A DNA stretch of 64,000 bases from an uncultured virus (IMG/VR IMGVR_UViG_3300031760_000031) (lineage: Duplodnaviria > Heunggongvirae > Uroviricota > Caudoviricetes). Positions 1 through 64,000 of this stretch are shown here, one piece after another; position 1 is the first letter of the stretch, and every line of letters starts with the position of its first letter. The stretch lies in the IMG/VR virus record IMGVR_UViG_3300031760_000031; one strand, given 5' to 3'. A program made the translations under genes and the position numbers. The notes beneath the pieces are model-generated. The model did not search any database, had not been told where the DNA came from, and saw only the letters and a program-made list of their open reading frames with translations.

Positions 1-120
1 ATTCACGAAGAGTGATCTTATTTTGCTTGAATTCCCTGAATATCTTTTGATCGTAGGTAACAGCACTTGACCCTTTCTTCAATACCTCTGCGTAATTAGG
101 CATAAAGTTAGTATAGCTTT

Positions 121-309
121 CTATTTAGCAGAAACAGCAAGTTTGCCTTCAGACTGGAATTTCTTCTTCCAAGCACGTACAGTCGACGCAGATAAAGCTG
201 CACGACCGGCAATCTCAGAAACAGTCTTGCCTTCTTCTAAAAGAGCTAATACGTAGCCTTTCTTCATACTTCTTTCTACATCTTCAGCGGTAGCAATTAA
301 TGTCTTCAT
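121..309 (-). CDS. small helix-turn-helix DNA-binding protein
   Basis: LLEEGKTVSEIAGRAALSASTVRAW is an HTH pattern; AAAGGAG SD upstream. Confidence 0.65.
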   Translation of the reverse strand: MKTLIATAEDVERSMKKGYVLALLEEGKTVSEIAGRAALSASTVRAWKKKFQSEGKLAVSAK

Positions 310-340
310 TTTTTTTTCTCCTTTCTGACATCAAATATCT

Positions 341-532
341 TTATGCTTCGGCGTCGTCTTCATAAACAAATATCCATTTGTCGTCTGCTTTTGTCACTAT
401 ACCTAGTTTGTATAGTTTTCGACAAGCAAGTTCTGCAAATGCATATTGACCGCCGTTTTCAAAATCTGGATCAAATATCTCTCTAGCTACAAACTTAGCG
501 AAATCTATTAAATCTTCGTTGCTTGGTCCCAT
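341..532 (-). CDS. hypothetical phage protein
   Basis: 63-aa ORF in tightly packed minus-strand run, SD upstream. Confidence 0.6.
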   Translation of the reverse strand: MGPSNEDLIDFAKFVAREIFDPDFENGGQYAFAELACRKLYKLGIVTKADDKWIFVYEDDAEA

Positions 533-760
533 TTAGATGTATTCCCCTTTCTTGTTCTTCTCAGAGTAAATATCAAGGTCTCCTTGTGACTGATGGCAGA
601 CAAATTCGAAGTTCTTTTTATCGAACTTATTCTTGGCGTACTGATAATCTTTTGTACGTTCACAATCCCCATCATTCAGATACTTACAGCTCTCCCCAGT
701 GCAAGCGCCATCTTTTAGTTTTCGTTTAGCGTCACAAATATAAATGAATTGATCGCTCAT
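533..760 (-). CDS. hypothetical Cys-rich protein
   Basis: 75-aa ORF, AAGGAG SD, abuts neighbours. Confidence 0.65.
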   Translation of the reverse strand: MSDQFIYICDAKRKLKDGACTGESCKYLNDGDCERTKDYQYAKNKFDKKNFEFVCHQSQGDLDIYSEKNKKGEYI

Positions 761-762
761 AT

Positions 763-1086
763 TTACTCCTTATTGAAGACCTGCTCTATAAGATCTTTAA
801 TCTCTTTGTTATAATCTTCATCTGGCTGCCAATCTTCTGCAGTCTTGCCAAACGGAATATCATTTTCTTCAGGTTTATCGATCTTATTCATCAATTGAAG
901 CATCTTTATTCGAAGCTTCTTTAAAAAATGACGAGGCCCTAGCCATTTGACTAGAGCCCCTTTAATATCAGAATCAAGCGCGAAATCCAGGACAGCAAGA
1001 CCTATTACACATATGCAGAGAAATATTATAGTAATAGAAAGTGTCACCACAGTAAGAAGAATTGTTCCGAGAATATCAATGATCAT
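763..1086 (-). CDS. membrane-anchored hypothetical protein
   Basis: hydrophobic N-terminal ~33 aa; ATGA overlap with upstream gene. Confidence 0.65.
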   Translation of the reverse strand: MIIDILGTILLTVVTLSITIIFLCICVIGLAVLDFALDSDIKGALVKWLGPRHFLKKLRIKMLQLMNKIDKPEENDIPFGKTAEDWQPDEDYNKEIKDLIEQVFNKE

Positions 1087-1670
1087 AATTCTTCAAGATC
1101 CTCTCTTGTTTCTGCCTTCTTTCTTTTTGGCCTATGGATTGGATGTTCTTTTAATTTTTCTTTATAAACTTTAGTGCACTTACGGCGTTTTGTTGAAGTC
1201 TTCTCAGAACAAGTAGCATTCTTTACCAGTTCATCGATTTCATCTTTTGTATAGCCAAATCTGTCATATGCAAGAATATAAAGGAAACCAACTTCAGGAT
1301 CATGTTCAGCTTCGATGAGCTCATGAAGTTTTAGAACATCTTCATGCGTGTAATTTGGTCTAAAACCGAATTCAAGTAAGTACTCCATTAAACCCGTATA
1401 AGTCCAAGGAGTTTTTCCCAAATATCTTTCGATTTCAGTACCATAAACGCCTCTATAACGAAGAAGCAGATACAAAACAGCCTTGTAGATGTTTGGTCTA
1501 ACATTGTCTTCACGAGTAACTTTATCTAAACGTTCACCTGTGTAATTGTCTAGAAGGATTGTGTATTTGCCGCCATAAACAACACGATAAAGTTCAGCAA
1601 GACGTTTTTTCTTAAACAATCCTCTTATTAATTCGTAAAAACGTAGTACTTCCTCTACATTATTTTTCAA
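1083..1670 (-). CDS. hypothetical phage protein
   Basis: 195-aa ORF overlapping neighbours. Confidence 0.7.
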   Translation of the reverse strand: MKNNVEEVLRFYELIRGLFKKKRLAELYRVVYGGKYTILLDNYTGERLDKVTREDNVRPNIYKAVLYLLLRYRGVYGTEIERYLGKTPWTYTGLMEYLLEFGFRPNYTHEDVLKLHELIEAEHDPEVGFLYILAYDRFGYTKDEIDELVKNATCSEKTSTKRRKCTKVYKEKLKEHPIHRPKRKKAETREDLEEL

Positions 1671-2085
1671 GAGTTTCCACCTTTGCTTTCTTCACTGTTT
1701 TTGTTTTCTTTACGGTCTGAGTAACTTTTACTGATGGATCAGATGGCGCTTTTACTAGAGCTTCATCAAGTTTCTCGTTAATTTTGCGAAGTTCCGTCTC
1801 GATAAACGTTGTCCATTTGTAGAGATGACTATCAACGGTGCTAACTTCTTGCTCAATAAAACTCATTTGCTCCTTATACTCACTAAGAATATTTAATAAG
1901 CTTTTGTGAAGCTCAGGTTCTTGGCTCATCGTATTACTGAGTTTTTCAAGCAATTGAGCTTCTTGTTTGTAATATTCGTTTCCAGCTTCGATAATATCTT
2001 TTAATTTAGAGAGTAATGAAGCAATACCGCCCCAAGTAAATAAAAAGCTTACTGCCAAGAAAATGCTGAGAAATATATTAAACAT
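1660..2085 (-). CDS. membrane-anchored coiled-coil protein
   Basis: N-terminal TM segment followed by helical region; AAGGAG SD. Confidence 0.7.
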   Translation of the reverse strand: MFNIFLSIFLAVSFLFTWGGIASLLSKLKDIIEAGNEYYKQEAQLLEKLSNTMSQEPELHKSLLNILSEYKEQMSFIEQEVSTVDSHLYKWTTFIETELRKINEKLDEALVKAPSDPSVKVTQTVKKTKTVKKAKVETLEK

Positions 2086-2353
2086 TAGTTGAGTCTCCTT
2101 CTACCTTTTTAGTTTTCTTTTTCTTTGAGTTCAGAATATCTTTTGTTGTGTTTTTGGTTTCGATCATCATGTCATACATACGATCATCGTACTGAAGCAA
2201 GCGGTCAAGCTTTGAGTTAAGCTTGTCAATTTCTCGATCGGCTTCTTCATCGTCTGTTTCAGTAATCTCGTAGCTATCTGCTAATTTCAACCAATAAACC
2301 ATCAAACCAAGCTCGATAGCAATAATCAGCAGTAAAACGTTAGTAAATGTCAT
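2078..2353 (-). CDS. membrane-anchored hypothetical protein
   Basis: N-terminal TM segment; AAGGAGAG SD. Confidence 0.7.
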   Translation of the reverse strand: MTFTNVLLLIIAIELGLMVYWLKLADSYEITETDDEEADREIDKLNSKLDRLLQYDDRMYDMMIETKNTTKDILNSKKKKTKKVEGDSTNV

Positions 2354-2840
2354 TATTTATACTCTCCTTTCTTACTAATTCAATGACCCAGCATTCATCA
2401 AATATCTCATATGCGCCATTCCCGCTGCCCATTTTCAAGTACCGTATCCTGCGTTCAGGCTCATATTTTGCTTTAATGAAATATCCATCTTTGTTAAGAC
2501 GAGCTTCAACTTTTTCAAAGTCTTTCCAAACAATTGTGTTTCCGTAAATATCAAGCATTTTCTCAAGCATCTGAATGTTCTGTTCAAACTTTGATTTACG
2601 TTTTTTCTTCACCTTTAGTTTGTTGGCGTCTCTCAGAATATCTTTTGAAACGGTGTCTAAGTATTTACGTTCAACGTAGCGTTCCTCGTACAGTAATTTG
2701 GCACTGGTTTTAAATATATCTGATAGTTCGTGAGGTGTTATGCAGAACTCTTTACAGAGGTCTCCATTTTTACCATGCCAAATAACTTTGGAAGATGGAT
2801 CTGCTGTATCATGTACAAAGTAATAAAACTGTCTCTTCAT
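2340..2840 (-). CDS. hypothetical phage protein
   Basis: 166-aa ORF, GAGG SD. Confidence 0.7.
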   Translation of the reverse strand: MKRQFYYFVHDTADPSSKVIWHGKNGDLCKEFCITPHELSDIFKTSAKLLYEERYVERKYLDTVSKDILRDANKLKVKKKRKSKFEQNIQMLEKMLDIYGNTIVWKDFEKVEARLNKDGYFIKAKYEPERRIRYLKMGSGNGAYEIFDECWVIELVRKESINNDIY

Positions 2841-2856
2841 GTAAAAAGTAATTCCT

Positions 2857-4197
2857 CTAAAATAATCTCATCTGTTCATATTTCCATTTCAAATAGTCCT
2901 CCGGCAGCGGATCTGATTGAATATCAATGACCTGATCGCTAGGTAATTTTTCTTCTTTTTGCGTACTGAAATACTTTTGATTGTATTTACGTACAAGATC
3001 TCTAGAATTGAAGTTCTTCTTATTTTGAAGAGCGGCATTGATTCGTGAATCGATCGGACTGTTAGACTTTAACCTGTAATAATACAGATCCTCATAAGGC
3101 GTATTGAGTCGATCAATTCGTCCAGATGCCTGTTCAAGGACTTTGTAGCTTGGATTTTGGCTAAAAAATATAATGGTGTCAGTTTCAATACAATTCCAGG
3201 CTTCATTTCCAGCCGTGTATTGAACTAAATAAGCCCAATTATTACCGGAAGGTACTGGTTCGTGTTTATGTCCGTTCCATTCGTTAAATGGCACGTTAGC
3301 GGCTTCTAAAATCGTTCTGAGAATGTCTAACTCATAGTCGTAGTTATAGAAGATAATAACCTTACTGTGCTTGACTAATAAGCCGAGTAACATAGCTTGT
3401 CGATCGTCCGAACTATTACTTACTCTACGTTGCAGATAGTATAGTTTTGACCCGTTTTCGATCGGGCAATTGTCATACGGATCCCAACGATCTTTGAGTA
3501 ATGATTTGTATAATTGTCTATCATAGTCGCACTCAATGATCTCGTAATGACGTTTTGTGTGCCTGTGAAAGTCCATATCGACAAGGATTTCGTTTCTGAG
3601 TCTGTTTAACTTATTTGTTCCTAAATATCTATCGACTTTAGGAAAGTTTGTAAACCGGCTCCAAACGACATGCTCATTATTAAATTCAGTTCGATTTCGA
3701 TAAAAGCCATTCGCAATGAATACCGGAATATAATCACTCCAAGTATCCCCAGGAGTTGCGCTTAGCAATATCCAATTGTTTCGTTTAGCTATTTTTAGGA
3801 ATGACTTAACCCAAACCCCACTCCCAACAACTCTTTGCTCGTCAAATATAAAGAAAGCGCCGTAAACGTCTTTATACTTTTGAATGTTATTCCAGCTGTC
3901 AACGACAACTATATGGTTGTGAATATCATTCCTTGGATCTGGAGATAAAAGAAAAGGAGCCATATCTGACTCCCAATCTTTTGAATCTCGTTTTCGAGCG
4001 GTAGTGATGATGTAAAGGTCTTGCATGGTGATCTCATCCGAAGAGTGGTCGTTACCCCATATATCACCGCCATTCTCTTTGTAATAATAGCCAAGAGCTG
4101 TCCTAGATTTACCAGAACCTACACCTCCGCATAAGACGCATCCGTTTTTCATTTCAGATATTGCCTTAAGCTGGTAGTCGTATAAACCTAATCCCAT
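2857..4197 (-). CDS. superfamily 2 (SNF2/DEAD-like) DNA helicase
   Basis: Q-motif LYDYQ, Walker A GGVGSGKS, motif II FDEQ, motif III SATP, motif VI QASGRIDR. Confidence 0.9.
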   Translation of the reverse strand: MGLGLYDYQLKAISEMKNGCVLCGGVGSGKSRTALGYYYKENGGDIWGNDHSSDEITMQDLYIITTARKRDSKDWESDMAPFLLSPDPRNDIHNHIVVVDSWNNIQKYKDVYGAFFIFDEQRVVGSGVWVKSFLKIAKRNNWILLSATPGDTWSDYIPVFIANGFYRNRTEFNNEHVVWSRFTNFPKVDRYLGTNKLNRLRNEILVDMDFHRHTKRHYEIIECDYDRQLYKSLLKDRWDPYDNCPIENGSKLYYLQRRVSNSSDDRQAMLLGLLVKHSKVIIFYNYDYELDILRTILEAANVPFNEWNGHKHEPVPSGNNWAYLVQYTAGNEAWNCIETDTIIFFSQNPSYKVLEQASGRIDRLNTPYEDLYYYRLKSNSPIDSRINAALQNKKNFNSRDLVRKYNQKYFSTQKEEKLPSDQVIDIQSDPLPEDYLKWKYEQMRLF

Positions 4198-4204
4198 AAG
4201 TCTC

Positions 4205-4519
4205 CTAACTTACCATATAGGTTTCGTAAGTGTTTGTGCCTTGAATATCATTTAAAGCAAGAAACTGCATGTAGGAGTTTGAGATCTCTTTGACCTTCTC
4301 TTTGAAAATATCCATCTGATGGTTATAGACTTCTTCAGTAATAGAGCCTAACGCGAAATCGATTCTTGTCTGTAAAACCTGACGTTCGACAGATTCAATC
4401 CAGTCAATATATGACAGATTAGAGAACAATATCTTTGGGGCTTCAACCTTAGTTTCGGCATTCTCTTCGTTATTCTTCTTTGTGAATAATCCTTTTAACC
4501 AATTAATAAACTTTTTCAT
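4205..4519 (-). CDS. hypothetical phage protein
   Basis: 104-aa ORF, AAGGAGG SD. Confidence 0.7.
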   Translation of the reverse strand: MKKFINWLKGLFTKKNNEENAETKVEAPKILFSNLSYIDWIESVERQVLQTRIDFALGSITEEVYNHQMDIFKEKVKEISNSYMQFLALNDIQGTNTYETYMVS

Positions 4520-4582
4520 TATACTTCCTCCTTAAAATATCTTTTATGCGTTCTGACGAACGGTACTCATTCGATAGAGATT

Positions 4583-4798
4583 TTATGGACGAGGGGTGAG
4601 AATTGATTCTGCTTTTGCGAAGTAGACATCCGGATCTGGAATATCATACATCTTTGTCGTAAGACAGACGTCTCTATAGGCTTTCCAAGCATATTCAAAC
4701 CACGGCTCATCTCTGTATAACATAATCTTCATATCGAGCTTGTTTTGGATCCACAGTGGAATATAACTGTAGAAGTCCTTGTTAAGCGTATTTAACAT
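4583..4798 (-). CDS. hypothetical phage protein
   Basis: 71-aa ORF overlapping upstream gene. Confidence 0.55.
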   Translation of the reverse strand: MLNTLNKDFYSYIPLWIQNKLDMKIMLYRDEPWFEYAWKAYRDVCLTTKMYDIPDPDVYFAKAESILTPRP

Positions 4799-5051
4799 AC
4801 TTTAGATCTTCCCTTGTAAAGGCTTTACCACAGCCCTTGCAGAACCAACGGTTATTTGTTTGAGCCGTTTTGGTGTAGATGCGCTTGTAGAAACGCATAT
4901 TTGTTTTACCGCAATTTGGGCAAATAGCTCTCAAGTGGATCGTATTCTGACGCGCTAAACGTCTTTTACTGCGTCCAGACAACGCTGGATAAACGTGACG
5001 TTCTGAAGGAATTACTTTGTTACCGTTTTCATCGATATAAGTGTCGTCCAT
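4782..5051 (-). CDS. zinc-ribbon protein
   Basis: CPNCG...CKGCG; AAAGGAGAG SD. Confidence 0.7.
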   Translation of the reverse strand: MDDTYIDENGNKVIPSERHVYPALSGRSKRRLARQNTIHLRAICPNCGKTNMRFYKRIYTKTAQTNNRWFCKGCGKAFTREDLKYVKYA

Positions 5052-5053
5052 TT

Positions 5054-5248
5054 TTACTCTCCTTTTGACTTTAAATAAGATGCCAAAGACCCATTGTCTT
5101 TGAAGTGAACGGGTCTTTGACTGTTAACATTGGAAGAATGGTCTAAGCAATCACAGCATGGTTCATCTGATTCTGGTTTATCCTTATGCTCACAGAATTT
5201 GCATAACTCGAATCTAACGATCTTGTCTTTAATACTGTAATAGCTCAT
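5054..5248 (-). CDS. small Cys-rich phage protein
   Basis: CKFC...EPCCDCL motif. Confidence 0.7.
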   Translation of the reverse strand: MSYYSIKDKIVRFELCKFCEHKDKPESDEPCCDCLDHSSNVNSQRPVHFKDNGSLASYLKSKGE

Positions 5249-5544
5249 AGCTTTTTTAGCTCCTTTTGAATAATTTCGGCCAAGGCATTCAGCAAATCGT
5301 CAATGTTAGAATATCCAACAACATTTCTAAGCAGTTTGCCAAGCTCGAAATAGTATTCTCCATCGTAGCTAAGTTCGTAGACTTTTCCTCGTGGGCCACT
5401 CTCCTTATCATTTAAATGAAGCTCCACAAGTATTCCCTTATTGCCCTTCTTCCATAGGTATATTGGCAACTTAGGTGTGCCAGATTCCATATAGAGGTAT
5501 TCGTTGAATACATAAAAAGGATGCGATTCAGGAAGTCCCATCAT
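5245..5544 (-). CDS. hypothetical phage protein
   Basis: 99-aa ORF in replication operon. Confidence 0.65.
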   Translation of the reverse strand: MMGLPESHPFYVFNEYLYMESGTPKLPIYLWKKGNKGILVELHLNDKESGPRGKVYELSYDGEYYFELGKLLRNVVGYSNIDDLLNALAEIIQKELKKL

Positions 5545-5548
5545 AGCT

Positions 5549-6031
5549 TTAACCTTCTACGTCTGTGTAAGCGTATTTGTGCATAAACGGATCTTCTCTA
5601 ACAACAACATGCAGAGTATCGAGGTATGCACTGATACCACCAGATCCATTTCTCTCCCAATGGAATGGGCTGATTAACATATCGCAAGAAAGAATATCTG
5701 TCTGATCCAGCTGACCAACTGTCTCAGCTGTAAGCTCTTTTACCGTCTTGCTAGTGTGAATATAAATTCTAGGGCCTCTAGCAGATTTGAAATTGACATT
5801 AACTTTGATATGGTGAATGCCAACATCCTGAGGATCTCTTGGAGCTCTGAATTTTACATTCCAGCCATCGTTCTGCATCTGCTGAGCGATTACAGGATCG
5901 TCAATAATGACGTTAAAGTTCCTATCGCCATCGCGGTTGAAATCGGTTTCTCTACCTGCAAAATTGCGATACAGAATCTGTCCATCTTCAATTAATAACT
6001 TTCCATTAGGATCAATACTTACTTTACTCAT
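5549..6031 (-). CDS. putative single-stranded DNA-binding protein
   Basis: RNFAG...NRDGDRNFNV...GWNVK...ISAYL pattern recalled from phage SSBs found next to polymerase genes; start set at MSKV after AAAGGA. Confidence 0.7.
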   Translation of the reverse strand: MSKVSIDPNGKLLIEDGQILYRNFAGRETDFNRDGDRNFNVIIDDPVIAQQMQNDGWNVKFRAPRDPQDVGIHHIKVNVNFKSARGPRIYIHTSKTVKELTAETVGQLDQTDILSCDMLISPFHWERNGSGGISAYLDTLHVVVREDPFMHKYAYTDVEG

Positions 6032-6226
6032 TTTTCTCTTTTTCCTTTCTTTAAATAAGTTTTGAACGAAATATAAAAAGCACGAGCTATTAACTGCGTG
6101 CTTCTTACCAAATATCAAGGAGCTTGAAACTGGTTGGTAGTAAAAGCTTTGGGCTGTATTTTGATTGGAGGATTAAAATATCATGAATCTTTTTGTTCCA
6201 AGCTCCTCATCTATTTCAAATGGCTA

Positions 6227-9200
6227 CTAGGAGGCAAACCATTCGAAATCACCGTACTGCGAAATTGTTTCAATCGCAGCATCTACTTGCTCATCATAAA
6301 AAGACCGGTCAATCCGATCTTCTAATTTGAGTGTTTTTACTGTTGCTGATTCAAGCCAACGGTAACCTTTTGCACCTGTTGCTGAATCATACTTAATCTG
6401 CCCTTTTAAATTGGATTCTCGTACTAATAAGCCTCCACCAACTCCGGGTTCTACAGGTGTAAATAGTCCGATTCGTCCAATATATCTATAGTTATGTCCT
6501 TCAGCAATTTGTTTCTCAAGATCTTCATTATCTTTGAGAAGTTTGTTGAGTAATGGACCACCATATTTCTTAGAGTCGATATCTTTTTGAATCTTTGCTT
6601 TCCGTTTTTCAAGATCAGATACATCAGGTAATCCTTCATTCATATCTAAATATAAAGAAGATGTTACTTGGAATGTTTCGCAAAGGTCTTCAAACTCGAT
6701 CGGCTCTTTAGAGAACAGTTTTTTAAAGACATAAGGAACTGCAAACTGCTTTCCAGTTGCCGTCCACCAAATATCTTTTCCAGATTTATCCTTTTGCGGT
6801 TCTTTAAACTTTGCAATATAAACAGCATCATTCACAAGACAGAATTTCGAGAACTCTGCTTCAGTTTCGAACGAATATCCATATTCCTTTCCGAAACGGA
6901 TAACAAAATCCTGAATCTCTTTAGTCGCATTAGGGATCTTAATTGAGTCTGTCTTAATATGTGCAACTGTATAACCCCATTTTTCGACTTGCTGCTTGAG
7001 CAAAGTCATGAATAAGGCTCCACGTTTTGCAACGATATTATCGACATTTCTAGGATCTTTGAATGTGTTGGAGAATTTCGCACTAGTCAAACCATATACT
7101 GAGTTAATGACAATCTTTAAAGCCTGAGCTAAAGACTTCGCATATTCATCTTTTAGATAAGGTGTTAAGACTCCGTTCAGCATTTTTGATGCTGCATCAA
7201 AGTCTTTATGCTTGATTGCAACTCTAGCATTAACAATATCTTCAAATGCCTTTGTATACTCCGGTCCGAATAATACTTCTGCCAGCATTGAGTGTGGATG
7301 CATACTAGAAACGTCTCCATCCCAAATATCATTCCACATGTTTGGATTTGAATAGACTCTGCCACCTTCTCCAATTTCATCACCGAGGTATGTTGATACC
7401 GGAGAATATTTTATATGACCTTCCTCGTCTTTAATCTTCTTGATTTCAAAAACATACCCTGGGAAGAATGGCAGTATAGAATATCCATTTGGCAGTTCAG
7501 ATTTACCATCATATGTCTGATATAACGGTAAACCGCATTCATCAAATATCCTAAATACGTAATCTTCGCCAAACCTTTCTCTATAAGTTGAATATTCCTT
7601 ATATGAAACCGGTTTAGACAGATCTCTGTAGTTGAATACACTTTGTGGTGTTCTGTTATTACCAAATATAATTTTCGTTGATAACGTATTTGTTGTGTCA
7701 TTAACAGATACATTGGTAATACCATGAAGATTCTTTGCAAGCTCAACCTGAATCTGTCTAGCCATCCAATCTCCTTGGTTTGCTTTGAAGACCGCTTCTG
7801 TTGCAATAACATCGTTATCACAATATTCAGCAACCCTTTCCCAGAGTTCTTCCGGAACAGGTTGATCCCATGGCATACCAAGTTCATCATGAATAATATT
7901 TAGTTCTGGATACTCTTTATTCAATTCAATCTCCCATTTCTTAAGAGATTGCTTTTTTGTACAGAAATCATATACATCTGTATACGAAAGATTATAGGCT
8001 TCACTAAAATATCCACGACCTTCTTTGATTAGATTTTTCGAAAGTTCAAATATCGCTTCGTTGTTATAACCCATCATTCTTGCATATAGAATATGATTAT
8101 CATAACGTCTGCAATTGAATCCGATTAATTTATGCGAGCAAAGTTCCTCAATCTCTTTCATACCTGGATTAATCATTCTAACAACTGGTCTGTCTTCACC
8201 CTCCCATTTCCAATTAACCAGGAATAAATTTGGGAAAACTTCGACATCATAAAATATCAATCCATCTTCTAAGACCTCTATATCATCAGAAGGCTCTTCA
8301 GAACAGAAATGCATCTTATTTACCAGTTTTAAACAATAATCTGAATTATGAGTACTGTTTGTCGCAAATATCCGTATATCGTTAGCTAAATCAGTTACAT
8401 CGTATTTCAGATCTGAGTTATACGCATCTTCAAGAACCTTGTAAATAAAGTCGACATTCTGCTTTGTTGAGGGCATTTTGTCATATTCTTTATTCAAGCA
8501 CCGCTTGATGATAGTTTTTAACGATTTAGCATTGGCAATTCCCTCAAAATTAACCACTTTGTTGTCTCCTTTCAATGGCAATCCAGAATTAAGTTCGGCG
8601 ATTGGTAGATCATTACATTCAGTAAGTTTTCTTCGTAATGAAGAATTACCGGTAAAGACCTTAACTTCAATCTTGTCATCAAATATCCTACTGAGTTGGT
8701 TTGGATCGCCGCCTTTCCAAATATAATGGAGGTGGATCCCTTTGCCTGATTTGCTTAGCTCCGCATATGTCTTTGGCCATTTGCTAGCTTCAATCAGGTT
8801 TGCTTTAAAGTCTTTTTCGCCGTTCTTATTCGGAATATCAAAGTCGATAACAATATGATTCTCAGGAACTTTTACATAATGAAGCTCTGAAGTATTTATC
8901 TCTTTTAACGTTGTTTTTACTTTAGCCCAGGAATACGATGGAGTTTCATTTGTGTTTGCATACTGTGCAGGACATTCTTTACACAAATTATCAAAATAAG
9001 AAGGTTGTTTTTTGAACTCTATGAGATCTTGGTCAGCCTTTTTCTTTGATTTCTTTGTTTCTGTTGCGGATTCGAATTTAGATGCTTTAAATCCGTAATA
9101 ATAGTTTCTCGATCGTTTTCCATCAGAACTTAAGTGTGTATCGTCAAAAAATTCAAAATAATCTCGAAGTTCTTCCTTAAATATCCTTTTTGGTAATGGA

Positions 9201-10366
9201 TATGCGACTTTTGCTTCTTCACAATAAGTCTTATACATTTCCCAGCCGGTCTTTAAGCTTACTCCATCTTCTTCTTTAAATATAAAGAATGAATCAAGTA
9301 CGAAGTTATAGAAGTCGTTTGATGCAACCATCATTCTTCTTGGAATATAATCTTCATACTTTTCCGGATCTTCGAGATATACCTCTTTACAATGAGACGC
9401 GATTCCACCAAGTTCAAAATCAATACCTTTAGTGAGTCGTTTATACTCACTAAGACTTAACTTATTCCCCGATGGAACTACGTCAATGAGTCTTCGGATA
9501 ATACCAGATTTTGCATCAGTGATTTTTACTGGTTTGTTTGTTCCCATAAATAAAAACGACTTAAACCTGTTTGTATAAGTCGCTTTAAACTTTTCATTTA
9601 CAGTCATAAACTCGTGAGAAACCAAACTATTTAATCTTGTATTATCTTCAATTTTTGATAAGTCTCCATCGTGTTGTATCGCGACCAGAGGATTCGTTCG
9701 GAATGCTTCCAAAGCGAATGAGTTGTTCGATGAACCCAATGCTTTTGCATCAAACACTGAGTAATATCCATCGAATAATTTCTGAATAATATTCAGAATT
9801 GTTGATTTACCAGATCCAGGAGCACCATAAAGTACAATAAACTTCTGCACTTCCTTAGATTCTCCAGAGATGATAGATCCAATTGCCCATTCAAGTTTTT
9901 CTCGTTCTTCTGGATCATACAATGTCGACATCAACTTTTCATAATTCGGGATTGGACCAGGCTGCAAAGGATAGTTTAATCTCTTACTAGCATAGTCTTT
10001 CTTATTTACCGGATCGTTTGAAAATATCAATTTCTCATCAAGCATATGGTAGTTGTCACGCATCTGCTTTTGACAATACTTGTGGAAATTATCAATCATG
10101 CAGGTTGATGCGTCCCACATATACATGATCTTCACATTACCATCAAACTTATTTTTGTTTTCTTGATAATACTTTGTAAGTTCATTATCTATGATACGCA
10201 CAGCATCTTGTTCATCTTCACTCCATACACCGGCTTCTTCATCCCAAATCGCATAGAAATCTCGACCACGAATCATTAGATCAGAGCTTTTCTGTATTTT
10301 GAATTTTGGATAGATCTCTATGGTCCCCTTTGTGACCTTTGTAGATATCACTAAGAAATCTATCAT
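6227..10366 (-). CDS. fused SF3/D5-like helicase + AEP primase + family B DNA polymerase
   Basis: Walker A GAPGSGKST; primase motifs IDFD and SKSGKGIHLHY; exonuclease FYDVE and GFNCRRYD; PolB motifs DVSSMHP, KIVINSVYG, HIKTDS. Confidence 0.85.
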   Translation of the reverse strand: MIDFLVISTKVTKGTIEIYPKFKIQKSSDLMIRGRDFYAIWDEEAGVWSEDEQDAVRIIDNELTKYYQENKNKFDGNVKIMYMWDASTCMIDNFHKYCQKQMRDNYHMLDEKLIFSNDPVNKKDYASKRLNYPLQPGPIPNYEKLMSTLYDPEEREKLEWAIGSIISGESKEVQKFIVLYGAPGSGKSTILNIIQKLFDGYYSVFDAKALGSSNNSFALEAFRTNPLVAIQHDGDLSKIEDNTRLNSLVSHEFMTVNEKFKATYTNRFKSFLFMGTNKPVKITDAKSGIIRRLIDVVPSGNKLSLSEYKRLTKGIDFELGGIASHCKEVYLEDPEKYEDYIPRRMMVASNDFYNFVLDSFFIFKEEDGVSLKTGWEMYKTYCEEAKVAYPLPKRIFKEELRDYFEFFDDTHLSSDGKRSRNYYYGFKASKFESATETKKSKKKADQDLIEFKKQPSYFDNLCKECPAQYANTNETPSYSWAKVKTTLKEINTSELHYVKVPENHIVIDFDIPNKNGEKDFKANLIEASKWPKTYAELSKSGKGIHLHYIWKGGDPNQLSRIFDDKIEVKVFTGNSSLRRKLTECNDLPIAELNSGLPLKGDNKVVNFEGIANAKSLKTIIKRCLNKEYDKMPSTKQNVDFIYKVLEDAYNSDLKYDVTDLANDIRIFATNSTHNSDYCLKLVNKMHFCSEEPSDDIEVLEDGLIFYDVEVFPNLFLVNWKWEGEDRPVVRMINPGMKEIEELCSHKLIGFNCRRYDNHILYARMMGYNNEAIFELSKNLIKEGRGYFSEAYNLSYTDVYDFCTKKQSLKKWEIELNKEYPELNIIHDELGMPWDQPVPEELWERVAEYCDNDVIATEAVFKANQGDWMARQIQVELAKNLHGITNVSVNDTTNTLSTKIIFGNNRTPQSVFNYRDLSKPVSYKEYSTYRERFGEDYVFRIFDECGLPLYQTYDGKSELPNGYSILPFFPGYVFEIKKIKDEEGHIKYSPVSTYLGDEIGEGGRVYSNPNMWNDIWDGDVSSMHPHSMLAEVLFGPEYTKAFEDIVNARVAIKHKDFDAASKMLNGVLTPYLKDEYAKSLAQALKIVINSVYGLTSAKFSNTFKDPRNVDNIVAKRGALFMTLLKQQVEKWGYTVAHIKTDSIKIPNATKEIQDFVIRFGKEYGYSFETEAEFSKFCLVNDAVYIAKFKEPQKDKSGKDIWWTATGKQFAVPYVFKKLFSKEPIEFEDLCETFQVTSSLYLDMNEGLPDVSDLEKRKAKIQKDIDSKKYGGPLLNKLLKDNEDLEKQIAEGHNYRYIGRIGLFTPVEPGVGGGLLVRESNLKGQIKYDSATGAKGYRWLESATVKTLKLEDRIDRSFYDEQVDAAIETISQYGDFEWFAS

Positions 10367-10383
10367 AAGACCTCTCTCCTTTC

Positions 10384-10650
10384 TTAATGATTCTTAAGTT
10401 CGTTTACTTCAGTTTTAAGTTTTTTCACATCTCTATTAAGTTCATAAACCAAATATAAAGTTACTCCAAAGCAGCATGTTAAAATAAAACCGCTGCTATT
10501 CAAACCTTTAAGACTCTTTACAACTCCTTCGTTAATGCTTGATTGAATATCAAACATGTTAGAAACCACATTTAATGCTTGCAATGTGAATTCATGTGTG
10601 TTCACATCAGCAACTGGCATTTTAATTTCTGGTAATACTGTCTTTTTCAA
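10384..10650 (-). CDS. small membrane protein
   Basis: TTG start with GGAGG SD, one TM segment. Confidence 0.6.
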   Translation of the reverse strand: MKKTVLPEIKMPVADVNTHEFTLQALNVVSNMFDIQSSINEGVVKSLKGLNSSGFILTCCFGVTLYLVYELNRDVKKLKTEVNELKNH

Positions 10651-11222
10651 TTTAATTCCTCCTTAATATTCTCATCTAAAAACCACATAAACTGACACCA
10701 AATATCAACTTCTCTCATGTCTTTACGTGGATGCTCCAACGTAAAAAGCCCACCTTTACCGTTATAGTCGTACTTATGAGCTAGGAAATTGCTAATCACT
10801 TCGGCACAATAGTCGCGGTTGAACGATTTATCTTCCATACTATTTAATCCTAATGAAACTATCATTGACCAAAACCATTGTCCAGTTCGATTACCAAACA
10901 TATAATTCGCTGTTATTTCTTCTTCGACTTTGTACGATAAAGCAATCATCATCTCTAAAATGCTACAATCCCTTGTCCCTAAACATTCGTCAATAATTAC
11001 ATCCGGATATCCATGTTCAAATCCAAAGCGATATCTGAAATCTATTCCGTCAATTGCACGATTTTCATCCATATTCATTTTCGGAACAAATGTTGATGAG
11101 TGCAGAAAATATAATAGCTTTCTGTATGAGATCTTGTTTTTACGTTCATTACTGCAAACTAGATGATACATCCATTCAAAATATTCATTATTAATCTTAT
11201 CTATTTCCTTACTATGTATCAT
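10647..11222 (-). CDS. conserved hypothetical phage protein
   Basis: 191 aa with NRAIDG..R, CSILEMMIAL, GGLF, IWCQ blocks typical of genes upstream of such polymerases. Confidence 0.8.
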   Translation of the reverse strand: MIHSKEIDKINNEYFEWMYHLVCSNERKNKISYRKLLYFLHSSTFVPKMNMDENRAIDGIDFRYRFGFEHGYPDVIIDECLGTRDCSILEMMIALSYKVEEEITANYMFGNRTGQWFWSMIVSLGLNSMEDKSFNRDYCAEVISNFLAHKYDYNGKGGLFTLEHPRKDMREVDIWCQFMWFLDENIKEELN

Positions 11223-11241
11223 CTGACCTCCTTCTCGATAA

Positions 11242-11868
11242 CTAATCGTTGAAGTCGTAATCTACTAGTTGAATTTCATAATCTGCGAAAATATCATCGT
11301 TCCTTATCCAGGCTATTTCGACCCTATCTTCTAACAATTTTGATAGTTGCTTGTAATTATCCTCTCCTAAAATATCTTCTGGATTATCGATCGGATTATA
11401 TGCAGAATCGATCACAATTCCATTTGCATGGTATGTGAGTGAAACTTTCTGATATGCTTCTCTTTCTGCATAATCATCTGCAGATATAAAATATTTAGAA
11501 TCTGGCTTTTTAAATACCAACCGTTCTTTCATATCATCGATAAAGTTTGATGTATCAGAAGCTAAAGAGTCTGCCGTTTCTTTGACAGACTCCTTAATTT
11601 CCTCAACTTTTTCCTTGGCTTCTTCTTTAACATAACCAAGCTGCTTATTTAAATCTTCATATGTATCGACCATCTTTTCTTTTAACGAACGGTTCTTCTC
11701 TGCAAGTTCTTTTGTCTTTTTATAATATTCATCTCTAGCAGGTTTAACTTCTTGCTCATAGAAATTGTCTTTTTCTTTTTCGAAAATATCTTTACTAATA
11801 AAGTATGTTGCTACAGAACCAACTGTAGCACCGACAACAAATGCAATAAATGTTGAAAACTTACCCAT
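11242..11868 (-). CDS. membrane-anchored hypothetical protein
   Basis: N-terminal TM FIAFVVGATVGSVATYF, then coiled coil. Confidence 0.75.
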   Translation of the reverse strand: MGKFSTFIAFVVGATVGSVATYFISKDIFEKEKDNFYEQEVKPARDEYYKKTKELAEKNRSLKEKMVDTYEDLNKQLGYVKEEAKEKVEEIKESVKETADSLASDTSNFIDDMKERLVFKKPDSKYFISADDYAEREAYQKVSLTYHANGIVIDSAYNPIDNPEDILGEDNYKQLSKLLEDRVEIAWIRNDDIFADYEIQLVDYDFND

Positions 11869-11892
11869 TTACTCTCCTTTCCCAAAATATCT

Positions 11893-12858
11893 TTATCGAT
11901 AAACCAATGGTTCAATGCCAACAAAATCCAACAACATTACCGGATCTAATGAGTCTCCATCACTAATCGCAGTTTCAACAGGCTTTCTTAGTTTTTCTCC
12001 GGTTGGCGTAATAACATAAACCAAAATATCAAAGTTGTCAGGATCGCCGCATTCGTCAAACGTGTTTCCCTCTACTCCAGGTCTGAAAATAGCTCCAATT
12101 ACATCACCTTTTTCATAATCTGGCCTTAAATCAAGTTCTGCATAAATCTCGTTTAAAGATACACGGTGAGATTTTCTTCTTTTCAGTTTTCTACGAATAT
12201 TACGTTTTGCACTGTTAATTATCATTAAATTAGTGCTTACGCAACGATCCCAATAATTTGAATCTGAATCAAAGAATCTAGTTAAATCATCATTTGGATC
12301 AAAGGTTTTATCTGTTGATTTGTACTCTACAGAATCCTCTTCACCATCTTTACCTTTAATTTTCTTCGCTTTAACATTGTATCTGGCTTCTACATCAGCA
12401 TTCTCACCAAATTTTTCAACAATATTGCTACGATAGTTTTCAAATGTCTTTGATAATCCTAGATAAGCAGCACTCAGTCCAGCATTTCGTTTTGCCATGA
12501 TGCCATGCGATCCGATAATGCATCCGATCGATCCACCAATTAATAAACCTGCCGGTAAATATAATTTGACAAGTTTATAACCAGTTCTAAAATATGCCGT
12601 TGTGATGTCTTTTCTGCTATCTTTTTCTGTATATTCGATCTGAGCATCCATCTCAGGATCATAAATATAACCTTTTTCTGTCTTTTCCTTGATTTCTTCG
12701 ATCGTTTCTTTGTGCTCTTCTAAAATCGGATCGACATGTTTTGTTTCTTTGCACGCAACAACTGTTCCGGCGACAACACCAGAAACCCCCATAGTAATGA
12801 GGATCTCTGGTAAATATCTTTTTACTAACGAAACAGCGCTATCAATAATCTGATTCAT
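11893..12858 (-). CDS. DUF6353-like phage protein
   Basis: PEIL..GV.G...VVACKET, KLYLPA, KRNAGLSAAY; paralogue of 14035-14883. Confidence 0.7.
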   Translation of the reverse strand: MNQIIDSAVSLVKRYLPEILITMGVSGVVAGTVVACKETKHVDPILEEHKETIEEIKEKTEKGYIYDPEMDAQIEYTEKDSRKDITTAYFRTGYKLVKLYLPAGLLIGGSIGCIIGSHGIMAKRNAGLSAAYLGLSKTFENYRSNIVEKFGENADVEARYNVKAKKIKGKDGEEDSVEYKSTDKTFDPNDDLTRFFDSDSNYWDRCVSTNLMIINSAKRNIRRKLKRRKSHRVSLNEIYAELDLRPDYEKGDVIGAIFRPGVEGNTFDECGDPDNFDILVYVITPTGEKLRKPVETAISDGDSLDPVMLLDFVGIEPLVYR

Positions 12859-12872
12859 TTAGTTTTCCCTTT

Positions 12873-13508
12873 CTAGTCAATCGTATATGGTCTTGGTAAA
12901 TCCAGATAATATCCGCCATCTCTCGATCTTCTGATTTGAACACCATCTAAATTTGTCCATCCATAATTGTTATCTGTGTAATTGCTATCACGTCCAGATA
13001 TCTCCAAATAGTCTGCAACTCTAACTGCTGGATATGCATTGAGTATTTCCATCATTCTGTAAAGAACCGCTTCTGCATCAGATCTAGACTCAAATACGAT
13101 CTCGTTATAGTCGTATCCATAATTTGTTCTCGGCTTTGAATAATATCCATTCTGGTTATTATTCCTCTGATCATAATATGGTTTGTATGAAACGGTGCTT
13201 CCTCTGTAACCCGAATAGCTTGTACGATTGCTCGTGTTACCAGAACCGCCATACAGCATCATATCCACAGCTGTATTTACAACAGACTGAATCATTCCTT
13301 TTACTAAAGGAACTACAACATCTTTTGCAATGTATTCAGTTACTGTTTTTCCATCTTCAGCAATGAATTGTTCCTTAATTTCCTGCCAAAGAGATTTTTG
13401 TTTTGTTTTTGCTGGAGTTGATACTACCGAAGCTTGTTTTTCGCGTTCAGGCTTATCGACCTTGGTTTTCTGATCCAATGATGTTCTTGTAATGTTGTTA
13501 TCTGGCAT
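12873..13508 (-). CDS. conserved hypothetical phage protein
   Basis: FESRSDAEAVL, VADY, YTDNNYGWT, GYYLDLP; start at MPDN after AAAGG. Confidence 0.75.
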   Translation of the reverse strand: MPDNNITRTSLDQKTKVDKPEREKQASVVSTPAKTKQKSLWQEIKEQFIAEDGKTVTEYIAKDVVVPLVKGMIQSVVNTAVDMMLYGGSGNTSNRTSYSGYRGSTVSYKPYYDQRNNNQNGYYSKPRTNYGYDYNEIVFESRSDAEAVLYRMMEILNAYPAVRVADYLEISGRDSNYTDNNYGWTNLDGVQIRRSRDGGYYLDLPRPYTID

Positions 13509-13589
13509 AGTACCTTTCCTTTCTACTCTCCTTTCGCGCAAAGAAAAAAGAAGACATCATGCGATGTCCTCTAATATGAAGTGACAATC

Positions 13590-13916
13590 CTATTCGGATT
13601 TTTCTTCTGCCTTTTTGTCAATAACTTCAACAACTGGCTGATCTTTAGCCATCTGTCTTGCTTTACGATTCTCTTTCATCTTCGAGAAACCGGATTTGAT
13701 TTTTCCAAATAACGGCTTTGCTGCCTTGACATAGACAAACTTGCCAACATGATATAAACCATCAAGTGCAAGTAAGCCTGCGCCAATCGCTAAACCGTCC
13801 TTGACATAGTCTCTTCCTGTTTCTTCCGTAGATTCAACAGAATCAATAGAATCAAGATCAACAACAGTAGGATCAACCTCAACTTCAGTGTTTACGTTTT
13901 CGATTTTTGTAGACAT
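13590..13916 (-). CDS. cassette membrane protein
   Basis: GGAGG SD, single TM segment, preceded by junction motif 13945-13970. Confidence 0.7.
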   Translation of the reverse strand: MSTKIENVNTEVEVDPTVVDLDSIDSVESTEETGRDYVKDGLAIGAGLLALDGLYHVGKFVYVKAAKPLFGKIKSGFSKMKENRKARQMAKDQPVVEVIDKKAEEKSE

Positions 13917-14034
13917 ATCTATTCTTTCCTCCTTTATGTCCTTCATAATATGGAGTGAAAAAAACGCGAATATAAATCCGCGTTCTTCACCACCAATAAT
14001 GTTTTTCGAACCACCAATCTAGTTGTTCTTGCAG

Positions 14035-14883
14035 TCAATAGGCTCTCCAATATTCTTGATACTTTGGAGTGCTTCCATAAGTAATCGAGTAACATGGATA
14101 GCCTTTCCATTTACCAACGGTTACTGTCTTTAAACTGCTTTCATTTAATTCGCAGCTAAATCCTTCATATGGGGTTGCTGAACTCCAGAAAGAGTTCTGT
14201 GCCCTATGAATTTGCGTTTCAGTCAAATAATCTGTAATACGAGGTTCTAAGATACAATACCATTCGTATTCGCTCATGCTTTCGTCAAACGATTTTTCTT
14301 GTTTGTCGTATCCCCTGCCTATTGCATATCTGATTTTATCCAGACTATCAACAAACATGTAATATCCGCTTAGTTCATCTTGAACTAAGATCTTAAGTGT
14401 TCCACCATCCTCTGGATTGATAACATTAATATCATCCATCGGAGGATTATTTTCTACATGATCTTGAGCGATGGCGTTCCTTATTTTCTGTTCCTTCTTT
14501 TCACCAACAATGTCAATCGTTTTCGCGCGATACTCGTCCATGAGAGTTTTTGACATTTCATATGCAGTTGCAAGAGCAGCATTTCTCTTTAAACTAGTAT
14601 TGACAGATCCAACAATGCATAAAGTTGAAGTTACGCCAGTCGCAACAGCTGGAAGATAGTCTTTCCAAACAGTTTTAACAGTTTGAACCGGAGTTAATTC
14701 CTCAACATCCAATTCTTCTTTTGCCTTTTCAATTTTTTCTGCAGCTTCAGGAGCTGCTTTTGCTGCTAAAACACTTGTGGTAACGAATCCACCAATACCC
14801 AATCCTGCTAAAATTTCAGGCGCATGTTTTCTTGAAATGTCAACCAGCCTTAATGCTAAATCTTTAATAATTCCTGTATTCAT
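14035..14883 (-). CDS. DUF6353-like phage protein
   Basis: HAPEILAGLGIGG, YLPAVATG, KRNAALATAY; paralogue of 11893-12858. Confidence 0.7.
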   Translation of the reverse strand: MNTGIIKDLALRLVDISRKHAPEILAGLGIGGFVTTSVLAAKAAPEAAEKIEKAKEELDVEELTPVQTVKTVWKDYLPAVATGVTSTLCIVGSVNTSLKRNAALATAYEMSKTLMDEYRAKTIDIVGEKKEQKIRNAIAQDHVENNPPMDDINVINPEDGGTLKILVQDELSGYYMFVDSLDKIRYAIGRGYDKQEKSFDESMSEYEWYCILEPRITDYLTETQIHRAQNSFWSSATPYEGFSCELNESSLKTVTVGKWKGYPCYSITYGSTPKYQEYWRAY

Positions 14884-14914
14884 TTTTTTTCTCCTTTGCA
14901 AAGAATAAAAGAGT

Positions 14915-15142
14915 CTATTCAGACTCCTTATTTTGATCTTTATACTTCTTTACAGTACCAGCAAGAACGTTAAATGTCTGCCCGATCTGGTAAATAAGCC
15001 ACGATGCTGCCGCAGTTGTTAAACATTGCAATAATGCCGTTTTTCCAATCGACTTTGCTGTTTCTAACTGCTCGTCCGTGTTATCTAACTTATACGGGTC
15101 TTTCTTTTCCTCTTCAGTTGCTTGTAAATTTTTTGATTCCAT
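14915..15142 (-). CDS. cassette protein ending KESE
   Basis: stop codon lies within hairpin 14911-14926. Confidence 0.75.
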   Translation of the reverse strand: MESKNLQATEEEKKDPYKLDNTDEQLETAKSIGKTALLQCLTTAAASWLIYQIGQTFNVLAGTVKKYKDQNKESE

Positions 15143-15206
15143 ATAAATCTCCTTTCATAAAAGCTCGTGAAAAAATAAAGAGCATCTTAATCGATGCTCT
15201 TACCTT

Positions 15207-15371
15207 CTAAAACCTTCCTAATACAAATTTTACGAAACATCCACATAAAAAGAAAAATACCACTAAATCACCGACGATCATTAATCCTGTTACGCCACCA
15301 AATATAACGCAGCACGCAATCAGTAATGATGCCAGTGATATAAATGCTATAATTCCAAATAATGTGATCAT
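15207..15371 (-). CDS. 54-aa hydrophobic cassette protein
   Basis: hand-translated MITLFGIIAF...; AAGGAGG SD, motif 15393-15418, terminator 15177-15201. Confidence 0.65.
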   Translation of the reverse strand: MITLFGIIAFISLASLLIACCVIFGGVTGLMIVGDLVVFFFLCGCFVKFVLGRF

Positions 15372-15436
15372 AATAATATGTACCTCCTTATCATTAAAGG
15401 ATCTGAGATTTCAGCGAGCTAAAAACAAAAGAGGAA

Positions 15437-15835
15437 CTAATGTCCTCTTCTGCCGAAATTGAAAATATCCCTTAAGGATCCGGTAATCCATCGACCACCA
15501 GAAGTCGTGTATGTATTTGTCCTTTCAAAATTCGTAATTGCCTTCATCTGATTTGTAAAGATGTTAGATCTGATGCCCAAATCTAATAACATCGTCAACA
15601 AAGGTACTGATGCGACGAAAACATCTTTTTTAGTGATTTCACCGTTTTTCTCAATTTTCTTGAGTTCCGTTTCTCTTTCACTATCAATTTTCTTTTCCTC
15701 GTTCAATACATTTGCTATTGACGTTGCTTTTGAAATGTATTTCAGATAATCCTCTGAATCAGCTTCGCAAGCATACGCTCTGTCCAAACAATCATTCATC
15801 GAATCTTCCAGATTCTTTCTTGTTTTATCGTCCAT
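15437..15835 (-). CDS. cassette hypothetical protein
   Basis: 132 aa, AAAGGAG SD, motif 15852-15877. Confidence 0.75.
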   Translation of the reverse strand: MDDKTRKNLEDSMNDCLDRAYACEADSEDYLKYISKATSIANVLNEEKKIDSERETELKKIEKNGEITKKDVFVASVPLLTMLLDLGIRSNIFTNQMKAITNFERTNTYTTSGGRWITGSLRDIFNFGRRGH

Positions 15836-15869
15836 AAGTTATTCTCCTTTCATTATAGGAATTGAAATA

Positions 15870-16052
15870 TCAGCGATGGGCAGCAAACAGAGCCCTATCC
15901 ATAGCGCCTGTTGTTATTGAACCTAATATATAGCCAACAGTTAAGCTGCAGACAACCATAATACCAATAGAAAGGACCTTCCCGTTATTAACTAATTCTG
16001 AAACTTGATCTTTTATCGTTGTTTTGATTTCTTCTTTTTGTTTTCCAAACAT
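15870..16052 (-). CDS. small membrane protein
   Basis: one TM segment, AAAGGAG SD. Confidence 0.65.
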   Translation of the reverse strand: MFGKQKEEIKTTIKDQVSELVNNGKVLSIGIMVVCSLTVGYILGSITTGAMDRALFAAHR

Positions 16053-16340
16053 TTAAGAATCTCCTTTCTTTATGACTGGCTTTGTTACGTTTTCTTTCTT
16101 TACTCTAGGCCATTTAATCTTTTGCCCGCAATGTGCACAATATTTTTCCTTTATTCCACTCAACGGATCAATACTATGAAATTCATTACAAGATGGGCAA
16201 AACCATACAAGATTTAAACCTTCCATCATTTTTGGAGGCTTTGCCGTGTCTTTTTCATAAAGTTTCTCAATTTTCTTTATTGAGTATTCTTTTCCACGAA
16301 TATGGATAATATCATAAGGATCCGGTCTCTTCATTTTCAC
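16053..16340 (-). CDS. zinc-ribbon protein
   Basis: CPSC...YCAHCGQKIKW. Confidence 0.7.
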   Translation of the reverse strand: MKMKRPDPYDIIHIRGKEYSIKKIEKLYEKDTAKPPKMMEGLNLVWFCPSCNEFHSIDPLSGIKEKYCAHCGQKIKWPRVKKENVTKPVIKKGDS

Positions 16341-16968
16341 CTCTTATTTCTTTTACATATGGGAATTCTTTTAAAATATCAACGAATTCGTTCCATTCGT
16401 CCAGTTTATGCCCAGTTCTCTGATTGATCATAGTCATTACGTTTTCGTAATTCATCGTGATCGTTCTTCTCTGGTTATATGATGATGGAAGTGTTTGGAT
16501 CATTTGCCACCACCATTTCTTATCTTTTGTTTCTATGAAATTCTGTCTTGCCGTATTTAAGCAGTTCAGATTGCTTTCAAAACCTGCAAGATTTCCTTCG
16601 GTTAAATGCTCAACACTAAAATCATCTAATGTAAATTCTTTTGCATGAATCTTATGCATTGTACTGCAGCTGTTTGAAACTGTTCCTACCTTATATGTGT
16701 CGAACTCTTTCCACCAATAAAGTGGTGCAGTAATATCCATTGAGACAAATATCTGCCTAAGATACTTTCTATGCTCCGGACCAGCAGCATAAAGTTTTTG
16801 CATAAGTTTTAAATCATTTGGCCCGATCATATGTATTACTGGGATTTCATCAGCATAAAATGTTGCAACTCCATTTGAATCACTTTTAGCCCAGCTGTTA
16901 AGAGGATTTCTCATACCTCTAATAGCGTGTTCAAATCCCCAAATATCTATGTTTTCAACTTTAATCAT
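16312..16968 (-). CDS. ThyX-like (FAD-dependent thymidylate synthase-like) protein
   Basis: AIRGMRNP, HRKYLRQI, APLYWWKEFDTYKVG, SCSTMH, H(K)LDEW blocks; no canonical RHRx7S motif. Confidence 0.6.
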   Translation of the reverse strand: MIKVENIDIWGFEHAIRGMRNPLNSWAKSDSNGVATFYADEIPVIHMIGPNDLKLMQKLYAAGPEHRKYLRQIFVSMDITAPLYWWKEFDTYKVGTVSNSCSTMHKIHAKEFTLDDFSVEHLTEGNLAGFESNLNCLNTARQNFIETKDKKWWWQMIQTLPSSYNQRRTITMNYENVMTMINQRTGHKLDEWNEFVDILKEFPYVKEIRGENEETGSL

Positions 16969-17191
16969 TCTGCTTCTCCTTGTAATCCTTACATTCACCA
17001 ATGGAAAATCCTATTGATGTTCCTTTGCGATGACCATTTTCTCCGCATGGGCACGTTTTCCACTTTTGACATTTCCTACAGTCTTTCATTCTGTTTCTCC
17101 CTACTGCATCATCAACAACATGACTCCGCCAAATAGAAGCATAGCTCCTATGTAAATCATCCATTCCGCTATATTTTCAATCATTTTTTAT

Positions 17192-17371
17192 TTAATCCTC
17201 TATAAGAACATATTTAGTTCCTAAATCATTACAATCAACATACACGGAGTTAGCTATTTTAAGCCCATATTCTCCAATAGTCTCGTCGCATGCAAGTTCT
17301 CCAGCATACACTACAACTGGAAGACTTTTATCAAGCTTTTCAAGCTTTCCAATTAATTCACCTACTGTCAT
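17192..17371 (-). CDS. 59-aa hypothetical protein
   Basis: hand-translated MTVGELIGKLEKLD...; AAGGAGAG SD. Confidence 0.6.
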   Translation of the reverse strand: MTVGELIGKLEKLDKSLPVVVYAGELACDETIGEYGLKIANSVYVDCNDLGTKYVLIED

Positions 17372-17670
17372 TTTTTACTCTCCTTTTCTTGCTCAATTAA
17401 ATATGATTCTAATCTCCAATTATAATTCCGATATCGATACCATTGACGAGCAGTTAGCGGTTTTTTAGGCTTTAAATACCAAAACCAGACATCATATGGC
17501 CATATTAGAATGAACAGCGTATAAGCTTTTATAAGTTCAATAGGAGTATCTTTTTCTTTCCAAATCTCACGATCTGAATCTTTAAAGTAATTATTCACTC
17601 GTATAACATTCCAAATAAATCTCCAATGCGCTCCGATTAACCAAAAAACCAGGAAATATTTCCAAATCAT
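17368..17670 (-). CDS. membrane protein
   Basis: two hydrophobic segments, ILIWP motif. Confidence 0.65.
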   Translation of the reverse strand: MIWKYFLVFWLIGAHWRFIWNVIRVNNYFKDSDREIWKEKDTPIELIKAYTLFILIWPYDVWFWYLKPKKPLTARQWYRYRNYNWRLESYLIEQEKESKK

Positions 17671-17682
17671 TTTCTACTCTCC

Positions 17683-18045
17683 TTATTCATAATAGGAACC
17701 CATATCTAGTTCGATTTCTGTATCTAGATTCACTTCTTCTATCCAAAATGATTCATGGAAAGATCTTACAGATTCTTCTGCTTCAAGATCAATATTATAA
17801 GGAACCCATTTTCTAGATTTTGGATCCCAAGTTTTTTCGTTTTTGTACCAATCAGGATGCTCATTATAAGTTTTTTGATAAGTCTTGATAAGTTCCTCTT
17901 TATTAGAGTATTTACTATCATTAATTAACCGGTCCATTTCTTTCTCTACAGATTCTTTTGATTCAGAAATGTATTTAATACAGATATCGACTGCATAGGA
18001 TTCATTCCACGCTTTGTTATGCGCTAAAATATAAACAGTTTCCAT
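17683..18045 (-). CDS. hypothetical phage protein
   Basis: 120 aa, AAGGAGAG SD. Confidence 0.7.
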   Translation of the reverse strand: METVYILAHNKAWNESYAVDICIKYISESKESVEKEMDRLINDSKYSNKEELIKTYQKTYNEHPDWYKNEKTWDPKSRKWVPYNIDLEAEESVRSFHESFWIEEVNLDTEIELDMGSYYE

Positions 18046-18128
18046 TTTCTACTCTCCTTTAAATTCTTGTACTTTATTAAAATATCTTCAAAACTCGTAA
18101 CCTATATTCTATAAAAAAGAGTAGACGC

Positions 18129-19076
18129 TTATTTGCGCCTACCCTTTAACTGTTCTCTGAACATGACTGTGGTTTTATCTCTCTGATGATAGTTATACAA
18201 TGCTTCGAGATACTGAATAGCTTGATCTTTTGTAGCTGATGGTGGAAGAAGCATTCTACCATGCTTATCAAGCTTATCAATCATTCTCTGGGCATCAATA
18301 ACATCGTTCAATAAGAGATCAATCAGAATCTTTTTATAGCTTGACATAGTTTTTACGCCAATCAACTTCAAAGATTCATTCATGATTGCGAGCGATTTTA
18401 AGACCTCTCTGGCCTTATAAAACTGCTCATCATTGATACGAATATAACCTTTTTTAAGGTTACTCTGTGTGTGCTTTCCAACTACAACGTCCAGAATATC
18501 AGACAAACTCACTTTAGGAAATTCGTCCTGTAAATTCTTTAAACGCTTGTAGTTGAAATTTCCATCTTCAGAATAAGCCTTAATGTAGTCAGATCCTTTC
18601 CAGCCTTTCTTCATAGAGTTTTTAGTTGCCACATCATAGATGGACATCTTCTTAACGATCATGAATTTGACTGGGGTATTTGACTTTTTACAAGCCATAA
18701 AACGATGCTGACCATCCTCGATCTGAAATTTCTTATCTTCAGTCAAAGAAACTTCAATCGGAGCGCCTTGCCAGCCATTTACTTTCATATTCTCAGCAAT
18801 CTTGTTGATGTGCGGAATATCAATGTCACGGTTGGCTGTTCTAAAAACAAAATCGTCATAGTTGCTGCTAGTGTAGATGTAATTTTCTTTCATACCTGTA
18901 CCCTCCTTTACATCGTTGATAGTGATTCCTAAATAGTCCAAATAATCTAAAAAGTCGTCCTCATTTTCATACTTTTTAGATTCGCCGCATTTAGTTACAT
19001 ATGCGTTAACAAACTCTCCATTGTTGTATACCGCAGAAATATCACCATGACGAATCTCTAAATAATAAGATTGCAT
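18129..19076 (-). CDS. ParB/Srx-like nuclease-domain protein
   Basis: NRDI...PIEV...IEDGQHRF motif. Confidence 0.75.
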   Translation of the reverse strand: MQSYYLEIRHGDISAVYNNGEFVNAYVTKCGESKKYENEDDFLDYLDYLGITINDVKEGTGMKENYIYTSSNYDDFVFRTANRDIDIPHINKIAENMKVNGWQGAPIEVSLTEDKKFQIEDGQHRFMACKKSNTPVKFMIVKKMSIYDVATKNSMKKGWKGSDYIKAYSEDGNFNYKRLKNLQDEFPKVSLSDILDVVVGKHTQSNLKKGYIRINDEQFYKAREVLKSLAIMNESLKLIGVKTMSSYKKILIDLLLNDVIDAQRMIDKLDKHGRMLLPPSATKDQAIQYLEALYNYHQRDKTTVMFREQLKGRRK

Positions 19077-19113
19077 TTTACTCTCCTTTTAAAATGCGAA
19101 AAATAAAAGGAGT

Positions 19114-19230
19114 TTAATCCTCCTCGATTACATAGTATTCTTCTTCAGAAACGATGTATTCGTGAAAATAAGCTCCTGTTACTGTTCCGATTCCAACACC
19201 GGCAATAAACGCTACTAAAATATAAATCAT
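19114..19230 (-). CDS. 38-aa membrane peptide (cassette)
   Basis: hand-translated MIYILVAFIAGVGIG...; motif 19249-19274; stop within a hairpin. Confidence 0.6.
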   Translation of the reverse strand: MIYILVAFIAGVGIGTVTGAYFHEYIVSEEEYYVIEED

Positions 19231-19276
19231 ATTTTATTCCTCTCCTTCATTAAAGTGCAGGAGATTTTCGCGATTA

Positions 19277-19492
19277 TTAACTCTGTTTTACTTGAACGAT
19301 CAGATACTTTTTCTTCCGAAGATCTTCAAGTGGGCATAAAACAACAAGATTATAATGATCTTTCTCTGGATCATTTATATTTACGCCTAAGATTGCATCA
19401 ACATTCTTAAATATCAATATTGAAGCAATTATACCGCCAACAATCAATCCGATAGCAACAGATATAAACATAAAGAAATGAATCTGATCCAT
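19277..19492 (-). CDS. small membrane protein
   Basis: N-terminal TM segment. Confidence 0.65.
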   Translation of the reverse strand: MDQIHFFMFISVAIGLIVGGIIASILIFKNVDAILGVNINDPEKDHYNLVVLCPLEDLRKKKYLIVQVKQS

Positions 19493-19494
19493 AT

Positions 19495-19902
19495 TTAATA
19501 ACTCCTTATAACCTGATATTCGGTTATTTGAATAATATCCTTTGGATTCACTGCATTTTTAATTTCTGTTGTGGATCTAAGAATATTGCCATCATAATAA
19601 TTGAATGCTTGATAGCAAGCTTCAGCATCGAAGTACGTCTGAGTCGGTATCGAATAATCCGCAACTACATAATTCTTGCCGTCATACGATCCTGGAAGAT
19701 AATGCGGTTCCGAATATCTTGTTCTTAAATAGAAATGTTCATTATCGAAACCAACAATCTCTCTTGGTTCGCCAAATATCAATGCGTACTGATTTCTCTT
19801 AAGGACATCGATACTTGTGCTGACCAATTTTAAACCCCAGACCTTACCATCCTGAATATCACGTTTTAATTCGTCTTGTATTTCTTTTGGCATATAGTTC
19901 AT
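19495..19902 (-). CDS. hypothetical phage protein
   Basis: 135 aa, ATGA overlap. Confidence 0.7.
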   Translation of the reverse strand: MNYMPKEIQDELKRDIQDGKVWGLKLVSTSIDVLKRNQYALIFGEPREIVGFDNEHFYLRTRYSEPHYLPGSYDGKNYVVADYSIPTQTYFDAEACYQAFNYYDGNILRSTTEIKNAVNPKDIIQITEYQVIRSY

Positions 19903-20420
19903 TCGTTTTCCTCTTCTTCATCGTCTGCATTCTTATAGATAATCTTTACTTCTTTTTCAGTAGTTGTGAGATTTTCCTTTAAAGTCTTTGCTAATTCAAG
20001 TTTGAGATTAGCTAATTCCTTTTCGTGTTCGACCTCTTTTCTTAATTGCTTTGCTTTTTCGTAAGTTGAATCGGCCTTTGAAATATACTCTTGAAGTTCC
20101 TTACGGATTTTTGCTTCGATATTCGGAGTAATTTCTTTTTGATAAGCAAGCTTAGTTAATTCAAGCTTACGGCGTTCTTCTCTAACCAGAGACTGTTCAC
20201 CTCTAGCCTCAGCTGCAGCTTCTCTTGATCTTTTAACCGCTTCCTCGACATCAATTTTCTTTAATCTAAGAACTTCTTCCTCTTCCTTCATACGAAGTAC
20301 TTTTTCTTCCGGCGTATTGTAATTGTCATACGCTTTCTGAGAAAGAGCTCCAATAATAGAACCTAAGCCTAAAAAGCTTAATGCAGTAACGACCATCTGT
20401 TTAGTAATGTTGAATTCCAT
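19899..20420 (-). CDS. membrane-anchored coiled-coil protein
   Basis: TM segment followed by long E/K-rich helix. Confidence 0.7.
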   Translation of the reverse strand: MEFNITKQMVVTALSFLGLGSIIGALSQKAYDNYNTPEEKVLRMKEEEEVLRLKKIDVEEAVKRSREAAAEARGEQSLVREERRKLELTKLAYQKEITPNIEAKIRKELQEYISKADSTYEKAKQLRKEVEHEKELANLKLELAKTLKENLTTTEKEVKIIYKNADDEEEENE

Positions 20421-20469
20421 GTTTTTAGTTCCTTTCTTTTTTTTTATGTGTATTATTTATGAGAAGAAA

Positions 20470-20660
20470 AAAAAATAAAGGGAAACCTACAGCAAAATTA
20501 TCTATAGATTTCCCTTACCTGTGATTTGAGAATAGAGAGGTATGCATCACAGGTTAACCATTGCCGTCTCCTTTAATCAGTAAATATATATTAAAGGCCC
20601 GTGCCCGATTTAACAGTGATGTATCCCTCAGTTTTCTAAATATACAAACCACCTCCTCTC
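20470..20660 (-). ncRNA. candidate structured small RNA occupying a cassette slot
   Basis: stems 20537-20557/20610-20629, 20570-20577/20590-20597, 20517-20525/20546-20554; terminator 20480-20514 with U-tract; no ORF. Confidence 0.55.
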
Positions 20661-20700
20661 ATTAGAGCCGTTGAAAAAATCGCGAAAATAAAAAGAGTCG

Positions 20701-20781
20701 CTATGAATGGCTCCTTTCAAGTCCACTCATACCAACCCATAAGATCAAGCAAATGATCAATGTCGCGATTGTTTTTATCAT
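20701..20781 (-). CDS. 26-aa hydrophobic peptide (cassette)
   Basis: MIKTIATLIICLILWVGMSGLERSHS; GAGGAG SD, motif 20799-20824. Confidence 0.55.
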   Translation of the reverse strand: MIKTIATLIICLILWVGMSGLERSHS

Positions 20782-20849
20782 TTCTCTATTCTCCTCTCAT
20801 TAGAGAGCATGAAATTTACGCGAATAGAAAATATAAAAGAAAAAGAGTC

Positions 20850-21041
20850 TTATTCAGACTCCTTATCATTCGACAATAATCCGCCTTCAACAGCAGAACC
20901 GATCGCTCCAGCAGTGTATTCACATCCTGCTTCAAATGACTTATTAAGTAACGTAGTTACTCCAAAAGCACCTATAGCAAGATATACGATCTGCTTTAAA
21001 AAACTTCTCGTTTCCATTTTTTCAAAATTCGTTTTTGGCAT
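20850..21041 (-). CDS. cassette membrane protein ending KESE
   Basis: start MPKT after AAGGAGG; stop within hairpin 20845-20861. Confidence 0.7.
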   Translation of the reverse strand: MPKTNFEKMETRSFLKQIVYLAIGAFGVTTLLNKSFEAGCEYTAGAIGSAVEGGLLSNDKESE

Positions 21042-21099
21042 TTTTAATGTCCTCCTTCTCATTAGAGCATTTGAAAATTTCGCGAAAAATAAAAGAGCC

Positions 21100-21351
21100 T
21101 TATTCAGACTCTTCATCGGATTTGGCTGTAATCCATAATAATAACATTAATAGCCAGTATGGAATCCATCCGATCGCGCATATTAACGCAAGTAATATAA
21201 AGTAAGCTTTTAGTAAAACTGTACTAGGTTCACGCATAAAAAGCTGTTCGTACAGCTGATGCAAAAAATCTAGTAAATCTTCACTATAAACATCTTTAAG
21301 TAAAAATACGAATGTGATTCCAATGCATAATAAATTAATCATATATAACAT
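21100..21351 (-). CDS. cassette membrane protein ending EESE
   Basis: two TM segments; stop within hairpin 21095-21111. Confidence 0.7.
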   Translation of the reverse strand: MLYMINLLCIGITFVFLLKDVYSEDLLDFLHQLYEQLFMREPSTVLLKAYFILLALICAIGWIPYWLLMLLLWITAKSDEESE

Positions 21352-21399
21352 AAATTACATTACCTCCATAAGAGGACATGAAAAATAAAAGAAAAAGCG

Positions 21400-21597
21400 T
21401 TAGTCTTTGTTTAAGACTAAAACTGCCTTTTCTTCGATGAACTCAACGGCATCATCAAGCCTTTCATCAACATAATCCATGAATTTAAATGCTTCTTGTT
21501 CGATCTCTGGCCAATCATAAGCAACAATTTTACCTAAATTGATCATGCTAATGATCGAGACAGTAAATAAACAAATTAAGCCAATAATTTTCTTCAT
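21400..21597 (-). CDS. cassette membrane protein
   Basis: start MKKII after GAGAGG; motif 21620-21645. Confidence 0.65.
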   Translation of the reverse strand: MKKIIGLICLFTVSIISMINLGKIVAYDWPEIEQEAFKFMDYVDERLDDAVEFIEEKAVLVLNKD

Positions 21598-21659
21598 AAA
21601 TATATTTCCTCTCTTTCTCATTAGAGAGGATGTAAAATACGCGGAAAAATAAAAGGCAA

Positions 21660-21851
21660 CTATCTTCTGTTGCCCCATTTAAGGTTGTAACGATACGCAA
21701 ACTTTATTGCTCCGATTAATGTAGCGATCAGCAATATTAAACCGAACATATCATTAGGGTTTGTTTCTAAGCCCTTTAAGCTTGTTAGAAACCCAATTTC
21801 TATTAATATTCCAATAACCGCTACTTTAATAATAAAAATAATGTTTTCCAT
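21660..21851 (-). CDS. cassette membrane protein
   Basis: start MENII, two TM segments; motif 21871-21896. Confidence 0.65.
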   Translation of the reverse strand: MENIIFIIKVAVIGILIEIGFLTSLKGLETNPNDMFGLILLIATLIGAIKFAYRYNLKWGNRR

Positions 21852-21909
21852 ATTGTTTCCTCTCTTTCTCATTAAAGAGAATGAAATATACACGAAAAAC
21901 AAAAGAGTC

Positions 21910-22110
21910 TTATTCAGACTCTTCCTTTCTTGGAAATTCAATTCCTCTTGGCCTTCTGAGATCAGCCCATTTGGATTTGATCCAATTGCAAACACTCTTC
22001 GTGTTTTTGCCTTCTGTAGCCATATAATCGACTACAACAGCTGTAGACACGCCATTAACAATTAATTTAATCCATTGTCTAATCTCTCTAGACCGTTCAA
22101 TATTTCCCAT
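21910..22110 (-). CDS. cassette protein ending EESE
   Basis: start MGNI after AAGGAGG; stop within hairpin 21905-21921. Confidence 0.7.
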   Translation of the reverse strand: MGNIERSREIRQWIKLIVNGVSTAVVVDYMATEGKNTKSVCNWIKSKWADLRRPRGIEFPRKEESE

Positions 22111-22162
22111 ATTTGAACCTCCTTCATTAAAGGCCAAGTTATTTTAGCGAAAACAAAAGAGT

Positions 22163-22408
22163 CTATTCAGACTCCTTATTTTCGGATGTAATTCTATAAT
22201 AATCTTTAATTCTTTCATCCATTAATTCTTCAGCTCTTCTGATAGAAGCTCTAGCCCTGGTAATTAAATTCTGAATATCATTGACTGTTTCCTCGTCGTC
22301 GATATCAAATATCGCCGCAGGATAAGCATCAAAAGTTGTATCCATAGTATTCTTTAAATCCTCAAGGCACTTCTTATACAGCATAGCTGCTACATAATTT
22401 TTAATCAT
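22163..22408 (-). CDS. cassette protein ending KESE
   Basis: start MIKN after GAGGT; stop within hairpin 22159-22174. Confidence 0.7.
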   Translation of the reverse strand: MIKNYVAAMLYKKCLEDLKNTMDTTFDAYPAAIFDIDDEETVNDIQNLITRARASIRRAEELMDERIKDYYRITSENKESE

Positions 22409-22470
22409 AGTATTATACCTCAATAAAAGAATAAGAAAAATCAACGAAATAAAAAGAGCTTGTTAGGCTC

Positions 22471-22680
22471 TTATTCGAGAATATAAACATTTCCAGGAAG
22501 CTCGATCTTTGCTGACCTGTCCATTTTATGCTTTCTCTTATATTGAAACATAAGATTAGCTTTTGCTCTGGACTCAGATTCAGCTTGAGTTCCTGCTTTC
22601 CATAAATCGTCTATAACTTTCCCAAATTGAGTAACTGCTCCTTCATATCTGTAAAGAAATCTTGGTTTTTCTTCCTTCAT
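22471..22680 (-). CDS. cassette hypothetical protein
   Basis: 69 aa, AAGGAGGT SD, terminator 22456-22470. Confidence 0.75.
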   Translation of the reverse strand: MKEEKPRFLYRYEGAVTQFGKVIDDLWKAGTQAESESRAKANLMFQYKRKHKMDRSAKIELPGNVYILE

Positions 22681-22725
22681 TTTCTTTACCTCCTTTTCAT
22701 AAAAGAGGCCGAAAAAGAAAAGAGC

Positions 22726-22884
22726 TTATTCGTCTAGCTCTTCCTTTGCTATTGTAGGTCGTGATAATTCTTCTCTCCTTCTTGCAATTTCACGTTTTAA
22801 CGCCGTGGTTATTCGTAATATAAATCTATACGAATTCCTGCACAGATAATAAAACCCATAAATTGCTAAAAATTTAATAAACAT
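22726..22884 (-). CDS. 52-aa cassette protein
   Basis: hand-translated MFIKFLAIYG...; GAGGAGG SD. Confidence 0.6.
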   Translation of the reverse strand: MFIKFLAIYGFYYLCRNSYRFILRITTALKREIARRREELSRPTIAKEELDE

Positions 22885-22937
22885 ATCTATTCCTCCTCAT
22901 AAGAGAATGAGAAAAAGAAAAGAGCTTGTTAGGCTCT

Positions 22938-23114
22938 TTAATTAGACATGCTTCTTATGATTTCTTCGTGATACTGCTTGATCTCTGCATTGACAAATGC
23001 CTTAAGTTCTTCCATATTCAATTCTGTCTCTTTAGGCTTTATCAGCATAAATCCTTTTTCTTTTTTCTCGAATTTATCAGTTATTTTTTCATGTCTTCTA
23101 ATTTCTCTAAACAT
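22938..23114 (-). CDS. 58-aa cassette protein
   Basis: hand-translated MFREIRRHEK...; motif 23133-23158. Confidence 0.6.
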   Translation of the reverse strand: MFREIRRHEKITDKFEKKEKGFMLIKPKETELNMEELKAFVNAEIKQYHEEIIRSMSN

Positions 23115-23140
23115 AATTCTTTTCTCCTCCTCATAAGAGA

Positions 23141-23566
23141 CTATGCTTTGTACGCGAACTTCTTTTGTTGCTTATCGAGAATATAAAAGAACTTGCGATA
23201 CATTTGATAGAACATGTCCCTGCCACAAGGGATACCATCGTGCATCCGGAAATATGAATATGTTAATCCCTTAGTTACTGCTTTGAAAATATAATCACCA
23301 AGAATCGGATCCGTTGCTTTAGCGCATTTTTCGATCATATCCATCTTTTCTAAATACTCATGACGTTTTTCTAAGATCTCATCACCTGACATTGACTTTT
23401 CAAACTTTATACAAATTATCCCACCGGGAATTTTTTCGCACAGATCAATGTACTTTCTCTTGAACTCAGGGTATTGCAAACAGAAATGCTTTAATTCATA
23501 ATACCGATGCTTGGAAATATAATACTGATTATTCTTAGAAATTTCAGATCTAATCACAGTTCCCAT
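23141..23566 (-). CDS. conserved phage protein, probable transcriptional regulator (RinA/ArpU-like)
   Basis: ISKHRYYELKHFCLQY...IFKAVT.GLTY...IPCGRDMFYQMYRKFF, with C-terminal HTH-like segment. Confidence 0.55.
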   Translation of the reverse strand: MGTVIRSEISKNNQYYISKHRYYELKHFCLQYPEFKRKYIDLCEKIPGGIICIKFEKSMSGDEILEKRHEYLEKMDMIEKCAKATDPILGDYIFKAVTKGLTYSYFRMHDGIPCGRDMFYQMYRKFFYILDKQQKKFAYKA

Positions 23567-23795
23567 CGTACTGATACCCCGTTTCTTCATATAATCTCTT
23601 TGGAGAAATATAATAGTTTATTCTGCCTTTCTTAGCAGAAATCTCACTTGTATTGGTTATGCGTTTGCCATTTCTTGTGGCAAATCCAATTGGTAACCAT
23701 CCAGCAATAAGTCCTGCACGAATCCAGCAGCTATCTTTTTTGTAAACTTTTGCAGCCACTGCAACCGGCACTGATCCACCTTTGTTAAACATCAA
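23550..23795 (-). CDS. small DNA-binding protein (excisionase-like winged helix)
   Basis: SVPVAVAAKVYKKD..WIRAG...WLPIG...NYYISPKRL. Confidence 0.55.
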   Translation of the reverse strand: MMFNKGGSVPVAVAAKVYKKDSCWIRAGLIAGWLPIGFATRNGKRITNTSEISAKKGRINYYISPKRLYEETGYQYDGNCD

Positions 23796-23905
23796 TAACC
23801 TCCTATAAATTTGATAAATATATAGTAGGTAACAAAACAGTAACCTCTGTCCGTCTTTTGCAAAAATAAGAGAGAATGCCGAAATAAAAAGGGATTTGAA
23901 AATCC

Positions 23906-24067
23906 CTATAAAGCACAGTTATAGTGCTCCGCCACAGAAATGACCTTGTCGATATCGACATTCAGTTCTGACGCTATATCAAAATAGCCATAACCTTCGT
24001 CTAATAACGCTTCGATCTTCTTCCATAAACGGTATGCCCATCTGTCTTTTTTGTTTGTCTTTTTCAT
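23906..24067 (-). CDS. small HTH cassette protein
   Basis: IEALLDEGYGYFDIASELNV; shares EALLDEGY with 24982-25239. Confidence 0.65.
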   Translation of the reverse strand: MKKTNKKDRWAYRLWKKIEALLDEGYGYFDIASELNVDIDKVISVAEHYNCAL

Positions 24068-24150
24068 TATTTTTCTCTCCTTTTTATTTGAGTTTCCTCT
24101 CATAATAGGAGTCGAAATTTACGCGAAATAAATTCAAGTATAAAAATAAT

Positions 24151-24234
24151 AGAGACTGATGGTATTAACTATTCAGGCCTATGGGCTCACTTTTGAGTTT
24201 GCAAGTTAAATTTAAATATAACCATTTTGTCTCC
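24151..24234 (-). ncRNA. candidate ~84-nt structured RNA occupying a cassette slot
   Basis: nested stems GAGAC/GTCTC, ATGGT/ACCAT, TTAACT/AGTTAA, CTCA/TGAG; begins right after motif 24235-24250. Confidence 0.5.
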
Positions 24235-24261
24235 ATTACAGGGAATGAAAAACAAAAGAGT

Positions 24262-24459
24262 CTATGCAGACTCTTCGTTTGATTCTTTAACAACAGGTTC
24301 TTCTTTCAAGATGCCGATATCTTTTAAATGACATTCAAGTCCATCGATCTCTGTGCTAAGTTCCATCATCTTAGCTTGGAGATGTTTAGCTCTTTGTCTT
24401 TCTTTAAAAGCTACGATCAGCGATCCGATTGTAATTAAACCAAGTAATTTGTTGCTCAT
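24262..24459 (-). CDS. cassette membrane protein ending EESA
   Basis: stop within variant hairpin 24258-24273. Confidence 0.7.
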   Translation of the reverse strand: MSNKLLGLITIGSLIVAFKERQRAKHLQAKMMELSTEIDGLECHLKDIGILKEEPVVKESNEESA

Positions 24460-24518
24460 TTTGAATCCTCCTTTTCTTCATAAGAGCAAATGAAAAATAA
24501 AAGAGCTTATGCAAGCTC

Positions 24519-24635
24519 TTACTCAAATATAAGAATCCAGTTTTCATCAGACATATATTTATCAAATGAATCAAAATCATCCGAATCAATATATACCTTT
24601 TCACCAGTTTCCTTATTTTTAAATACGAAACGCAT
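24519..24635 (-). CDS. 38-aa cassette protein
   Basis: hand-translated MRFVFKNKETGEK...; GGAGGAGG SD; terminator 24501-24520. Confidence 0.6.
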   Translation of the reverse strand: MRFVFKNKETGEKVYIDSDDFDSFDKYMSDENWILIFE

Positions 24636-24701
24636 AGTTCCTCCTCCTTCATAAAAGAGATAGAAATATCAACGAAAATGAAAAAGGACTTGCTGGGTCC
24701 T

Positions 24702-24920
24702 TTACTTTAACTCTCGACAAGCCTGATTGAAATACCGTACATACAAGCTTAGTTCTCTTATAACCGTTTCGGCTTCATTACAGCATTCTTCCTCAGTTGA
24801 ATAAGTCTCCTGATCAAGAATTGTTAAAGCTTCCATGGCTTTGTCTTCTATAGCTTCTGCATAGTACAGTAAAGCATCTTTTTTATAATCGAATTTATCA
24901 ATTGTTAAAATCTCTGCCAT
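24702..24920 (-). CDS. cassette hypothetical protein
   Basis: start MAEIL after AAGGAGG; the longer ORF call runs across a junction. Confidence 0.7.
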   Translation of the reverse strand: MAEILTIDKFDYKKDALLYYAEAIEDKAMEALTILDQETYSTEEECCNEAETVIRELSLYVRYFNQACRELK

Positions 24921-24981
24921 ATTTAATCCTCCTTCATAAAAGAAGCGGAAAAATAAAAGAAGAGACGATGCTCTTCTGAAA

Positions 24982-25239
24982 TCACTTTTTAGTTCGCTTT
25001 TTATCGATTCTTTGTTTGTAATACCGGATAACGCTTTCTGGTTTGTCGAGCTTCTTAGCGATTTCTTGGATATTATATCCTTCATCCAATAAAGCTTCGA
25101 CTTTGCCCATATAAAAAGCTCTTCCGACTTCAAAATTCATTTTTGCTCGATATCTGCGTTCGATTTCTCCAATAGTCGTTTCTTCTTTTTTGGCTCCATC
25201 TTCACGAATAATTCCATAATAAAATGTGTTTTTAATCAT
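24982..25239 (-). CDS. HTH cassette protein
   Basis: VEALLDEGYNIQEIAKKLDKPESVIRYY. Confidence 0.7.
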   Translation of the reverse strand: MIKNTFYYGIIREDGAKKEETTIGEIERRYRAKMNFEVGRAFYMGKVEALLDEGYNIQEIAKKLDKPESVIRYYKQRIDKKRTKK

Positions 25240-25300
25240 TTCGATTCACCTCCATAATAGCAGCTGAAAAAAGCACTAAAATATCCAGAAAAATCAAGTC

Positions 25301-25329
25301 TTGTTCGTAATAAATGTAAGCGCTATACT
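25301..25329 (+). promoter_or_regulatory. sigma70/A-type promoter
   Basis: TTGTTC-N17-TATACT upstream of the AAAGGAGG SD. Confidence 0.6.
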
Positions 25330-25360
25330 TTTTATACAAATATAAAAGGAGGACAAACTC

Positions 25361-25672
25361 ATGCCAAAAAGATCACCAAGATTCATTGCTTCTGAATTAG
25401 GAACTTCTTATACCAAAGTCATTAATGCGCTTATCGATCTGAATTATCTTACCGATGAAGACACTTCTACGATCGGTGATTATTCCGAAGGTGGCAGACC
25501 GGTGTTCGATGATGATGTTCTTCGTGAAGTAGAAGAATATCTTGATAAAGACAGTATCAGATGCTGCAATTGTGGAAAAGTTTTAATTCCAAATGGCGGA
25601 AGAGTATCTACAAATTCAGGATACTTCACTTGTCCTTGGTGCGGAACAGAGAACAAAGTTGACAAAAATTAA
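25361..25672 (+). CDS. HTH-like + zinc-ribbon protein (counter-oriented, moron-like)
   Basis: own promoter and SD; IASELGTSYTKVINAL; CCNCG...CPWCG; shared terminator 25671-25689. Confidence 0.75.
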   Translation: MPKRSPRFIASELGTSYTKVINALIDLNYLTDEDTSTIGDYSEGGRPVFDDDVLREVEEYLDKDSIRCCNCGKVLIPNGGRVSTNSGYFTCPWCGTENKVDKN

Positions 25673-25693
25673 GAGCCTATGTGGCTCTTTTTA

Positions 25694-25939
25694 TTATTCG
25701 AATTTTTGTCCACAGAATGGGCAGTATTTGATCTCTTTAAAATCTGAATGCACATACCACTCAGAAGGCGGTAAAGTCTTATCTTCCCAAGCCAGGTCAT
25801 TTTGAATATTCACTTTGCCATCATTGTACTTCGATAAAGTTACAGTGCTGGTCATCTTTCCAAAATCACCAAGATTGAATCCGATCTTCATCAGCCTCTT
25901 CTTGCCGTTTTCATTCTCAAGATTACAAAATTTGCACAT
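25694..25939 (-). CDS. zinc-binding cassette protein
   Basis: MCKFC...IKYCPFCGQK; paralogue of 28488-28733. Confidence 0.75.
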   Translation of the reverse strand: MCKFCNLENENGKKRLMKIGFNLGDFGKMTSTVTLSKYNDGKVNIQNDLAWEDKTLPPSEWYVHSDFKEIKYCPFCGQKFE

Positions 25940-26020
25940 ATAAGTGTCCTCCTTTTCTATAAAACAGTTTGATTATTTCGCGAATATCAGTAACCTGTAT
26001 CCGCAAAATGAAAAGAGACG

Positions 26021-26347
26021 CTAAGCTTCAGCGTCCCAAGAATGATCTTCTTCGTTACAAACACGTTCGACCCTTTCTTTGCCGATCCATTTTTCGCCAA
26101 AGTGATCGAGTATTTCCTGACGAGAATATCCTTCCCGGTACATATCCAAAACTAGTTTGTCTCTTCTCCGATCTTCATCATCCAATTTCTTTAATTTATC
26201 GAGTGAGATTTCAAGTTCTTTACCGTGTTGTATAAACTGGTGCTTAGTCCATGCCATGTTAATTGCACGTACAAATTCTTTACCAATTAAAACTACTTCT
26301 TTACAAACTACATAAATCCCAATGATTTCAAATAAATTGTATTTCAT
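26021..26347 (-). CDS. cassette protein (TM + HTH-like)
   Basis: GAGGAGG SD, junction 26358-26410. Confidence 0.7.
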   Translation of the reverse strand: MKYNLFEIIGIYVVCKEVVLIGKEFVRAINMAWTKHQFIQHGKELEISLDKLKKLDDEDRRRDKLVLDMYREGYSRQEILDHFGEKWIGKERVERVCNEEDHSWDAEA

Positions 26348-26392
26348 GATTTGAATTCCTCCTCATAATAGAACCAGAAAAATAAAAGAAGC

Positions 26393-26806
26393 TTAAATCT
26401 TAGCTTCTTTCATCCAGAACTCAATCTCGACTTTCGGATCGATTTTTAAGCACCCTATAAGCTGTAACTCATCGCCCAATCTGTAAGTCATAATATTCCT
26501 TTTCATTTGCTTATTGATCCAATTAATAAACTGTTTTGTGCAAGCTTCTCTTATGAAGTCATTATACTCAACAAGTTCTGTCCAATCTTTACCCTTATTT
26601 TCTTCGAAATAATTCGGATAAAGCTCGTCCCATTCTTTGTTAAACTTTGTATATCCTTCATCAGAGTTGCATAAATTTGCATAAACATTATGTGTCAGCA
26701 TTAACTCTTCTTTCATAAGCTTTTCTAAACCAGGAATAAACCTAGCGAACGATTTCTTAAAGTTTCTTATCTCATAGTGCACTTCAAAATATAATTCGTG
26801 TTCCAT
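26393..26806 (-). CDS. cassette hypothetical protein
   Basis: 137 aa between junctions. Confidence 0.75.
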   Translation of the reverse strand: MEHELYFEVHYEIRNFKKSFARFIPGLEKLMKEELMLTHNVYANLCNSDEGYTKFNKEWDELYPNYFEENKGKDWTELVEYNDFIREACTKQFINWINKQMKRNIMTYRLGDELQLIGCLKIDPKVEIEFWMKEAKI

Positions 26807-26849
26807 TTTGAATTCCTCCTCATAATAGAATGCGAAAAATAAAAGAGCC

Positions 26850-27110
26850 TTATTCAGACTCCTTTATTTTAAGTTTTCCATTTTCTAAGATATCAATTTC
26901 CAGATCACTATTTTCTATCCAATTTATTACGCGATTAATTTCTTCATCTTCACCAGATATAACATATTTGTCATGTAAAAATCTATGGTAAATTAAACTA
27001 GTGTCAATGTTCTTTTTTACATCAACATTAATATAATTCCTACCAAAGTTTTCAATAATTATCTGTTCAGATCCTGGAAACCAGCAATAAATTGTAATCT
27101 GTCTACTCAT
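26850..27110 (-). CDS. cassette protein ending KESE
   Basis: stop within hairpin 26845-26861. Confidence 0.75.
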   Translation of the reverse strand: MSRQITIYCWFPGSEQIIIENFGRNYINVDVKKNIDTSLIYHRFLHDKYVISGEDEEINRVINWIENSDLEIDILENGKLKIKESE

Positions 27111-27172
27111 AATAATGTTCTCCTCCTCATAAAAGAAAGAGAAAAATAAAAGAGCCTTATTCAGACTCTAAT

Positions 27173-27379
27173 CTATTTCTTCAACCGGTCTATAAGTTCA
27201 TTAATCATATCGTGTTGCTGTTCAGCAATTTCAATAAGAGTATAAGTTTGAGACTTCCAGTCTTCTAAAAGCTTGCTATACTTTTTTTCAGAGCTTTTAA
27301 GCATCAAATAGTCAGTAACAAAATACCCAGCCAAACCGCCAAGCCCAACTCGACCAATAAATTTAACAAAATTATTCAT
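27173..27379 (-). CDS. cassette membrane protein
   Basis: start MNNF after AAGGAGG; hairpin 27152-27168 just after the stop. Confidence 0.7.
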   Translation of the reverse strand: MNNFVKFIGRVGLGGLAGYFVTDYLMLKSSEKKYSKLLEDWKSQTYTLIEIAEQQHDMINELIDRLKK

Positions 27380-27423
27380 AGTTGATTCCTCCTTCATAAA
27401 AGAAACGGAAAAATAAAAGAGCC

Positions 27424-27696
27424 TTATTCAGACTCTTTATTCTGGTTAACTTTATACTCTAAAAATACACCAAGTAAATCTAATGGCCATAGAAGTATTA
27501 CGATTAATACAGCTCTTAATATGATCCATACTTTTTCTAAAAGATACTTAATATATGCAGACCTTGTTAAATATTGCTCAAAACTTCTACATATTTTTGC
27601 TGCTCTTTTATAATCAGGATCCTGTGAAGCTATAATCATTCGATATATTCCTATCACTAAGCCAATGCCAAAATACCAAAATATAAATTTAAGCAT
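27424..27696 (-). CDS. cassette membrane protein ending KESE
   Basis: two TM segments; stop within hairpin 27419-27435. Confidence 0.75.
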   Translation of the reverse strand: MLKFIFWYFGIGLVIGIYRMIIASQDPDYKRAAKICRSFEQYLTRSAYIKYLLEKVWIILRAVLIVILLWPLDLLGVFLEYKVNQNKESE

Positions 27697-27751
27697 TATA
27701 AAGCTTACCTCCTCATAATAGAACGCGAAAAATAAAAGAGTTTGAATAAAC

Positions 27752-28246
27752 TCAAACTCCTTTAATCAGACGTGCTACTTCTTTGGGATCAGCTTCGACC
27801 CAATACCATTTCTTAGTTTTTCTGTCATATTTTTGTCCATATACGCAACTATAATTATCACCGTTCTTATATGCGACTTGTACTGCTTTAACCTGTGGAC
27901 TACTCTCCCTTGAACCGATTCCTCCTTTTCTATTGGCTGTAAATGGTAAATCAGTATTCAAACATTGCACTGTCCATTCGTCTGAACATCTCTTCATGTT
28001 TGCATACCAGTTCCAAGTATCACCAATACGGAACGAGTTATCTGGTTTTCCGTACCAAGTAATCTGATCTGCAGTACCTTTCGGCACTAAGTAAGATGAC
28101 GCGCTGCGATTCTTCTCACAGAGAACTAATTCATGAGTATCTTCTAACTCTTTGCATAATTCCTCAAAGAATGATTCACATTTTTTAAATCTGTTTAAAA
28201 TCTTTTCGTCATTCAAAACTCTTCTACTTCTTCTAATGTATTTCAT
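27752..28246 (-). CDS. cassette hypothetical protein
   Basis: 164 aa between junctions. Confidence 0.8.
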   Translation of the reverse strand: MKYIRRSRRVLNDEKILNRFKKCESFFEELCKELEDTHELVLCEKNRSASSYLVPKGTADQITWYGKPDNSFRIGDTWNWYANMKRCSDEWTVQCLNTDLPFTANRKGGIGSRESSPQVKAVQVAYKNGDNYSCVYGQKYDRKTKKWYWVEADPKEVARLIKGV

Positions 28247-28291
28247 AATACATCCTCCTTCATAAGAGGACCGGAAAAAAAAAAGAACTTG

Positions 28292-28444
28292 TTAAGGTTC
28301 TTTCTTTAATAAATCTTCTTGAATCTTTGAACGCCTAATCATTCTAATTGCTTCTGCCGAAAGAAATTCTTGCTCCTCTTTTGGTAATCCATCATACCAA
28401 TCTTTAATTTTTTTCTTTTGCTTGTTAGTTAAATGCTTAGCCAT
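28292..28444 (-). CDS. 50-aa cassette protein
   Basis: hand-translated MAKHLTNKQKKK...; stop within hairpin 28285-28300. Confidence 0.6.
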   Translation of the reverse strand: MAKHLTNKQKKKIKDWYDGLPKEEQEFLSAEAIRMIRRSKIQEDLLKKEP

Positions 28445-28487
28445 ATTCATTTCCTCCTCATAATAGAAACGGAAAAATAAAAGAGCC

Positions 28488-28733
28488 TTATTTAGACTCT
28501 CTTAGTTTTCGTCCACAAAACGGGCAATAATTGATTTTTGTTTTCATCCATTTTGAATTATCGGTTTCCATCGGAAATAAAAATAATTCTAAATAATAAT
28601 CGCTGGCATCTGAAGATTTGCACATAGATAATTCTCCTTCTATAAATCCAAGTGCTCCGCAATTAAGTTTTACAGTTCTTCCGATAGGAACAGCATAATC
28701 TTCATTAATGTACTCTTCACATCTTTTGCACAT
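28488..28733 (-). CDS. zinc-binding protein, first cassette next to the integrase
   Basis: MCKRC...INYCPFCGRKLRESK; stop within variant hairpin 28483-28499. Confidence 0.75.
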   Translation of the reverse strand: MCKRCEEYINEDYAVPIGRTVKLNCGALGFIEGELSMCKSSDASDYYLELFLFPMETDNSKWMKTKINYCPFCGRKLRESK

Positions 28734-28764
28734 GTTATGCACCTCCTCATAAAACAATCTGTAA

Positions 28765-28793
28765 TTCGCACGAAGGTTACGATGTGGTATGAT
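28765..28793 (+). promoter_or_regulatory. putative integrase promoter (extended -10)
   Basis: TTCGCA-N17-TATGAT with TG extension; overlaps divergent cassette motif 28749-28774. Confidence 0.5.
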
Positions 28794-28835
28794 GTAATCG
28801 GTTCGTACAGATAAGCTTATAAAGGAGGAATAAGC

Positions 28836-29909
28836 ATGAGAACCAAACGCCATATGAAACTGCCAAATGGATTCGGACAAATATCCAAATTAAAGGCACC
28901 TTTACGAAAGCCATTCAGAGCTATGATAACGATCGGAACGGACGCATCCGGTAGACCAATCTGTAAGATCCTCAAACCACAAGGATACTTCGAGACGTAT
29001 AACGAAGCGTATATTGCATTAGTGGAATATCATCAAGATCCATATAAAGCTTTTCAGGAAATTTCCCTCGGCGAAATTTTTCAGAAATGGTTTGACGATA
29101 CTTCAGACGATCGGAACGACCACACAAATCGTTATTACGAGACAGCATGGAAACATATCTCAAAATATCAACACATAAGATTCAAAGACATAAAGATCCC
29201 GCTGATTAAACAGATGGTTTCTGATAAAGAATTGAATGCATCTGCACCAGCTCAGATCAAGAATCTTCTGAACCAGCTTTACGACTATGCGGTTGAGCAT
29301 GAGATCGTATCTCAGAACCTCTCTAGAATGACAAAAATAAAAGGAGCTGTCAGCCGTACGATCAAGAATCATCATATGACATTCACGGATGATGAGATCT
29401 CTAAACTCTGGAAGAATATCAGCGATTACTACGTTAGAGCCATTCTAATACAGTGCTACAGCGGATTTCGTCCAGGTGAGCTCTGCGACCTTAAGTTGGA
29501 AAATATCCACTTAGAAGAGAACTATATGATCGGAGGATTTAAAACTGAAGCAGGAACTAATAGAATCGTTCCGATCCATCCGGCAATTAAGAATCTCCTG
29601 ATTAAGCAGATCGAGATCGCAAAAACAAAAGGGAGTGAATATCTTATGCTGAATAAGAAAGACGGAAAACTCACACCGGCGATCTACCGAACTATGTTCA
29701 TCGATATAGTTAAGCAGCTGGATCTTAATCCGGAGCATAAGTGCCACGATCCTCGTAAGTACTTTGTCAGTCAAGCTAAGAAATATCAACTGGACGAATA
29801 TGCAATTAAGCGTATAGTTGGGCATACGATCACCGATCTGACTGAATCAGTCTATACTGAACGCGGTATCGACTGGTTATACTCGGAGATATGCAAGATA
29901 CCCGGATAG
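28836..29909 (+). CDS. int: tyrosine integrase
   Basis: catalytic R (GFRPGE), K (GFKT), HDPR, VGH, Y (VYT); N-terminal arm-binding-like KLPNGFGQI. Confidence 0.95.
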   Translation: MRTKRHMKLPNGFGQISKLKAPLRKPFRAMITIGTDASGRPICKILKPQGYFETYNEAYIALVEYHQDPYKAFQEISLGEIFQKWFDDTSDDRNDHTNRYYETAWKHISKYQHIRFKDIKIPLIKQMVSDKELNASAPAQIKNLLNQLYDYAVEHEIVSQNLSRMTKIKGAVSRTIKNHHMTFTDDEISKLWKNISDYYVRAILIQCYSGFRPGELCDLKLENIHLEENYMIGGFKTEAGTNRIVPIHPAIKNLLIKQIEIAKTKGSEYLMLNKKDGKLTPAIYRTMFIDIVKQLDLNPEHKCHDPRKYFVSQAKKYQLDEYAIKRIVGHTITDLTESVYTERGIDWLYSEICKIPG

Positions 29910-30130
29910 TTCATACATCATTTCTACACAATTCATACAAGTGTAGAAACAATGTAGGAACAAACACAATCCAATTAAGTTAAATTAAGGCTAAATACGT
30001 ATAAATATCAGAATTTCACAGCTAACCAAGTCGTATTAAGTCCAAGAAAGATAATATTATATAATAATCGGATGCCTTATTTTACTTAATTATTTGAATG
30101 CTACTGTATAAACAATGTAGGAATAAATTG
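29910..30130. other. candidate intact attP region
   Basis: non-coding AT-rich gap after int; 14-bp direct repeat aaacaatgtaggaa at 29947 and 30110; inverted tttctacac/gtgtagaaa; ttcataca twice. Confidence 0.55.
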
Positions 30131-30182
30131 AGAATATCTGTACGAACCTCTTCCTTATTATATATAGTAGCTATTTTGCAAA

Positions 30183-30210
30183 AATAAAAGGACCTGTTAA
30201 GATCCTTTTT
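30183..30210 (-). terminator. intrinsic terminator ending the late module
   Basis: aaaagga..tcctttt hairpin with U-tract. Confidence 0.6.
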
Positions 30211-30235
30211 AGCCATGCCATTTTGATTATTTCTT

Positions 30236-31120
30236 TTAACTTGCTGACACCGGCGTTCCATCCGCGTACTGAGTTTCATAAATAGATCCTTCTATAGGAA
30301 GAATTTGGTTGTTCTCATATCCAAGAATTGTCGACCAGTTTGTTGCCGATTGGTATGAAGAAATTAAAGCTTGCGGAACATATAAAGTGCCTCCTGTACT
30401 GCCAGATTTAAATGGTGTTGCATTAAGCACATTTGCGTTTGAAATAGAACAAATAGCGTTGCGACGAAGGATAATTGTCCTCAGCGAACCACATAAGGAA
30501 AAAATGTTACCGCCATTAAACCCTAAAAATTCAGCACCGAAATCGAGAGTTTCAAGAGCAGAACAATTAGCAAAAAACGATGCCCCTACATATGTCTGTA
30601 TTTTTGGAAAAATTAAAACCCTTAATTTGGCATCTGATGAAAATGTATTTTGGCTATATGTACTAGCAACAAATGTTGTGTTTTGAAGATTTGGCAAATT
30701 AATAGTTTCTAAATTTGTCATATTCGAGAATGCATAAATATCAATCTTTGTTACATTTGGCAAAGAAAGAGATGTTATTTCTTTCTTTCCAGCAAATCCA
30801 TACTTGCCTACTTCTGTAATTCTTGGATTAGTATAGGCACCTCTCAATGTTCCGCTTAACAAAGCATCCTCAATTTCATGAGAATCACCGCCACTCACAT
30901 TCACGTTTACAGGACTATATGCTTTCCCACTTTCTTGATATGTGCCGTTTTGTGTGACGGTTAATGATTCAACTGATGGGCCTGTCTGGATCGTGTCAAT
31001 TAAGGCAGAATATCCATCCAGTTTCGTACTAGACGGTACGGTTACACCTTTTCCTTCGATTGAAGTTTTGATAGAAGCTTTCGCATTTCTTAATCTTTGT
31101 ATCTGATTAGCAATACTCAT
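30236..31120 (-). CDS. BspA-type leucine-rich repeat (LRR_5) tail-associated protein
   Basis: repeats ITSLSLPNVTKIDIYAF / LETINLPN; C-terminal GGTLYVP..I.SYQSATNW. Confidence 0.8.
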   Translation of the reverse strand: MSIANQIQRLRNAKASIKTSIEGKGVTVPSSTKLDGYSALIDTIQTGPSVESLTVTQNGTYQESGKAYSPVNVNVSGGDSHEIEDALLSGTLRGAYTNPRITEVGKYGFAGKKEITSLSLPNVTKIDIYAFSNMTNLETINLPNLQNTTFVASTYSQNTFSSDAKLRVLIFPKIQTYVGASFFANCSALETLDFGAEFLGFNGGNIFSLCGSLRTIILRRNAICSISNANVLNATPFKSGSTGGTLYVPQALISSYQSATNWSTILGYENNQILPIEGSIYETQYADGTPVSAS

Positions 31121-31129
31121 ACTCGCTCC

Positions 31130-31342
31130 TTAAATATCAGCTAAAAGTGATTCAACATTTCCAATAAGATCATACACGCATTTTGCACTTGGATACTGTG
31201 CATTAGTTGAAGAAGACGATAAACTGGTTACCAGATTTGAAATATCTTGTTTTTCGTCAGCCAAAGCAATACCGTCTTCCATGTGATTTAATTTTGCATC
31301 GGTGATTACTTCACCATTAGTCCATGTTTGTTTTGAATACAT
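31130..31342 (-). CDS. tail/baseplate anchor-motif protein (paralogue 1)
   Basis: MYSKQTW.NGEVIT..KLNHMEDGI plus YPSAKCVYD. Confidence 0.7.
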   Translation of the reverse strand: MYSKQTWTNGEVITDAKLNHMEDGIALADEKQDISNLVTSLSSSSTNAQYPSAKCVYDLIGNVESLLADI

Positions 31343-31399
31343 TTATTGGTCGGGCTCCTTTCTTAATTAGCTAGCATTATCACCGGCACACCATAAAAG

Positions 31400-31428
31400 A
31401 AAGCTCCCCTATTAGGAAGAGGAGCTTT
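31400..31428 (-). terminator. intrinsic terminator
   Basis: aaagctcc...ggagcttt hairpin with U-tract. Confidence 0.65.
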
Positions 31429-31438
31429 AGAAATTGTT

Positions 31439-32158
31439 TTAATTATGCGGGCTCGAACCAGAAGTGCTTGGATATCCTTCACTGTTTGTGTAACTGAATT
31501 GTAAAATATTTAATTCAGTGGTGGAATCATTAGCAACATAAAATAATTTTAATAACCAGCCACCATTAGATGAAATACTGTCTAAATAGTACTCTTTTGT
31601 TGAATAACTGCCACTAAGTAAAAACTTAACGTTATCACCATTTAATACAGCAGATTTAATTTCGGAATATGTTTTGTCTAAAGAATAGCTATTAGAATGT
31701 TCAATAACGTTTATTAATATATTTTTTGGAAAACTGTTTTTAATAACATCGTTTAGCTCAAAACTGTTTCTAACTATTTTTAATGCATAAGTTCCTGCTT
31801 CGGATGTGAAAATACCGCCTTCATAAACAAATACAGGATAATTCGTAAATGATGGAGCGTTATCTGCAAGTTCACCCCAATGGCCGCCCGGGCCTTCTAT
31901 ATATCCGTAAGGCAAAGTATAATCTTGACCGTTAAAAGTTACATGAATATCCGTTTTTGGAAGTTTGCCTTGCAAAGTAATTTCTCCACCCGCACACGGC
32001 ATATCGTCTAAAACAGTCGTTACTTCCCCATCGAATAAAGGAACTTCTCCGTAAGTATAGATTCCACCACCAGTAGAGATGCCCTCTTCCATATGGTTGA
32101 GTTTATCTTCGGTAATAATGTCACCGTTTTTCCATGTTTGTTTTTCGTACATAGACAT
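31439..32158 (-). CDS. putative receptor-binding protein (paralogue 2)
   Basis: MYEKQTWKNGDIITEDKLNHMEEGI after GGAGG; highly similar to 32525-33223. Confidence 0.7.
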   Translation of the reverse strand: MSMYEKQTWKNGDIITEDKLNHMEEGISTGGGIYTYGEVPLFDGEVTTVLDDMPCAGGEITLQGKLPKTDIHVTFNGQDYTLPYGYIEGPGGHWGELADNAPSFTNYPVFVYEGGIFTSEAGTYALKIVRNSFELNDVIKNSFPKNILINVIEHSNSYSLDKTYSEIKSAVLNGDNVKFLLSGSYSTKEYYLDSISSNGGWLLKLFYVANDSTTELNILQFSYTNSEGYPSTSGSSPHN

Positions 32159-32248
32159 ATTTCCTCCAACTTCTTCGTCTTCGCCTGTGTAGATTTCAAT
32201 GGTATGTTCGTTGCCATCAGCAACAACAATAGACGTGGTTACACTCAT

Positions 32249-32512
32249 TTATTCAGCCACTCCTCCCTTACTGGATACGATTACAAACGGATATGTGCTG
32301 AAATCAAAAGGATTCATTTCAGCTCCGTAATAAAAAAATTCATGACCTGTCGCAGTTCTTTGGCGAACTGGAAGATTCTCATATTTTACACCATCGTAAA
32401 CGACCGTAATGGATTCTGCGTTTATAAGCAAATTGTCGATAGCAAATGCATAAACACTACCAGTCGCACTCCCCGTAAACGTAGTCTGTTGTAATAATAC
32501 TGTTTTTGCCAT
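32249..32512 (-). CDS. hypothetical tail-associated protein or fragment
   Basis: AAGGAG SD; resembles the middle domain of neighbouring paralogues. Confidence 0.6.
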   Translation of the reverse strand: MAKTVLLQQTTFTGSATGSVYAFAIDNLLINAESITVVYDGVKYENLPVRQRTATGHEFFYYGAEMNPFDFSTYPFVIVSSKGGVAE

Positions 32513-32524
32513 TTATAGACTCCT

Positions 32525-33223
32525 TTAACTATTTTGAATGATTGGATAACTATTTATAGAAGGCGCACCATAATAGAATGTACCTACTTTATTGCTTCCG
32601 GAGTTATAGCCAGCAGATACAAGCCCAAGGTCGTCATCATTCGCATTCACAGACATAACCACTTCTGTTAATTCGTCGGAGGACTTGATTATTACCAACC
32701 CAGTATCATTCGCATCTTTTATTTCTTTGAACGTTTTGTTCAACATGTGAGTGTTTGGGTCAAGTGTTGCAATTAATATGTTTCCTAACGCTGATTTAAA
32801 ACCATCGTTTACTGTAAACTTTCCTACTCTCTCATTTATTTTCAAAGTATAAGTTCCTGCTTCGGGTGTGTAAATAAAACCATCTGCAACAACAAGTACA
32901 GGATAATTCGTAAATGATGGACCGTTATCTCCAAACTCACCCCAATAGTCGCCCAGACCTTCATGGATTCCATGTGGTAATGTATAATTCTGACCATTAA
33001 AGGTTACAGAAATATCATGTTTTGGAAGTTCTCCTTCAAAAGCAATTTCTGCATATGCAACCGGTGCGTCTTCCGACTGTTTAGCAGTAGTCACACTCCC
33101 ATCAAATAAAGAAAATTCTCCGTAAGTATAAATTCCCCCGCCAGTAGCAACACCATCTTCTAAATGGTTTAACTTATCTTCTGTAATTACTTCTCCATTA
33201 ACCCAATTGTGTTTTTCGTACAT
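32525..33223 (-). CDS. putative receptor-binding protein (paralogue 3)
   Basis: MYEKHNWVNGEVITEDKLNHLEDGV. Confidence 0.7.
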   Translation of the reverse strand: MYEKHNWVNGEVITEDKLNHLEDGVATGGGIYTYGEFSLFDGSVTTAKQSEDAPVAYAEIAFEGELPKHDISVTFNGQNYTLPHGIHEGLGDYWGEFGDNGPSFTNYPVLVVADGFIYTPEAGTYTLKINERVGKFTVNDGFKSALGNILIATLDPNTHMLNKTFKEIKDANDTGLVIIKSSDELTEVVMSVNANDDDLGLVSAGYNSGSNKVGTFYYGAPSINSYPIIQNS

Positions 33224-33251
33224 AGTTTAGGACTCCTTTGTAAAAATAATT

Positions 33252-33779
33252 TTATCTATCTAATATCTGACTAATATCTGAAGGATCTGCGCCAGTGTTT
33301 TCGTTTTCATCTTGGCCTACAGTATCTTGACCGACAACTGCAGTTCCTACTAATGCGGAATTCGTTTCTTCTCCACCTTCTTCATCTTCGGCTTCCGCCT
33401 GTTTAGTAAGATCAGCATAAGTCTGGCCAGAGAATACTTCGTCAATATTAAAGAAATGTTTTACATACTGTCCGTGCTTGTACTCTTTAGTAGTTAAAGC
33501 ACTGGTAGTAAGATCTAATGACGAAAGGCTAAGTCCACCGTCATTGTCAACCTCAAAGATTCTAGTATTACCAAAATATAAAGACAGTAATTCATAATCT
33601 GTTACCGGTTTTGTAAATTCGGCATCTTTAAATAAGAATACTTTTCCGTCTTCTTCTTTTGGGAACACAGTGATGCCGATAACATCTACATCAATTGAAT
33701 GCTGATAAATCATGCATCCGTCAACAAGTTTTGTTGGAACACTCGTTGATTCAGTAATCATTTGAGAAACAGTTTTCAT
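33252..33779 (-). CDS. hypothetical protein with acidic C-terminus
   Basis: 175 aa, AAGGAG SD. Confidence 0.7.
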   Translation of the reverse strand: MKTVSQMITESTSVPTKLVDGCMIYQHSIDVDVIGITVFPKEEDGKVFLFKDAEFTKPVTDYELLSLYFGNTRIFEVDNDGGLSLSSLDLTTSALTTKEYKHGQYVKHFFNIDEVFSGQTYADLTKQAEAEDEEGGEETNSALVGTAVVGQDTVGQDENENTGADPSDISQILDR

Positions 33780-33821
33780 TATTCTTCTCCTTAAATTAGG
33801 TCGTTTGACATTAAAAATCTC

Positions 33822-33993
33822 CTTTGTGGTGTGTCGGTAAGTTAAGCCAAATAGTCATATAGAAAGGAGATTCTACAAGTGTACCAAACGCCAAGAAAGA
33901 AACACTCGTAACATGGGAGGAACCAAAAAGATTAGCCCTTAAGCTTACCCGCAAAAGAAAGGAATATATCAACCTACCGGCACACCATAAAAG
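33822..33993. ncRNA. candidate structured RNA or inverted-repeat element
   Basis: 17-bp imperfect terminal stem tttgtggtgtgtcggta / taccggcacaccataaa; inner stem ggtaagttaag/cttaagcttacc. Confidence 0.45.
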
Positions 33994-33995
33994 AA

Positions 33996-34020
33996 AAGAC
34001 TCTCTAATGTTGAGAGTCTT
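33996..34020 (-). terminator. intrinsic terminator
   Basis: aagactctc/gagagtctt hairpin with U-tract. Confidence 0.65.
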
Positions 34021-34073
34021 ATTGATTTAATAGCCTATTTAGTTTTACTGATGTAAGAATAATTTTATCTAGC

Positions 34074-34580
34074 CTAATTCGCAATAGGAACCACTACATT
34101 CACAAAAGATTCTATTACATTTGGAATATGATCCATAAAAAGAACATATATCTGGCCAAGATCATATAATTTTGCATTAGTAATCTCTTCATTCAGAAAA
34201 AAACCCATACGATCTTTATTTTCAACAGGACCTATTTCCATAGTATTAGACGACTGAAAAATTAGAGCCCAAGTTCCTGGAATCGGCATCTCAATTTCTT
34301 CGTCAATGGTAGTATCAATGTTTTCACCATCTAATAGCACAATCTTTGGCATTTTAAAAAGATCATTTGGATCTTCATGTTTTATCAAAAAAATTGACAC
34401 TACATTCCCGTCAGCCCCGTTTAAAGAAGCATAGAACTTATAATAATTTGCTCCACCATGCTGACCAATGACCTCTGGTGTGTAAAGTGGAATACTAGCA
34501 CCAGCAATTCCATCTTCCATGTGGTTGAGCTTATCTTCGGTAATTACATCACCGTTTTTCCATGTTTGTTTGGAATACAT
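34074..34580 (-). CDS. putative receptor-binding protein (paralogue 4)
   Basis: MYSKQTWKNGDVITEDKLNHMEDGI with an unrelated C-terminus. Confidence 0.7.
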   Translation of the reverse strand: MYSKQTWKNGDVITEDKLNHMEDGIAGASIPLYTPEVIGQHGGANYYKFYASLNGADGNVVSIFLIKHEDPNDLFKMPKIVLLDGENIDTTIDEEIEMPIPGTWALIFQSSNTMEIGPVENKDRMGFFLNEEITNAKLYDLGQIYVLFMDHIPNVIESFVNVVVPIAN

Positions 34581-34600
34581 TTATAGGATTCCTTTCTTAA

Positions 34601-34981
34601 TTAGTTATGGCCGCCGCCACCGCCACTGTTTTCATTACGTGAAGGATAACCGTTTTCGGAATCGACCCAAAAACTGGTAACAACCATATTATTAAAGTCA
34701 AAAAAGTCTACTTCAAAATCATTAGTTTGACCGCTGTAAAAAGCCAGCGGGTTTATATATGTTGCGGGGCCATTAAGATTTTTTAATACAACATTTTGTC
34801 CTGCGTTAAACGCATCAACAATCTCTTTATAAGTTTTGTCTAAAGTTGTGGTTTGTGTGCTTTCATCATAAGTACCACCTACAACGAACATCCCACTCGA
34901 AGCGATACCATCCTCCATATGATTGAGCTTCTCTTCTGTGATTACATCACCTGTGTGCCAAGTCTGTTTTTCGTATGCCAT
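34601..34981 (-). CDS. putative receptor-binding protein (paralogue 5)
   Basis: MAYEKQTWHTGDVITEEKLNHMEDGI; LDKTYKEI shared with paralogues 2 and 3. Confidence 0.7.
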   Translation of the reverse strand: MAYEKQTWHTGDVITEEKLNHMEDGIASSGMFVVGGTYDESTQTTTLDKTYKEIVDAFNAGQNVVLKNLNGPATYINPLAFYSGQTNDFEVDFFDFNNMVVTSFWVDSENGYPSRNENSGGGGGHN

Positions 34982-35005
34982 AAATTAAAACTCCTTTATT
35001 TTAAC

Positions 35006-35332
35006 TCAAAGTAGTCCTTTCTTCTGAAGCTCGTTTACTTCGTGTTTAATATAACTGTTCTGCTTCTTTTCAATATACAAGTCATATTCTTCGAAGAAAC
35101 GTTTCTTGCTCACTTCATCCAAAGGTTCGTTTGATCGCTTGATCTCAGAAAGCTCCTGAACAAGGAAGTTCTTAATTCCTTGCATCTCAACTTCGTCGAT
35201 ACGTTTGTTTAAAGGCTCTAAAGCTTTCTTTACTGCTCTTGTTACAGCGTAGTAAATAGTGGCTAAAGAGCCTACCAAGGCAATGATGAATTTTGCAGCA
35301 TCACTAATATTGCCTAATGTAATATTTTCCAT
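35006..35332 (-). CDS. holin-like/lysis accessory membrane protein
   Basis: single N-terminal TM, C-terminal NSYI motif, adjacent to lysin. Confidence 0.55.
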   Translation of the reverse strand: MENITLGNISDAAKFIIALVGSLATIYYAVTRAVKKALEPLNKRIDEVEMQGIKNFLVQELSEIKRSNEPLDEVSKKRFFEEYDLYIEKKQNSYIKHEVNELQKKGLL

Positions 35333-35349
35333 AGGTGTTTTTACCTTCC

Positions 35350-36270
35350 TTATAATAATTTATTGGCAATATCAGCAATAGCTTTTATGCCCTCTTTATA
35401 TCGATCACGTTCATCTGTAAGATTATTAACAGCATCGATGATCGTCTGCATAGCTTTAGCAATATCACTGTCTGTTTTCTTTGCTAAGAACTCTGTCGTA
35501 GGATTACCGCACCATCTGTTCTGTGAAATCTGGTACCAGCAATCAAGATCGTCATTCCTATTTTCCTTATACCATTTCTTATCTTCATAAGACGCATTCT
35601 CAATAGAAATAACACTGTAATATCCGGTTTCAACATAGCCAACAATCGGACTATTTAGCGAAGGGCCTGTACGGATCCTAAGCGTCGTATCAGTCGTCCT
35701 TATCTGGTCAACAAACTCATTACGCTCTACCGATGGAATTGTATTAGGCATCGAGAGAATATATGCAGGTTGTGCACCTACTTTCTTATTCATCTTGTCT
35801 AAAGGCCATTCATGGTAGAATCTGGACGGATAGTTTTTAGACATGAAGTCAGAAACTTCTTGCATCGAACTAAACCTATTCCTAGTATCATATGATCCAT
35901 CCGATAAAGTTGACACACCGTTTTCGCCAGTATAAAAAGAACCCCTAATCCAAGGGATCCCCTTCTCTATTTTGAAAACTCGACCAACGTGCGGAACAGC
36001 TGTCCACTCGATAATATCTCCAACTTTAATTTTTGCCGGATCGAACGGAATTGCTGCCCAATCGTTAGTCAAATACTCATGCCAACGAGCAGCTCCGACG
36101 ACTTTTGATACCGGTCTAGGAGATCCGGTTACTCCACAATCGCCAATAACGAATGTTGTACAGTCCGGAAGACAGTCTTCAATTGTCGCTACCGGATTGA
36201 ATTTAGGATCCCAAAAGTAATAATGGTATTGGCCACCATATTTGATCTTATCTATAGTGAGATCTACCAT
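35350..36270 (-). CDS. endolysin (CHAP-like peptidase + SH3b)
   Basis: LPDCTTF Cys, KVGDII.W..PHVG His, LRIRTGPSLNS SH3b-like; next to holin. Confidence 0.75.
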   Translation of the reverse strand: MVDLTIDKIKYGGQYHYYFWDPKFNPVATIEDCLPDCTTFVIGDCGVTGSPRPVSKVVGAARWHEYLTNDWAAIPFDPAKIKVGDIIEWTAVPHVGRVFKIEKGIPWIRGSFYTGENGVSTLSDGSYDTRNRFSSMQEVSDFMSKNYPSRFYHEWPLDKMNKKVGAQPAYILSMPNTIPSVERNEFVDQIRTTDTTLRIRTGPSLNSPIVGYVETGYYSVISIENASYEDKKWYKENRNDDLDCWYQISQNRWCGNPTTEFLAKKTDSDIAKAMQTIIDAVNNLTDERDRYKEGIKAIADIANKLL

Positions 36271-36273
36271 AAA

Positions 36274-36693
36274 CTATGCGATCCCTTCTTCGTTGATGAT
36301 TTCGTTTTTTACTTCTGGGATTTTATTTGCGTTTTGAACTATTTTATCGAGGTCAACCTGACGTTTAATGCCTGCATATTCGTAGACATTCTGGATCAGT
36401 TTTGCTGCCCAGACCAGGTATACTCCTCTTTTTGTGATATCGACAGCCTGCGCTAATGTGTAAGTTGTTTCACCAATGGTTATTTCAAAATCGCCACCAA
36501 ATATCTGCGAGGCTGCAATAAGGCAAAGGATAGAAACCAGCCAAAGAGCATAACTACATATGCCATCGATAAGCTCTTGCCTGTTGTAAGAGCCGTCTTT
36601 ACGAGCTTTCATAACTCCTGAAGCCGTATTGCCGGCCATAAGAAGTGTTACGGCAATGCCGAAGTAGATAAACGACATAATGTCAAATTTCAT
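36274..36693 (-). CDS. holin
   Basis: multiple TM segments, directly upstream of lysin; start MKFD after GAAAGGAG. Confidence 0.7.
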   Translation of the reverse strand: MKFDIMSFIYFGIAVTLLMAGNTASGVMKARKDGSYNRQELIDGICSYALWLVSILCLIAASQIFGGDFEITIGETTYTLAQAVDITKRGVYLVWAAKLIQNVYEYAGIKRQVDLDKIVQNANKIPEVKNEIINEEGIA

Positions 36694-37825
36694 CAGTTTC
36701 AGCTCCTTTCTCTTCTTTCCATATTCGAACAAACGGTTCGTGCTTAAAATTATCACCTAAAAGTGTATCCATTCGGTCATCGCCTACAACATCAAAAAAC
36801 TCTCCAGGTTCAGGAATTCTATTAAGTGTTACGTCTGCAATTCCATATTTTTTAAAAGTATCTAAAGCTATAACTTTATAAACTTTTTTGTTATCATATG
36901 GATTCTCAACATGTACTAAATATTCATCCCATCTATCCTTTGGAGGTGTGTAGGTGAATTTCAATTGATCAATATTCCTAATTTTTTCCACCGGGATTTT
37001 TTCCATATCGAGATCTAGTTTTATTGAGTTCGTATCGTTAAGTCCCAGTTCCCTAAATACAGGAATATCAGTACAAATAATAGGCGTATTTCGCAATAAA
37101 GCTTCAACAACAGACAAACAAAAACCCTCATTATCTGAGAGCTGAATATAAGCATCAAACATTCCGAGCTTATCTGTTATGTCTAGCCGAGGTTCACAGA
37201 ATATCATATTCTTCCTTGGTTTTAGTCCATGCTTAGCCCTATAGTCTGTATCTGTAAAGATGAGCCATGTGTAATTCACATTGTTTTCATCAAGAATATC
37301 AGCTAATTTTAGCATTCTCTCCCAGCCTTTTTCTCTAGTTAATCTGGTAGCAGATCCAAATAATAATGGTCGTTCGCAGTCCTCTAAAACCACAGGTTCA
37401 TATACATTTTCTGCATCAAAACTGGTAATCTTTTTCCAGGAATCACATACAGTTTGAGAAACTCCAATATACTTATCAATTCGATCGTCAATTGGAAGAG
37501 AATTTCTAGTGATTTGACCCCTATCAAGCATGTCACTATAATCACCATGTAAAACTAAAATTTTTTCTTTCGCTTCACACTGATTCAGGATTTCTCGGTT
37601 GAAGCAGCAGAATAATTTTTCACAGATTACCTTGTCTTCAGCTTTTAATTGCTTGCAGCGAAACGTTTGTTTTAAACGATCAATTTGAGTTTGATCACCG
37701 TTTTTATAAAAAATAGTAATGTCGAGATCACCGTATTTTTTAGAAATATAGTATAGATGCGATTCAATTCCACCGATCTTATTCAGGAAGCCAAAGTAAT
37801 ATGCATTAGTGCATTTGTAAATCAT
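36683..37825 (-). CDS. glycosyltransferase, GT-B fold (GT4-like)
   Basis: GGIES, RLTREKG, SDNEGFCLSVVEAL...TPIICTD. Confidence 0.85.
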   Translation of the reverse strand: MIYKCTNAYYFGFLNKIGGIESHLYYISKKYGDLDITIFYKNGDQTQIDRLKQTFRCKQLKAEDKVICEKLFCCFNREILNQCEAKEKILVLHGDYSDMLDRGQITRNSLPIDDRIDKYIGVSQTVCDSWKKITSFDAENVYEPVVLEDCERPLLFGSATRLTREKGWERMLKLADILDENNVNYTWLIFTDTDYRAKHGLKPRKNMIFCEPRLDITDKLGMFDAYIQLSDNEGFCLSVVEALLRNTPIICTDIPVFRELGLNDTNSIKLDLDMEKIPVEKIRNIDQLKFTYTPPKDRWDEYLVHVENPYDNKKVYKVIALDTFKKYGIADVTLNRIPEPGEFFDVVGDDRMDTLLGDNFKHEPFVRIWKEEKGAETDEI

Positions 37826-38460
37826 TCATCGATCAGTCCCTTCTTAAATAAATCTATGATGGAACCTTCTCTTGGATAGTTGTAATTATATGCAACTTTA
37901 TTTGTGTAATGAATTGTTCCGCCACGTTTATCTAATTCTTCTTGAATGTCTATATTCAAAGAATAACCAGATCCTTGTTTTCTATTTGGGTATCTATGAT
38001 CACCAATGAGTTCTCTATTTATCAGCACACAATGGTCCATCATAGAAAAGCGTGTTTCTGGTTTTGATTTCCAAATATCACCATTATTAATTCGAAGATC
38101 GAAGTAAACAAGGTCTGCGACCAATTCATTATCTAAAATATCTTCAAATACATCTGTTACATATGAATCATCTGAATCAAGAATAGTTACATAATCACCA
38201 GAAGCAATATCTAAAGCTTCATTTCTGGACAATGCAACACCAATATTTTCATCATTGTGTATAAATATACATCCTTTATGATCTCGACAATATTTTATTA
38301 ATTCTATTTCAGTTCCATCATCAGAAGCGTCGTCAACTAATATTATTTCAATATCGTCTCTTTCTGGAATAGATGCAAGACAATCAGAAATATATTTAAA
38401 TGTATTATATGCCGCCAAAATAATGGAAACTTTTGGTCTTTTTTCTTGCATTTTTCCCAT
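37822..38460 (-). CDS. glycosyltransferase family 2
   Basis: VSIILAAYN, EIILVDDASDDGT, GVALSRN, LDSDD. Confidence 0.9.
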   Translation of the reverse strand: MGKMQEKRPKVSIILAAYNTFKYISDCLASIPERDDIEIILVDDASDDGTEIELIKYCRDHKGCIFIHNDENIGVALSRNEALDIASGDYVTILDSDDSYVTDVFEDILDNELVADLVYFDLRINNGDIWKSKPETRFSMMDHCVLINRELIGDHRYPNRKQGSGYSLNIDIQEELDKRGGTIHYTNKVAYNYNYPREGSIIDLFKKGLIDE

Positions 38461-38476
38461 CTATTTTGAATTTTCG

Positions 38477-39046
38477 CTATCCAATAGTTACAGTGGTTCC
38501 ATAGGTGTTTGCAGTTTCGACATATGGAATAGCTGCAACTGTCACTTGTGACAAATAGTCATAATTAGCATCCGGTGTGATAACCTGTTCAGATGTTGTA
38601 GGTGTAGCGCTCTTTGCTTGTGCAGTGATTGCTTCGCCTGTGTATGTACCTGTAACCCCTAAAATCTGAACACCGGATTTGATATTACCGGAAATAATTT
38701 TTGCTTGTTCGGTGGAGCTGATACTGACTTTTCCAGAGCCATCATGAAAACCGATCGGAATGGTATACTGTCCAGCCTTCGTAGTGATAGTACCTGTAAC
38801 AGCGCCATTATTTGGCATTGTACCAGTAACTTTGGAACCACTAACATATGCAGTCTTTGTTGCTAAGATTTCATCGGCTGACGCATTTGCATCAGAGGTG
38901 TCCGCATCATACGAACATGTACCAGTAATAATAGTACCAGAACGATCGTGTGCCTTATAGCCACTTAATAAGTGTGCGGCATCAACAGTATCTGATGTGA
39001 GGTCTATCAGTGTTTCACCACCAAATATAACTTTATTAATAGCCAT
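38477..39046 (-). CDS. tail-associated protein
   Basis: NKVIFGGETLIDLTSDTV, GTMPNNG, GFHDGSG, NIKSGV. Confidence 0.7.
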   Translation of the reverse strand: MAINKVIFGGETLIDLTSDTVDAAHLLSGYKAHDRSGTIITGTCSYDADTSDANASADEILATKTAYVSGSKVTGTMPNNGAVTGTITTKAGQYTIPIGFHDGSGKVSISSTEQAKIISGNIKSGVQILGVTGTYTGEAITAQAKSATPTTSEQVITPDANYDYLSQVTVAAIPYVETANTYGTTVTIG

Positions 39047-39048
39047 AA

Positions 39049-40401
39049 TTAAGTTCCTTTCCTGTAATTTTGAGCATTATTAAATAATGATGTGATCCCC
39101 TGCTCAACCCACACACCATTTACTTTTTTATAACCTTTAGTAACTTCTACCCAAGCTCCATTATTTTTCCAATACAAAATATCAACAGATACAGCACCGA
39201 TAGTTACAGCAATTGTAGCATCACTAGTTGTTACGAATGTATACGTATAGTGATCTACACTACCACTTCCTGTTGAATATGTCACAACAAATGTGATTCC
39301 TTCAACCAAGCCACCATAATAACCAACATAATGTCTTAAAGTTATAGTATCTAACTCAGATCTTGTAGGAATATCAGTTGGAGTTAACGTGATCATTGAA
39401 CTATTTGTGCTAGGAAAATCTACTTCTTCACTTATAGGTGTCGATCCTTGATACAAAACACATTGCGATACGTAAGTGGAACTTATTGTATTTGACTCTC
39501 TATGCCCGTAGCACCTGACCTGAATATCTTCTATCGTCGCATTACTTGGAATTGAAGAAAAATCAAAACTATAAGCAGCATAGCCAGTCGAACTACTAGA
39601 CGCATACATATTTCTGCCATCGGCATTAGTGTTTGGGTTTTCTGCAGAATATCCAACGCAGTATGACGCATATGATGATCCGCTCTGAATTCCGCTAGTT
39701 GTGTTGTCAGATGCTGTAAAGTTAGCAGACTGACCTGTTCCATGAGCAACTAATTGATTAGTTACATCTACCCCATCGTGTAACACTGTAACCGGATCTG
39801 ACTTATTAGTTGGAGTAATGGTTAGTTCGTACTCTGTACCTTCTGTAGTATTATAAGTTCCATTTGGATCTATGGTTCCATTTCCTGTAAGAGTTGATGT
39901 TATAACTACTGGATTCGGAATAGTATAGTCTACTTCAATTTCGGCACCATAAATATAAACATATCCGGTAGTATATCTCGAAGCTCGTCTACAGTTTATT
40001 CGAATACCAAAATTCGATCCGTAGCCAATTATATCCTCCCAATCAGCGGATAAGCCAGAAAACGTTAAGACTTTGGCCGTTGTAGTTATTGGATCACAGC
40101 TGCCATTGATAGCAGTTGTACCGTTAGCTAAATACGGTTTATAGGATGTTGAAGTTGATACACCGGATTCCCTTGCTTTTAATTTTATCGTGAACGAATT
40201 AACTACTGCACCGGTTGGAATATCATCAAAATTAAATCCGCGTAAGTAAATATAATATGAAGTTGTTGAAGTTCTCGAGTTCGTTACTGTTGCATAGTCA
40301 TCATCATCAGTATTCTCGTACATACTGGATGCATTTGATACTGATAAATATGAAGTACTTGACAGGTAATAAGTACTCGGGACCAGCCTAATGGTAGCCA
40401 T
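39049..40401 (-). CDS. tail fibre/accessory protein
   Basis: two FDF..IP..A.I beta-sandwich-like repeats, S/T-rich. Confidence 0.65.
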   Translation of the reverse strand: MATIRLVPSTYYLSSTSYLSVSNASSMYENTDDDDYATVTNSRTSTTSYYIYLRGFNFDDIPTGAVVNSFTIKLKARESGVSTSTSYKPYLANGTTAINGSCDPITTTAKVLTFSGLSADWEDIIGYGSNFGIRINCRRASRYTTGYVYIYGAEIEVDYTIPNPVVITSTLTGNGTIDPNGTYNTTEGTEYELTITPTNKSDPVTVLHDGVDVTNQLVAHGTGQSANFTASDNTTSGIQSGSSYASYCVGYSAENPNTNADGRNMYASSSSTGYAAYSFDFSSIPSNATIEDIQVRCYGHRESNTISSTYVSQCVLYQGSTPISEEVDFPSTNSSMITLTPTDIPTRSELDTITLRHYVGYYGGLVEGITFVVTYSTGSGSVDHYTYTFVTTSDATIAVTIGAVSVDILYWKNNGAWVEVTKGYKKVNGVWVEQGITSLFNNAQNYRKGT

Positions 40402-40619
40402 TAGCTAGCCACCTTTAAATAAATATCACCATCAGATCCTAATGATGAGCCAGGTTCGGATGTCCCTGTATAATATGTTACAAAAGAAAGAGTCCCAGTT
40501 ATACGCGTCCCAGATTTATCTGTTGCTGTAACTCCGGAACTAAGATCCGCAGCAGTAACGGTGTCTGATGTAAGATCAATCAATGTAGTCGATCCATATA
40601 TGACTTTATTGATCGGCAT
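40401..40619 (-). CDS. small tail-associated protein
   Basis: N-terminus paralogous to 38477-39046; GSDGDIYL. Confidence 0.7.
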   Translation of the reverse strand: MPINKVIYGSTTLIDLTSDTVTAADLSSGVTATDKSGTRITGTLSFVTYYTGTSEPGSSLGSDGDIYLKVAS

Positions 40620-40624
40620 ATATC

Positions 40625-41032
40625 TTAGACCTCCCCTATATAAAAAGTAGTTCCGTATTCATTACTTGTGCTGAATTTTGGAACTTTATGTACAGTTATG
40701 TCTTTTTTACAATATTTCTTTGCCGTATTTAGAATTGTTTCTTTCTTGACAAAAGGATCTACTTCATACGGTCCTTCGTATATCTCTGCATCGCCAGAAG
40801 TTACTATAATTGCAGTATCTGTTGTGAGATCATACTCGTATATATTAGATTGAATATCAAATTCAAATTCATTTGTACTGTTATCCAACGAAAGTTCAAC
40901 TTCAATTGGCTTTTTAACTTCCTCGTCTGAAGATAAATCTACTTCGTATTGATTAGATAGAATATCTAAACTGAACTCATTTTTACTATTATCTAAAGTA
41001 ATATCTACTTCAATTGGAAGATCTGGAATCAT
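40625..41032 (-). CDS. tail-associated protein with internal duplication
   Basis: PIEV...LDNS.NEF..DI.SN.YE.DL twice; YEGPYEV.P. Confidence 0.7.
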   Translation of the reverse strand: MIPDLPIEVDITLDNSKNEFSLDILSNQYEVDLSSDEEVKKPIEVELSLDNSTNEFEFDIQSNIYEYDLTTDTAIIVTSGDAEIYEGPYEVDPFVKKETILNTAKKYCKKDITVHKVPKFSTSNEYGTTFYIGEV

Positions 41033-41349
41033 TGAAGTATTTCTCCGAGCAAGTTTTGTTTAACGCAAATTCGTTTAATCTCGGAGCATGCTCTCTTTCC
41101 ATCTTCGTAAGTCCAGTTTGCTTGAATATCTAACAGACCCTCTTTAAATTTTAAAGATTCTTCTTGAGAAATATAAACATGAATCTTTTTTGCTTCTATT
41201 GTTAAATCGTCACCGGTTTTTGTGATAGAGGCAGGCTCATACTCTTGCGAAACCTGTGTAAAAGTTACATATACATTTTCTGCTTGAGTCAGATCTACTT
41301 CTTCGTCACGTAAAGTTAATGTAAACGTTGGTGTTGTGCCTCTGATCAT
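41029..41349 (-). CDS. BppU-like baseplate protein
   Basis: MIRGTTPTFTL...YVTFTQ...SQEESL. Confidence 0.6.
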   Translation of the reverse strand: MIRGTTPTFTLTLRDEEVDLTQAENVYVTFTQVSQEYEPASITKTGDDLTIEAKKIHVYISQEESLKFKEGLLDIQANWTYEDGKRACSEIKRICVKQNLLGEILQ

Positions 41350-41385
41350 TTTTAGTAGCTCCTTTCAAAAATATCAATTTATAAA

Positions 41386-41584
41386 TATGAGGAATTTGCT
41401 GTGTGCACTATCTTCCGGATATATGGAATAACCAGATCAGCAAGGTTTTACGGTTTTATAATAAGAAACTGCGCAATGCCGAGCGCCACATATTCGTAAC
41501 GACGAATTGTATGCTCACATTCGGAATTAGTGAGAAATATCTTACCAGACCCGTATGCCATATGGACGAGTCGCCAACCTCATA
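41386..41584 (-). ncRNA. candidate ~200-nt multi-stem ncRNA
   Basis: closing stem TATGAGG/CCTCATA and at least five internal hairpins; G-U pairs favour the minus strand. Confidence 0.6.
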
Positions 41585-41601
41585 CCTTCTAATACAAATT
41601 A

Positions 41602-42000
41602 TTAAGCTACTTCATCCCAGCCGTATACACCTGGTTCCCAAACATTATTCTCTGCGGTTGAGATCCAATGCTTTTCGTTATGAGATACTTTCGCTCCTAA
41701 TGCATAAGCATCTTGTGCACCAACTGGCTGAATCCATTCTGGCCATTCAATTCCTGGGTCATCTACTCTAACAAATAATGAAACTGCCACATCTGGAGTC
41801 CAATCTGATTGAGAAGTATGGGCTTGCAGAACTTTATAGAGTGTATTATTATAACGAATTCTATTACCTACTTCATACTGGTGCTCTGCTTCCCATTTTG
41901 GAAAAGCTTCAATGTGATTTAATGCAGTTTCATCGTCAACAGACGTTGCCATCTGTTCAATAAACTGACGAAATTCAATTGCTTTGTCTTTTATAGCCAT
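41602..42000 (-). CDS. CBM5/12-like carbohydrate-binding protein
   Basis: W...YEVGNRIRYNNTLYKVLQAHTSQ..WTP and Y..GAKVSHN...W. Confidence 0.8.
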   Translation of the reverse strand: MAIKDKAIEFRQFIEQMATSVDDETALNHIEAFPKWEAEHQYEVGNRIRYNNTLYKVLQAHTSQSDWTPDVAVSLFVRVDDPGIEWPEWIQPVGAQDAYALGAKVSHNEKHWISTAENNVWEPGVYGWDEVA

Positions 42001-42006
42001 TTTGAA

Positions 42007-43341
42007 TTATGCCTCCTTGGTTACTGTGTATAATTTATACGTATTTGATGTAGAAGAGAATCTAAAAGAAGAACATTCATCTGGTAAAGTGAAAGTTAAT
42101 GCATAATAGTCAGTATCATCAACAACTCTTCTTTCCATGAAGCCTTTAGTCTTATCTAGCAAGCCTATACAAACATTTCCATTAAACATCTGAATATTAG
42201 TATTATTACCGTTATACTTTGATGCTGATAAAATTTGCCATTCTTTATTTCCGACAGAAGCTACATAATCTGATCCATAATAGGCAGAATTACCTCCATA
42301 GCCGCCAGTACTATCATAATTGCGGCCATTTGCTTTTGTATATTCGATTTCTGTGTATACAGGTGGGTCAGGGATTATAGTTCCATCTGCATAATGTGTT
42401 TCATAGTAGGAACCTTCGATAGGAAGAATTTGATTATTTTCATAGCCAATAATTGTTGACCAATTTGTCGCTGACTGATATCTGCTTATGTATCTACTTG
42501 GAACATATAAAGTTCCGCCGGTTCCTTCAGAAGCAAATGGAGAATTTGCAAACACATTTACACTAGTCAATGATGGAACTGTATTTGTATCGTATGACAA
42601 ATTACGAATAATCAATGTATCAAATAACGTATCGCCGTAAAAACAATTTGTTTCATTGAAATTATACATAGTATACAAATCTAAAGCTTTGAATTCTGGA
42701 CATTGATAAAACATGTTTCCACCCATCCTACAGTTATTAGGGCCGCTATATAATGGTTTGCCCATCACTGGAAGAACTAAATACTGGAGTTTTGTGTTAT
42801 AAAAAAGATTCTGCGAATATATATATCTTAATTTTGGTAATGAAACACTTTCAAGATTTGCGCAATCCCTAAATCCATCTACACCATCGTTGTTATAAAG
42901 CTGCAAATTAGTCAACGACGGAAGCGAAATTGACTTTAATGCTGTGCATCCTTTAAATACTGAAGCTGCTAGTCTAGTAACATTTGGAAAAGATGTTTCT
43001 TCTAAAGATGTGCATCCATTGAATGCATTATCCACAAGATTAGTTACACTATTGGCAATAACGCTCTGTAAACTAGTGCATCCAGTAAATGCATTGCTAC
43101 CTATACTAGTTGCGTTTAATATAATTACGCTTGGAATTTTTGTAAATTTGTAAAAGCTATATGCTTTAATCGTATTAGCATTAATTGTGACTGGTTGTGT
43201 AACACTAGCGCGTTTATTGGCAATAACGTCGGCAGATAATCCTTGATAAACATCAGTCGCATCTATATACGAATACGCAGTACCATCTTCAGCAAAGTAT
43301 GTTCCATTTTCTTTTGGTTTTAAAGACCCAAATGTAGGCAT
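42007..43341 (-). CDS. BspA-type LRR tail-associated protein
   Basis: AF.GCTSL repeats; C-terminal block shared with 30236-31120. Confidence 0.8.
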   Translation of the reverse strand: MPTFGSLKPKENGTYFAEDGTAYSYIDATDVYQGLSADVIANKRASVTQPVTINANTIKAYSFYKFTKIPSVIILNATSIGSNAFTGCTSLQSVIANSVTNLVDNAFNGCTSLEETSFPNVTRLAASVFKGCTALKSISLPSLTNLQLYNNDGVDGFRDCANLESVSLPKLRYIYSQNLFYNTKLQYLVLPVMGKPLYSGPNNCRMGGNMFYQCPEFKALDLYTMYNFNETNCFYGDTLFDTLIIRNLSYDTNTVPSLTSVNVFANSPFASEGTGGTLYVPSRYISRYQSATNWSTIIGYENNQILPIEGSYYETHYADGTIIPDPPVYTEIEYTKANGRNYDSTGGYGGNSAYYGSDYVASVGNKEWQILSASKYNGNNTNIQMFNGNVCIGLLDKTKGFMERRVVDDTDYYALTFTLPDECSSFRFSSTSNTYKLYTVTKEA

Positions 43342-43574
43342 TAGTTATCTCCCATCAGAATATCAAATGCTTCGGCTTTTTCCTTCAGTTCGTCTTCTTC
43401 GGTCTGCTCTTCGAGAGGAATATCCGTCTCAATGTAAGCTCTTCCGAATTCTGCCGGATCAAAGGCTTCTGCATAGTCTCCTTCTGGACTTCCGCCATGA
43501 ATGTAATATCCAGCATCAGAATAAGTTTTTACAAAAGCTTTTCCGTTGATTGTTAAATTTTCTGTTTTAATCAT
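43341..43574 (-). CDS. small tail-associated protein
   Basis: KTYSDAGYYI...Y.EA.D...Y.ETD. Confidence 0.7.
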   Translation of the reverse strand: MIKTENLTINGKAFVKTYSDAGYYIHGGSPEGDYAEAFDPAEFGRAYIETDIPLEEQTEEDELKEKAEAFDILMGDN

Positions 43575-43586
43575 GTCTACTCCTCC

Positions 43587-45809
43587 TCAATCAGTATTTG
43601 AAACTCCTTCATAAATATAATCTTTCTGCTCGTATGAACTTCCTTCTAAAGCTAAAAATTCTATTTGATTGCTGGCAATAAGGGATGACCATACTGTTGC
43701 TGTTTCGTAACTTGGTATTAACGATGATGGCACATAAACTTTAACTGGATTTTCTAGCCCAACTCCAACAAAATTATTATTACCAGACGTTTGCTTGACT
43801 ACCGATGTATTACGAAGAATTAAAACTTCAAGAGCTGCATCATTTGTAAAAATACCGCCAACTGTAATTTCACTGCATCTAATATCAACCAACTTTAAAT
43901 TTGGGCAATTTCTAAATGTATTTTGCCTTGTTATTCCACCAGCATTAGGTAATCTAGCGTACACTAAATTCGGACATTCAGATATAGCATCAGAAACATA
44001 CATACCGACACTCGTTACATTAGATGAATATATTCCGGATATTGCAGTTCCTCTAAGTCCACTCGCACTTAACGCGCCTGTAAATTTTGTTGTATCAATC
44101 TCTGATAAACTTGTGCAACCTTGGAAACAATAGTTCCCAATATTTATTGTTCCTGATATTTCAACTTTCCTTAGTGAAGAGCACCCATAAAAAGCATAAT
44201 CTCCACTAATATTTAATCTATTAGCAGTTATCGTTTCTAATGCTGTACAATTCGCAAAAGAATAGTTATTAATAACTGCGACTGGTGCTGTGAATTCTAT
44301 ACTTTCAACACCGGTATCACCATAGAATGCATGGTCAACTACAGTACCTTCTGTTATAGTAATATCTCCTGAAACAAATTTATTTGCTATATCATCGAAT
44401 GTTGTACTATAAAATGGTAAATTTACAATGACTGGATTATATCCAGCACCGGCTTCTGCAATATACTGACCTTTCTCTGTAATAGTTAATGTCTGTGCTA
44501 CAAATTCTGAAATAATTGTAATACCTTGGTACTTAGCACGAATATTATCTATAAATAATTGAGTACAGTAGTCTAACCCACTAATCCTGCAAATAACCTG
44601 AGCAGTTTCAACGTTATTGCCATTCTCGTCAATACCTTTCATGGTATCAAGTAAACTAATAAAATCATTTACTTCATCCATATCAGCCATTGTAAGGTTC
44701 AAGCCAACAATTCTAACTCGGCTACCGGATGCAATCGTATTGAGAATTGTAACAATAGGCACTGCCGAACTGACATTCTCAAGTCTCAGAGTCGTAATGC
44801 CACTGTAATCTGGCATCGTGAAGTCTGTGATAGATGGTTGATTTCTGATAGTCAAGTTTGCAACGGTCGATGGCAAGTGAATAACTCTCAACACACCACC
44901 ATTCGGCAAAGTGATACCTGTGATACCAGTTCCATCGAAATAGATCTCTTCAATATTCGTACAGCCAGAAATATCAATGGACTGAGTTAAATTTGGACAG
45001 TTCCTTACATCGATTGTCTGAAGCAAAGTATTATTGCCAAGTGTCAATGACGTTAAGTTTGTATTTGTATAACTAGAAGAACTGTCACCAAGCTTAATAT
45101 TTTGTAATCTTGTAGCTAAATGGAAATCTGCAAAACCGACTTTAAAGCCAGATAAATCTCCAACCGAAGACAATTGTGATGCAGAATAAATATAAATTTC
45201 TGTATCGTTGACGTTGTCCAAAGGACAGATTAATGTTGTTGGAACATTTCTCTGACCTCTTGTTTGAACCAAATAAGAGCCATACTTAATTGATGGATAA
45301 ACATCTGCATAAGGTGTTACCGTAATATTGTCCTTCGCATATCCTCTTATCTGAATGACATCGGTTAAAGCATCGCCAGCGTTGTATTTACTATCCAAAT
45401 ATCTAAAACGGTTGTATAGCCACCACTTACGCTGCTCTGACTTTGAACCCTGGAGCATAGGTAAGTATACTCCAGAGCCATCGTCAATCAAAGGTCTAAT
45501 ATATTTAAAATAAGCATCTTCATTAAAAATTGCTTCTGGCCATTTACTCTGATGCTCTTCGAACATCCTCTCGACAACTTCATAAGACAGTTCGCCATCT
45601 GATCGAAGTTGCTGATACATTTCCTTAATATCATCATAAAAAGCAGAACGCATGTTCACCCAAAGGACAGACTGCTGGCCATTATAAACATCAGCGCCGC
45701 CTTCAATGGTATCGATATCTTCGAGATTATAGCTAAATGTCAATGAACCTTCATTGTTGATACCAATTGCGGTATCAAAGTCGTATGGTAAGAATACAAT
45801 CTTTTTCAT
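43587..45809 (-). CDS. C-terminal part of CotH-like kinase domain + LRR protein
   Basis: starts FLPYDFDTAIG (CotH YDxD motif); LRR repeats downstream. Confidence 0.7.
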   Translation of the reverse strand: MKKIVFLPYDFDTAIGINNEGSLTFSYNLEDIDTIEGGADVYNGQQSVLWVNMRSAFYDDIKEMYQQLRSDGELSYEVVERMFEEHQSKWPEAIFNEDAYFKYIRPLIDDGSGVYLPMLQGSKSEQRKWWLYNRFRYLDSKYNAGDALTDVIQIRGYAKDNITVTPYADVYPSIKYGSYLVQTRGQRNVPTTLICPLDNVNDTEIYIYSASQLSSVGDLSGFKVGFADFHLATRLQNIKLGDSSSSYTNTNLTSLTLGNNTLLQTIDVRNCPNLTQSIDISGCTNIEEIYFDGTGITGITLPNGGVLRVIHLPSTVANLTIRNQPSITDFTMPDYSGITTLRLENVSSAVPIVTILNTIASGSRVRIVGLNLTMADMDEVNDFISLLDTMKGIDENGNNVETAQVICRISGLDYCTQLFIDNIRAKYQGITIISEFVAQTLTITEKGQYIAEAGAGYNPVIVNLPFYSTTFDDIANKFVSGDITITEGTVVDHAFYGDTGVESIEFTAPVAVINNYSFANCTALETITANRLNISGDYAFYGCSSLRKVEISGTINIGNYCFQGCTSLSEIDTTKFTGALSASGLRGTAISGIYSSNVTSVGMYVSDAISECPNLVYARLPNAGGITRQNTFRNCPNLKLVDIRCSEITVGGIFTNDAALEVLILRNTSVVKQTSGNNNFVGVGLENPVKVYVPSSLIPSYETATVWSSLIASNQIEFLALEGSSYEQKDYIYEGVSNTD

Positions 45810-48800
45810 TATCCATTTACCTCCGATCCCATAAATGATGGGAACATATTCTTTGCTCTACTATCCACCATCAGGAATAGCTCAGTAAATAAGTAATAGA
45901 ATATAGCGCTATCCATCTCTACATAATTTCCGATTTCAGCTTTAAATTTAGCAAGTCTATACTCGGCAGTATCGTTTGTATATGTTACATTGCCATATGT
46001 AACAGCTGAAGGAAGCGCACTGTTTGTAGCAGCAGTTGTATCAGTCTTTACGATCCAGCTTGCAAAGCCACTTAAATTCGTAATATTGAAATAATCTTCA
46101 GGATATCTCGATTCAAAGTCGCTTCTCCAATCATTTCCAGCATAGTAATCTGATTTCCAGAGTACCCTATTGGAAGTATTGTTTAAAACTTCCCAAGATT
46201 CATCACCATTTTGAAAACCGAAGACTTCAGGTGTACCCTTATCGTTATTGAAGTTATACTTTCCTAAAAAGCTTACATCTGTTCCGTTATCCCAGAACAT
46301 AACGATCGGGAAACCGTCAATACCTTGTCGTACTTTAGGATTTTGTTCCTGTGCGGGTGTCTTATATGGGCAAACACTATCATATAGTCTTACTAACTCG
46401 ACGTTATTAGCACCTTCCGATGAAGCAACATCAGCCTTGAATGTAAATGTGCTTACTGGAATTGCATCCGCATTCATTGCATAAGTTGAGCCCTGAGCCC
46501 CATCGATAATAAAGCCATTCTTGAACTTGATTTTATAGTTCTTTCTAGCATAATACTGCGATGAAGTACCCTGAACATCGACTTGTGCTCCAGTAAAAGT
46601 GAACGACTTAGTTGGATCAATCGGATCAACATATGATCCTTCCATTGTCTTTTTATCGCCCTTATATTGCGGTAATACCGAGCCCTTAAGAATCATGTAA
46701 GGAAGATCTGATGGAAGTTTCGAAATAACAATTGAACCATACTCATCGAATACATTATTATGTCTAAATCTCGCAAGCATTGTATCGACATTCTGAGTGT
46801 CTGCAATCCAGTTGTCAAGAATCTGATATCTAGTCAAGTTATTGTCGTAGACTCGTATACAGTAAATATCAGTCGTACAATATGCGGAACCGATTGTTAT
46901 ACCTACAGGATTCGCCTGCTCAAAGTTATCATCTGCTGGATATTGAATAACGCCAGACATAATACCATTGAGATAGCAGTAAACAAGACGATTTTCGTTT
47001 CTCTTTTCGACAACAAAGGCAACTCTGACATGTTCGTTTTCTTTGTACTGAACTGAGATTTCTGACTGTGCAGATTTGATCATCATTTTCTGCGGTGTCA
47101 GCTGAATACCCATGTTGCCGCTAAAGCATGAAAACATGATCGTATCGTAGTTACCAACGTCTCTTGTCGCAAACTCAACTTCGATCGTCTTACCGGTAGT
47201 TCTGAAATCCTGGCCAAATATATAATAAGGAATCGTAACAACATCATCACCCGTAATTCGAAGGACTGTGTTTCTGTCATCATCGAGCACCCATCCATCG
47301 GAAGAATAAGTGAAATTGCTTAAAGTTGCATGAATATCGCCATAGTTCCAGACTGAAGGATCGCTTTCTGAATTACTTCGACCTTGTGAAGTTAAATATA
47401 ATGCCAGGTCTTCGGTTTCTGCCTTTGCGGTAACGTCAGATTCAGTTACCTCGATCTCAAATGTCTTGCTTACTTCGCCGCATACGATGCTCAAAGTAAT
47501 ATCACCAATCTCGATTGGCCTATAAGTCCATACTTGCTCGGTTCTGTCAACCGTTAAAGTTGAAACAGTATTCCCATTGACCTGAAGCGAAATATCAGCG
47601 TTCAAATTGCTTGGATCGTAGACATAATATGGAATCGCAATATTTGAATATTGAGAAACCACATCTTGGTTATAGTTGGATGCAATGACTGGTGTTGTAT
47701 TTCCAGTCTCCAAGCACATCAGATCGTAGTAAAGTTCATTAGAAAGAACTGTCTGTTCCGCAATGACAGCATCGAAATATACCAGTAAAGTATGCGAACC
47801 ATGAGTCAAAGCTGGAATTGTATAGGTCTGCTGTCTTCCTGAGACAGATGTGACCTGTGTTCCGATCTGAATACCATCGACAATAAAGTGTACTGTCTTT
47901 TCAACATTACCTGTCGGCACATAAGGGAAGCTTATCGAACCGGAGAATGGTGTTTCGACAGTAAAGGATGAAGTAATGGTAAGTGCCACCATCGTTACAT
48001 TGAAGTTTAAGACCTTACTATTGGAGTAAACATCTGTAACTTTGATTCGGACAGTGTTGTTACCTGTGGAAATATAATTCGTAATATTGAGTGTAACATC
48101 ACCCTGCTGGATCGTTCGAATCGACTTAGCTGAACCATTAACTGTTATCGTGACATTACCAAATCCCGTTGGTTCTTCATCTTCTAACGAAGTCCAGTTG
48201 AATGAGATGTTACAAGCTGTTCCATATGACAGAGTCTTAGAAATCCATCCTGTGGTATTTGTGACAGTTAATACAGCATTATTTCCGCCATCTCCACCGC
48301 CACCGCCTCCTCCACCGCCAATACCGGTGATCTGGAAAAGCTGTTCGTCATCATGCATAAAATAAGCTACGCCATCTTCGACGTAGCCATTATTTACGTA
48401 GCTAAGTAATTCTGTGTTAATACTTTCAATACTCTGAGCATTATTTGTAATGTCATTTGTTAATGCATCGACCTGTGCTGTAACTACTTTATTTTGAAGA
48501 GGATTAGTTGAAGTTTCGCTAAGAGCGGTATCCAGTTTGACAGCGCCTACAGTTGTAGTTGTCGCATCTGGAAGTTTCATATAGTTGATCTTACCGTCTT
48601 CCAGAATCGGTACTTCAGATGTTTCATTATTTCCGTAGGTAAATGTGACGCTCTTAATACCAGGCTGTTCCTGTTTTTGAACTTTAACGACACCAAATGC
48701 ATTTCTAGTTGCAGCAGGAATATTAACTACTCTAGACGAATCAGGTGTTAATGTAACTCCATTAAGTGTAATCGTTTCTATTGTGTTTACTTCCGACCCT

Positions 48801-49360
48801 GCTTCAATTGCGTTGAGTTTCGTTTTATCAGCTGCAGACATTAAACCATCTGAACCAGATGTAGCATGGTAGTAAGCTGTACCATTTTCTCTTACAAAAA
48901 CACCATCTGTGTAAATGAATGTGGCGATAGTTCCAGGTTTTACATAAAATGGAGAAAGTTTATCACCAGGCATTGATATGTTCGGCAATTCCTGAAATAG
49001 CTTATAACCAGTTTCGTCTACAGAAATATATGCATTGTGGTCTGATGGAACACCATTTTCAAATAAAATTGCAAAACGGTCGCCATTTCTAAACGAGTTA
49101 AAACTGCTATCGGTTGTTGTGACATTAAACTTATAGCCATCAAATATTTCGTCATATACTTCGTTCGGAAGATCTGTTGACACGCCAAACCAGCTTCTAT
49201 TTACTTGCGCCCCAGCTTCAACGTTCGCTAGTTTATTAAGACTCTGAACAAACGGTGTAACATTATACTTTCTAGATTTTATACCATCATCAACAACTAA
49301 ATAATAATCACCAGATAATTCTGTAAGTAATTCTAATTCAGTAATTCGTTTATCACTCAT
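45809..49360 (-). CDS. large tail fibre protein with N-terminal part of CotH-like kinase domain
   Basis: GLMSAADKTKL fibre repeats, poly-Gly linker, QGTSS..Y.RKNYK, GKYNFNNDK, DSRAKN at C-terminus. Confidence 0.75.
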   Translation of the reverse strand: MSDKRITELELLTELSGDYYLVVDDGIKSRKYNVTPFVQSLNKLANVEAGAQVNRSWFGVSTDLPNEVYDEIFDGYKFNVTTTDSSFNSFRNGDRFAILFENGVPSDHNAYISVDETGYKLFQELPNISMPGDKLSPFYVKPGTIATFIYTDGVFVRENGTAYYHATSGSDGLMSAADKTKLNAIEAGSEVNTIETITLNGVTLTPDSSRVVNIPAATRNAFGVVKVQKQEQPGIKSVTFTYGNNETSEVPILEDGKINYMKLPDATTTTVGAVKLDTALSETSTNPLQNKVVTAQVDALTNDITNNAQSIESINTELLSYVNNGYVEDGVAYFMHDDEQLFQITGIGGGGGGGGGDGGNNAVLTVTNTTGWISKTLSYGTACNISFNWTSLEDEEPTGFGNVTITVNGSAKSIRTIQQGDVTLNITNYISTGNNTVRIKVTDVYSNSKVLNFNVTMVALTITSSFTVETPFSGSISFPYVPTGNVEKTVHFIVDGIQIGTQVTSVSGRQQTYTIPALTHGSHTLLVYFDAVIAEQTVLSNELYYDLMCLETGNTTPVIASNYNQDVVSQYSNIAIPYYVYDPSNLNADISLQVNGNTVSTLTVDRTEQVWTYRPIEIGDITLSIVCGEVSKTFEIEVTESDVTAKAETEDLALYLTSQGRSNSESDPSVWNYGDIHATLSNFTYSSDGWVLDDDRNTVLRITGDDVVTIPYYIFGQDFRTTGKTIEVEFATRDVGNYDTIMFSCFSGNMGIQLTPQKMMIKSAQSEISVQYKENEHVRVAFVVEKRNENRLVYCYLNGIMSGVIQYPADDNFEQANPVGITIGSAYCTTDIYCIRVYDNNLTRYQILDNWIADTQNVDTMLARFRHNNVFDEYGSIVISKLPSDLPYMILKGSVLPQYKGDKKTMEGSYVDPIDPTKSFTFTGAQVDVQGTSSQYYARKNYKIKFKNGFIIDGAQGSTYAMNADAIPVSTFTFKADVASSEGANNVELVRLYDSVCPYKTPAQEQNPKVRQGIDGFPIVMFWDNGTDVSFLGKYNFNNDKGTPEVFGFQNGDESWEVLNNTSNRVLWKSDYYAGNDWRSDFESRYPEDYFNITNLSGFASWIVKTDTTAATNSALPSAVTYGNVTYTNDTAEYRLAKFKAEIGNYVEMDSAIFYYLFTELFLMVDSRAKNMFPSFMGSEVNG

Positions 49361-49363
49361 GAA

Positions 49364-49777
49364 TTATCCTCCTAGTTCTCTAATACGATCTCTCCAAGTT
49401 TTACGCTTTCTGATCGTGTCTTTATATTCTTTTGAATACTTGATGTTTATGGCTATAACATCTCTGATCCATGTCAAAGGATTATCTAAAGCGATAATCT
49501 CTTCCAGCCATTTAGACGCAATATAATCGGTATCAATTAGTCTTTGCTTTAATAAAGAAATCTCTTTTTCAGTATCTTTCTTTATCGAAGAAGCGGCCAT
49601 TTCGCTCCATTTTGATTCATCGAATACAAGCTCATCTTTACCAAGCTTATATGCCGCCATTCTGCCGTTACTAAAGTCGTATTTGCTTAAATCTAACTCA
49701 ACAAAATCAAGTTTTGAACCTGTATGACGGATAAATACTACATATCCGTTTCGATCTGTTACAACTTCGTATTTCAT
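49364..49777 (-). CDS. tail fibre assembly-like protein
   Basis: LK..L.DTDY...K...R...RDRI pattern. Confidence 0.6.
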   Translation of the reverse strand: MKYEVVTDRNGYVVFIRHTGSKLDFVELDLSKYDFSNGRMAAYKLGKDELVFDESKWSEMAASSIKKDTEKEISLLKQRLIDTDYIASKWLEEIIALDNPLTWIRDVIAINIKYSKEYKDTIRKRKTWRDRIRELGG

Positions 49778-50472
49778 TTTGGCGCTTTCAACAGCAAATA
49801 AGCATGCATCGCATATGTATCGTTATAATCATCTGCATCAACATTAGAATCGGCCTTTTGACGTTTCAACAATGTTAAAATTCCAGTACTTTGGTTATAT
49901 GACTTCTCTATAGTATGATTGTAGCTTACAGTCCATGTACCAGGATAACCTCTGAAATGATGATAAAGATATGTGCTTACTGCTTTTTGCGGAAATATAA
50001 AATTATCAACTGTAAACGTGCTATATTTATCCGGAAATCTTGTTTTTATATCAAATGTTTTTGCTGAACCCAAATCAATTAATTTACTTGAATCCAAAAC
50101 AATAACAGGAACAACATTAGCATTTTTAACGTTATCTCCAGATGCATAATGCACGGAACTGAAGGTCCCTGTATTTGCATCGTAACTCTTATTTAACCAT
50201 CCCCATATAGTAACATAACCAGTTTCTTCTCCGGCATTAGTAAGGCTATGGCTAACGCCTTTAACATCATCCATTGATAAATAATAAAAATTATCTACAG
50301 TTAGTTCTTTATATTTTGAAGTATATTGTTTGACATCCCAACTAGTTCCTGACGGCAATTTAATGATTTTGCCATTCGTCCAAATTTCTTTATCTCCCCA
50401 ATAAATCTGTGAGATCTCTTTATCACCCCAAAATACTTGGTCGATCTCTTTCTCTCCCCAGAATAACGGCAT
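49774..50472 (-). CDS. tail-associated protein
   Basis: WG.KEI repeated three times at N-terminus; internal Y..TVDNF repeat. Confidence 0.65.
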   Translation of the reverse strand: MPLFWGEKEIDQVFWGDKEISQIYWGDKEIWTNGKIIKLPSGTSWDVKQYTSKYKELTVDNFYYLSMDDVKGVSHSLTNAGEETGYVTIWGWLNKSYDANTGTFSSVHYASGDNVKNANVVPVIVLDSSKLIDLGSAKTFDIKTRFPDKYSTFTVDNFIFPQKAVSTYLYHHFRGYPGTWTVSYNHTIEKSYNQSTGILTLLKRQKADSNVDADDYNDTYAMHAYLLLKAPK

Positions 50473-50474
50473 AA

Positions 50475-51107
50475 TTAACTCTCCGGAACAAAGTAAAGAG
50501 TTTTTGAATCTTTGGATGCTAAAGCGTTATATGATGATTCACTAATAATCTTAAAATTAATTTCAACTTTACCTTCAACACTTGTTAAATCCTTAGATAC
50601 TTTCAATAACGGCGCTGCAGGATCTGTATTCATTCGTAAATTAATACCGCCAACAGAAGTTGAACCAGAACCACGAATGACTCGTAAATCTTCAACAGAT
50701 GATATACCACTTGCACCAGACGTAATCTTATATAAGACAAGATCACGTTTTGATCCGTTACCATTCAAATTATCGCTTTGCGCATTACTTAAATTTGTAA
50801 TAGATTCAAATAAACCTCTTTGGCCGTTTGGTTTAGTTAAATCAATTCTAGCAACTATGTAATATGTAGCATTCGCAGTAATATCAATAGTTGTTCTGCT
50901 TGTTATTTTGAAAAAACCTCCACCAATAACAGCCTGGCTTCCTGCTTCGAAATATGCTGATAAATTTGAAGACGAATAATGTAATGTAAATTCGTCACCG
51001 ACGCTCGCGCAAATACAATCAGGAGTTGCTACAGCATATACTGCGCCATCATATTTTGATTCGATCTGATAATCTTCGCCATTATCGTAAAGCGTTTGAA
51101 TTGCCAT
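50475..51107 (-). CDS. baseplate protein
   Basis: IVARIDL, DLVLYKI, DLR; position after Tal. Confidence 0.65.
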   Translation of the reverse strand: MAIQTLYDNGEDYQIESKYDGAVYAVATPDCICASVGDEFTLHYSSSNLSAYFEAGSQAVIGGGFFKITSRTTIDITANATYYIVARIDLTKPNGQRGLFESITNLSNAQSDNLNGNGSKRDLVLYKITSGASGISSVEDLRVIRGSGSTSVGGINLRMNTDPAAPLLKVSKDLTSVEGKVEINFKIISESSYNALASKDSKTLYFVPES

Positions 51108-51119
51108 AATAAAACCTCC

Positions 51120-51584
51120 TTACAGTTTTCTATAAACAAAATTTCTAGATGTTTCGAATTCATCTAGAAGTCTTCTTGGATCATAAACACGAATATTAAA
51201 ATCCCTATGAAAAAACACATTGACCTTACTGATCGAATAGGTCTCGAGTAAACTATTGATCAAGCCAATGGCTGTATTTACAGATTCGTTAAATACTGCA
51301 TTACTAAGACTTGTACATATCGCTATGGCGATTGTAAATTTGTCGCCAGCGCCATTATACTTTCCAGTATGATTCACCATGTATTCATCAGGCATGAGCT
51401 GGGTAATGGTCTTGTTATCTACAATATAGTGAAAACAGGTATTTTGCTTTGATTCGTTGTTGTAATAATTCTCATAATCTTCGATTGTCTTTCCAATTCC
51501 GTTAACTTCATAAATTGTAATTCCTCGAATATCTTCAATAGATCTAGGATGACCATATTGAAGCCATTTTCTTTCATCTAGCAT
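51120..51584 (-). CDS. Amidase_2-fold protein, probably catalytically degenerate
   Basis: FHYIVD...HTG...IAIC...HRDF; H->Y and E->A at expected catalytic positions. Confidence 0.65.
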   Translation of the reverse strand: MLDERKWLQYGHPRSIEDIRGITIYEVNGIGKTIEDYENYYNNESKQNTCFHYIVDNKTITQLMPDEYMVNHTGKYNGAGDKFTIAIAICTSLSNAVFNESVNTAIGLINSLLETYSISKVNVFFHRDFNIRVYDPRRLLDEFETSRNFVYRKL

Positions 51585-51598
51585 AAATATCAGTCCTC

Positions 51599-53830
51599 CT
51601 AGATCTTTTTTAATGTTAATAACTGTGTTAGTTTTGTTCTAACTTTACCACAAATAAAATCGACAGTTTCAATATTTACATTCTCTGCTTTTTTTATCTC
51701 ATAGCCAGTTAAAACCGATTCATAATAATCGTTTGTTGTATAAATTCCTAATGACGCACCAAGATTAAACTGATCAAAATCATAGACAAAGTTCTTTAAA
51801 ACTAATGTAAAACTGATCTGATGATTATACATCTGCTTAGGAAGATAGTTTGCAACCAAGTCTGCAATTGGATCGTCACTAAATACAATTTCTGTATTTG
51901 TTGATGTCATTCTGACTATATCAGCAGCAGTTACTTCAAAAGTTCCTGCTTCTGTTGCCACCCATGTTGCTCGATAAGTAACCTCATCTCCGGCAAATAT
52001 AATTAATCGGTTTGTCTCTTCCGTTGTAGTAATCGGGTTTATATTAGCAATAGCGTACATGTTATTGCCAACGTTAATCATCTCATAGTCCGGAACACGA
52101 ATTGTAACGGTATTGGCATCTGCAATATCGATATAAAACTCAAATATAATTCCATATTTTTCATAGAGATAATAGATAAACTCTTCAAAGTCCATCGTCT
52201 CTCCAACATCATAAGTCGGAAGGTTTATTCCGGTATGATTTGCTATATAATTGACCGTTATACCAGATAGACGTTGTGCAATAAGCGGATCTGTGTAATC
52301 GCTACCGACGATATTACCAGCTGCATAAAAATCAACAATGTTCTTAATATTTTGCTCAAGAATGACAGCGGTATCTGCTGGTTTTGTCGAATTTAAACCA
52401 AGGACATCGTCCAACATCGTAATTCTTAACTTGTCTGTAACTTTTGTCCAGTGAGAAGCCGTCCATTTTTCAGGAGTTGTTATTGCTGTTTTACATACAT
52501 AAATAGCTTCTGAATATCCGACATAAGTTCCAACCGTATAAGTTTTTGTTGCATCATATGGTTTGAATGACATGTAATTTAAATACATATCCCAGCCATC
52601 AGATCCAGTCCCTTCTGTATAAAGAACATTGATCTTGTTCATCCCTTTAACAAGCTGCATATCAACCATAGTGCCTTGGCCAGAATCAAGATCCCCATAA
52701 TTTATATCGTTAATATAGATGGATCCATTATCTTGCGTAATAAACGTTGCATGAACGATCGTTGGCTTCTTACACCAGATATAAGTCGTTGCCCTGGCTG
52801 TGTAATTATCGCCAATATTTATTGCTGCAGTTGACCCATCAGTATATGTGCTGGTTGAAACCGGAGATAACGCATCAATATCATCAATATGCGGATATGT
52901 GCTTTCGATTTTATCGTATTTCTCAAAGAACCAGCTATTGTCATAAGAATCTGGTAAGTTTTCACCTTTTTCGTAAATCCATTGTCCTTTATAAAAAGAT
53001 TGCATTTGTGAACAAATAATTCTTTTTTCTTTAGACAATTCATTAACTACTTCTATCGACTTAATCACACCATTATAGAGAAATGTGCCTTTTGGATCAT
53101 ACAAAACAAGAACATCCCCTGCTTCGACATTATCCGGAAGGTCATAAACATTAAAAGTACTGTTCGCTGTAGTCATCAAGTCGACAGAAATTTCGAATGT
53201 TTTTACTCTGACAAATGCTTTTGGAAGATCTCTAAGCGCTGTTTGATCTTTAATAAAACAACTATATTGGAAAATACCCTCTGTACTCGGAGCTTTTCTA
53301 TAAGAAGCTACAAGAGTTGTATGGTATTGATTAACAGTAATTCCCCTTGGATTTTCCGTAGAGCCGTCCGACCACATATAAAAGTTATAGTTCGGAAATG
53401 GTCTTGCCCAAACAGATGTCTCAAATGGCTCATATTGATCATTCGTAGACACATAAACACTTGTATGCGGAGTATCTGTGATTGCCTCAAGATGATATTT
53501 TGGATCTTCTTCAAAATATCCAGTTACATAAACATCTTGATCGGCATGCAATGAATATGTTGATTCTGTAATTTCAATTCTGTCTTGATCAACAATAAAT
53601 TTTCCAGAATCTTCAGCTATAATTGGTGTTCCAAAAGAGTCACTAACTAAAAAAGCATTAACCGGATAGAACTCCATTTTGACTAAATGATGATGCTCAT
53701 TTGGAGTCGCAACAAAGTCTATCCAGTTCTCCATGTATTCATCAGATTCTGGACTAGATCCATCTGGTTGATGCCTTGTATACGTAAGTGTTCCATTACC
53801 AATTACAGTAATATATACATTCCATATCAT
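51599..53830 (-). CDS. Tal/baseplate hub protein with inserted carbohydrate-binding modules
   Basis: follows Dit; WSDG..ENPR repeat, PA14-like and PYDATKTY..G CBM inserts. Confidence 0.7.
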   Translation of the reverse strand: MIWNVYITVIGNGTLTYTRHQPDGSSPESDEYMENWIDFVATPNEHHHLVKMEFYPVNAFLVSDSFGTPIIAEDSGKFIVDQDRIEITESTYSLHADQDVYVTGYFEEDPKYHLEAITDTPHTSVYVSTNDQYEPFETSVWARPFPNYNFYMWSDGSTENPRGITVNQYHTTLVASYRKAPSTEGIFQYSCFIKDQTALRDLPKAFVRVKTFEISVDLMTTANSTFNVYDLPDNVEAGDVLVLYDPKGTFLYNGVIKSIEVVNELSKEKRIICSQMQSFYKGQWIYEKGENLPDSYDNSWFFEKYDKIESTYPHIDDIDALSPVSTSTYTDGSTAAINIGDNYTARATTYIWCKKPTIVHATFITQDNGSIYINDINYGDLDSGQGTMVDMQLVKGMNKINVLYTEGTGSDGWDMYLNYMSFKPYDATKTYTVGTYVGYSEAIYVCKTAITTPEKWTASHWTKVTDKLRITMLDDVLGLNSTKPADTAVILEQNIKNIVDFYAAGNIVGSDYTDPLIAQRLSGITVNYIANHTGINLPTYDVGETMDFEEFIYYLYEKYGIIFEFYIDIADANTVTIRVPDYEMINVGNNMYAIANINPITTTEETNRLIIFAGDEVTYRATWVATEAGTFEVTAADIVRMTSTNTEIVFSDDPIADLVANYLPKQMYNHQISFTLVLKNFVYDFDQFNLGASLGIYTTNDYYESVLTGYEIKKAENVNIETVDFICGKVRTKLTQLLTLKKI

Positions 53831-53843
53831 AGGTTCTCACCTC

Positions 53844-54914
53844 TTAGACAGAGAAGTAGCTATTCTTGAATGCCACCTCCACGGTTCCGGCGAATTCTTC
53901 AAGATTACCAGCCGATAATACAAATATTGATTTGCCAACATTCAAACGGCACCAAGTAAAATTAGCTATTCCATCACGAATATCAAACGCCTGACGCTGT
54001 TCTGGATTTGATATAACAATTCCATCTTCATCTTCAAGATAAATATAAGTTTCTCCGTCGACACTATCAACAATGACATGACTGTATGTCCCTTTTAAAG
54101 CGCATAAGCCATAAAGGACATTATTTTGGTATAAACTAAACATCGGATTTTCAATTACACCATTGACGGTAAATACAAATCCAACATCGTCTGTTCCTGT
54201 ATTATTTATTTCCAATCCAGAACCAAAGTTATCGCTTAGATAATAATAAGGCCGCATCAAAGGATAGTTTTTACCATACTGGATCATTTCCCAATGAGCG
54301 TCGTTGTACTCTTCTGGTGTATCGATCTGTGAGATACATTGGAATGTTTTCTTAATCTCGTCACCATTATGGATTATGGTTCTTTGAACCCGGTCGCCAA
54401 TATCATATGTTTTTGTTGCATCATACGGTGGAGTTGCTTCTTCAAGCTGCATACTGTTTGACAGCGTATAAACATGCTCGGATGAATCAAGCCATTGGGA
54501 TAATCTATGTATGTTTATTTGGACTGATAGAACGCCATTTTGCGACATTTCGCCTTTTGACACTTGACTAATGATAACGTTAGCATAAAAACTATATCGC
54601 TCATCATCGACAAAGTTTGGTGTCAAATAATGGAATTCTAAAGGTTTAAATCTTATAAAGCTAATAAACTTCTGATAATCCTCATAAATAATATTAGGGG
54701 AATCGCCATAAAAGACGAGTTCCCCCGAAATATCAACCATATCCAAGCCCTCTGTTATCAAAAGCTCAGAATTATTAATTTTTCTGGTCTTGTAATTCGC
54801 TTTGAAACCAAAACCAGAAGGAGTATTTAAGAAAGTTTTCGATTTCTTTTCATCGGTCAAATAGTATTTCTCGCCAAGTGAATTCACCAGCCAGAATTTT
54901 CTATATGTAGCCAT
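53844..54914 (-). CDS. distal tail protein (Dit) with CBM insert
   Basis: immediately after tape measure; PSGFG, NNTGTDD; PYDATKTYDIGD insert. Confidence 0.75.
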   Translation of the reverse strand: MATYRKFWLVNSLGEKYYLTDEKKSKTFLNTPSGFGFKANYKTRKINNSELLITEGLDMVDISGELVFYGDSPNIIYEDYQKFISFIRFKPLEFHYLTPNFVDDERYSFYANVIISQVSKGEMSQNGVLSVQINIHRLSQWLDSSEHVYTLSNSMQLEEATPPYDATKTYDIGDRVQRTIIHNGDEIKKTFQCISQIDTPEEYNDAHWEMIQYGKNYPLMRPYYYLSDNFGSGLEINNTGTDDVGFVFTVNGVIENPMFSLYQNNVLYGLCALKGTYSHVIVDSVDGETYIYLEDEDGIVISNPEQRQAFDIRDGIANFTWCRLNVGKSIFVLSAGNLEEFAGTVEVAFKNSYFSV

Positions 54915-54929
54915 ATGAGTCCTCCTTCC

Positions 54930-57900
54930 TTAAATTGAGTTGCCTAAAAGTATATTAATTCGGTTATATAATTTCCTAGCCATGTCCTCAATAACAGCCG
55001 GATCATTAATATCATTAGCTGTATTAATCTCAAAAGTATTATTCATCGAGATTAAAGCACCCTTTGTTCCACCATTTTGAGAATCTAATAAACTAGAATT
55101 ACGAACTCCTTCAACAGACATCGCTGCATTGTAATAAGCTCCTGACGAGAGTAATCCGCTTATCATATTCGCTCCATTGATGACATTTGCTGTATCAAGA
55201 ACTGGTGAAATAACAGGATCTAATGAATTTTCAAGCATCTGGTCTGAGATAACCATCGCATCGATAACTGCATTTCTTACAGAAGTTGCCATATTCCAGG
55301 CATTATCAACGGCCATGCCTGATAAATCATCAATACCCTCTGCCAAACCTTGTGTAAAGAAGCTACCCATTCTAAAAGCTACTCTAGATGGAGAATGCTC
55401 TTGCCATACAGATGCAAATATTCCTGCGATATTATCAGCAATTGAACGCGCTTTATCATACAAAAGGCCTTCCATTTCTGTCATTCCATCAATAAGACCC
55501 TGAATATAATTCTTGCCAATGTTTGTGAAGATTCCTTGGTAAGTCATTTTATGGCCCTCATGGCTTGTTTCTTTAAACTGATTAACGAGATTGGTTGCTG
55601 TTATTCCAGCTTGTTTATTCAACTTTTTCGTTGCGTCAGAATCAGTAAATACATCTGCTAAAGTCGTAAGATATGCGACACCAACTTCTATAGCGCCAGC
55701 TTTAATTTGCTCAATAAGTTCTTCATTTGAGAACATGCCAATGATTTTTTCGGATATGGAGGAAAGTAGACCACCACCAACGGAATTTCCTTCTTCATCA
55801 GTAGTTCCATCTTCTGCGAATAACATATTAATTGCATCTTTTGCTGCTGCGACCATGTTGACAATTCCGGTTCCCAACGATCCAACCATTGTTCCGGTCT
55901 CCGAAGTTAAACCCGATGTATTTGAAAAATCTACAATCTTCTGCAAAATATCAATAGCATCGTCTACAGAATCAGGATTCGGAACGGATTGTGGGAAGTT
56001 GTTTGCAAAATCGGAGATGCCTAAGCTAAGTTGCCCAATACCAGTTCCAAAAGCCGTAAGATTGCTTGTCGCTCCAACTAAAGAAGCTGAATCGCCAAGA
56101 CTTGTTTCTAATCCAGCTAATTTTCCACCTACTTCTACTAGCCAATCAATATTTTCACTGGCTTTATCAAATAAAGTTGTGGATTGCATAGGTCCGACAA
56201 AACCATCAGGTTTTGTTTGCTCAACAACTGTTCCCAATTCAGCAAGCGCATTTAATCCTTCTACTAAACCATCGGCAAATGCAGCTACTCGACTTCCAAA
56301 ATCACCAAGAGATTGATTACTATTATCGCCAATTCCAAGCCAACCAGCTACATTCCAAGAACTAACAAGCCCACTTTCTAAAGTAGTCAATGTCTTTGCT
56401 GCATCTTCAGCGATGCCTACTACGCTCGGATCGAAATTTTTAAGCGATGTTGAAAAGTCTGCTAAGCCAGCACCAAATTCTTGTGCTCTTGTTCCAAAAT
56501 CGCCTAAAGATTTATTGCCATTATCTCCACCAGCTAACCAACCAAGTAAACTCCAACTATTTTGAAGAGTTCCTTCAAGATTAATTAAACGCTCTATTGT
56601 TGGCAAAGCCGATAAGACATATCCGTTCTTAAAATCGAGCATTTTAGTCGAAAATGCAACAAGCCCATCTCCGAATTTCAAGAGATTTTCTTTAAAGCCA
56701 ACAAATGTCTGTTTGCCCAAAAAGAATGAGGTTAAATTGTCACTACCGAGAGAATCGTTTAACTTTACAAACATCGTTCCAGCATCGGCAGCCGCTTGAA
56801 TCTTTTTAGTATCAACATCATCCATTTTATTAGAAAGGACCGCCATTGCAGCTCCAAATCCATTAAAGAATGTTGATAATAAATTTGTATTTCCAGCAAG
56901 GCTTGCTAGCTTCATAATGTTACTATACTGTGGTGCAAGATCTTTGAATAATGAAACTATACTTGAAAGAGTATGATCGAACGACTCTGGAACAACAAGA
57001 TTTACAAAACTATCAATTGCGGTTGCAAATTTACTTAAATTTTCACCAGCAACAGCAAGCTGATCTGAGAACCCTGTTAAAATAGCTCCCAATGTTTCAC
57101 CAACAAGTAAGCCTGCTATCTCTCCAATTTTTATAATAATTGCACCTAATTTTTCTAAACCAGCCAAAAGCGCATCGGTTGATCCAGGGAAGAAATAGTC
57201 AATAGCTTCAATAACAGCAGCCAAAACGGCAATGACTGCAACTATTTTAATTAATATTGGGCCGAGTCCTTCAATGATCTTAACCGATGAAATAAGATTT
57301 GCTGCAACTCCACCAAGAAGGAACGCAGCACCTAAAGCTACTAAGACTAGTGATAAAGCTTCAGCGACCGCTAATGCTTTATCAATATTAGGTATATTGA
57401 CAAGAATAATCAAAGCGGCTGTAACCGCGGCTAAAATAATCGTCATTGACGCGAATGTTGCTAAAACCGCTTTTGCATCAAATCCTTTTGCCATAGCCGT
57501 TAACAACGCTAATGATCCAATTACCAAAAACAATGAAGCGCCAGCTACCACTAGTTGCTTCGTTGGAATGAATGACAAAGCTGCCAAAGAAACTGCTAAA
57601 ACGCCAATTATCAGTGCAATCTTAGTCAGCGCTGACACAGCGGCGTACGCTTGCGCTCCTTGTGCAAACATGCCACTTTTACCGATTAAGAACATGACAA
57701 CGCCAATAGTACCGAGAACTGCTGAAACAACTCTAACCGCTCTCCAAAGACCATCTTTATCAAGATTCTTAAATATCATTATTGCGCCAGCAATAAGATA
57801 TAAAGATGCTGCCAACGTGACAATGACAATAGCAGAACCAACAGCTGATCGAATCGAAGCCTTATCGACCATTGCTAGTCTTGATATGCCAGCTCCGATA

Positions 57901-60900
57901 GCGCCAATAACTGCAAATAAAACAACAGCTGCGACACCACCTTTTATTAATTGATCAGTCTTTATTTTTCCTAATTTTTCAATTGAACCGGCAATCATAC
58001 CAACAGCAATCGCCGTTCCAACCAAATAAGTGGCTGCCCCAATAATCGACTTCTCTGGAACTTTACCAAGCAGATATATAATTCCAATCATAGCAACCAA
58101 AATTGGTGCTAATCGAGCAAGGCCGGTCCAATACTTTGCAGAATCCATACTAGCAACTTTATCAAGTATTTCAACTATCCAGTTTAAAGAAGCGGACATT
58201 GCTATTAAAACTAGTGAAGAAGTTTTATTAACGCCTTTTAGTGCCCATGATACAGCCACCATCGCTCCAATAATTCCAACAAATCCCCAAAATATACTGG
58301 CAGGATTTTTAAACTCAATATTATCAAGATCGCTCAATGCGTTAACAAGCATTTTAATCGCTAAAGCAATACCGACCATATCAAGAATCGCTGTTACCGT
58401 TCCGGCTGGTTTGCGCACCAAAGAAAAAGCAGCGATAAGTGCTGCCATTAATCCAACAATTACAAAGAAGCTTCTCCAAACATGTTCCATTCCGTCAAGC
58501 TTTTGTATAGCATCGGAAATAATCCATATAGATACAGCAATTGTTCCAATTACTGCTGCCAAATGAAGCATATTGACCTGGGCTTTTTTAGCAGCACCTT
58601 CATTTATTGTTGATAATACAGCAGATATAAGCGCGAACCCGCCTATAACAACCATTAAAGCGCCGATCTGGAGTATAGCATTCCAAACATCATTAGATTT
58701 ACCAACAACTGATAATGCGTATAAAGCAGCTGCTAAAATACCAACAGCAATTGAAATTTTAACAATATTATCAACCCAAATATTAGCTTTTTTTGCTGTA
58801 AAATATCCAGTGATAGAATTAAAGGTTCCTCGAACCGAGTTAATCAATTGGCCCATTGATTTAAATGGAGAGGCTAGACTTTCCAGCGCATTTGCAAATT
58901 TAGTTCCGATGCTCATGAATACTGCACCAGTACCGATGCCAAGCATCATCTCTAATACTTTTCCGAATGTATCAGTAAACTTAGCAATGTCATCTTCTGA
59001 CATTTTCATGCTTTCAACTGTTTTGTCAAAGCCAGTCTTAATCGATTCACTAAATTGTACAAACCGCGATCCAAAATTACCGAAAAATTTTCCAATATTA
59101 TCGCCAATAACTTTAAATGGGTCTGCTGGATTCTTTTCTATTTCTTCTACCAGACCACTGTATGCATTCTTTATGGATGTGATACCAAAATCCTTACCCA
59201 TAAATCCAGATAATGTGGTCTGCATGCCAGACAATGTTTCGGAAACTTCTTTTGTTCCTTGAATAGATTTGACCCATTTATCAATATTCGCAAAGACCTT
59301 AGCAATACCATCTGTAGCTTGTTCTATCAAGCTAACGATTGGCTGATTTGTTTGCATCCATTCAAGGGCTTTATCTAAAGCATTGCCGATTCCATCTGCA
59401 AAATCTCCAATATCTATTTCAAGATCACCAAATAATCTTGATAAGACCTTAAGTCCTCCTTCAATTATTTGACCGATAACTTCTTTAACTAACGAGAATC
59501 CTTTTCCAAGTATTTTTAATGCTGAAAAAACAACTTCTAAAACACCACGTAAAAATGTAGATTCTTGAATCGTTTCTTTAATTTTCGCAGTGAATCCTTC
59601 TATTTTTTCTAATACACCGTATAAAATATCTCCAAAATCAACATCGGCAAAAACTTCAGCCCATGCTTCTCTTGCTGCTTCCTGAAGAGCAATCAAACTT
59701 CCTGTAATATTTCCAATCGTTTTGGAAAGAAGATTTTGACCAGAACGCCTTCCCATTTTTGTAAGAAGCTTTTCCAGATCTTTTTGCGCTTCCGCAGATT
59801 CTTCTGATACCTCATTTAATGCTTCTGATAAAACGTATGCCTGCTCACGAGTAATACCCATGTTTTTGAGCTCAGCATCAGTTAAATGCTCAATATCTTC
59901 TGCTAAAAGTTTATAGCCAGCTCGGTGACCTTCTTTTGCCAGTTTATTGATTAACTCTTGCGTAGTCGCATAATCAATGTTAGCCTCTTTTAGCTTATTT
60001 ACACGCTCTAAACCATTACCATACGTTCCAAGCCACACATTATCGAACAATGATTGTAAATGTTCTGTGACCTTCTCAACATCCTTTGTACTACTGACAT
60101 ATTCTGATAAATTGAGTTTTGTAAAACTAATATACCTCTTAAGTACACCACCTAAATTGTTGTATTGTTCAGACTCAATTTGCATAATATCAGCATTATG
60201 GCCGATTGCATTGCTCAATGAACCGTATTCTTTAATTAGTGCTTTTACATCAAATCCAGCATCTTCGAGATATTTTTCAAATTCACTATTAAAACCTTCA
60301 AAATCTGCTCCTGCCCTGGTAAACAAGCTTCTTAATTGTGTATAGTCATCAGTAAATGCGCTCGAAAGAACATCATTTCTAATATCTCCGCCAGATGCAA
60401 AAATATCCCAAAGGTCATTTGCTAAATTTGTCCACGTCTCTTTTGCAACATCATAGTTACCAAATATCAAGTCGAACGATTTCAACCATTTAGTTGAGAC
60501 TGCATCTTTTGTTGCAGCGATTGCTTCTCCGAAAGTTTTTGCTTCCTGAGCAGATCTAGCAGCTTTTATATAAATATCATCATAAATCTTCGATAACTTG
60601 GCATAAGCATCAGAAGCATTTTCTGCCTGGCCTTCTTGAATCATCTTATAAGCTTTTTCTGTATATTGGTAAAATTTACCAAAAGTTGCTTCCATGACAG
60701 AAGTATCTGCCCAACCTTCTTTTAATGTTTCGCCAAAATTACCGAGTTCGACAAGTGTCCCTTTTGACGTTTTGCCAAACTCATTCAATCTTCCTAATTC
60801 AATAGCCGTCTCTATAAACGACTGTTTTAAATCTTTAGACGCGACACCTGCCAATTCCAAGGACTTCCAGTCCATATATTTTAATGAACCAGCACCATAA

Positions 60901-61508
60901 GACTGGTTCAAGTTATAGATTGCTCTTGAGAATTCTTGTGTACTTTTACCAGCAAATGCGGTTGCGTTCGCAATACCCATAATCATCGGCATAAGGTTTT
61001 CAACCTTACCACCAGACGATGTTAACTGCGCTAAAGACTTTGTCATATCAGTAAAACCATATGAGGTTTCATCTGAAAACCACATTAGTTTATCTAAATA
61101 TCCGTTAATTTCATCAATTGATTTTCCAGTTGAGTTTACAAGAGTCTGAACTGATTCTATTTTTTGATTATATTTATTCCAGCCTTCTCCAACCTGCTCC
61201 ATAGTTAGCGCATGAACCAACCGTTCTCCAGCTTGTTCTGCTCTAATCGCGATACTGCTTAGTACGTTTATTGCAACTTTTTCGAGTGCTGAAAATCCTT
61301 CAGTAACAGTTACTTGCGCTTTTATCAACGGATTAAGATCTGTCTTTTCCGCCGCATCATTTACTCGCTTAAATCCTTCATCTGCATCTTTGAACTTTAA
61401 ACTTTGTTCCAGCTTATTTAAAGAAGACATGGAAGTTTTTACATTACGTTCAAATTCGGCATTGTCAAAACGTAGAGTTACAACGCGTTCATCTATAGTT
61501 CTGCTCAT
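54930..61508 (-). CDS. tape measure protein
   Basis: 2192 aa, MSRTIDERVVTLRFDNAEFE, tape-measure N-domain, hydrophobic Ala-rich repeats, HSPSRV. Confidence 0.95.
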   Translation of the reverse strand: MSRTIDERVVTLRFDNAEFERNVKTSMSSLNKLEQSLKFKDADEGFKRVNDAAEKTDLNPLIKAQVTVTEGFSALEKVAINVLSSIAIRAEQAGERLVHALTMEQVGEGWNKYNQKIESVQTLVNSTGKSIDEINGYLDKLMWFSDETSYGFTDMTKSLAQLTSSGGKVENLMPMIMGIANATAFAGKSTQEFSRAIYNLNQSYGAGSLKYMDWKSLELAGVASKDLKQSFIETAIELGRLNEFGKTSKGTLVELGNFGETLKEGWADTSVMEATFGKFYQYTEKAYKMIQEGQAENASDAYAKLSKIYDDIYIKAARSAQEAKTFGEAIAATKDAVSTKWLKSFDLIFGNYDVAKETWTNLANDLWDIFASGGDIRNDVLSSAFTDDYTQLRSLFTRAGADFEGFNSEFEKYLEDAGFDVKALIKEYGSLSNAIGHNADIMQIESEQYNNLGGVLKRYISFTKLNLSEYVSSTKDVEKVTEHLQSLFDNVWLGTYGNGLERVNKLKEANIDYATTQELINKLAKEGHRAGYKLLAEDIEHLTDAELKNMGITREQAYVLSEALNEVSEESAEAQKDLEKLLTKMGRRSGQNLLSKTIGNITGSLIALQEAAREAWAEVFADVDFGDILYGVLEKIEGFTAKIKETIQESTFLRGVLEVVFSALKILGKGFSLVKEVIGQIIEGGLKVLSRLFGDLEIDIGDFADGIGNALDKALEWMQTNQPIVSLIEQATDGIAKVFANIDKWVKSIQGTKEVSETLSGMQTTLSGFMGKDFGITSIKNAYSGLVEEIEKNPADPFKVIGDNIGKFFGNFGSRFVQFSESIKTGFDKTVESMKMSEDDIAKFTDTFGKVLEMMLGIGTGAVFMSIGTKFANALESLASPFKSMGQLINSVRGTFNSITGYFTAKKANIWVDNIVKISIAVGILAAALYALSVVGKSNDVWNAILQIGALMVVIGGFALISAVLSTINEGAAKKAQVNMLHLAAVIGTIAVSIWIISDAIQKLDGMEHVWRSFFVIVGLMAALIAAFSLVRKPAGTVTAILDMVGIALAIKMLVNALSDLDNIEFKNPASIFWGFVGIIGAMVAVSWALKGVNKTSSLVLIAMSASLNWIVEILDKVASMDSAKYWTGLARLAPILVAMIGIIYLLGKVPEKSIIGAATYLVGTAIAVGMIAGSIEKLGKIKTDQLIKGGVAAVVLFAVIGAIGAGISRLAMVDKASIRSAVGSAIVIVTLAASLYLIAGAIMIFKNLDKDGLWRAVRVVSAVLGTIGVVMFLIGKSGMFAQGAQAYAAVSALTKIALIIGVLAVSLAALSFIPTKQLVVAGASLFLVIGSLALLTAMAKGFDAKAVLATFASMTIILAAVTAALIILVNIPNIDKALAVAEALSLVLVALGAAFLLGGVAANLISSVKIIEGLGPILIKIVAVIAVLAAVIEAIDYFFPGSTDALLAGLEKLGAIIIKIGEIAGLLVGETLGAILTGFSDQLAVAGENLSKFATAIDSFVNLVVPESFDHTLSSIVSLFKDLAPQYSNIMKLASLAGNTNLLSTFFNGFGAAMAVLSNKMDDVDTKKIQAAADAGTMFVKLNDSLGSDNLTSFFLGKQTFVGFKENLLKFGDGLVAFSTKMLDFKNGYVLSALPTIERLINLEGTLQNSWSLLGWLAGGDNGNKSLGDFGTRAQEFGAGLADFSTSLKNFDPSVVGIAEDAAKTLTTLESGLVSSWNVAGWLGIGDNSNQSLGDFGSRVAAFADGLVEGLNALAELGTVVEQTKPDGFVGPMQSTTLFDKASENIDWLVEVGGKLAGLETSLGDSASLVGATSNLTAFGTGIGQLSLGISDFANNFPQSVPNPDSVDDAIDILQKIVDFSNTSGLTSETGTMVGSLGTGIVNMVAAAKDAINMLFAEDGTTDEEGNSVGGGLLSSISEKIIGMFSNEELIEQIKAGAIEVGVAYLTTLADVFTDSDATKKLNKQAGITATNLVNQFKETSHEGHKMTYQGIFTNIGKNYIQGLIDGMTEMEGLLYDKARSIADNIAGIFASVWQEHSPSRVAFRMGSFFTQGLAEGIDDLSGMAVDNAWNMATSVRNAVIDAMVISDQMLENSLDPVISPVLDTANVINGANMISGLLSSGAYYNAAMSVEGVRNSSLLDSQNGGTKGALISMNNTFEINTANDINDPAVIEDMARKLYNRINILLGNSI

Positions 61509-61879
61509 TCACCTATCTCCTTCCATGCTTGATCAGTAAGTCTATCAAAAACTGGACCTATGGCTGGATTAATATAGTCTCTTCCTTCAACCCATCCGCC
61601 AGTTCCTGTGCCATGGCCGTACTGTAGAATAATAGCAATAGGGACTTCTTGCTCAATATGAGAGTTACAGAACTCTATTTTGATTCTTCCATCTTCTTCG
61701 ATTATTCTATAATACCAGGATGCTCTAGTTAATCCTGTATCAACAGGAGTGGCTTCCATCAAAGCTAAAACACCTTCATCGCCATATTTTTCAAGAGTTG
61801 AAATATTAATTGGCTTTTGTAATTTTGCTAAATAATCTTTTGCTTTTGAAAACTTGCCATTTGATGTGACTTTAAACAT
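61505..61879 (-). CDS. HK97 gp10-like tail component
   Basis: TPVDTG.T..SW, LQYGHGT, DYINPA. Confidence 0.8.
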   Translation of the reverse strand: MFKVTSNGKFSKAKDYLAKLQKPINISTLEKYGDEGVLALMEATPVDTGLTRASWYYRIIEEDGRIKIEFCNSHIEQEVPIAIILQYGHGTGTGGWVEGRDYINPAIGPVFDRLTDQAWKEIGE

Positions 61880-61896
61880 CTCACCACTCCTGTTAA

Positions 61897-62445
61897 TCAA
61901 CCTTTACTATGGTATTTGGCTCTTCTTGCTTGATTCAAAGCTCGATTACGATTATAAATATCGCTTTGGCTCATCTTCTTAGCAGGAGCATTCTTTACTG
62001 CACAAACTCTAATTAATGTCATCAATCTTCCTAAATGCCATTTTTGACATTCAAATGGAATGTTATAACACGTCATCCAATAATAAATAATTTCTGCAGT
62101 AATTATTTCATTCCCTTTGCCCTTAGATCCTTCGCTATTATTAAAAGTTGTTGCTGTCATTGGATCGTTGATATAAGCATCGATCTTAGCAATTTCAATC
62201 GGAGGAATGCAATAATATATCATCGGATCTACGTTCTGCGTTAACGTCATGCATCGAACATAGTCTATTTTTTCTTCTTTTGTTTTTTCTTCCAATGAAA
62301 GATATGGCTTCTTCCATTTGGATTCCCACTTTGACAAAGAAACTAAAGAGTGTTCTAGCGAAAGCTGGATCTCATGATCAATATTAATGAATTCCTGCTT
62401 TTGCTCGTCAAACCATTCCCCTTTTGGAATGATTAATTTATACAT
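61897..62445 (-). CDS. tail assembly chaperone-like protein
   Basis: LEHSLVSLSKWES, TAEIIYYWM, WHLGRLMTL; between chaperone and tape measure. Confidence 0.65.
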   Translation of the reverse strand: MYKLIIPKGEWFDEQKQEFINIDHEIQLSLEHSLVSLSKWESKWKKPYLSLEEKTKEEKIDYVRCMTLTQNVDPMIYYCIPPIEIAKIDAYINDPMTATTFNNSEGSKGKGNEIITAEIIYYWMTCYNIPFECQKWHLGRLMTLIRVCAVKNAPAKKMSQSDIYNRNRALNQARRAKYHSKG

Positions 62446-62450
62446 AGCCG

Positions 62451-62891
62451 TTAAGAATTAATCTTACTTAAAAGCTGCTTAGTTTCTTCGTCAACCTCAC
62501 CTTTAGCAATCATCTCATTTGCTTGTTCTGCTAAACCAGCTGGCAATACTTTATTAATAAAATCAGCTGCAGCATCTGAATCTGTTGCTAATTCAAGATA
62601 AATATCAGAATAAGCTTCTGTCGCCATAAAATCTTCACGAATCTGGTCATTCTTAATAAAACGACGGCCATCCTCGCTTTTTACACCATATGCTTTAATT
62701 ACTGTTTCTTTGAATAATGCTATTAAAGCATTTGTGTCCTTTGCATTAATGATCTTTTTAATTGTCTCCAAAAGACCACCATCTTTAGAAAACTGCATAT
62801 CCATAAGTTCAGCCTTCGTAAAGTTAAAATAAAAATCTTCAGTTCTTTCGACACCGTTAAAGTCGGTATAAGTTAACGTTTTTTTATACAT
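62451..62891 (-). CDS. tail assembly chaperone
   Basis: YTDFNG...EDFYFN, AYGVKSEDGRRF; follows major tail protein. Confidence 0.75.
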   Translation of the reverse strand: MYKKTLTYTDFNGVERTEDFYFNFTKAELMDMQFSKDGGLLETIKKIINAKDTNALIALFKETVIKAYGVKSEDGRRFIKNDQIREDFMATEAYSDIYLELATDSDAAADFINKVLPAGLAEQANEMIAKGEVDEETKQLLSKINS

Positions 62892-62907
62892 ATTTCTCTC
62901 CTTTCAT

Positions 62908-62945
62908 AAAAAAAAAAGAAAAGAGCGACTAAAATAGCCGCTCTT
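62908..62945 (-). terminator. intrinsic terminator after major tail gene
   Basis: aagagcg..cgctctt hairpin with long U-tract. Confidence 0.7.
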
Positions 62946-62972
62946 CACACCATTTTGAATAATTGATTATGC

Positions 62973-63656
62973 CTACAAAGACGTAGTGCCACCGGAACCA
63001 CTAGCCCTAAGGATGATGCTCTTAACTTCATCTGGCAAAGGAAGCCTAGCGTCTGCTTCAGATGATCCATAAAGAACATCCTGAATCGCAGTCATAGCAT
63101 CTGATGATACTTTTGTTGAATCGATTTCGATCGTACAGGTTGGTTTAAAATCTGTTACTGGAACCGGGGTGCAAGTAACTTCCCAAGACATTTCGACTGC
63201 TGACGGAGAATCATTGATCGTATCATGAGTCTTTGCAGAAGGAGATGCCTTGCAGCCATAAACCAGGTGAAGTTTGTAACCAAATGAATCGCCAACAGTA
63301 TCGTTACCAATAGCTGTTCTATAGCAGAAGCCAAATGGTTTACGGTTCTGCTGGCCAATTACAACACCAGTTGTTAATGATTCAGATCCATCGCACTGAG
63401 CGAATTGATCTGGATAAGTGTATGCTCTGATAGTTCCACCATATTCTTCTGCAGAGAACAGAGTAATGTAGTTGATATCATCCGCAAATAATTTTGTTGG
63501 TTCCGCACCCGATGGGTTCTCATCAAAGCCAAGCAAACCATTCCATGCGACACCTTCTGAATAAGCATTATTGCTATCAATCAGATATAAGACGGCATTT
63601 TTTGCACCAGTTTCGTAGAGTTTTTTGCCGAGCTCATCCCAAACTAATCTAGCCAT
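62973..63656 (-). CDS. major tail protein
   Basis: LVWD...YETG, GVAWNGL, AYTYP, GYKLHLVYG, TINDSP. Confidence 0.9.
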   Translation of the reverse strand: MARLVWDELGKKLYETGAKNAVLYLIDSNNAYSEGVAWNGLLGFDENPSGAEPTKLFADDINYITLFSAEEYGGTIRAYTYPDQFAQCDGSESLTTGVVIGQQNRKPFGFCYRTAIGNDTVGDSFGYKLHLVYGCKASPSAKTHDTINDSPSAVEMSWEVTCTPVPVTDFKPTCTIEIDSTKVSSDAMTAIQDVLYGSSEADARLPLPDEVKSIILRASGSGGTTSL

Positions 63657-63668
63657 TGTTTTCCTCCA

Positions 63669-63980
63669 TTAATAATATAAATTAAATACGTCATGATAGA
63701 GATTATCCGAAATAAAACGACGATCATATGAACAATATGGAATCTCCAAAAACTTGTCTATATAATCGTCGTTATCAGGATCTCTACCAATTAAAGTTAC
63801 CGTGTAGCGATTATATCCTTTATAAGCCAAATCGTCTGCATGGTTAATCTCCCGTGTATCTCTTTCGTAAACAACACACGGATATTTTAGAAGCTGCGAT
63901 GCAGGAGGTTGAAAATAAACATTATTATTTCCGAGTATACCTCTAAATACAGGAGACAGATCTATCCGCTTCCTCGCCAT
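63669..63980 (-). CDS. tail terminator/completion protein
   Basis: NVYFQPP...YPCVVY...HADD..Y...DNLYHDVF. Confidence 0.75.
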   Translation of the reverse strand: MARKRIDLSPVFRGILGNNNVYFQPPASQLLKYPCVVYERDTREINHADDLAYKGYNRYTVTLIGRDPDNDDYIDKFLEIPYCSYDRRFISDNLYHDVFNLYY

Positions 63981-64000
63981 TCCACAAACCTCCCAATTGC

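Follow-up and report, generated by a model that had tools for sequence, protein, structure and literature searches.

The row of small genes at positions 13590-29909 of the DNA analyzed here (64,000 nucleotides from an uncultured virus; hereafter, the window) is an instance of shuffling akin to that of the promoter-early stem-loop (PeSL) elements of T4-type phages, not a new integron. The region is the early and accessory gene arm of a siphovirus of the FP_oengus supercluster. As an overall explanation, it is fairly probable that self-contained expression units are shuffled by homology at their junctions, and that the tyrosine integrase beside them is an ordinary lysogeny enzyme and a mere neighbor of the array.

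The Phage and Its Accessory Gene Arm

Judged by gene content, the source phage is a temperate siphovirus of a gut lineage within the supercluster that contains FP_oengus, Lactococcus phage 1706 and actinophage clusters AM, AU, AW, BI, CC, DJ and EL. A description of this supercluster, including its RdRP/YonO-like protein, is given in 10.1101/842583. Shared markers include a primase-polymerase, a helicase, SSB, DUF6353, tail genes and the RdRP/YonO-like polymerase, the last seen in two relatives only. These relatives, G001 and G002, are complete genomes whose gene order is collinear with the window. The best matches of both the integrase and the core gene lead to FP_oengus. Features of the region are listed in Table 1.

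A preliminary description had pictured the region as about 30 short, mostly unrelated cassette ORFs on the minus strand, many with a membrane segment. The row of small genes is present, but 13590-29909 is not purely cassettes: it also holds core genes, a plus-strand gene, an ORF-less cassette and larger conserved genes, the latter at 13.6-19.1 kb (a ParB-like protein of 315 aa, phrog_6721 and DUF6353). Several ORFs are paralogous, e.g., 24982-25239 and 23906-24067 (46% over 37 aa). Membrane segments occur in roughly a quarter of the ORFs rather than in many, since 9 of 45 starts passed a crude hydropathy cut-off, in a test where five of the 45 were off by a few bases and two of these five are hydrophobic peptides by eye. 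The first cassette does begin about 100 bp from the divergent integrase, with a gap of 102 nt between its ATG (28733) and the integrase start (28836).

The integrase-proximal cassettes vary the most among relatives. Of their ORFs, 26393-26806 is the sole one with close orthologues in G001 and G002 (96% and 85%), the G001 and G002 versions sharing 88% with each other. Orthologues of the two core genes adjoin the integrase divergently in FP_oengus and several relatives. For the plus-strand ORF, Pfam and NCBIfam matches were weak and below cut-off, and blastp against the called ORFs of G001 and G002 found no match. The two-gene insert at 17368..18045 is missing from G001, G002 and X5 (contigs of a sequencing run).

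The cassette at 20465..20675 is a candidate structured small RNA. It is 75% identical in G001 and G002, where its reading frames are broken, and its folding gives a z of -2.8 without the terminator, with 2 of 200 shuffles equally stable. There was no match in Rfam.

Table 1. Features of the gene arm and associated loci (positions in the window; SD, Shine-Dalgarno)
Feature	Position	Strand	Remarks
Phage ssDNA-binding protein	5549..6031	-	PHROG label 'single strand annealing protein'; PF24083, phrog_4787; Atlas neighbors PF24083/PF10991; outside the array
Far-distal units	13590..15875	-	motif at 15866, about 15410, 15171, 13959, amid conserved genes (DUF6353, 14035-14883)
Two-gene insert	17368..18045	-	flanked by repeated SD-start words, not hairpin junction
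Cassette without conserved ORF	20465..20675 (body 20465-20660)	-	promoter motif at 20675; strong terminator
Distal cassettes	20701..23147	-	22938-23114, 22726-22884, 22471-22680, 22163-22408, 21910-22110, 21660-21851, 21400-21597, 21100-21351, 20850-21041, 20701-20781
Distal-cassette motifs	23147, 22913, 22713, 22437, 22140, 21885, 21634, 21382, 21075, 20813	-	mostly long form with TCGY
Identical 28-mer, copy 1	21084..21111	+ (coordinates)	hairpin 3′ part and U-tract of minus strand
Two core genes, phrog_6058 and phrog_11237	23141..23792 (23550-23792, 23141-23590)	-	lineage-wide; without junction motif
Middle cassettes	23906..26347	-	26021-26347, 25694-25939, 24982-25239, 24702-24920, 24519-24635, 24262-24459, 23906-24067
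12-codon remnant among middle cassettes	starts 24225	-
Middle-cassette junction motifs	about 25965, 25268, 24950, 24665, 24494, 24249, 24116	-
Opposite-strand ORF, 103 aa	25361..25672	+	zinc-ribbon-like motif at C-terminus
Integrase-proximal cassettes	26340..28510	-	28488-28733, 28292-28444, 27752-28246, 27424-27696, 27173-27379, 26850-27110, 26393-26806
Integrase-proximal junction motifs (first base)	28474, 28276, 27729, 27410, 27143, 26836, 26379	-	compact form
Identical 28-mer, copy 2	26834..26861	+
Identical 28-mer, copy 3	27141..27168	+
Identical 28-mer, copy 4	27408..27435	+
First promoter-like element and SD	28746..28775 (unit at 28763)	-	long form; heads array; conserved in G001
Sigma-70-like promoter candidate for integrase	28765-28793	+	putative function; overlaps first cassette promoter on opposite strand
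Lone arm-like word	28801-28809	+	conserved in G001/G002
Tyrosine integrase, 357 aa, FP_oengus type	28836..29909	+	Pfam Phage_integrase, phrog_1; 42% to FP_oengus integrase
attP-like region	29909..30147		putative function; two clusters of arm-like TGTA(T/G/C)GAA words around AT-rich core

Anatomy of the Junctions

Each junction comprises a terminator hairpin, a U-tract, a promoter-like element and a Shine-Dalgarno (SD) sequence, all within 60-90 nt. The element has the consensus TCGCR-N5-WWC-N6-YNTWAT-GRR. Compact junctions have the U-tract in place of the upstream half; there, the hairpin is followed by a U-tract fused to TTC-N6-TNTWAT and then by a GAGGAGG-type SD. The unit heading the array (28763) has no U-tailed terminator ahead of its promoter element.

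The claim that the same unit stands at nearly every boundary from 19.1 to 28.8 kb agrees with the promoter-like element being found at about 27 of 32 gene boundaries. The several junctions proposed at 13.9-15.9 kb were likewise located, as were all four copies of the 28-mer. The strict pattern WWC-N6-YNTWATGRR matches 28 times in the window, every time on the minus strand (28/28) and 27 times within 13590-29909, against a mean of 0.76 and a maximum of five in 200 sequences drawn from an order-2 Markov model of this interval. Terminator-like hairpins number 46, compared to 7.3 ± 2.4 in shuffles. Identical 27-mers recur in phages whose integrases are only 50% alike.

Gene Exchange Among Relatives

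The junctions had been proposed to serve as both expression units and recombination boundaries; they look like the former, and in relatives they bound gene gain, loss, replacement and reordering. For example, G001 has four cassettes that G002 lacks, and G002 has one that G001 lacks; a reordering and two allele swaps (37% and 52%) also set the two apart. The reordering reads as a two-cassette block that was excised and re-entered one junction upstream. Aligning these two genomes (95-98% identical) placed 15 of 16 block ends of the array in junction windows that make up 24% of the array (P = 6e-9), blastn block ends being prone to get pulled into shared junction sequence. In contigs of the runs X4 and X5 (about 97% identical), an extra 195-nt insert is accompanied by duplication of the whole junction 22882-22938, and contig homology begins or stops at junctions (27394, 28750, 28747 and 26355). 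Breakpoints between genes are also expected from selection for intact genes.

A clean overlap was seen in four of 12 two-sided events (three independent), the other eight being blurred by divergence or third-party junctions. Relative to the motif, the crossover intervals span -14 to +21 (36 nt), -16 to +2 (19 nt) and +7 to +15 (9 nt). There is no overlap between the second and the third, so these three independent events share no single fixed crossover point. The joints are scarless, consisting of chimeric junctions over 9-36 nt of exact shared sequence, and scarless joints at non-overlapping positions point to homology-driven rather than fixed-site exchange. Moreover, the two-gene indel at plain SD repeats implies that exchange also takes place without a hairpin junction. 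A possible helper of short-homology exchange is the ssDNA-binding protein encoded at 5549..6031. The look for circles covered assembled contigs, which drop rare forms, and yielded none.

Proposed Mechanism and Alternatives

Each small gene would form its own expression unit: in the observed junction anatomy, an intrinsic terminator would close the upstream gene, and the U-tract would lead into the promoter-like element, followed at once by the SD. Exchange between junctions, directed by homology over 9-36 nt and with partners in the same genome, a co-infecting phage or a prophage, could then delete, insert, replace or move whole genes, and every exchange would preserve a functional terminator-promoter-SD. 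It would act at junctions because these are the sole sequence common to otherwise unrelated genes. The integrase would perform ordinary attP × attB integration, and would adjoin the array merely because the early arm begins beside its gene. It is improbable that the junctions are duplicated expression signals only, with gene turnover independent of homology and selection keeping the events that fall between genes. Such an account would suit the presence of the element in a relative whose arrays are short and poor in hairpins (FP_oengus), the number of motifs separating the integrase from the core genes (0-20 at 13 loci), and the eight events lacking a clean overlap. Homology-directed exchange is favored instead by the exact overlaps of 36, 19 and 9 nt at scarless chimeric junctions, the insert that came with a second complete copy of its junction, seen in two independent runs, the reordering readable as excision and re-entry, and the 27-mers identical despite divergent integrases.

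The preliminary description favored an integron-like array launched divergently from the integrase. In the full form of this reading, the integrase would recombine the junctions site-specifically, excising and inserting cassettes, with newcomers entering beside it. The catalytic residues (R-K-H-R-H-Y) are indeed all present, the gene is divergent and adjacent, and the 3 kb beside it show the densest variation and the most alike junctions, a superficial integron polarity. Several one-sided breakpoints also stop at the U-tract/TTC (+2, +3), and one arm-like word lies next to the first promoter. This account is nevertheless very unlikely. An extra insertion domain is a defining feature of integron integrases (IntI), and the integrase aligns to XerA without it, gap-free across that region, scoring 17.7 bits against TIGR02249 (integron integrase; cut-off 265). 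The ends of attC sites conform to RYYYAAC ... GTTRRRY, and such a pair was found in 0 of 43 tested ORF upstream regions, in keeping with the earlier statement that the junctions are not attC-like. The integrase appears to have an attP-like site of its own: five of nine window matches to TGTABGAAY fall in 29909..30147, none of the arm-like words occurs in any junction, and similar paired words follow the integrase in G001, G002 and L050. Host housekeeping genes lie directly beyond the integrase 3′ end, as in prophage forms ending there, at two of seven loci with the flank read (L068 and L037), the other five having phage tail or lysis genes. The same terminator-promoter-SD junction exists in lytic relatives without a detectable homologue of the integrase; among them, cluster AU phages also show deletions and translocations, according to the preprint 10.1101/2020.01.10.891226. 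None of 36 integrase-matching phage records comes from Arthrobacter, Gordonia, Streptomyces or Lactococcus phages, versus 217 of 250 polymerase-bearing records. The integrases of the window and of G001/G002 are only 50% identical, while the junctions match letter for letter, and the disjoint crossover intervals also speak against a site-specific enzyme. As to entry beside the integrase, the first cassette is replaced in X4 and X5, yet the first cassettes are common to G001 and G002, which differ from each other deeper in the array as well as at its distal side. The enzyme is most likely a lysogeny integrase, to judge from these alignments and sites.

What May Read the Promoter-Like Element

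By its base composition at key positions, the element is not sigma-70-like. Hexamers of the form TA..T occur at 8 of 29 window sites, copies in FP_oengus mostly read CTTTAT, and a sigma-70 scan returned 37 matches, fewer than the 64 expected by chance. The element is kept across supercluster members infecting Firmicutes and Actinobacteria. In G002, FP_oengus and Circum, a copy precedes the polymerase operon. The polymerase of G001 and G002 (~1000 aa, with a GADFDGD motif) is 48% identical to that of FP_oengus; its gene, known from relatives only, maps just outside the window, beyond position 1. The N-terminal H(Y/H)G motif of the polymerase recurs in several proteins encoded among head genes, a hint that the polymerase may be packaged.

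The most likely reader, with somewhat better than an even chance, is the phage's own YonO-like single-chain RNA polymerase, which would start at purines after TNTWAT. Host sigma-A plus a phage factor is a possible, though less probable, reader. Also rather unlikely is a combination in which shuffling is real, the phage polymerase acts late only, and the element is either a host-polymerase promoter used with a phage factor, in the style of T4 middle promoters, or a translation signal at the RNA level. Perfect TATAAT in many relatives (Circum, CapnMurica and L015) is compatible with host sigma-A, and the motif precedes the polymerase operon itself; SPbeta YonO transcribes late, not early, genes (PMC5467207). 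The motif can also fold onto the SD (native -5.9 versus swapped -5.5 kcal/mol; 4/300), but an N6 pyrimidine test lent SD-masking no support (P = 0.40). Host-promoter use is opposed by the absence of -11A at 21 of 29 window sites and of -12T at most FP_oengus sites, and by the geometry of compact junctions, where a sigma-70 start would fall inside the SD. The shared H(Y/H)G motif, with its hint of packaging, argues against a late-only polymerase.

A broader scenario is put forward tentatively, in which a virion-packaged YonO-like single-chain RNA polymerase uses the supercluster-wide element as its promoter. In the rumen-type clade, the element would have been combined with terminator and SD to give a 60-nt connector. 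This would let single genes (and the small RNA) exit in circular form and insert again at another site, or into another phage, as ready expression units. If true, this would be a natural modular cloning system driven by an uncharacterised polymerase.

Relation to Known Systems

The arm is a large-scale example, from a temperate lineage of gut siphoviruses, of PeSL-type, junction-mediated gene shuffling; the lineage's boundary repeat is now split into terminator, promoter-like element and SD. The roughly 30 self-contained small genes per genome constitute a pool of candidate host-takeover or counter-defense functions. A new lead is that the lineage's YonO-like RNA polymerase may use the conserved element as its promoter; the element offers a ready test substrate for which promoter such single-chain enzymes recognise, a question left open in the consulted portion of PMC5467207.

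Like integrons, the arm pairs a tyrosine recombinase with a series of small unrelated genes that run divergently from it. It differs in having a promoter and terminator for each cassette, a variable crossover position, no IntI signature, no attC, and an integrase with its own attP-like site.

The comparison with T4-type PeSL elements was apt. In those phages, sigma-70-like promoters have been shown to be active and mini-circles have been shown (PMC2839356; PMC4122927). Both systems place composite terminator and promoter units between small orphan genes of a hypervariable region, homology-based exchange has been proposed, and whole-gene indels leave one chimeric junction. Here, by contrast, the putative promoter lacks sigma-70 character, is fused to U-tract and SD, and belongs to a temperate siphovirus rather than a T4-like phage.

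The array had also been taken for a distinct system. It is of the PeSL-like kind, and boundary repeats resembling these were already described in a related phage cluster. Arthrobacter cluster AU phages carry a 32-bp boundary repeat flanking small genes, with deletions and translocations confined to that cassette (bioRxiv 10.1101/2020.01.10.891226). In the preprint, the repeat is not broken down into terminator and promoter, neither word occurring in the text. This repeat is probably the junction motif of the present phage. The supercluster is the same, and CapnMurica has the same hairpin-U-tract-promoter layout. The AU cassette differs in comprising five genes and six repeats in lytic phages, compared to about 30 units in a temperate one.

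Finally, a DxDGD protein of ~1000 aa, encoded in relatives, belongs to the YonO-like family proposed for the supercluster (PMC5467207; 10.1101/842583). According to PMC5467207, SPbeta YonO serves late genes from one start site, its promoter sequence being left open, whereas the present lineage offers a many-copy element at early genes as a candidate promoter.

Genome Layout and Phage Identity

The window is AT-rich and arranged as replication genes (0.8–13.5 kb), small genes (13.6–28.8 kb) and an integrase, with lysis and tail genes from 30.2 kb onward; it contains no recognizable tRNA or tmRNA. Among named phages, Faecalibacterium phage FP_oengus is the top match for both the integrase (42%) and the core gene at 23141 (39%). 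The FP_oengus integrase lies at the start of its record and is transcribed divergently from the adjoining orthologues of both core genes of the window. Two complete IMG/VR relatives, G001 (85,080 nt) and G002 (84,113 nt), are collinear with the window. Both encode a ~1000-aa protein that carries a GADFDGD motif and shares 48% identity with the putative RNA polymerase of FP_oengus. The gene was examined in the relatives only, where its position corresponds to a few kb beyond base 1 of the window. Matches to this polymerase occur in 250 phage records, 217 of which are Arthrobacter, Gordonia, Streptomyces or Lactococcus phages. 10.1101/842583 describes this supercluster and its RdRP/YonO-like protein, and small membrane-protein gene arrays behind the tail genes are described for clusters AM, AU and CC in PMC5513430 and PMC13313380.

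Sequencing runs containing window DNA are labeled bovine or sheep gut, gut, or with a coded organism, and no RNA runs are listed among them. The core gene found 37 loci in a metagenome scan, none of them from a close strain, and the G001 integrase found a single locus in a genome scan. A composite 33-nt junction pattern had no match in viral contigs beyond the two known relatives.

The Repeated Junction

Read in the direction of the genes, a junction consists of a stop codon at or in a 6–13-bp hairpin, a U-tract, a promoter-like element and, within a few bases, an SD. The strict pattern WWC-N6-YNTWATGRR matches the window 28 times, always on the minus strand and 27 times within 13590–29909, against a Markov expectation of 0.76 on average and 5 at most (200 sequences). 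Terminator-like hairpins are likewise abundant (46 versus 7.3 in shuffles), and sigma-70-like promoters are rarer than expected (37 versus 64). The promoter-like element occurs at about 27 of the 32 gene boundaries between 19.1 and 28.8 kb, and a direct-repeat search returned many overlapping repeat families, also sited at gene boundaries. A pattern search of the window recovered the 28-mer at all four places where the preliminary description had reported it.

That description also presented the interval as a cassette array. The repeated junction stands, although the interval is not a pure array; core genes, a gene on the plus strand, conserved genes of greater length and one cassette lacking a conserved ORF are found there too, which makes the term somewhat overdrawn. 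A CRISPR-like reading was rejected, as the "spacers" are SD-led ORFs of 26–164 aa.

Gene Exchange at the Junctions

The junctions mark gene exchange. Their proposed role as recombination boundaries is borne out by differences between G001 and G002 and by the ends of contigs from two sequencing runs, X4 and X5. The G001 and G002 arrays (95–98% identical) differ by four cassettes present only in G001, one present only in G002, two allele replacements and a reordering (5,6,7,8,9,10 versus 5,8,X,9,7,10), for which the simplest reading would be removal of a two-cassette block and its re-entry upstream. Counting only ends inside the array, 15 of 16 alignment-block ends fall within −45 to +30 of a motif, windows that make up 24% of the array (P = 6e-9), with the caveat that intergenic ends are also favored by selection for intact genes and by the extension of blastn alignments into shared sequence. 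At ~97% identity to the window, the X4 and X5 contigs have an additional cassette of 195 nt between duplicated copies of the junction at 22882–22938, and their homology begins or ends at 27394, 28750, 28747 and 26355; joints in X5 that consisted of short junction sequence alone (21–40 nt per side) were excluded from the event count. The ORF at 26393–26806 is 96% identical to its G001 counterpart, whereas G001 and G002 share 88%; cassettes therefore move between lineages as well.

In the source-like run X1, the 15 joints listed of 44 include no circle or deletion, in contigs that drop rare forms. Its unitigs break at a 30-nt repeat common to 27140–27169 and 27408–27437, and the piece between the repeats has a similar depth (13.4 versus 11.8 and 12.3).

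Exact overlaps were found in four of 12 two-sided events examined, which amount to three independent events, and span 36 nt (−14 to +21), 19 nt (−16 to +2) and 8–9 nt (+7 to +15). As the last two intervals are disjoint, no single cut position fits. Strict extension resolved three of 11 two-sided events. One-sided ends are scattered from −29 to +16, and a two-gene indel at 17368–18045 is bounded by plain SD-start repeats. The scattered overlaps and the SD-repeat indel fit short-homology recombination. Candidate agents of the exchange would be the phage SSB, an exonuclease (its gene adjoins that of the polymerase in relatives), host RecA, or template switching.

The Integrase and the Integron Reading

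The integrase appears to be an ordinary one. Its catalytic residues are intact, and downstream of its stop codon two clusters of the word TGTA(T/G/C)GAA flank an AT-rich core. The preliminary description had instead seen an integron-like platform launched from this gene. Variation is densest beside the integrase, and a lone arm word at the integrase promoter also speaks for such a system; five of the nine words in the window, however, lie downstream of the integrase and none in a junction. The protein shows no long insertion when aligned to XerA, and it scores 17.7 bits with the integron-integrase profile, far below the cut-off of 265. In the host-flanked relatives L068 and L037, housekeeping genes lie behind the integrase 3′ end. 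None of the 36 phage records that match the integrase comes from the lytic actinophage or lactococcal members, in which the junction is retained. A search for attC-like pairs gave no hit, in agreement with the earlier remark that the junctions are not attC-like. Given the integrase signature, arm-word placement, host-flanked relatives, lytic members and missing attC, an integrase-driven cassette system is very improbable. The distance from integrase to core gene varies from 0.5 to 6.8 kb across 13 loci, with 0–20 motifs.

The lone word lies at the start site of the integrase promoter and is conserved in G001 and G002; together with the overlapping promoters there (see table), it could form a lysis/lysogeny switch or serve autoregulation. 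The integrase is only 50% identical to those of G001 and G002, among neighbors at 80–96%, and the attP-like region differs too, so the integrase module has been exchanged.

A Candidate Promoter

The main reason for follow-up is that the junctions may contain the promoter of a YonO-like polymerase, a family of single-chain RNA polymerases. The long form of the element is TCGY-N5-WWC-N6-YNTWAT-GRR, and in a compact form the U-tract replaces its upstream half. The first unit of the array has no terminator, as an expression signal would predict. The long element occurs lineage-wide, with 10 copies in FP_oengus, mostly without a hairpin, and others in relatives from the rumen and the human gut. The Arthrobacter phages Circum and CapnMurica have an identical hairpin–U-tract–element layout, and Lactococcus 1706 has a variant. 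Only eight of 29 hexamers in the window are of the TA..T type, and the first T is mostly missing from FP_oengus copies; the purines that immediately follow the hexamer are conserved with or without an SD close by. In G002, FP_oengus and Circum, the element also stands at the head of the polymerase operon. We lean, with reserve, towards the conserved element being the promoter for the phage YonO-like polymerase. Counting against this are the TATAAT found in several relatives and the case of SPbeta YonO, which acts late and has a promoter that PMC5467207 leaves undefined. A literature search, with most subscription journals outside its reach, returned no paper mapping the element or testing the polymerase.

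An SD-masking hairpin was rejected, as its signal was weak and came from non-independent junctions, and a test of N6 composition did not support it. Terminator loops of the CUAACAA or UGAAUAA type recur in window junctions and in distant lineage members (Circum, CapnMurica and locus L032).

Cassettes without ORFs and Other Loci

The ORF-less cassette of the window is a candidate small RNA without a match in Rfam; antisense targeting was dropped because the best partner differs between the window and G001/G002. A second such cassette likewise gave no hit in Rfam at gathering score (L010 and L011). The N-terminal motif that the polymerase of G002 has in common with several products of the head-gene region is a possible capsid-packaging tag.

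Coordinates of features in the window and in related loci
Feature	Sequence	Position	Strand	Remarks
SSB gene	Window	5549–6031		
ORF-less cassette	Window	20465–20675	−	Promoter motif, strong terminator, no conserved ORF; kept in G001/G002 with long stem
Core genes	Window	23141–23792	−	
Overlapping putative promoters	Window	28765–28809		Sigma-70-like integrase promoter overlaps first cassette promoter on opposite strand
Integrase	Window	28836–29909	+	
Second variable module	Window	30236–34981	−	Tail-associated genes in a row; repeated N-terminal segment (KQTWKNGDVITEDKLNHMEDG-like); BspA-type leucine-rich-repeat protein; repeated DNA in G001/G002 as well
Two glycosyltransferase genes	Window	36683–38460	−	Families 1 and 2; between tail and lysis genes
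Sole strict motif match outside array	Window	62903–62920	−	Upstream of tail chaperone gene; resembles terminator + U-tract + SD
Second ORF-less cassette	G002 (L067)	about 32990–33170		Likewise in G001, absent from window; two T-loop-like GGTTTGAATCC hairpins
Polymerase and about six proteins	G002	62723–73518		Between terminase and portal; common N-terminal H(Y/H)G motif
Reverse-transcriptase-like ORF	L016	1762–2829		From N-terminal sequence; among tail genes; locus without promoter motif
Two small genes	L068	4548–5091		Faecalibacterium prophage, early arm; like toxin-antitoxin pair, by eye

Comparison with Known Systems

Junction shuffling in the window works like that of the promoter-early stem-loop (PeSL) cassettes of T4-type phages, as described in PMC2839356 and PMC4122927. 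PeSLs in the strict sense differ from the window junctions, which have no sigma-70 promoter and belong to another phage group; mini-circles were demonstrated for PeSLs. Within the same supercluster, 10.1101/2020.01.10.891226 reports for cluster AU phages a 32-bp boundary repeat and, within a five-gene cassette, deletions and translocations; repeated intergenic motifs of other actinophages are listed in PMC7302621. The feature is real: shuffling of a PeSL-like kind, new in its lineage and in its form.
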